From assembly GCA_038212275.1 (NCBI GenBank), contig JBBQUR010000036.1, positions 1 through 14,313 on the forward strand: DNA of 14,313 nt. The letters are read 5' to 3'. The translations under genes and the position numbers were made by a program. This stretch comes from Planctomycetota bacterium. Its GTDB lineage: Bacteria; Planctomycetota; B15-G4. Positions 1 through 14,313 of the stretch are shown one piece after another. Below the pieces are notes generated by a model that worked only from the letters and a program-made list of their open reading frames with translations, was not told the DNA's origin and did no database searches. Each line of letters begins with the position of its first letter. Position 1 is the first letter of the stretch.

Positions 1-529
1 ACTCTCCGGCGTAGGGGGAACGGAATGTTGTCACAGTGCTCAGAGCAACAAGGGAGGTCTCATCCGGTCGCTGGCACCACAGCCAGCGTCAGCTTCGGTA
101 TAAGTTGGCAAAATGAAATCCGAAGCGATGCCGGGTGAGAAATCGGAGGGGGTCGTAGTGCCGTGGATGGCACGTCAAGACAACCGTGCCGGAGGGAAGG
201 GCCCCTGCTTCAACCCTGTCAAGCGAGGAGGTAAGTGACGGTGCATGCCCAATGGGCCAATCACACCCGGTCCGGCTCGGCCGGACCGCAACATCACGAC
301 GACTCCAGCGCGGACTATGCCGCCGGGCCAAGATGGGGAACCGCAATGCTTCCAGCCTGCACTGTGGCGGGCCGCGAACGGAAGCAGTGCGGAGCCCCTC
401 GCACGCCCGCGGCGGACGGTTGTCGGAAAGCCGTATGAAGGAGAACTTCACGTACGGTTTGATGTGGCAGGAGGTGGAGACCAGGCTGCGCGTTGTCGGC
501 GCATCCCAGGCGCCACCTCCTGACCCTGC
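1..529 (+). mobile_element. Group II intron, ORF-less, copy 1 (5' part lies outside the window)
   Basis: Domain V at 428-460 (AAGCCGTATGAAGGAGAACTTCACGTACGGTTT: AGC triad 429-431, CG bulge). Domain VI stem CAGGAGGTGG/CCACCTCCTG with bulged A523. DIII-like GGGGTCGTAGTGCCG...GGGAAGGGCCCC. DIV only ~200 nt, no intact RT ORF. Bases 1-233 match 13943-14174. Confidence 0.93.
245..332 (+). pseudogene. Vestige of the intron-encoded RT/maturase N-terminus
   Basis: GGAGG then ATG at 245 (MPNGPITP). In another frame, 297-332 reads RRLQRGLCRRAK, resembling the IEP RT0 motif (RxLQRxLYxxAK). No YADD or other RT motifs follow before domain V. Confidence 0.6.
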
Positions 530-602
530 CAGCGGGCCGGCTCGGCCGTATGCCGTGCGGAGACTCGGTGGCCGGCCGCTGAGCAGCAGGTCGTCGTCAG
601 GC
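530..602 (+). other. attC site, 3' part (3' exon of intron copy 1)
   Basis: CAGCGGGCCGGC...GCCGGCCGCTG imperfect inverted arms, ending in the core-like GTCAGGC (596-602). Same layout as the intact attC at 12531-12646. Confidence 0.8.
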
Positions 603-618
603 AGGAGCATCGCAAGTC

Positions 619-1023
619 ATGACTGAGCGCGTAGGAACAGGCCGCGTCGATCGCGTGGTGCTCATACTCACCATCCTGGGCCTTTCAGTCTCCCTGTGCT
701 CTCTGATTGTGGACGCCAACTGGCCATCTGAGGAGCCCTTCAGCTTCACCAGTGCGAACCAGACGTTCCCTCGGCTCCTCTTGTACTGGTTCACGGGCAG
801 TGCTTTCGCCATCGCATCTGCCTTCGTTTGGCATCAACGGCTTGTGCTGGCGCGGTCTCTTGCCTATTCGGGCGCCTACTTGATGCTGCTCGGCATCAAC
901 AACGGTGTGTGGGGCACGGCTACCTACATGCCGCATCGTATTGCAGCGCGTGCAGTGAGCCTCACCGTGGCACTTGTCGTCGCAGCTAGGACTCGGAACC
1001 CAAATGTTGTCGCATCCGCCTGA
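619..1023 (+). CDS. Gene-cassette membrane protein, 134 aa, about 4 TM helices, function unknown
   Basis: AGGAG RBS just after core GTCAGGC. Hydrophobic segments. Stop TGA lies inside the inverse core GCCTGAC (1018-1024), the exact complement of the upstream core. Confidence 0.75.
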   Translation: MTERVGTGRVDRVVLILTILGLSVSLCSLIVDANWPSEEPFSFTSANQTFPRLLLYWFTGSAFAIASAFVWHQRLVLARSLAYSGAYLMLLGINNGVWGTATYMPHRIAARAVSLTVALVVAARTRNPNVVASA

Positions 1024-1033
1024 CCCGCCGCTG
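1018..1033 (+). other. attC site, 5' part (R'' plus start of left arm), interrupted by intron stub
   Basis: GCCTGAC-CCGCCGCTG parallels GCCTAAC-TCGCCGCTG (12531) and GGCTAAC-ACGCCGCTG (13649). Confidence 0.78.
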
Positions 1034-1079
1034 GTGTGCCTTCAAAGCTTCTTAGAACTTGCCGGTGGACGTCCGGCCG
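1034..1079 (+). mobile_element. Group II intron 5' stub (copy 2)
   Basis: 40/46 identical to 13665-13710. Starts GTGTG directly after CCGCTG. Similarity ends at about 1079. Confidence 0.85.
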
Positions 1080-1158
1080 ACGTCCGCGACGTCCGCTGCC
1101 TGCGCAACGAGCGCCTCGACCAGTTGCCGACCGAGCACCTGATGGGCGCGTGCGGCTG

Positions 1159-2820
1159 ATGGATCCGGCGGCGCCGGCGCGACGCGGGTGGAGCCGGTGG
1201 CGACGGCGGACAGGTCTCCTCGGCCTCGGGCTGCTGCTGTGCGGCGTGTTGCTGAAAGGCTGCTACGTCCCTCCCGTCGTGCTGGCGGCGGGCGTGCCTG
1301 CACTCGACATCACGGAGTTTCCGCCGGGCGCCGAGCTCGTCGAGGTGCGGGCCGCGCCGGGCATCACGCTGCGGGGCGTGCAGATGGCCCCGCCACCCGG
1401 TGCGCCCGTGGTGCTGCACCTGCTCGAGTCCATGGCATCGATCACGAATGGCTCCCGGCCGTTCGGCACCATCTCGATCGGCGGTGATCCGGAAAGCGAG
1501 GCGGGACAGGTCCGCTCGCTTTCGCAGCTCATGGCCGACGGCTGGCCTGCAGAATCACCGGACGACAAGCTGCGGCTGCAGCACCGCTGGCTCTCTCGCC
1601 TGACGGCGCTGGGACTCGGCGGCCTGGTGCTGGATTACGAAGGCGTGGGCGCGAGCGACGGCGCGCGGAGCCCCGACACGCTGCGCCGCGATGCGCGGGC
1701 CGCCTGGGAGCGAGCCGTCGCGCTCGCGGGCGGCGACGAGCGGCGCGTCATCCTCCGCGGCACGTCGCTGGGCGCGCTGGCGGCGGCCACGCTCCTGCAG
1801 GACGGCGCACGGCCCGGCGCGGTGATCCTGATCGCGCCGGTGCGCGCCGAAACGGTGGCCGTGAACTTCGCGAGCCGCACGTGGAGTCCGGCACTGCTCT
1901 TCGTCGCGCAGTGGTTCGTGCGGGACGCCGTGGACGTGAATCTCGTGGAAGTGCTGGGGCGGCTCGACGTGCCGCTGCTGGTCGTCTCGACGCGAGACGA
2001 TTTCCTGCTGCCGCCCGACGAGGCCGCACTCGTGGCCTCGGCGGTCTCGCGCGCGGGCGGCACGTTCCTTCTGCGGCGCTCGAGCCACGAGGGCCTGTCG
2101 CTCAGCAGCCGCGATGTCCTGGCCGTGGAGCTGGCCTTCTTCGATCGCGTGTTTCCCGCCGTGCGTCCCGGCCGGCTCGACGCGGTGCTCCGCGTCGCGC
2201 AGGATCGGAACATGGATCCGCAGCTGCTTGCGCCAGGAACCCGGGGGCGCGAGCGGCTGGAGGCGCTGCTGGCGCAGACCGCGCTGCCTGCGCCGGAGCT
2301 GACCCTGGCCGCTGTGCTCGCCGGGCTGAGCGACGCGGAACTTGGCAGCGTGTCCGACTGGCTCGCGTGGTTGCCACGGGAACGGATCGGCGCGCTGGCG
2401 CAGCCGGAACTCGATGCGCTGCTGAACCTGCAGGATCCGTCCGGGCGCGTCGACATCGCGTGCCTCGGCGAGACCGCGGCCGCGTGGTCCGCCGTGCCGC
2501 GCGATGCTGCGCAGATTGTCGCGGCTTTCGTGAGCACGGTCCGCTCCGCGAAGCCGGTCTCCGTCGAGTTCGTCATCAGCTTCATCACCGGGAAGGTGGA
2601 GACACCGGATTGCGAAGCGATCGCCCTGAGCGAGTTCCAGAACTCGCGCCGCAAGCTGCTGAAGGACCGCGGCCTGCCGCCCGCCGACGCGGACCGCCTG
2701 ACGCTGCGCGTGATGCTCAAGGCCGCCGGAATTCCGGAGCGCGTCGTGACGGGCGCTGCCGGCGTGTCGTGCGTGCAGGTGTTCGAGGACGGCGTGTGGC
2801 GCGAGTTCGACCTGCCGTGA
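1159..2820 (+). CDS. Alpha/beta hydrolase with N-terminal signal/anchor and C-terminal extension
   Basis: LDYEGVGASDG, nucleophile elbow GTSLG, candidate Asp (RDDFL) and His (SSHEG). Basic plus hydrophobic N-terminus ending LKGC. Start moved to ATG 1159 because the listed start at 1036 lies in the intron stub. Confidence 0.8.
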   Translation: MDPAAPARRGWSRWRRRTGLLGLGLLLCGVLLKGCYVPPVVLAAGVPALDITEFPPGAELVEVRAAPGITLRGVQMAPPPGAPVVLHLLESMASITNGSRPFGTISIGGDPESEAGQVRSLSQLMADGWPAESPDDKLRLQHRWLSRLTALGLGGLVLDYEGVGASDGARSPDTLRRDARAAWERAVALAGGDERRVILRGTSLGALAAATLLQDGARPGAVILIAPVRAETVAVNFASRTWSPALLFVAQWFVRDAVDVNLVEVLGRLDVPLLVVSTRDDFLLPPDEAALVASAVSRAGGTFLLRRSSHEGLSLSSRDVLAVELAFFDRVFPAVRPGRLDAVLRVAQDRNMDPQLLAPGTRGRERLEALLAQTALPAPELTLAAVLAGLSDAELGSVSDWLAWLPRERIGALAQPELDALLNLQDPSGRVDIACLGETAAAWSAVPRDAAQIVAAFVSTVRSAKPVSVEFVISFITGKVETPDCEAIALSEFQNSRRKLLKDRGLPPADADRLTLRVMLKAAGIPERVVTGAAGVSCVQVFEDGVWREFDLP

Positions 2821-2927
2821 GTGCCCCGGTTCGCTCTTTCTCGGCCTCGACGTCGTCACGCAGGGCAAGGGTGACGCACGGGGCTGATCATGTTCGCGGC
2901 GCGCGATCCCCGGGAGGCTTCCGCCTC

Positions 2928-3596
2928 GTGCCTCCGAGATGGCCTCGTCGGCACGGAAGTCGCAGCTTCTTACTCATGGCTGCGTGCCTGTTCAGCCTGA
3001 TCTCGTTGTCCGGCGGCTGCGCAAGCGTGGTGCCGGCGGCGCCCGCGCCGAGGCCGGTGAGTTGGGCCGTGCCGGTGGCCGCCGGTCCGGGCCTGCCTTC
3101 GCTGCATCGCGTCAGCTCGTCGCTCTATCGCTCGGCGCAGCCCACCGAGGAGGGCTTCGAGCGCCTGAGTTCACGAACCAGTCTCCTTCCACCCGATGCC
3201 CCGATCGAGACCGTCCTCTCGCTGCGCGGCTTTCATGTTGACGACGCGCTCGTCACCGGCCCGGGGCTGCGCCTCGAGCAGATCCGCTTTCACACGTGGC
3301 ATGCCGAGGACGAGGACGTGGTCAAGTTCCTGCGCATCGTGACCACGCCCGCGTGCCAGCCGGTGCTGGTGCATTGCCGGCACGGCGCGGACCGCACGGG
3401 AGCGATGGTGGCCATCTACCGCGTCGCGTACGAAGGCTGGACAAAATCACAAGCCCTCGACGAGATGGTCCACGGCGGCTTCGGCTTCCATCCCATGTGG
3501 CAGAACCTGCTGGACTACATCGAGGAACTGGACATCGACGCCATCAAGGCGCAGGTTGCGGAGCAGGGTCGCTGGCCGGTAAGGCCTGCACAGTGA
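2928..3596 (+). CDS. Protein-tyrosine/dual-specificity phosphatase family protein, probable lipoprotein
   Basis: CX5R motif VHCRHGADRTG and LYRSAQP. Signal-like FLLMAACLFSLISLSGGC. Start uncertain: GTG 2928 after GGAGG, or ATG 2976. Confidence 0.85.
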   Translation: MPPRWPRRHGSRSFLLMAACLFSLISLSGGCASVVPAAPAPRPVSWAVPVAAGPGLPSLHRVSSSLYRSAQPTEEGFERLSSRTSLLPPDAPIETVLSLRGFHVDDALVTGPGLRLEQIRFHTWHAEDEDVVKFLRIVTTPACQPVLVHCRHGADRTGAMVAIYRVAYEGWTKSQALDEMVHGGFGFHPMWQNLLDYIEELDIDAIKAQVAEQGRWPVRPAQ

Positions 3597-3608
3597 GACT
3601 CACGGCGC

Positions 3609-6600
3609 TCAGGGCGCGGGCCCCGCGCGCTGCACGATGGACTCGAAGGCCTCGACGCCCTGCAGCGAAGCAAAGTCCGTGTCGCGCAGCCGCGGCCGAT
3701 CCGAGAATCCCTTGGCGACGGCCTCGTCGAGCATCGCGAGGCACAACTCTTCCGAGCGCAGGGCGATCTCGGCGTCGGCCGACGCGGCATGCGCTGCCTC
3801 CGCGGCCTCCGCTGCCACGGGTCCGCCCTCACCGGCGCTTCCGCGCGCAGCGGCGGCGAGTCGCCCGGTGATCTGCGCGCCCTGAAACAGGATGTCCGGC
3901 CGACGCCCGCCCAATTCGAAGGCCTCCTCGCACACGGCCAGCGCCTCGTCGAAGTCGCCCGTGGCGCGGTGCACGTCGGCGAGCTGGAACAAGGCGCTGG
4001 CGAGCTGGCTGCCCACGTCATTGCTGTCCGGCGCGGCCGCGCGCATCTGCCGCACGTTGGCCACGCCGTCCTGCGCTTCGCCCAGCGCGCGCTCCGGATC
4101 GCCGAGATTCAGATGCATGCCCGACGCCACGGCCAGCGCCGCGCCGAGGAAGTAGCTGTACTGCAGATTGTCGGGAAACTCCGTGACGAGACGCTCGAGC
4201 GTCGCGCACGACTCCTCGATGAGCGTCGCGGCCTCGGCGAAGCGCTTCTGGTTGCCCAACTCCGCACTGAGATTGATGCCGATGACCGCGGCGCTCTGGC
4301 CATACGACGGCTCACGCGGAAACTCCTGCGCGAGGCTGCGGCCGGCCTCGAGTCCCGCACCGAGCACCTCCACCGCCTCCGTGCGGTCCGCGCGCGACAT
4401 GAGCAGCAGCCCGAAGTTGTTCGCGGCTTCGACGATGTCGTGGCGCAGCAGGCGGTCACGCGGGTGGTCGCGCCGCAGGCGGATGAGCGCCTCGAAGGCC
4501 GTGCGGAACATCGCCTCGGACTCCTTTCCGTGACCGAGCGCGATGCCCGCCGTGGCGGCGCCATTGAGCGCGGCGGCGTACTGGATCGCGTAGTCCACGG
4601 ACTCGGGGTGGTCGCGGTGAAGCCGCTCCGCCGTCCCGGCCGCGAGCAGGTAGAGCTGGCGCCCCTCTTCGTCATCGCCGAAGTCGTTCGCAAGGCGCGC
4701 GAGGTTCGACAGCACGATCACCTGGTCGCGCAGCCACGAAGGTGCCGGATCGGGCCGCCCGGTCAGGCCTTCGAGCAACTCGAGCGCCTCGCCGTACGTC
4801 GCGCGCGCCTCGTCGAGCCGGCCGGCATCCTGCTCCAGCGTGCCCACCTGCGAGAGGCAGCCCGCGAGCATGTGAATCAGCTCGCCGTCCTCCGGCGCCT
4901 CCGCCACCAGGCCGCGCAGCGTGGCGATGATCTCGTCGAAGGTCGCGAGCGCTTCGTCGCGGCGCCCGAGTTCCAGCAGGATGTCGCCGATGGAACGCAG
5001 CGTGCGCGCGTGCTCGGCGCGCGGCACGACGTCGCCGGGCTGCTCGGTGCTCAGCTCGCGGTAGAAGACGAGCGCGCGTTCGAGCAGCGCGATGCGCGTG
5101 TCCTCCATGCCGGGCAGGTTCTCCAGGTCGTTGGAGCCGACCTCCCAGAGCATCTGGTCCACGGCCTGCAGCGTGCGCTGGTAGCCGCGCTCGCTGGCCT
5201 GGCGTTGCAGCGTTTCCGCAGCCAGCGAGCGCTGCAGGGCCTGCCGGCCCGCGCTCAGCTCGTCGTTGAGGCGGCGCTGCTCGTCCGCGGCGCGCGACTG
5301 CAGCATGCCGTAGCCCACGGGCCCGCCGACGAGCAGCACCGCGCCGAGCACGGAGGCCAGCGCGCGCGCCGGGTTGCGCTGCGCCCAGCGCCGCAGTCGC
5401 AGCGTCGGTCCCGGACGGCGCGCGGACACCGGGCGCAGCTCCAGCGCGTTCTGCAGATCCTCGGCGAAGGCCGCCGCGTCGACGTAGCGGCGTTCGCGCT
5501 CGAGAGACATCGCGCGCTGGCAGACGGTCTCGGCGTCGCGCGGCACGGCCGCATTGAGGTCGCGCAGCGGGATGAGGCGGCCGTCGAGGATGCGCTGGCG
5601 CGTGGCCTCGATGTCGCCGCCGGTGAAGGGCGAGCGCAGCGTGAGCATCTCGTAGAGCGTGGCGCCAAGCGAGTAGACGTCGGTGCGCGCGTCAAGATCG
5701 CCGTGCTCGCCGCGCACCTGCTCCGGCGACATCCACGCCAGCGAGCCGAGCTGCGCGCCGCTGCCCGTGATGCGTTCGCTGCCCGCGGCCGCCGCGAGGC
5801 CGAAGTCGATCAGCAGCACGCGGCCCTCCGGCGTCAGCATGATGTTGCTGGGCTTGATGTCGCGATGCAGGACGCCCTGCTCGTGGGCGTGCTGCAGCGC
5901 GTCCGCGACGAGGCGCACGATGCGCAGGCAGGTCGCGGCCCACGTGCCGGCGAACAACTCCCCGGCCGTCGCACTCGAGCCCGTGCCGCGGCTTGCGCTG
6001 GCCGCTGCGCCGCCCGTGCCGCGGCTTGCGCTGGCCGCCGCGCCGCCCGTGCCGCGGCTTGCGCTGGCTGCCGCGCCGCCCGTGCCGCCCGTGCCGCTCG
6101 TGCCGACGGAGCTGCCGCCACTCGCCTCGCGCCGGGCCGTCAGCACCTCGACCGCGCGGCGCAGGTGCGCGCCGGTGAGCCGCGACGGGTCGCGTCCGGC
6201 AAGCGCCGTGAGCAGCTCTTCCAGCGAGGCGCCGCGCACGCGCTCCATTGCGTAGTACGGGATGCCCTTGTCCTCGCCCGCGGCGTACACCGGGATGATG
6301 CCCGGATGCGCGAGCCGCGCGACGGCCTCGACCTCGCGCCGGAAGCGGTCGCGCGCGCCGGGAAAGTAGAGCAGGTCCGGGCGCACGAGCTTGAGCGCGA
6401 CGCGGCGCTGCAGGCCGTCCTGCTCCGCGACGAAGACGACTCCCATGCCGCCGCCGCCGAGCCGGCCGAGGATGCGGAACTCGCCGATGCGCTCGGGCAG
6501 CGGCGCGTCCTTCGGCGGCGCGCCGATGAAGCCGATGGCGCGGAGCTGTTCGACGCGCGCCCGCAGCGCGCTGGCCTGGCCCGGGTGCGCGACGCACAGC

Positions 6601-6719
6601 GCCTCGAGCGCCGGCGGTCCTTCGCGCTCGATTCTCTCGAGCGCCTGCGCGACGAGGTCCGAGAGCGACGCCGGCTGCGCATCGTCGCGTGGAGGGTTTG
6701 AGGGGGCGCGCGAACGCAT
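3609..6719 (-). CDS. Hanks-type Ser/Thr protein kinase with TM helix and C-terminal TPR-like repeats
   Basis: GGGGMGVV, VALK, HRDIKPSN, DFG, WMSPEQ, DVYSLG motifs. Hydrophobic ALASVLGAVLLVGGPVGYGML. Helical repeats afterwards. Confidence 0.95.
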   Translation of the reverse strand: MRSRAPSNPPRDDAQPASLSDLVAQALERIEREGPPALEALCVAHPGQASALRARVEQLRAIGFIGAPPKDAPLPERIGEFRILGRLGGGGMGVVFVAEQDGLQRRVALKLVRPDLLYFPGARDRFRREVEAVARLAHPGIIPVYAAGEDKGIPYYAMERVRGASLEELLTALAGRDPSRLTGAHLRRAVEVLTARREASGGSSVGTSGTGGTGGAAASASRGTGGAAASASRGTGGAAASASRGTGSSATAGELFAGTWAATCLRIVRLVADALQHAHEQGVLHRDIKPSNIMLTPEGRVLLIDFGLAAAAGSERITGSGAQLGSLAWMSPEQVRGEHGDLDARTDVYSLGATLYEMLTLRSPFTGGDIEATRQRILDGRLIPLRDLNAAVPRDAETVCQRAMSLERERRYVDAAAFAEDLQNALELRPVSARRPGPTLRLRRWAQRNPARALASVLGAVLLVGGPVGYGMLQSRAADEQRRLNDELSAGRQALQRSLAAETLQRQASERGYQRTLQAVDQMLWEVGSNDLENLPGMEDTRIALLERALVFYRELSTEQPGDVVPRAEHARTLRSIGDILLELGRRDEALATFDEIIATLRGLVAEAPEDGELIHMLAGCLSQVGTLEQDAGRLDEARATYGEALELLEGLTGRPDPAPSWLRDQVIVLSNLARLANDFGDDEEGRQLYLLAAGTAERLHRDHPESVDYAIQYAAALNGAATAGIALGHGKESEAMFRTAFEALIRLRRDHPRDRLLRHDIVEAANNFGLLLMSRADRTEAVEVLGAGLEAGRSLAQEFPREPSYGQSAAVIGINLSAELGNQKRFAEAATLIEESCATLERLVTEFPDNLQYSYFLGAALAVASGMHLNLGDPERALGEAQDGVANVRQMRAAAPDSNDVGSQLASALFQLADVHRATGDFDEALAVCEEAFELGGRRPDILFQGAQITGRLAAAARGSAGEGGPVAAEAAEAAHAASADAEIALRSEELCLAMLDEAVAKGFSDRPRLRDTDFASLQGVEAFESIVQRAGPAP
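5980..6096. repeat. 33-bp in-frame tandem repeat (3 copies plus partials) inside the kinase domain
   Basis: Unit CCCGTGCCGCGGCTTGCGCTGGCCGCTGCGCCG with minor variants; encodes (GTGGAAASASR)x3 on the minus strand. Confidence 0.92.
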
Positions 6720-6741
6720 GGGGGCGCAGTCTATCCGCGGC

Positions 6742-6954
6742 TCACGCGGAGTCTGACGGCGACGTGCTCTCCGGCAGCAGCCCCAGGTCGCCGAGGATGA
6801 TGAGCCGGGCGAGCAGGCGCTGCGCCTCCTCGGGGTGGGCAGCCAGCATCGCCGCCACGCCCGGCATGCCCGCCACCTCGAGGATCTCCAGGCATCTGAC
6901 CGTGAGGTCGAGCAGGTCCTGCGGGACAGGCGGCGGTGGTGGGGCGGGTGACAT
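6742..6954 (-). CDS. 70-aa protein homologous to the N-terminal pre-kinase domain of the downstream kinase
   Basis: ATG at 6954 with GAGGT RBS just upstream. 18/47 ungapped identities to the kinase N-terminus. Stops 22 bp before the kinase start. Confidence 0.75.
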   Translation of the reverse strand: MSPAPPPPPVPQDLLDLTVRCLEILEVAGMPGVAAMLAAHPEEAQRLLARLIILGDLGLLPESTSPSDSA

Positions 6955-7123
6955 CGGAGACCTCACTCCCTGAATCCGGATTCCGGCGCAAACGTCACAG
7001 GAAGAACCGCGCCCGGAGCCGGCGCCGCGCCCCGGCCGGGCACTGCGGAGATGCAGCGGATACGATGCCTCCGCCCGCGACGCGGCCGTCAGCCGTCCGG
7101 TCCTCACTCGAGCGCCCCACCAC

Positions 7124-7735
7124 ATGGACCAGGAAAGCCAGTTGCTCGTGCAGCGCGCCACGCAGGGCGACGCTCGTGCCGTCGAGGCGCTGCTCGCGCA
7201 GAACCTGCCGGCCCTGCGCGCGTGGGTGCGGCTGCGCTGCGGCCCGGTGCTGCGCTCGCGCGAGTCGGCCAGCGACATCGTGCAGTCCGCCTGCCGCGAG
7301 GTGCTGCAGCACATCGACCGCTTCCGCTGGAACGGCGAGGCCGGCTTCCGCGCGTGGCTCTACGCGACGACCGCGCGCAAGATCGCGGACCGCGCCGACC
7401 ACTGGCAGGCGCAGCGCCGCGACGCCGCCCGCGAGGTGCCGATGCACGCGCCGGGCCCCGACGGCGACACGCAGGTGCTGGACGTCTACCGCTCCTTCTG
7501 CTCGCCCAGCGCCATGGCGACAGGCCGCGAGACAATGGATCGCATCGAGCGCGCCTTCGAGAAGCTGGCCGACGACGAGCGCGAGATCATCGTGATGTCG
7601 CGCATCGCCGGCCTCACCGGCGCGGAGATCGCGGAGAAGCTCAACTGCAGCGAAGCCGCCGCACGCCAGCGCCTCTTCCGCGCGCTGGCCAATCTCTCCG
7701 AAGCGCTCGAGGGCGAGGGCGGCGCGGCCGGGTGA
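7124..7735 (+). CDS. ECF sigma-70 factor, planctomycete kinase-associated type
   Basis: QGDARAVEALL, SASDIVQ (sigma 2.2), FRAWL, and region 4 EREIIVMSRIAGLTGAEIAEKLNCSEAAARQRLFRAL. Confidence 0.93.
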   Translation: MDQESQLLVQRATQGDARAVEALLAQNLPALRAWVRLRCGPVLRSRESASDIVQSACREVLQHIDRFRWNGEAGFRAWLYATTARKIADRADHWQAQRRDAAREVPMHAPGPDGDTQVLDVYRSFCSPSAMATGRETMDRIERAFEKLADDEREIIVMSRIAGLTGAEIAEKLNCSEAAARQRLFRALANLSEALEGEGGAAG

Positions 7736-7803
7736 CGGACGGCGGCCGCAGCGCTGCGCTGCAAGCCTCACGGGAACGAGACGTGAAGGACTCCGGCAGG
7801 AGC

Positions 7804-7848
7804 CGCGCCGCGCGCCGCACCGGGGGAGGAGTTGCGGCGCGGCGCGCG
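7804..7848. terminator. Imperfect GC-rich hairpin between convergent genes, possible terminator
   Basis: CGCGCCGCGCGCCGCA ... TGCGGCGCGGCGCG inverted arms; no U-tract. Confidence 0.35.
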
Positions 7849-7868
7849 GGCCGCAGTGGCGGGTCAGG

Positions 7869-8795
7869 TCACGGCGTCGTGGCGCGCAGGCCGTTCGTCG
7901 CGGTGAGTCCCGCGGGACCCGTCGCGTCCACGATCCACTCCTGGAAGTAGAGCGAGAAACCTGACGGCAAGCCTGCGGGCCACACGGCGGGAAGTATCAG
8001 CGTGCCGGCGGGGCCGGTGGGCAGGCCGGTGATGATGATGGTCGGTGTGGGGACGAGCGTGCCGCCCTTGAAGGGCACGTTGGCCGCGCCGGCGCCGACG
8101 AACAGCGCGGCGCTGGAGTTGGCCTTGGCGCCGGTGAGGTCCAGCGAGATCGGGTCGCCGGCGAACAGCGTGCCCGAGCCGGTGAGGACAGGTGCGGGGT
8201 TCGCGCCGGCCAGGCCGAGGCCGAGGTCGGTCCACGTGCCGACGCGCGTGAGCTCCACGCGGTAGTCGGCGTCCGGGTCGGAGTTGTCGGCGTAGTAGTG
8301 GTCGTAGGCGCAGAGGAAGAGGTGCGTCGCGCCGGCCGGCACGAGCACCGTGACGACGGGCGACGTGGGCGTGCCGAGGAAGAAGTCTTCGGCGATGTCC
8401 GTGGCCTGGTTGCCCTGGAAGGTCGTGATGGTGAAGAAGTCCTCGCCGGCATCGATCGCGTCGGGCACGCGGTGGAGCAGCGCCGCGCCGAGCAGCGTGG
8501 CGCTCGAGCTGAACACGCCGAGCGTGTCCGTGACCACGTCGCCGCCGGGGCCCTGGTCGAAGTCGCCGAGAACGCGCAGCCGCACCGACGTGCCGGGCAG
8601 CAGGCCCAGCGGCGCGAGCGCGACGGGCACCGCGTTCACCACCGAGTCCGAGTTGACGTGCAGGAAGCTCCCCTTGGCGGTCAGCGGCACGACGGTCTGT
8701 GCGGCGAGCGGCGTCAGCGCACTGCCGGCGACGAGGGCAAGCGCCACCGCCGCGAACGAGGCGAGCGGCATGCGAGACAGCAGGTCGGTGGACAT
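7869..8795 (-). CDS. Secreted hypothetical protein, paralogue A (308 aa)
   Basis: Signal peptide ending LAA-Q. Collinear with 8877-9782 (FLHVNSD, GPGGD, DAG, DNSDP, near-identical C-terminus). Confidence 0.85.
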   Translation of the reverse strand: MSTDLLSRMPLASFAAVALALVAGSALTPLAAQTVVPLTAKGSFLHVNSDSVVNAVPVALAPLGLLPGTSVRLRVLGDFDQGPGGDVVTDTLGVFSSSATLLGAALLHRVPDAIDAGEDFFTITTFQGNQATDIAEDFFLGTPTSPVVTVLVPAGATHLFLCAYDHYYADNSDPDADYRVELTRVGTWTDLGLGLAGANPAPVLTGSGTLFAGDPISLDLTGAKANSSAALFVGAGAANVPFKGGTLVPTPTIIITGLPTGPAGTLILPAVWPAGLPSGFSLYFQEWIVDATGPAGLTATNGLRATTP

Positions 8796-8876
8796 GGGAA
8801 AACTCCGAAAAGTGTGGTGGTGAGCCGTGGTACGCGGTGATGCGTGGTGCGCGGTGCGGCGAGGCTGCGGATCAGG

Positions 8877-9782
8877 TCACGGTGTCGTGGCTTGCAGGCC
8901 GTTCGTCGCGGCGAATCCGGCGGGGCCGGAGGCGTCTGCGATCCACTCCTGGAAGTAGAGCGAGAAGCCGGACGGCAGGCCGGCGGGCCACGCGGCGGGA
9001 AGTGACAGCGCGCCGGCCGGGCCGGTGGGGAGGCCCGTGATGATGAGGTCGGGCGTCGGCACGAGCGTGCCGCCCTTGAGCGGCGCGTTGGCCACGCCGA
9101 AACCGACGATGAGCGCGGCGCTGGAGTTGGCCTTCGCGCCGGTGAGGTCCAGCGTGATCGGCTCGCCGCCGATCAGCGTGCCGGTGCCGGTGAGCAACGG
9201 CGTGCCGCCCGCGCCGGCCAGGCCGTGTCCCAGGTTGGTCCAGCAGCCGACGACCGTGACCTGCAGCGCGTAGTTGCCGTTCGGGTCGGAGTTGTCCTGG
9301 AAGAGCTGGTCGGACGGGCACACGAACAGGAAAGCCGCGCCGGCCGGCACCTTGATGACGATGTCATCGACGCCGGTGGTCGAGATGCTGAAGTCCTCGT
9401 CGATGTCCGTGACCTGGTTGCCGAAGTAGGTGTTCGAGGTCAGCACGTCGATGCCGGCGTCGATCGCGCCCGGCACGCGGTGCAGGTTCGAGCCGGCGAG
9501 CAGCACGCTGCTCGAGCTGAACACGCCGATCATCGACGTGAAGGTGTCGCCGCCCGGGCCGTTGTCGAAATTGCCGAGGCGCGACAGACGCAGGCACTTG
9601 CCGGGCGCGGCACCCAGCGACGCGAGCGAGATGGCCGGCGCGTTGAGCGCGTTGTCCGAGTTGACGTGCAGGAAAGCGACCCTGGGGTCGATCGGCACAG
9701 TCGTGGTCTGCGCGGACAGCGGCGCGGCGAATGAGGTCAGAGCAAGCGCGGCAGCCGCGAGCGGAGCGAGGCGGAGGGACAT
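8877..9782 (-). CDS. Secreted hypothetical protein, paralogue B (301 aa)
   Basis: AAGGAG RBS, signal peptide ending LSA-Q, tandem paralogue of 7869-8795. The ATG itself reads at 9780-9782. Confidence 0.85.
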   Translation of the reverse strand: MSLRLAPLAAAALALTSFAAPLSAQTTTVPIDPRVAFLHVNSDNALNAPAISLASLGAAPGKCLRLSRLGNFDNGPGGDTFTSMIGVFSSSSVLLAGSNLHRVPGAIDAGIDVLTSNTYFGNQVTDIDEDFSISTTGVDDIVIKVPAGAAFLFVCPSDQLFQDNSDPNGNYALQVTVVGCWTNLGHGLAGAGGTPLLTGTGTLIGGEPITLDLTGAKANSSAALIVGFGVANAPLKGGTLVPTPDLIITGLPTGPAGALSLPAAWPAGLPSGFSLYFQEWIADASGPAGFAATNGLQATTP

Positions 9783-9974
9783 GGGGAGACTCCTTGGGGT
9801 GATCGTCGTGGCAGGGCATCGTGCACCCGCTTCGAGCTGCCGTGCAAACCGAAGCTGCCGCTGCCGGCATGACGGAATCGGTGGCGGCGCGCGCGTGTGA
9901 CAGCTGAATTCAGCACGGCCCGGATGTGGGCCGGCCCGACGGCAGCGCGGCCTGTTGCGGCGCGGCCGCCAGGC

Positions 9975-10169
9975 GCGGCGGACCGGGGCAGCAGACCGGC
10001 GCAGCGGACCGGCGCAGCGGGCCGGCGCAGCGGACCGGCGCAGCGGACCGGCGCAGCGGGCCGGCGCAGCGGACCGGCGCAGCGGACCGGCGCAGCGGAC
10101 CGGCGCAGCAGACCGGCGCGGCAGACCGGCGCAGCGGACCGGGGCAGCGGACCGGCGCGGCGGCTCGGC
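9975..10169. repeat. 13-bp tandem repeat, about 15 copies, consensus GCAGCGGACCGGC
   Basis: Contiguous units without spacers, in the divergent intergenic region. Variants GCAGCAGACCGGC and GCAGCGGGCCGGC recur. Confidence 0.95.
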
Positions 10170-10290
10170 AACCGCTGCGCCGCATCCTGACCGTCGTGGC
10201 CTTCGAGCGGCCGGGCGTGCGACAGCACATCGGGCGCATGGCCAGGTCCGTCGCTACGATGTGAGCCCACATCCGACGGGAGAACGGACG

Positions 10291-10716
10291 ATGACGATGC
10301 AGCTCAACCGATTGACCCCCCTGGCCTACTTCCTGCTGCGCGTCGTGGCGGGGCTCATGTTCTTCCAGGTCGGCTCGATGGTCATGCTCGGCTGGTTCGG
10401 CGGCATGCCGGGCGGCGCGGCCTCGCCACCGGAAATCTTCTCGCAGACATGGTTCGGCGGGCTGCTCGAGCTGGTCGGCGGCGCGCTTGTCATGGTGGGG
10501 CTGTTCACGCGGCCGGCCGCCTTCCTCGTGTCGGGGGAGATGGCCGTCGCGTACTTCCAGTTCCACTACATGACGCGCGGTGGTTGGCCGGTGCAGAACG
10601 ACGGCCAGCCCGCCGTGCTCTACTGCTTCGTCTTCCTGCTCATCGCCGCGCAGGGCGCCGGCATCTGGAGCGTGGACGCGATGCTGCAAAAGCGCGAGGC
10701 CGCCGCGCACCGCTGA
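10291..10716 (+). CDS. DoxX family membrane protein
   Basis: LLRVVAGLMFF, GLLELVGGALVMVGLFTRPAAFLVSGEMAVAYF, GAGIWSVD. GGAGA RBS before ATG 10291. Confidence 0.9.
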   Translation: MTMQLNRLTPLAYFLLRVVAGLMFFQVGSMVMLGWFGGMPGGAASPPEIFSQTWFGGLLELVGGALVMVGLFTRPAAFLVSGEMAVAYFQFHYMTRGGWPVQNDGQPAVLYCFVFLLIAAQGAGIWSVDAMLQKREAAAHR

Positions 10717-10808
10717 CCGGCGCGCCGCGCACCACTGACCGGCCCGGAGCCGGTGTGCGACCGATCGATATCCTGTCTCCTCTTTTCCCAATGCCCCGGA
10801 GCGATTCC

Positions 10809-11168
10809 ATGAAGTACGTCGATGGCTACCTGCTGCCCATTCCCACCAAGAACCTCAAGGCCTACACCGCGATGGCCAAGGTCGGCGCGAAGGTGTGGAA
10901 GGATCACGGCGCGCTGCAGTACTGCGAGAGCGTCGGCGAGGACCTGAAGCCGCCGTTCGGCATCCCGTTCCCCAAGCTGATGAAGACCAAGAAGGGCGAG
11001 ACGGTCGTCTTCGCCTTCGTGGTCTACAAGTCGCGCAAGCACCGCGACACCGTCAACGCCAAGGTGATGAAGGACCCGCGCCTGGCCAAGTTCATGGACC
11101 CGAAGAACATGCCCTTCGACTGCACGCGCATGGTGTACGGCGGGTTCTCGGCGATTGTCGGGGGGTGA
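10809..11168 (+). CDS. DUF1428 (YbaA-like) protein
   Basis: YVDGYLLPIP, WKDHGAL, ETVVF, HRDTVNAKVMKDPRL, MPFD..RMVYGGF. Confidence 0.9.
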   Translation: MKYVDGYLLPIPTKNLKAYTAMAKVGAKVWKDHGALQYCESVGEDLKPPFGIPFPKLMKTKKGETVVFAFVVYKSRKHRDTVNAKVMKDPRLAKFMDPKNMPFDCTRMVYGGFSAIVGG

Positions 11169-11199
11169 GAGGACTGGACTTGCGGCGAGGATGCACCAC

Positions 11200-11757
11200 A
11201 TGGCAAGCAGCATGAAAGCCAAGGAACAAGGGCAGTTGATTCGCGCTTTGAAGGATCGCTTCGAAGCGAACATGCCTCGGCATGCCGGACTCTCGTGGGC
11301 CAAGGTGCAAACCCGGCTCGAGGGACATCCTGCTGCCGTGAGTGTGCTGCAGGAGATGGAACGCACGGGCGGCGAGCCGGATGTCATCGGCCAGGACAAG
11401 GCGACCGGCCAGGTGACCTTCTGCGACTGCTCTCCGGAGAGTCCCGAAGGTCGCCGGAGCACCTGCTACGACGGCGAAGCGCTTCGGTCCCGCAAGGAGA
11501 ACCGTCCGAAGAGCAGCGCCGTCGACACGGCCGCCGCCACGGGCATCGAGCTGCTGACCGAGGAGCAGTATCGCGCACTGCAGAAGCTGGGCGAGTTCGA
11601 CATGAAGACGTCGAGCTGGGTGAGCACGCCGCCGGATATCAGGGCGCTGGGGGGAGCGATCTTCTGCGACAGGCGCTACGGCAAGGTGTTCACGTATCAC
11701 AATGGAGCGGCTTCGTATTATGCGGCGAGGGGGTTTCGGGGGGCGGTTCGAGTCTGA
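11200..11757 (+). CDS. DUF4256 domain protein
   Basis: RFEANMPRH, EMERTGGEPDV, DCSPESPEGRRSTCYD, KTSSW, YHNGAASYYAARGFRG. GAGGA RBS; exact start uncertain. Confidence 0.85.
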   Translation: MASSMKAKEQGQLIRALKDRFEANMPRHAGLSWAKVQTRLEGHPAAVSVLQEMERTGGEPDVIGQDKATGQVTFCDCSPESPEGRRSTCYDGEALRSRKENRPKSSAVDTAAATGIELLTEEQYRALQKLGEFDMKTSSWVSTPPDIRALGGAIFCDRRYGKVFTYHNGAASYYAARGFRGAVRV

Positions 11758-12057
11758 CGCACTGATGGTGCGGGCGCGCCGGAGAACGTGGGTTGCGGGA
11801 GAGGGGCGAGCAGATGGTCAGGTTCGACACTGCGTCGACGGCGCATACGCTTTCCGGTCACAAGCTGTGGTCATCCCGTGGTATCCTCCGGCGCGATACG
11901 CTGATCGCGCCCATCGCAGCATCCGGGGGAAGGAATGTGCGTACCGAAGTCATCTCGGGAGAGCGACTTGCGAACGAAATATACCCATCGATCCCGCCGC
12001 GATAGGCAGGTGTGCGGGAGTGGTCACGGCTCGTTGAGCAGGTCCGTTGAAATCATA

Positions 12058-12064
12058 GTCAGGC
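12058..12064 (+). other. Cassette 5' boundary core site (GTCAGGC); upstream half is not an attC (attI-like or secondary site)
   Basis: GTCAGGCGC pairs, with one mismatch, with GCGCCTAAC at 12529-12537. It lies about 30 bp before the cassette ORF. Confidence 0.55.
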
Positions 12065-12089
12065 GCACGACGTCTGCAGGAGGATGCCA

Positions 12090-12461
12090 ATGAACTGGTA
12101 CATCGAAGTCATGAAGAAGTACACCGTCTTCAGTGGCAGGGCCCGCCGCAAGGAGTACTGGATCTTCTTTCTCTTCAATTCGATCTTCATTTTCGCACTC
12201 GTCCTTATTGACAATCTCGCCGGTCTCGCCGACCGTCACACTGGCTACGGACCTCTGGGAATTCTGTACTCTCTCGCGGTGCTTATTCCGAGCATCGGTG
12301 TCGGTGTCCGACGACTTCACGACACAGATCGGAGCGGCTGGTGGCTCTTGATCGCCTTCGTGCCCATCATCGGCGCAATCGTCCTCTTGGTCTTTCAAGT
12401 GAGCGATAGCCAGGCCGGAAGCAATCGCTACGGACCCAATCCTAAGGATGTCGCGGCGTGA
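12090..12461 (+). CDS. DUF805 (YhaH/YhaI-like) inner-membrane protein, gene cassette
   Basis: MNWY..KKY..FSGRARRKEYW, VRRLHDTDRSGWW, NRYGPNPK. AGGAGG RBS. Confidence 0.92.
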   Translation: MNWYIEVMKKYTVFSGRARRKEYWIFFLFNSIFIFALVLIDNLAGLADRHTGYGPLGILYSLAVLIPSIGVGVRRLHDTDRSGWWLLIAFVPIIGAIVLLVFQVSDSQAGSNRYGPNPKDVAA

Positions 12462-12530
12462 TATTCTCGGGGTGGTGTTGTCGGGCGCGGTCCTGCTTCG
12501 ACTCGTTCAGCTCACGATCGTCAGGGCAGC

Positions 12531-12646
12531 GCCTAACTCGCCGCTGCAGCAGACCGGCCGCAGCAGCAGACCGGCCGCAGGTGACGCGAGTGGCTTCGCG
12601 ACACAGCCATGCGCGGCCGGACTGCTGAGCGGCCGAGTCGTTAGCC
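12531..12646 (+). other. Intact attC site (116 bp), no intron
   Basis: R'' GCCTAAC 12531-12537 and R' GTTAGCC 12640-12646. Arms TCGCCGCTGCAGCAGACCGGCCG / CGGCCGGACTGCTGAGCGGCCGA. Internal 17-bp tandem duplication at 12547-12580. Confidence 0.9.
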
Positions 12647-12671
12647 AAACGATGAAGCTTCGCTAAATAAG

Positions 12672-13640
12672 ATGCCGCCCAACGGAGACCTTCCAAGCAA
12701 CTGCTTCATCTGCCGAAGTGCGGTATCCATTGCCTCAAGAAGTGGAATTCGCGATGCCGTCGATATCGCCTGTCCGCGCTGCGGTGAGTACGGCCTCAGT
12801 GGCTCCCTTGCAGTAGAGCTTGGCCATTCGGGCCCGCTCAACAAGAAGACGGGCGCTGCGATCAGCTTCTCGGTCCGGCATATGTCGCGCCAGATGCGTA
12901 ACCCGCTCATCACGCACGAGCTTCTTAGCTCGCTGATCACTGATGCCGTATTGCCGAGCCCCGCAGAGCAGGCAGATCGGATGGTGCTGTGGTTAGGTGA
13001 CAACCTTGAGGGGCCTGGAACAACCGTCGCGATCGAGGTCGTGTCGTATTCCTCGATCATCGGCGCACTTGATGCGGCAGGCGTTCATTTCATCCTGAAG
13101 GCACTACTGGACCGTAAGCTTATTATTGGGGCTAACCAGGTTGGCCCAGTTCAGCAGCTCTCACTGTCGTTCACTGGATGGCAAGAGTATGCCGCACTCA
13201 AGAAAGGCTCCGTGGTGAGCCGGCGGGCATTCATGGCCATGGCGTACAGCAACCTTGCACTTACCAACATTTATCGGGAGCAGTTACGGCCGGCCACGAA
13301 ACAAGCTGGCTTTGACCTTCGTCGTCTGGATGAAGAGCCGCCTGCGGGTTTGCTTGATGCCCGCTTGCGCGTGGAAATCCAGCTTGCTCGGTTTGTCGTC
13401 GCTGATCTCACCGATGCTAACGCAGGAGCGTATTGGGAAGCTGGTTATGCCGAGGGGCTGGGCAAGCCTGTCATCTATACTTGTCGCCACGACGTGTTCA
13501 CCACCAGAGGAACACACTTTGATACGAGTCACCACCATACCATCAAGTGGGATCCTGATAACCCGGCAGATGCCGCGCAGGCACTCAAAGCAACAATCCG
13601 CGCAACGCTTCCCGCTGAAGCCAGAATGCAAGATGAGTAG
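12672..13640 (+). CDS. Cassette protein: Cys-pair (Zn-ribbon-like) N-terminus plus nucleoside 2-deoxyribosyltransferase/TIR-like C-terminal domain
   Basis: CFIC and CPRCG. AFMAMAYS ... ARFVVADLTDANAGAYWEAGYAEGLGKPVIYTC ... HFD. Visibly more AT-rich than the central block. Bounded by GTTAGCC and GGCTAAC. Confidence 0.8.
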   Translation: MPPNGDLPSNCFICRSAVSIASRSGIRDAVDIACPRCGEYGLSGSLAVELGHSGPLNKKTGAAISFSVRHMSRQMRNPLITHELLSSLITDAVLPSPAEQADRMVLWLGDNLEGPGTTVAIEVVSYSSIIGALDAAGVHFILKALLDRKLIIGANQVGPVQQLSLSFTGWQEYAALKKGSVVSRRAFMAMAYSNLALTNIYREQLRPATKQAGFDLRRLDEEPPAGLLDARLRVEIQLARFVVADLTDANAGAYWEAGYAEGLGKPVIYTCRHDVFTTRGTHFDTSHHHTIKWDPDNPADAAQALKATIRATLPAEARMQDE

Positions 13641-13648
13641 CACCCGTT

Positions 13649-13664
13649 GGCTAACACGCCGCTG
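13649..13664 (+). other. attC site, 5' part, interrupted by intron copy 3
   Basis: GGCTAAC is the exact complement of GTTAGCC (12640). It is followed by ACGCCGCTG and then the intron GTGTG. Confidence 0.85.
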
Positions 13665-14174
13665 GTGTGCCTTGAAAGGTTCTGAGGACTTGCCGGTGGA
13701 AGTCCGGTCGTGGTAACCGCCAGAGGGCCACGTAGCAGACTCCCGCTGCTTTTGGGCGACCCGGGGTGGCGAACCGGAGTGTCCCCTCGTGAAGAGGGCG
13801 CAAGGCAGCAGTCCGTACCATGAAGGAAATCCTGCAGCGTCGAAGAGTTAACCCCGCAAGGGGAGCAAGAGAGTGCCGAGCGTCTCAGCGAATCGCGAAG
13901 GCCATGGAGGGGGTGAAGGCTCTTGAAGCGCAGCCCCGAAGAACTCTCCGGCGTAGGGGGAACGGAATGTTGTCACAGTGCTCAGAGCAACAAGGGAGGT
14001 CTCATCCGGTCGCTGGCACCACAGCCAGCGTCAGCTTCGGTATAAGTTGGCAAATGAAATCTGAAGCGATGCCGGGTGAGAAGTTGGAGGGGGTCGTAGT
14101 ACCGTGGATGGCACGTCAAGACAACCGTACCGGAGGGAAGGGCCCCTGCTTCAACCCTGTCAAGCGAGGATGTA
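13665..14174 (+). mobile_element. Group II intron copy 3, domains I-III, interrupted at the start of DIV
   Basis: 5' GTGTG (GUGYG). GCCGAG...GCGAAGGC element enclosing putative EBS1 CAGCG (13886-13890). 13943-14174 differs from 1-233 by 6 substitutions and 1 indel. Confidence 0.92.
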
Positions 14175-14313
14175 CTGAGTCTTGCATTGGATAGGGAGTG
14201 AACGTGTCACCATCCGAGTGCCTCGCGGATGTAGCTCACTTCGGGGTGGCCGAAGAAAGCGCGCACACGTTCGCGGTCACTCTTGACGTTGGCAAGCTCG
14301 TCCTCGACCGCCT
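14175..14313 (-). mobile_element. IS630-family-like insertion sequence, right end (partial)
   Basis: Intron similarity stops right after a TA (14173-14174), the IS630 target. A minus-strand ORF tail ends 32 bp from the junction. Confidence 0.7.
14207..14313 (-). CDS. C-terminus of a probable IS630-family transposase (partial)
   Basis: Manual translation AVEDELANVKSDRERVRAFFGHPEVSYIREALGW*, resembling the 'xRxFFxHPxVxYI' tail of IS630 transposases. Not in the ORF track. Confidence 0.62.
   Translation of the reverse strand, partial: AVEDELANVKSDRERVRAFFGHPEVSYIREALGW

Follow-up and report, generated by a model that had tools for sequence, protein, structure and literature searches.

The 14,313-nt window analysed here, an entire 14.3-kb contig of a Planctomycetota MAG, is very probably part of an integron-type cassette array that has been invaded by an endonuclease-less, IIB-like (non-IIC) group II intron lineage targeting attC sites by RNA pairing. 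The contig carries three fragments of a single intron family, which are co-oriented with the cassette genes and share one insertion point, 9 nt after the R'' core of an attC site (GSCTRAC-N9|GTGTG...CCCTGC|CAGC).

Three intron fragments interrupt attC sites at the same position

None of the three intron copies on the contig is complete. Copy 1 (positions 1-529, plus strand) begins at intron nt 279, the contig having its start within the intron, and comprises the 3'-terminal 529 nt. It contains no ORF; mapping of the deletion against the relative from Binatia showed that about 115 nt of the ORF start remain in DIV, together with about 35 nt preceding DV. At the 3' splice site, 529|530, the junction reads ..CCTGACCCTGC|CAGCGGG, and the terminal dinucleotide is GC, whereas every relative ends in AC (AY). 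The 3' arm of the split attC follows at 530-602 (plus strand; CAGCGGGCC...GTCAGGC, R' at 596-602). The exact complement of this GTCAGGC is the R'' sequence GCCTGAC at 1018-1024, which together with the 9 nt CCGCCGCTG (1025-1033) forms the attC 5' arm before copy 2 (1018-1033, plus strand). Copy 2 (1034-1079, plus strand) is a 46-nt 5' stub with 87% identity to copy 3, and from 1079|1080 it is followed by non-cassette, chromosomal DNA of 70-78% GC. A search for its 3' remnant near 11760-12064 returned only a weak attC-arm-like alignment. The attC 5' arm before copy 3 (13649-13664, plus strand) consists of the R'' sequence GGCTAAC (13649-13655) and the 9 nt ACGCCGCTG (13656-13664). Copy 3 itself (13665-14174, plus strand) comprises the 5' 510 nt of the intron, that is, DI-DIII and the start of DIV, and is cut at nt 510 (14174), where an IS630-like element, represented by one of its ends, has integrated at the TA dinucleotide 14173-14174. 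The element end (14175-14313) encodes a transposase C-terminus on the minus strand, and the DDE_3 and HTH domains are found on contig C27. All three copies look decayed, the first being ORF-deleted with a mutated 3' end, the second a 46-nt stub, and the third disrupted by the IS element.

An uninterrupted site is present at 12531-12646 (plus strand; R'' GCCTAAC 12531-12537, R' GTTAGCC 12640-12646), in which the target reads CCGCTG|CAGC at 12541-12550. A first-pass annotation of this DNA had proposed that copies 2 and 3 both begin with GTGTGCC immediately 3' of R'' plus 9 nt, that copy 1 ends just before an attC 3' arm bearing GTCAGGC, and that the joined exons give the sequence of the empty attC. 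All three readings were borne out, the intron starts lying at 1034 and 13665 and the end of copy 1 at 529. A possible fifth attC remnant, recognized by a weak alignment, ends with GTCAGGC at 12058-12064.

The sense orientation claimed by the same annotation also held: three cassette ORFs were identified on the contig, and all three are on the plus strand like the introns; in a relative, the insertion is likewise sense to two cassettes. The first (619-1023, 134 aa) encodes a small membrane protein with a weak TM7S3_TM198 match below the cut-off, and its stop codon overlaps the next R''. The second (12084-12461, 125 aa) encodes a DUF805 protein, and the third (12672-13640, 322 aa) a protein with a weak nucleoside 2-deoxyribosyltransferase-like C-terminus, again below the cut-off. 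Since the core sites by themselves are palindromic, the top strand was assigned from ORF orientation and cassette geometry and not from extrahelical bases. A scan for promoters and terminators gave nothing above shuffled sequences.

RNA family and pairing with the exons

Comparison with Rfam assigned the 5' region of copy 3 (13690-13823) to RF02003 (D1D4-4) with 76.7 bits (cut-off 49), whereas a IIC-attC intron used as an example, located in antisense orientation behind blaIMP-4 on the P. aeruginosa plasmid pP378-IMP, matched D1D4-3 and D1D4-1. The 3' region of copy 1 (426-529) matched RF00029 (DV-DVI) with 39.3 bits, slightly below the cut-off of 40 (E value 7e-5), and the match ends exactly where copy 1 ends, at 529. 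The group II 5' consensus GUGYG is present as GTGTG at 13665 and 1034. As the first-pass annotation had noticed, DV of copy 1 (427-460, plus strand) is full-length, about 34 nt, with an AGC triad at 429-431, and it also has the 2-nt bulge typical of this domain; DVI (464-525, plus strand) contains a bulged branch-point A523, 7 nt from the 3' end. For an alignment of 14 sequences, RNAalifold predicted 140 base pairs, 48 of them with compensatory changes, and in this model EBS1 lies in a hairpin loop and EBS2 is unpaired.

EBS1 is located at intron nt 222 and covaries with IBS1. The pairs are CAGCG/CGCTG in the contig copy (EBS1 at 13886-13890, IBS1 at 13660-13664), CAAGC/GCTTG and CATGC/GCATG in Eisenbacteria, CACAAAT/ATTTGTG in Brocadia, and CAACCAAT/ATTGGTTG in a relative outside attC sites. 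A contiguous Watson-Crick run of at least 5 between EBS1 and IBS1 was found in 12 of 23 introns, compared to 7% of 484 mismatched intron-exon combinations; in the other 11 the run was shorter than 5. The first-pass annotation had pointed to an EBS2 candidate. In copy 3 the candidate is GAGTTAA at 13845-13851 on the plus strand (IBS2 about 13651-13657), and the consensus of the EBS2 stretch in the lineage, ATGTTAG, shows complementarity to the R'' core. On average, EBS2 can form 5.0 of 7 pairs with exon positions -14 to -8, the exons being too uniform to provide a shuffle control. Covariation of EBS2 with IBS2 comes from a single locus, L085, which carries a double change (exon GCCATCA, intron TGATGGC). 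For EBS3, no column in the first 340 nt covaried with the first 3' exon base among 12 sequences.

Relatives occupy attC-like sites in at least five phyla

Introns of 1.93 kb that are 79% identical at the nucleotide level over the first 506 nt were found at attC-like sites in MAGs of Eisenbacteria (three copies) and Binatia, and an ORF-less copy of 599 nt was found in a MAG of Acidobacteriota. A scan of metagenomes with a pattern drawn from the intron only returned 33 loci. We compiled 39 junctions, 32 from distinct metagenome loci, five from the genomes of relatives, and two from the contig. An R''-type RAC was present 8-10 nt upstream of the 5' junction in 37 of them, at a distance of 9 nt in 31, 8 nt in five, and 10 nt in one, and was absent in two. 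The junction logo reads G-16 S C T A A C-10 ... T-2 G-1. Close homologues of the intron are thus located overwhelmingly in attC-like sites, a point on which the proposal of an attC-specialized lineage depended. Because the same geometry recurs across unrelated genomes, it is not due to chance.

The relatives encode an IEP of 437 aa with RVT_1 and GIIM domains and no endonuclease domain. On the contig, where the copies are ORF-less or truncated, no RT/maturase ORF in domain IV was found, and a cognate RT was likewise not detected in the 91%-complete bin of the host. In a phylogenetic tree, a branch with 99/100 support set the attC-resident IEPs apart; the one IIC-attC reference included, with 37.9% identity to the attC-resident lineage, was placed on a long branch elsewhere. 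Among solved RTs, the nearest by sequence were of class C (212 bits), followed by IIB (176 bits) and IIA (167 bits). Taken with the D1D4-4 assignment and the 37 of 39 junctions, the separate IEP clade supports the independent, IIB-like, attC-specialized lineage that had been proposed at first pass, with a cognate RT outside the known IIC-attC introns as far as the single reference can tell.

The alternative of ordinary homing into a site that is repeated within one array of similar attCs, with no specialization at the level of the lineage, is unlikely. It would account for the sequence CGCCGCTG|CAGC common to the three targets on the contig, and it fits with the behavior of more distant members of the same Rfam family, which occupy unrelated sites such as CATG|CAATG upstream of start codons in Planctomycetota as well as other sites in Brocadia, Kosmotogaceae, and Terriglobia; in a DV-DVI scan only 6 of 28 loci had attC-like 3' exons. 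However, the register to the R''-type core is constant among close relatives that span at least five phyla and 32 distinct metagenome contigs and differ in their IBS1 sequences, EBS2 is complementary to this core, and the attC-resident IEPs form one clade. Within Planctomycetota, a DNA search of 15 other genomes of the same family as the host detected no intron copy, and among 401 genomes of the phylum only short conserved patches were found, in 12 other genomes.

Properties of the target sites

The unoccupied site at 12531-12646 shows the frame R'' RYYYAAC...R' GTTRRRY around an imperfect hairpin, within the 50-150 nt range of attC sites, and its bottom strand folds with -42.0 kcal/mol (z -5.1). 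We scored attC sites with a home-made scanner. The rejoined exons, which according to the first-pass annotation should score as attC, did so in part. Rejoined halves on the contig formed imperfect attC-like hairpins when the 3' arm of copy 1 was combined with either 5' half, and 4 of 10 rejoined relatives scored at least 24 in the home-made scan, compared to 3% of 180 controls; on the other hand, three of the 10 scored poorly, and only one of three Eisenbacteria sites passed the scan once the intron had been removed in silico.

The host genome encodes an integron integrase (431 bits, over the curated cut-off), the gene for which, intI, is located on a separate contig, C30. Integrases were also present in all four genomes of relatives, in three of them above the cut-off, and in none of 14 control genomes above the cut-off. 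The home-made scan found no attC-like site beside intI on contig C30, and a BLAST search of the host genome with the attC sequences of the contig gave no match beyond this contig. In the Eisenbacteria MAG, intI is located about 1.3 Mb from the occupied sites. With intI distant or lacking an adjacent attC, the occupied sites are therefore of the CALIN type, or the link to intI was lost in assembly; that IntI uses them is an assumption on our part.

These observations, together with the use of a home-made scanner for the attC calls, are what could be brought forward for the view that the hairpins are other palindromic intergenic repeats, REP- or MITE-like, rather than integron attC sites. We regard this as improbable in view of the RYYYAAC...GTTRRRY frame, the imperfect, bulged hairpins of 85-120 nt located directly after short co-oriented ORFs, and the distribution of integrases above the cut-off (host and three of four relatives' genomes, none of 14 controls).

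Assembly and sequencing support

Both ends of the contig are repeats; the final 141 nt also occur at two other contig ends (k = 141), and read depth over the intron regions is 2-4 times that of the unique cassettes. That the arrangement arose from chimeric joins at a repeat during metagenome assembly, as these features might suggest, is nevertheless highly improbable, as a separate Logan contig of 5234 nt spans positions 498-5731 including both junctions of the stub with no difference, copy 2 has no long k-mer in common with copy 3 because the two are only 87% identical, and the same architecture recurs in independent genomes, in some cases on contigs as long as 1.5 and 1.27 Mb. At 13664|13665, the Logan contigs extend only 22 nt into the intron, short of a 31-nt bridge. 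The sequence was found in two DNA runs of one study, which are probably the source sample, and in no RNA run.

Comparison with known introns and proposed mechanism

A 2015 review (PMC4424553) recognizes only three target specificities among bacterial group II introns and assigns attC targeting to class C alone. IIC-attC introns of the S.ma.I2 and Kl.pn.I3 type insert into the bottom strand of attC and hence run antisense to the cassettes (PMC3001079), and according to reviews they recognize a DNA stem-loop and a short IBS1 (PMC3001079, PMC4424553). Like the lineage described here, they have an endonuclease-less RT/maturase, are site-specific in attC, and can occupy several sites per array. In contrast, the present lineage inserts in sense orientation within the 5' arm, at a distance of 9 nt from R''. 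It is characterized by D1D4-4 rather than D1D4-3/D1D4-1, a full-length DV, an EBS2 stretch, which the class C ribozyme of IIC-attC introns lacks, and an IBS1 of 5-8 nt.

Introns outside class C have been reported from cassette arrays of halophiles, namely UHB.I2 (IIB1/CL1) and H.ha.F1/F2 (class E) (Sonbol and Siam 2021, PMC7923331), and were overlooked in the first-pass annotation; they are reported to lie just after attC. They resemble our lineage in being non-IIC, in having endonuclease-less IEPs, and in residing in cassette arrays or CALINs, with UHB.I2 co-oriented with the cassettes. They differ in that they are reported to reside directly behind or further downstream of an attC-like structure and not inside attC; moreover, neither conserved flanking exons nor core-site pairing is described by their authors, and the IEP classes assigned are other than that of the present lineage. 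An unusual IIC intron of Enterobacter cloacae, as cited in the same text, likewise inserted in the attC top strand in sense orientation, but it is reported as a single class C intron, whereas the present lineage is an IIB-like clade with EBS2. Conventional endonuclease-less IIB introns retrohome by EBS1/EBS2/EBS3 pairing and replication-fork priming, as outlined in PMC4424553, and share with our lineage the use of EBS1 and EBS2, an IEP of RT and X domains only, and ORF-less derivatives. In the present case, however, homing is to a structural recombination site that exists in many copies, and one pairing is fixed on the conserved attC core, which makes the target multi-copy and cross-host. Our literature search retrieved no description of sense-strand, non-IIC introns inside attC, and a cross-phylum lineage splitting attC sites is apparently undescribed.

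We propose that the intron RNA recognizes attC through base pairing with its gene-sense strand. EBS2 (consensus ATGTTAG) would pair with the R'' core CTAACA at -14 to -9, and the EBS1 hairpin loop would pair with the 5-8 variable nt just upstream of the insertion point, so that reverse splicing would land 8-10 nt, usually 9 nt, past the R'' AAC and thus within the hairpin's 5' arm. The DNA copy would presumably be made by the RT/maturase, which, having no endonuclease domain, would need primers from replication forks. Because intron and cassettes are read in the same direction, splicing could remove an intact copy from cassette transcripts. The 0.8-1.9 kb of intron DNA would split the attC stem and should prevent use of the site by IntI, and cassettes would thereby be locked in place.

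The evidence tips somewhat in favor of a broader reading, in which this is a cross-phylum clade with EBS2 hard-wired to the R'' core, for which any attC is a gene-sense landing pad and only EBS1 drifts. Core pairing would then be a second, distinct solution to attC targeting besides recognition of the folded bottom-strand hairpin, and the introns would be a widespread, overlooked cassette-freezing agent that remains silent through splicing. If true, a second attC-specific lineage, differing in ribozyme type, strand, position, and recognition logic, would represent convergent capture of integron sites by retroelements. Pairing of EBS2 with the R'' core would provide a simple and testable rule for how an RNA addresses a recombination site defined by structure. 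In integrons, expressed yet no longer excisable cassettes would be expected, as would fused multi-gene cassettes in environmental arrays, and as attC finders will miss intron-split attC sites, cassette arrays in MAGs would be under-called. A naturally attC-directed IIB-like intron could also serve as a targeting scaffold.

Chromosomal segment of the contig

The region 1080-11760, which bounds the copy 2 stub and lies outside the intron system, is an ordinary chromosomal segment of mostly 65-78% GC, with 62-65% in the last ~1 kb. It encodes an alpha/beta hydrolase, a Ser/Thr kinase with TPR, DUF1428 and DUF4256 proteins, paralogous ORFs of unknown function, and a small membrane-protein ORF of uncertain family.

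Three intron copies share one insertion point

The window contains three fragments of one group II intron family, all on the plus strand, as are the cassette features around them; sequence reading and a repeat table yielded this layout. Copy 1 is the 3′ part of an intron (1-529) and is followed by the 3′ arm of an attC site ending with GTCAGGC (530-602) and by an ORF for a small membrane protein (619-1023). The R″ core site GCCTGAC with 9 further nucleotides (1018-1033) precedes copy 2, a 46-nt stub (1034-1079). Ordinary chromosomal genes extend from 1080 to ~11760 (GC content mostly 65-78%, 62-65% over the last ~1 kb), followed by a noncoding stretch (~11760-12083), a DUF805 cassette (12084-12461), an intact unoccupied attC site with the frame GCCTAAC...GTTAGCC (12531-12646), and a cassette ORF of 322 aa (12672-13640). 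The R″ site GGCTAAC plus 9 nt (13649-13664) leads into copy 3, the 5′ 510 nt of an intron (13665-14174), and the contig closes with the end of an insertion element (14175-14313).

Sequence reading placed the intron start GTGTGCC immediately after ..CGCCGCTG in copies 2 and 3, and the 3′ end of copy 1, ..CCTGACCCTGC, directly before CAGCGGG. The unoccupied attC site carries the uninterrupted sequence CCGCTG/CAGC (12541-12550; slashes mark junctions throughout). The shared insertion point proposed in the first-pass annotation was thus borne out by the 5′ junctions of copies 2 and 3, the 3′ junction of copy 1, and the empty site, and the observation that introns split attC sites at the same point is confirmed.

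The stretches shared by copy 1 (1-233) and copy 3 (13943-14174) are 97% identical, and the composite intron therefore comprises 806 nt, against ~807 nt anticipated. The Rfam model group-II-D1D4-4 matched 13690-13823 with 76.7 bits (cut-off 49), and the DV-DVI model matched 426-529 under a relaxed threshold (39.3 bits versus a cut-off of 40), ending at the proposed 3′ splice site. As first read, domain V (427-460) has its full length and an AGC triad; it also shows a bulge of two bases. A bulged A, A523, is located 7 nt before the intron end. Copy 1 ends with GC, whereas every relative ends with AC, i.e., the penultimate base is changed. Compared to a 1.93-kb relative from Binatia, copy 1 has lost ~1.2 kb of the ORF by internal deletion; what remains of domain IV is its initial ~115 nt, with the start of the reverse transcriptase (RT) ORF (VTVHA...), and ~35 nt adjoining domain V. 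One contig of sequencing run X1 (depth 29.9) omits 173 nt of this remnant (window 248-422), so a still shorter ORF-less variant is present in the same sample.

A separate 5,234-nt Logan contig from the same sample spans 498-5731 without any difference, and therefore the copy 2 stub and its chromosomal junction are not an assembly slip. The breakpoint lies within a run of GACGTCCG repeats (GGACGTCCGGCCGACGTCCGCGACGTCCGC, window 1055-1110), which suggests that the stub was joined to chromosomal DNA by microhomology-mediated deletion or slippage. An element that we take to be IS630-like interrupts copy 3 at TA 14173-14174; its transposase (~340 aa) contains DDE_3 and HTH domains. The terminal 141 nt of this element are common to the ends of three contigs (window 14173-14313, the end of C27, and the start of C7), so at least two insertion contexts exist in the sample. 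The window is the full contig C36 of a metagenome-assembled genome (MAG) of 40 contigs with 91% completeness; the exact 141-nt overlap of its contig ends implies an assembler k of 141.

The cognate RT was not found in this 91%-complete bin, and a DNA search of 15 other genomes of the same family revealed no intron copy. The sole other RT of the bin is encoded by a different intron, located at the start of contig C12, and is 31% identical to the cognate intron-encoded protein (IEP). This unrelated group II intron (C12:1-900) is cut by the contig start, encodes a protein with RT and GIIM domains, has a domain V reading GAGCCGGATGAC..., and is not at an attC-like site. With no cognate RT, an ORF-less copy 1, a copy 3 split by the insertion element, and a copy 2 reduced to a stub, each of the three copies appears to be dead or dependent; the window's own introns are relics.

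The occupied sites have the structure of attC sites

We classify the sites as attC on structural grounds, namely their frame, their predicted fold, and a crude home-made scanner. The empty site is framed by RYYYAAC...GTTRRRY, and its bottom strand is predicted to fold with −42.0 kcal/mol (z −5.1) and bulged bases. When either 5′ half was joined to the 3′ half that follows copy 1, 90-nt imperfect hairpins resulted, GTCAGGC (596-602) being the exact complement of GCCTGAC (1018-1024). The scanner reported one attC-like site per 14 kb on the window contig versus 0 to 1.4 per 100 kb on other contigs. An integron integrase is encoded on contig C30 of the same genome (36583-37680; TIGR02249, 431 bits, above the curated NCBIfam cut-off), 1.8 kb from the contig end, and the home-made scan found no attC-like site near it within this 39-kb contig. 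The window is therefore CALIN-like, i.e., a cassette array without adjoining intI, or the link was lost in assembly. An integron integrase was present in all four genomes of relatives tested (three above the cut-off, one partial match) and in 0 of 14 control genomes above the cut-off.

For the stretch of an Eisenbacteria contig that carries relatives of the intron, the scanner reported seven unoccupied attC-like sites with the layout AAC-N9/CAGC besides three occupied ones; after intron removal, one of the latter had the highest score of all (34) and two stayed below the threshold. Among 10 relatives with both exons known, the rejoined sites scored ≥24 in four cases, 19 to 21 in three, and poorly in three. 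As controls, 3% of 180 mismatched exon pairs and none of four non-attC relatives reached 24.

The distance to R″ is conserved among relatives

In 401 Planctomycetota genomes, matches were obtained in 12 others and were confined to short conserved patches. Two kinds of distant relatives accounted for these matches: introns of the same Rfam family that carry an IEP and are located at CATG/CAATG (L030 to L033), in the case of L032 directly before a gene's start codon, and ORF-less introns of ~780 nt in Candidatus Brocadia pituitae. The genome of the latter (AP021856.1) harbors at least four ORF-less relatives (L038, L039, L047, L058) with the unusual 5′ end GCGTG, one of which follows the 3′ end of another without a gap, in a tandem or nested arrangement.

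An exact-pattern DV-DVI scan of 185,579 species genomes returned 28 loci from about ten phyla. In six of them, a 3′ exon CAGCGG or CACCYG runs to GTTAGSC; three of these attC-like loci lie within 23 kb of one Eisenbacteria contig, and Binatia, Acidobacteriota, and an unclassified MAG contribute one each. With the 5′ 510 nt of the window's intron as query, full-length copies at 79% identity were found in those genomes. Their junctions read GCATAAC-ATCCGCTTG/intron/CACCCGG...GTTAGGC, GCCTAAC-AACAGCATG/intron/CAGCGG..., GCCTAAC-AAGGCTATG/intron/CACCTG...GTTAGAG, and, for the ORF-less 599-nt Acidobacteriota copy, GCCTAAC-AGCAACTG/intron/GAGCCG..., all obeying the same R″-distance rule.

A metagenome scan with a 26-nt pattern of the intron 5′ end only returned 33 loci (32 distinct), which were pooled with five junctions from relatives' genomes and two from the window. 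In these 39 5′ junctions, [AG]AC was located 9 nt upstream in 31 cases, 8 nt in five, and 10 nt in one, and was absent in two. The tabulated flanks were therefore not mostly outside attC-like sites, since 37 of 39 carried [AG]AC 8 to 10 nt upstream. The 5′ exon logo, G-16 S C T A A C-10 ... T-2 G-1 (A-11 in 37/39, T-2 in 39/39; -1 is the last exon base), corresponds to the R″ consensus in a constant register. In Eisenbacteria, two ORFs of cassettes (342 and 326 aa) stop 4 to 5 nt before an occupied R″ on the intron strand; the sense orientation is therefore not confined to the window. Together with the 31 junctions at 9 nt, these ORFs uphold the proposed sense insertion 9 nt after R″.

Stubs of the 5′ end are frequent: besides 1034-1079 of the window, six of the 33 metagenome loci (L080, L093, L095, L098, L100, L102) keep the 5′ junction and diverge within about 50 to 200 nt. 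Such stubs do not fit incomplete reverse transcription, by which the opposite end would be truncated.

Predicted pairing of the intron RNA with the R″ core

The exon-binding sequence EBS1 lies in a hairpin loop at intron nt 222 and is complementary to the last 5 to 8 nt of the intron's own 5′ exon (IBS1). The pairs are CAGCG with CGCTG in the window (13886-13890), CAAGC with GCTTG and CATGC with GCATG in Eisenbacteria, CAACCAAT with ATTGGTTG in a non-attC deltaproteobacterial relative, and CACAAAT with ATTTGTG in Brocadia. Of 38 introns, 23 allowed both EBS loops to be located. In 12 of these 23, Watson-Crick pairing was contiguous over at least 5 positions from -1, compared to 7% of 484 mismatched intron-exon combinations (mean run 3.8 versus 2.1); as the other 11 have mismatches, a perfect IBS1 is evidently not required.

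The EBS2 candidate is a single-stranded stretch ~35 nt upstream of EBS1, before a GNRA-capped hairpin. It reads ATGTTAG in nearly all attC-resident members and complements CTAACA(T), the R″ core plus the next base (-14 to -8). At this fixed register the mean was 5.0 of 7 pairs, a value given without shuffle control since the exons are all alike. In L085, the unusual exon GCCATCA is matched by TGATGGC in the intron, corresponding to two double compensatory changes, and the window's candidate GAGTTAA (13845-13851) forms 5 of 7 pairs with CTAACAC. An RNAalifold consensus of 14 members contained 140 pairs, 48 of them with compensatory changes, and left the EBS2 stretch unpaired and EBS1 in a hairpin loop. 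The EBS2 candidate first noted in the window is supported by the complementarity to the R″ core and the changes in L085. We read the complementarity as a putative EBS2-IBS2 pairing fixed on the R″ core, which would explain the constant 9-nt register and would be a plausible recognition rule for the lineage. No EBS3 partner was found for the first base of the 3′ exon (C in most, G in three).

The lineage is IIB-like by its RNA and separate from a IIC-attC reference

The cognate IEP (437 aa) combines RVT_1 and GIIM domains and lacks an endonuclease domain. The RT active site is YCDD in all seven distinct attC-resident IEPs (L074, L076, L086, L087, L089, L099, L110) and YADD in every non-attC row with a readable motif (13 of 15, including the IIC-attC reference); no motif was matched in L030 and L061, whose ORFs are degraded. 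A maximum-likelihood tree computed from 22 rows, 19 of them different, set the attC-resident IEPs apart by a branch with 99/100 support; the degraded L061 forms a very long branch in this tree. As reference we used a canonical IIC-attC intron inserted antisense directly behind blaIMP-4 on the P. aeruginosa plasmid pP378-IMP. Its IEP is 37.9% identical to that of the attC-resident clade and forms a long branch elsewhere in the tree, and its RNA matches D1D4-3 (134 bits) and D1D4-1, not D1D4-4. Thus, relative to this one reference, neither RT nor RNA groups with IIC-attC introns.

By sequence, the nearest solved RT is that of the class C intron GsI-IIC (212 bits), followed by a IIB RT (176 bits) and LtrA (167 bits); the nearest annotated plasmid genes belong to Leptospira introns (59-61% identity). 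Because of the full-length domain V with AGC, the ~600-nt ribozyme, the EBS2 stretch, and the long IBS1, the lineage is IIB-like and does not conform to class C on these RNA criteria. The structural and phylogenetic parts of the proposal of an independent IIB-like attC lineage are therefore supported, while the best match among solved RTs is still class C.

Relation to known introns and proposed cycle

Group II introns that target attC sites are already known. A 2015 review gives three target specificities for bacterial introns, with attC targeting limited to class C (PMC4424553), and PMC3001079 describes IIC-attC introns as bottom-strand insertions that run against the direction of cassette transcription, whereas the present lineage occupies the sense strand. 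One class C intron in the attC top strand is cited in PMC7923331, in which Sonbol and Siam (2021) describe cassette arrays that contain IIB introns (classes CL1 and E), one of which is co-oriented with the cassettes. According to the same text, those introns lie just after an attC-like structure and have no conserved exons, whereas the present ones lie inside attC. The lineage is hence distinct in strand, position, and ribozyme type. In full-text literature other than subscription-only publications, we found no description of a IIB-like lineage inside attC or of an EBS2-R″ pairing.

The lariat and the IEP likely form a ribonucleoprotein, which would insert into the attC sense strand by reverse splicing and is probably addressed by pairing of EBS2 with the R″ core and of EBS1 with the adjacent bases. 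As the IEP has no endonuclease domain, cDNA synthesis would likely start from replication-fork primers, following the general mechanism outlined in PMC4424553. An intact sense-oriented copy could be spliced from cassette transcripts. The intron DNA would separate R″ and 9 nt from the rest of the stem by 0.8 to 1.9 kb, and such a split stem should stop the integrase IntI from folding and using the site.

Repeats in the chromosomal part of the contig

A 13-bp tandem repeat, GGCGCAGCGGACC, with a period that is not a multiple of three, occupies 9972-10163 (14.8 copies, 91% match), ~130 nt upstream of another small membrane-protein ORF (10292-10717). The two ~300-aa ORFs at 7869-8795 and 8877-9782 on the minus strand are tandem paralogs without Pfam match and share 71-86% DNA identity (repeat 7859-8681 versus 8867-9689). 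An ORF for a Ser/Thr kinase with TPR (1,036 aa, 3609-6719, minus strand) contains a 33-bp repeat (3.3 copies) and a 9-bp repeat at 5979-6105, over which the contig depth is maximal (190 versus ~45).

Follow-up and report, generated by a model that had tools for sequence, protein, structure and literature searches.

The closest described counterparts of the intron considered here are the group IIC-attC introns (the S.ma.I2 lineage; PMC3001079, PMC4424553), which, like the family of the intron in the present stretch of DNA, are attC-specific group II introns with proteins that have no endonuclease domain. In the passages of these sources drawn upon here, IIC-attC introns are stated to integrate into the bottom strand, in antisense relative to the cassette genes (PMC3001079), and the targeting of terminators and attC sites is stated, in a review, to be limited to class C and to proceed via a DNA stem-loop in the bottom strand (PMC4424553). 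The present intron differs from this description: whereas the IIC-attC introns belong to class C, have no EBS2 and lie in the bottom strand in antisense, the intron described below is, by its RNA features, IIB-like, with an EBS2 stretch that covaries with the exons of relatives, and is located in the top strand, in sense, inside the 5' arm of attC after the L'' box.

In its RNA features, the intron is more akin to the classes IIE and IIF. According to the relevant part of Nagy et al. 2013 (PMC3753933), a 5-nt loop of domain V is an idiosyncrasy of IIE/IIF introns, which are small, and long structured domain VI stems tend to occur in IIF; furthermore, the EBS2-IBS2 pairing is dispensable for self-splicing in vitro and was suggested to serve homing. 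With these introns, the present one shares a small IIB-like ribozyme, the 5-nt loop of domain V, and EBS1 and EBS2 stretches in domain Id that covary with the exons, and its long domain VI is as described for IIF; the likeness is one of RNA features, and attC targeting is not mentioned in that part of the paper. Non-IIC introns are also on record from cassette arrays, namely UHB.I2 (IIB1, CL1) and the class E fragments H.ha.F1/F2, which were found beside attC sites by Sonbol and Siam 2021 (PMC7923331). As presented in the cited part of that study, UHB.I2 has the orientation of the cassettes, like the intron described here, but it is situated just after an attC, with poorly conserved flanking exons, and no pairing of EBS2 with the inverse core is described for it, whereas the H.ha copies are without their 5' parts. 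In our search of the literature, we found no description of an EBS2 that pairs with the attC inverse core, nor of a non-IIC (IIE/IIF-like) intron lineage specialised on attC.

The window, that is, the whole stretch of DNA that was analysed, is the entire contig C36 (14,313 nt) of a genome that comprises 40 contigs and is 91% complete. When this genome was searched with the 5' part of the intron, three places were found, all of them on C36, namely the query itself, positions 1-233, which are 97% identical to it across 233 nt, and a 5' stump at 1034-1079. The respective features of the window are as follows:

13665..14174, forward strand: the 5' 510 nt of intron copy 3 (domains I-III), which match RF02003, align with copy 1 and with the metagenome contig L148, and end at the TA at 14173-14174.
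1..529, forward strand: the 3' part of intron copy 1, which likewise aligns with L148, with domain V at 428-461, the bulged branch A at 523 and the last base at 529.
530..602, forward strand: the 3' exon of copy 1, which is the 3' half of an attC and closes with the R'-like GTCAGGC (596-602).
1018..1079, forward strand: the 5' arm of an attC with a 46-nt 5' fragment of intron copy 2, comprising GCCTGAC, IBS2 TGACCC (1021-1026), IBS1 (1029-1033) and the intron (1034-1079).
14175..14313, reverse strand: the terminal part of an insertion sequence that carries a DDE_3 transposase; contigs C27 and C7 have it at their ends as well.

The first bases of the intron, GUGUG at 13665, conform to the GUGYG start of group II introns; in copy 1, domain V shows the AGC triad and the two-base bulge, and domain VI a bulged A. 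The sole Rfam family that reaches its gathering score in the window is RF02003 (13690-13823, 76.7 bits vs a gathering score of 49). The domain V family RF00029 is below its gathering score in copy 1 and attains 41.4 bits vs 40 in a full-length twin on L148, which is uninterrupted, about 806 nt long, about 95% identical to the window's intron and protein-less. Both copy 1 and L148 have a domain V loop of 5 nt (GAAG-GAGAA-CUUC) and a long domain VI, and the total of about 806 nt includes a domain IV remnant of about 190 nt, which places the ribozyme within the 450-700 nt of IIE/IIF introns; in domain IV of copy 1, no reading frame is present. Inspection by eye revealed no convincing alpha partner in the window's intron, and the place of the Id3 alpha-prime is taken by a covarying hairpin (helix 10). 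Thus, as assigned from its RNA features, the intron is ORF-less, IIB-like and of the small IIE/IIF type.

The intron copies in the window are probably relics, given that a cognate protein is absent, an insertion sequence interrupts one of them, another is reduced to a stump, the third closes with GC, and the best target is empty. Specifically, the last two bases of copy 1 (528-529) are GC, which may be a splicing defect, whereas the twin on L148 has AC, the canonical end. Copy 3 is cut at the TA at 14173-14174, because the end of the contig is shared with the DDE_3 element of C27 and C7, the last 133 nt of C36 being identical to the ends of these contigs. This insertion sequence, with its TA target, is found in at least three places in the genome, and the assembly is broken at each of them. 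The copy 2 stump is joined to about 9.6 kb of DNA with 70-77% GC (1080-10700), located between two cassette stretches of lower GC content; the genes in it include a hydrolase, a kinase-like gene, a sigma factor and paired secreted proteins. A 14-nt unit (GGACCGGCGCAGCG-like) is repeated in tandem about 13 times at 9960-10160, upstream of a gene for a small membrane protein.

Two further features show what kind of site the intron occupies:

12531..12646, forward strand: an empty attC with R'' GCCTAAC, IBS2 TAACTC (12534-12539), IBS1 CGCTG (12542-12546) and R' GTTAGCC (12640-12646).
13649..13664, forward strand: the 5' exon of copy 3, with R'' GGCTAAC, IBS2 TAACAC (13652-13657) and IBS1 CGCTG (13660-13664), a layout shared by the clade of the intron.

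The empty site, which is downstream of a DUF805 gene, folds as DNA with -41.0 kcal/mol, and its outer boxes conform to the R'' (RYYYAAC) and R' (GTTRRRY) patterns of attC. An integron integrase is encoded on another contig of the same genome (C30:36727-37668; TIGR02249, 431.3 bits vs a cut-off of 265), and an attC of the same family (AGCTAAC-CC-GCCACTG/CAGC) is located about 500 nt downstream of it. This attC is the first one downstream of the integrase gene and has the same direction (C30:36727-38256, locus L159), an arrangement that is presumably that of the inverted-integrase group of integrons. In the window, the intron resides in the top strand of attC and in sense, sharing the direction of the cassette genes and of the reading frames upstream; the insertion point directly follows the L'' box and is 9 nt beyond the AAC of the R'' inverse core. 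The cassette gene at 12672-13640 (322 aa) has a weak C-terminal match to nucleoside 2-deoxyribosyltransferases (20.6 bits, below the cut-off). Counts of the target pattern in the genome showed no enrichment over a reversed-pattern control, and exact matches to the empty site are found only at C30:38176 and C36:12533. A simple attC finder was too permissive in high-GC DNA and missed the known empty site; only its hit on the contig of a protein-coding relative, L147, was used, after confirmation by folding. This hit, at 680 nt upstream of the L147 intron, is an empty attC that folds perfectly and has the same target. In the other protein-coding relatives the site is seen as its 5' half only, and the 3' exons of protein-coding members lie outside the flanking 1500 nt.

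An earlier note on this DNA had proposed that two stretches of the intron, CAGCG and GAGTTA, are EBS1 and EBS2, through which the intron would recognise the TAAC motif of attC by sequence, and the letters and coordinates given there proved correct. CAGCG (13886-13890) lies inside the 11-nt loop UCUCAGCGAAU closed by the hairpin strands GCCGAGCG/CGCGAAGGC (13875-13902), and is complementary to CGCTG, which ends both visible 5' junctions (13660-13664 before GTGTG at 13665, and 1029-1033 before GTGTG at 1034) and is also found in the empty attC at 12542-12546. GAGTTA (13845-13850) is complementary to TAACTC of the empty attC (12534-12539) in 6/6 positions, so that the best target, the 12531 site, is empty, and the two occupied sites pair less completely, with 5/6 for TAACAC at copy 3 (13652-13657) and four Watson-Crick pairs plus one G-U for TGACCC at copy 2 (1021-1026). 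Within the window alone, this complementarity is not above chance: in a comparison of the 510-nt intron part with 20 exon bases of the empty site, with shuffles as control, there were 12 perfect complementary 5-mers vs 14.2 in shuffles and one 6-mer vs 3.5, and CAGCG is present three times in the intron part (at 13835, 13886 and 14026). The significance of the complementarity hence derives from its place in the structure and from the relatives, not from the letters of the window.

The relatives came from two sources. Of 401 genomes of the phylum searched at the DNA level, 13 had matches, including the window's own; in addition, a search for an 18-nt core pattern in one genome per species yielded at least 120 loci. 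Among the core matches listed, 55 of 131 had the hairpin GCCGAGC-loop-CGAAGGC, of which three were dropped for short flanks; 25 introns that resemble the window 3' of the hairpin were aligned (alignment A1), and the other 27 were left unaligned. For the 25 relatives, RNAalifold gives a structure of 41 pairs, 25 of them with changes on both sides; 96.3% of the cells are paired vs 37-43% with slid partners, and the covariation score is 0.45 vs at most 0.078 in the controls. Projected onto the window, the elements that matter here are the following:

13837..13842, forward strand: stem strand GCGUCG, which closes the segment before EBS2 and pairs with CGGCG-U at 13949-13954 (helices 4 and 5).
13845..13850, forward strand: EBS2 GAGUUA with the conserved core GUUA (13847-13850), for which the comparative structure has no pairing partner; its offset from the GCGUCG stem is 2-7.
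13852..13863, forward strand: a small hairpin, CCCC-GCAA-GGGG, just 3' of EBS2 and followed by a linker; it is present in most relatives of the alignment, with varying sequence.
13869..13873, forward strand: stem strand GAGAG, which pairs with CUCUC at 13944-13948 (helix 7), with both-side changes in 4/5 pairs.
13875..13902, forward strand: the EBS1 hairpin GCCGAGCG-loop-CGCGAAGGC, inside the GAGAG stem (helices 8 and 9, 97-100% paired in the 25 sequences).
13886..13890, forward strand: EBS1 CAGCG in the terminal loop of the conserved hairpin (alignment columns 144-153), covarying with the last exon bases in relatives.

Both stretches, therefore, are unpaired, rather than held in stems, in a covariation-supported model from 25 relatives, and in this model the order of stems, EBS2 stretch and EBS1 hairpin is that of a IIB-type layout. 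Three candidates were rejected. The CAGCG at 13835-13839 was ruled out as EBS1, since part of it falls within the conserved GCGUCG strand of the stem (13837-13842); CGGCGT at 13949, complementary to the copy 3 exon at -9..-4, was ruled out as an exon-binding site, since it belongs to the same conserved stem (helices 4 and 5); and a CAUG/CAUGG stem around the whole arm, seen by eye, is not kept in the relatives.

The 5' splice sites of the relatives were placed by a simple score for the GUGYG end; sites were mis-called in L017, L020, L043, L072 and L105, none of which is in the aligned set, and L094 is a non-homologue. When the covariation check that the earlier note had suggested is carried out across these homologues, both stretches are found to covary with their own exons. 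For EBS1, with the helix required to end at exon -1 or -2, the 32 distinct loops have a mean helix of 4.38 with their own exon vs 2.54 with other exons (0/20000 permutations; because the sequences are related, this and the following permutation counts overstate independence), and the helix is at least 4 in 23/32 loops, with such loop/exon combinations as CACAAAU/ATTTGTG (L021), CACGCG/CGCGTG (L149), CATGC/GCATG (L152) and CAACGC/GCGTTG (L143). For EBS2, the 10 nt after the stem were considered in the 24/25 introns with enough exon (L130 was dropped), leaving n=21 after removal of repeated EBS2 stretches; here the best helix at the own exon -16..-6 has a mean of 4.71 vs 3.35 (0/20000), and the control region -40..-25 gives 3.93 vs 3.52 (640/20000), which points to a small composition effect. 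The fixed-register map shows a single diagonal ridge, with offset 2 vs exon -13..-8 being 64% paired in 36 intron-site pairs, compared with 36.7% for permuted exons (0/5000), and the register of this ridge is exactly that of GAGUUA with TAACTC. The signal persists with the window and its clade left out, with 66.7% paired in 20 introns vs 38.5% for permuted exons (0/5000), and in L123 the EBS2 place is occupied by AGGCUA, which matches TAGCCT in 6/6 positions. Since this stretch varies freely and covaries with the exons in 20 sister introns, it is a working EBS2 in the intron family.

To gather the intron's own clade, a metagenome collection was scanned for a 29-nt pattern taken from domain I, in its 3' part, and thus outside the exons and EBS sites. 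Of the 15 loci obtained, L144 belongs to another lineage and L156 and L157 are without the 5' part, which leaves 12 with a 5' junction, in which the introns start GUGUGCCUUG. In 9/12 junctions, AAC is located 8-10 nt before the splice site, mostly in a heptamer like GCCTAAC, with TAAC in six; thus, the clade sites are attC-like, and GUUA of the intron faces (Y)TAAC in them. The clade retains this EBS2 core, which, together with its flanks, would form 4-7 bp with (C)UAAC(A), whereas EBS1 varies among the clade introns, with site matches such as CAACGC/GCGTTG, CACGCG/CGCGTG, CATGC/GCATG and CGACAG/CTGTCG. The fit is uneven: the EBS2 helix is at most 4 bp in 6/12 clade junctions, including the near-twin L148 (AAGUUA, 4 bp), the contiguous EBS1 pairing is at most 3 bp in 5/12 (L145, L146, L147, L151 and L154), and in L154 EBS2 and target do not fit. 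Judging by these junctions, only the 4-nt core GUUA/UAAC is general.

Among the 10 frames scanned, RVT_1 is above the Pfam cut-off in L145, L146, L147, L150 and L151, as well as in L144, and the maturase domain GIIM is present in L145, L147 and L151, and also in L144; L143 and L154 have weak, cut-off domain hits, and L149 and L156 none. The proteins of L145 and L147 are 65% identical. The reverse transcriptase domains in L145, L146, L147, L150 and L151 indicate that some members of the clade code for a protein, unlike the protein-less introns of the window and of L148. A cognate intron protein is absent from the 91%-complete genome of the window, in which the sole intron protein found is 32-35% identical to those of the clade; it is encoded by a second, unrelated group II intron at the start of a contig (C12:1-900, L008), with a domain V of 58 bits. 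In most clade loci, same-strand reading frames end 10-52 nt before the junction, an observation that carries little weight because long opposite-strand frames also occur in GC-rich DNA.

Taken together, the covariation in relatives, the sites of the clade and the comparative structure support the recognition of the TAAC motif of attC by sequence that the earlier note had put forward. With a probability of roughly 0.7, the two stretches are EBS1 and EBS2 of a IIB-like, top-strand attC intron, the clade relatives of which retrohome by these pairings. On the comparison of sequences, the EBS assignments are right and the attC reading is well supported, and from them we infer attC homing by EBS pairing. 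In such a mechanism, EBS1 CAGCG would pair with the last five exon bases, CGCUG, and EBS2 GAGUUA with the UAAC(UC) of R'' at exon -13..-8, with two unpaired bases separating the two target stretches. Protein-coding relatives of the clade would reverse-splice into attC DNA, that is, retrohome, through these pairings, whereby EBS2 would be a constant reading of the conserved inverse core and EBS1 would adapt to whichever L'' box the local array carries; the window copies can be envisaged as protein-less descendants that are now probably immobile. Should this be the case, a different class of introns would exploit the other strand of attC, via base pairing with a motif common to all attC sites, and the pairing of EBS2 with the inverse core would be a simple rule for attC homing, representing a natural RNA guide for integron sites that possibly could be re-targeted.

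The alternative that fares best, although we consider it unlikely, is that attC is reached by EBS1 together with some other cue, either the protein or folded DNA, so that GUUA would be kept by descent and UAAC would stand opposite to it because every attC has it there. Indeed, most of the EBS2 match within the clade is conservation rather than covariation, since GUUA and UAAC are both nearly constant and the members are related. Furthermore, the EBS2-IBS2 pairing is not needed for the splicing of IIE/IIF introns in vitro (as stated in the part of PMC3753933 cited above), and the insertion point is just after the bulged G in 2/2 well-folded empty sites (12531-12646 and the one of L147), which gives room for a structural cue. 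However, the homologous stretch covaries with the exons in the 20 sister introns, and even within the clade both partners have changed together in two sub-lineages, in L150 to GUUUA with TAAAC, and in L153 and L155 to UCUAG with CTAGG and UCUA with TAGG, respectively. Both observations favour a true pairing of EBS2 with its target.

Still less probable, in our view, is that the three copies on the contig come from duplication or recombination of cassette-plus-intron units instead of repeated homing. The contig ends in intron copies, the junction of 1034-1079 with 1080-10700, where the 46-nt stump abuts unrelated high-GC DNA, looks like a rearrangement at an intron copy, and the genome yielded no cognate protein, all of which would fit this possibility. 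On the other hand, the R'' letters, the spacers and the neighbouring cassettes differ at the three junctions, and the near-twin L148 is in yet another attC, from another sample.

It is very improbable that the hexamer forms an internal helix with 13943-13948 rather than serving as an exon-binding site, so that its match to TAAC would be coincidental. This possibility derives from the folding of the window sequence on its own: both the minimum-energy fold, in which AGAGUU (13844-13849) is paired with AACUCU (13943-13948), and the ensemble engage the hexamer, with an unpaired probability of at most 0.13 for 5/6 EBS2 bases; this fold is 5.2 kcal/mol more stable than the one with both sites forced open, and the statistics of the window alone are, as noted, at the level of chance. 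In the 25 relatives, however, the AGAGUU/AACUCU helix is only 27% paired, no better than the slid controls, and its 3' strand pairs instead with GAGAG (13869-13873), where 4/5 pairs covary. We therefore take the EBS2-capturing fold as a peculiarity of the window sequence, which, as far as the folding model goes, might mask EBS2 in the free RNA. As a side observation, AACUCU belongs to the 3' strand of a conserved stem and resembles the IBS2 target.

Finally, it is hardly credible that we deal with an IIC-attC-type intron that recognises the stem-loop of attC like S.ma.I2, because, even though the intron is located in attC sites and its family provides here no evidence of endonuclease-type homing, it resides in the top strand, in sense and within the 5' arm instead of after the stem-loop, and has a covarying EBS2, which, in the cited parts of the respective papers, is absent from IIC introns (PMC3753933), while IIC-attC introns are on the bottom strand and run against the cassette genes (PMC3001079).

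Beyond the pairing itself, the odds seem slightly better than even that these introns represent a widespread non-IIC (IIE/IIF-like) lineage that is specialised on attC purely by RNA-DNA pairing, freezes cassettes by splitting attC, and has protein-less derivatives that spread in trans. Because of the sense orientation, the intron would be removable from cassette transcripts while splitting the attC DNA; the split attC would freeze the neighbouring cassettes together, and protein-less derivatives, such as the window's intron, would spread with help in trans. This suggests that introns may lock cassettes, such that the recombination site is split and expression continues.

Other members of the family are found at other kinds of site. 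In a sister group with EBS1 CAUG (L009, L030, L038, L047, L084, L088, L102, L106 and L122), the 5' exon has the form TAnAAT-N7-9-CATG, which, by its sequence, resembles the -10 box of a promoter with a start codon behind it, and a 5-bp match between the EBS2 stretch and the region of the box is seen in L009, L010 and L088. In Paenibacillus and Cohnella, non-IIC members of the family (L048, L049, L083, L142 and neighbours) are found after terminator-like hairpins, and their A-rich EBS2 stretches (CAAAAAA, AAAAAG) are complementary to the T-run. Such an EBS2 would read terminators by base pairing, a kind of targeting ascribed to class C alone.
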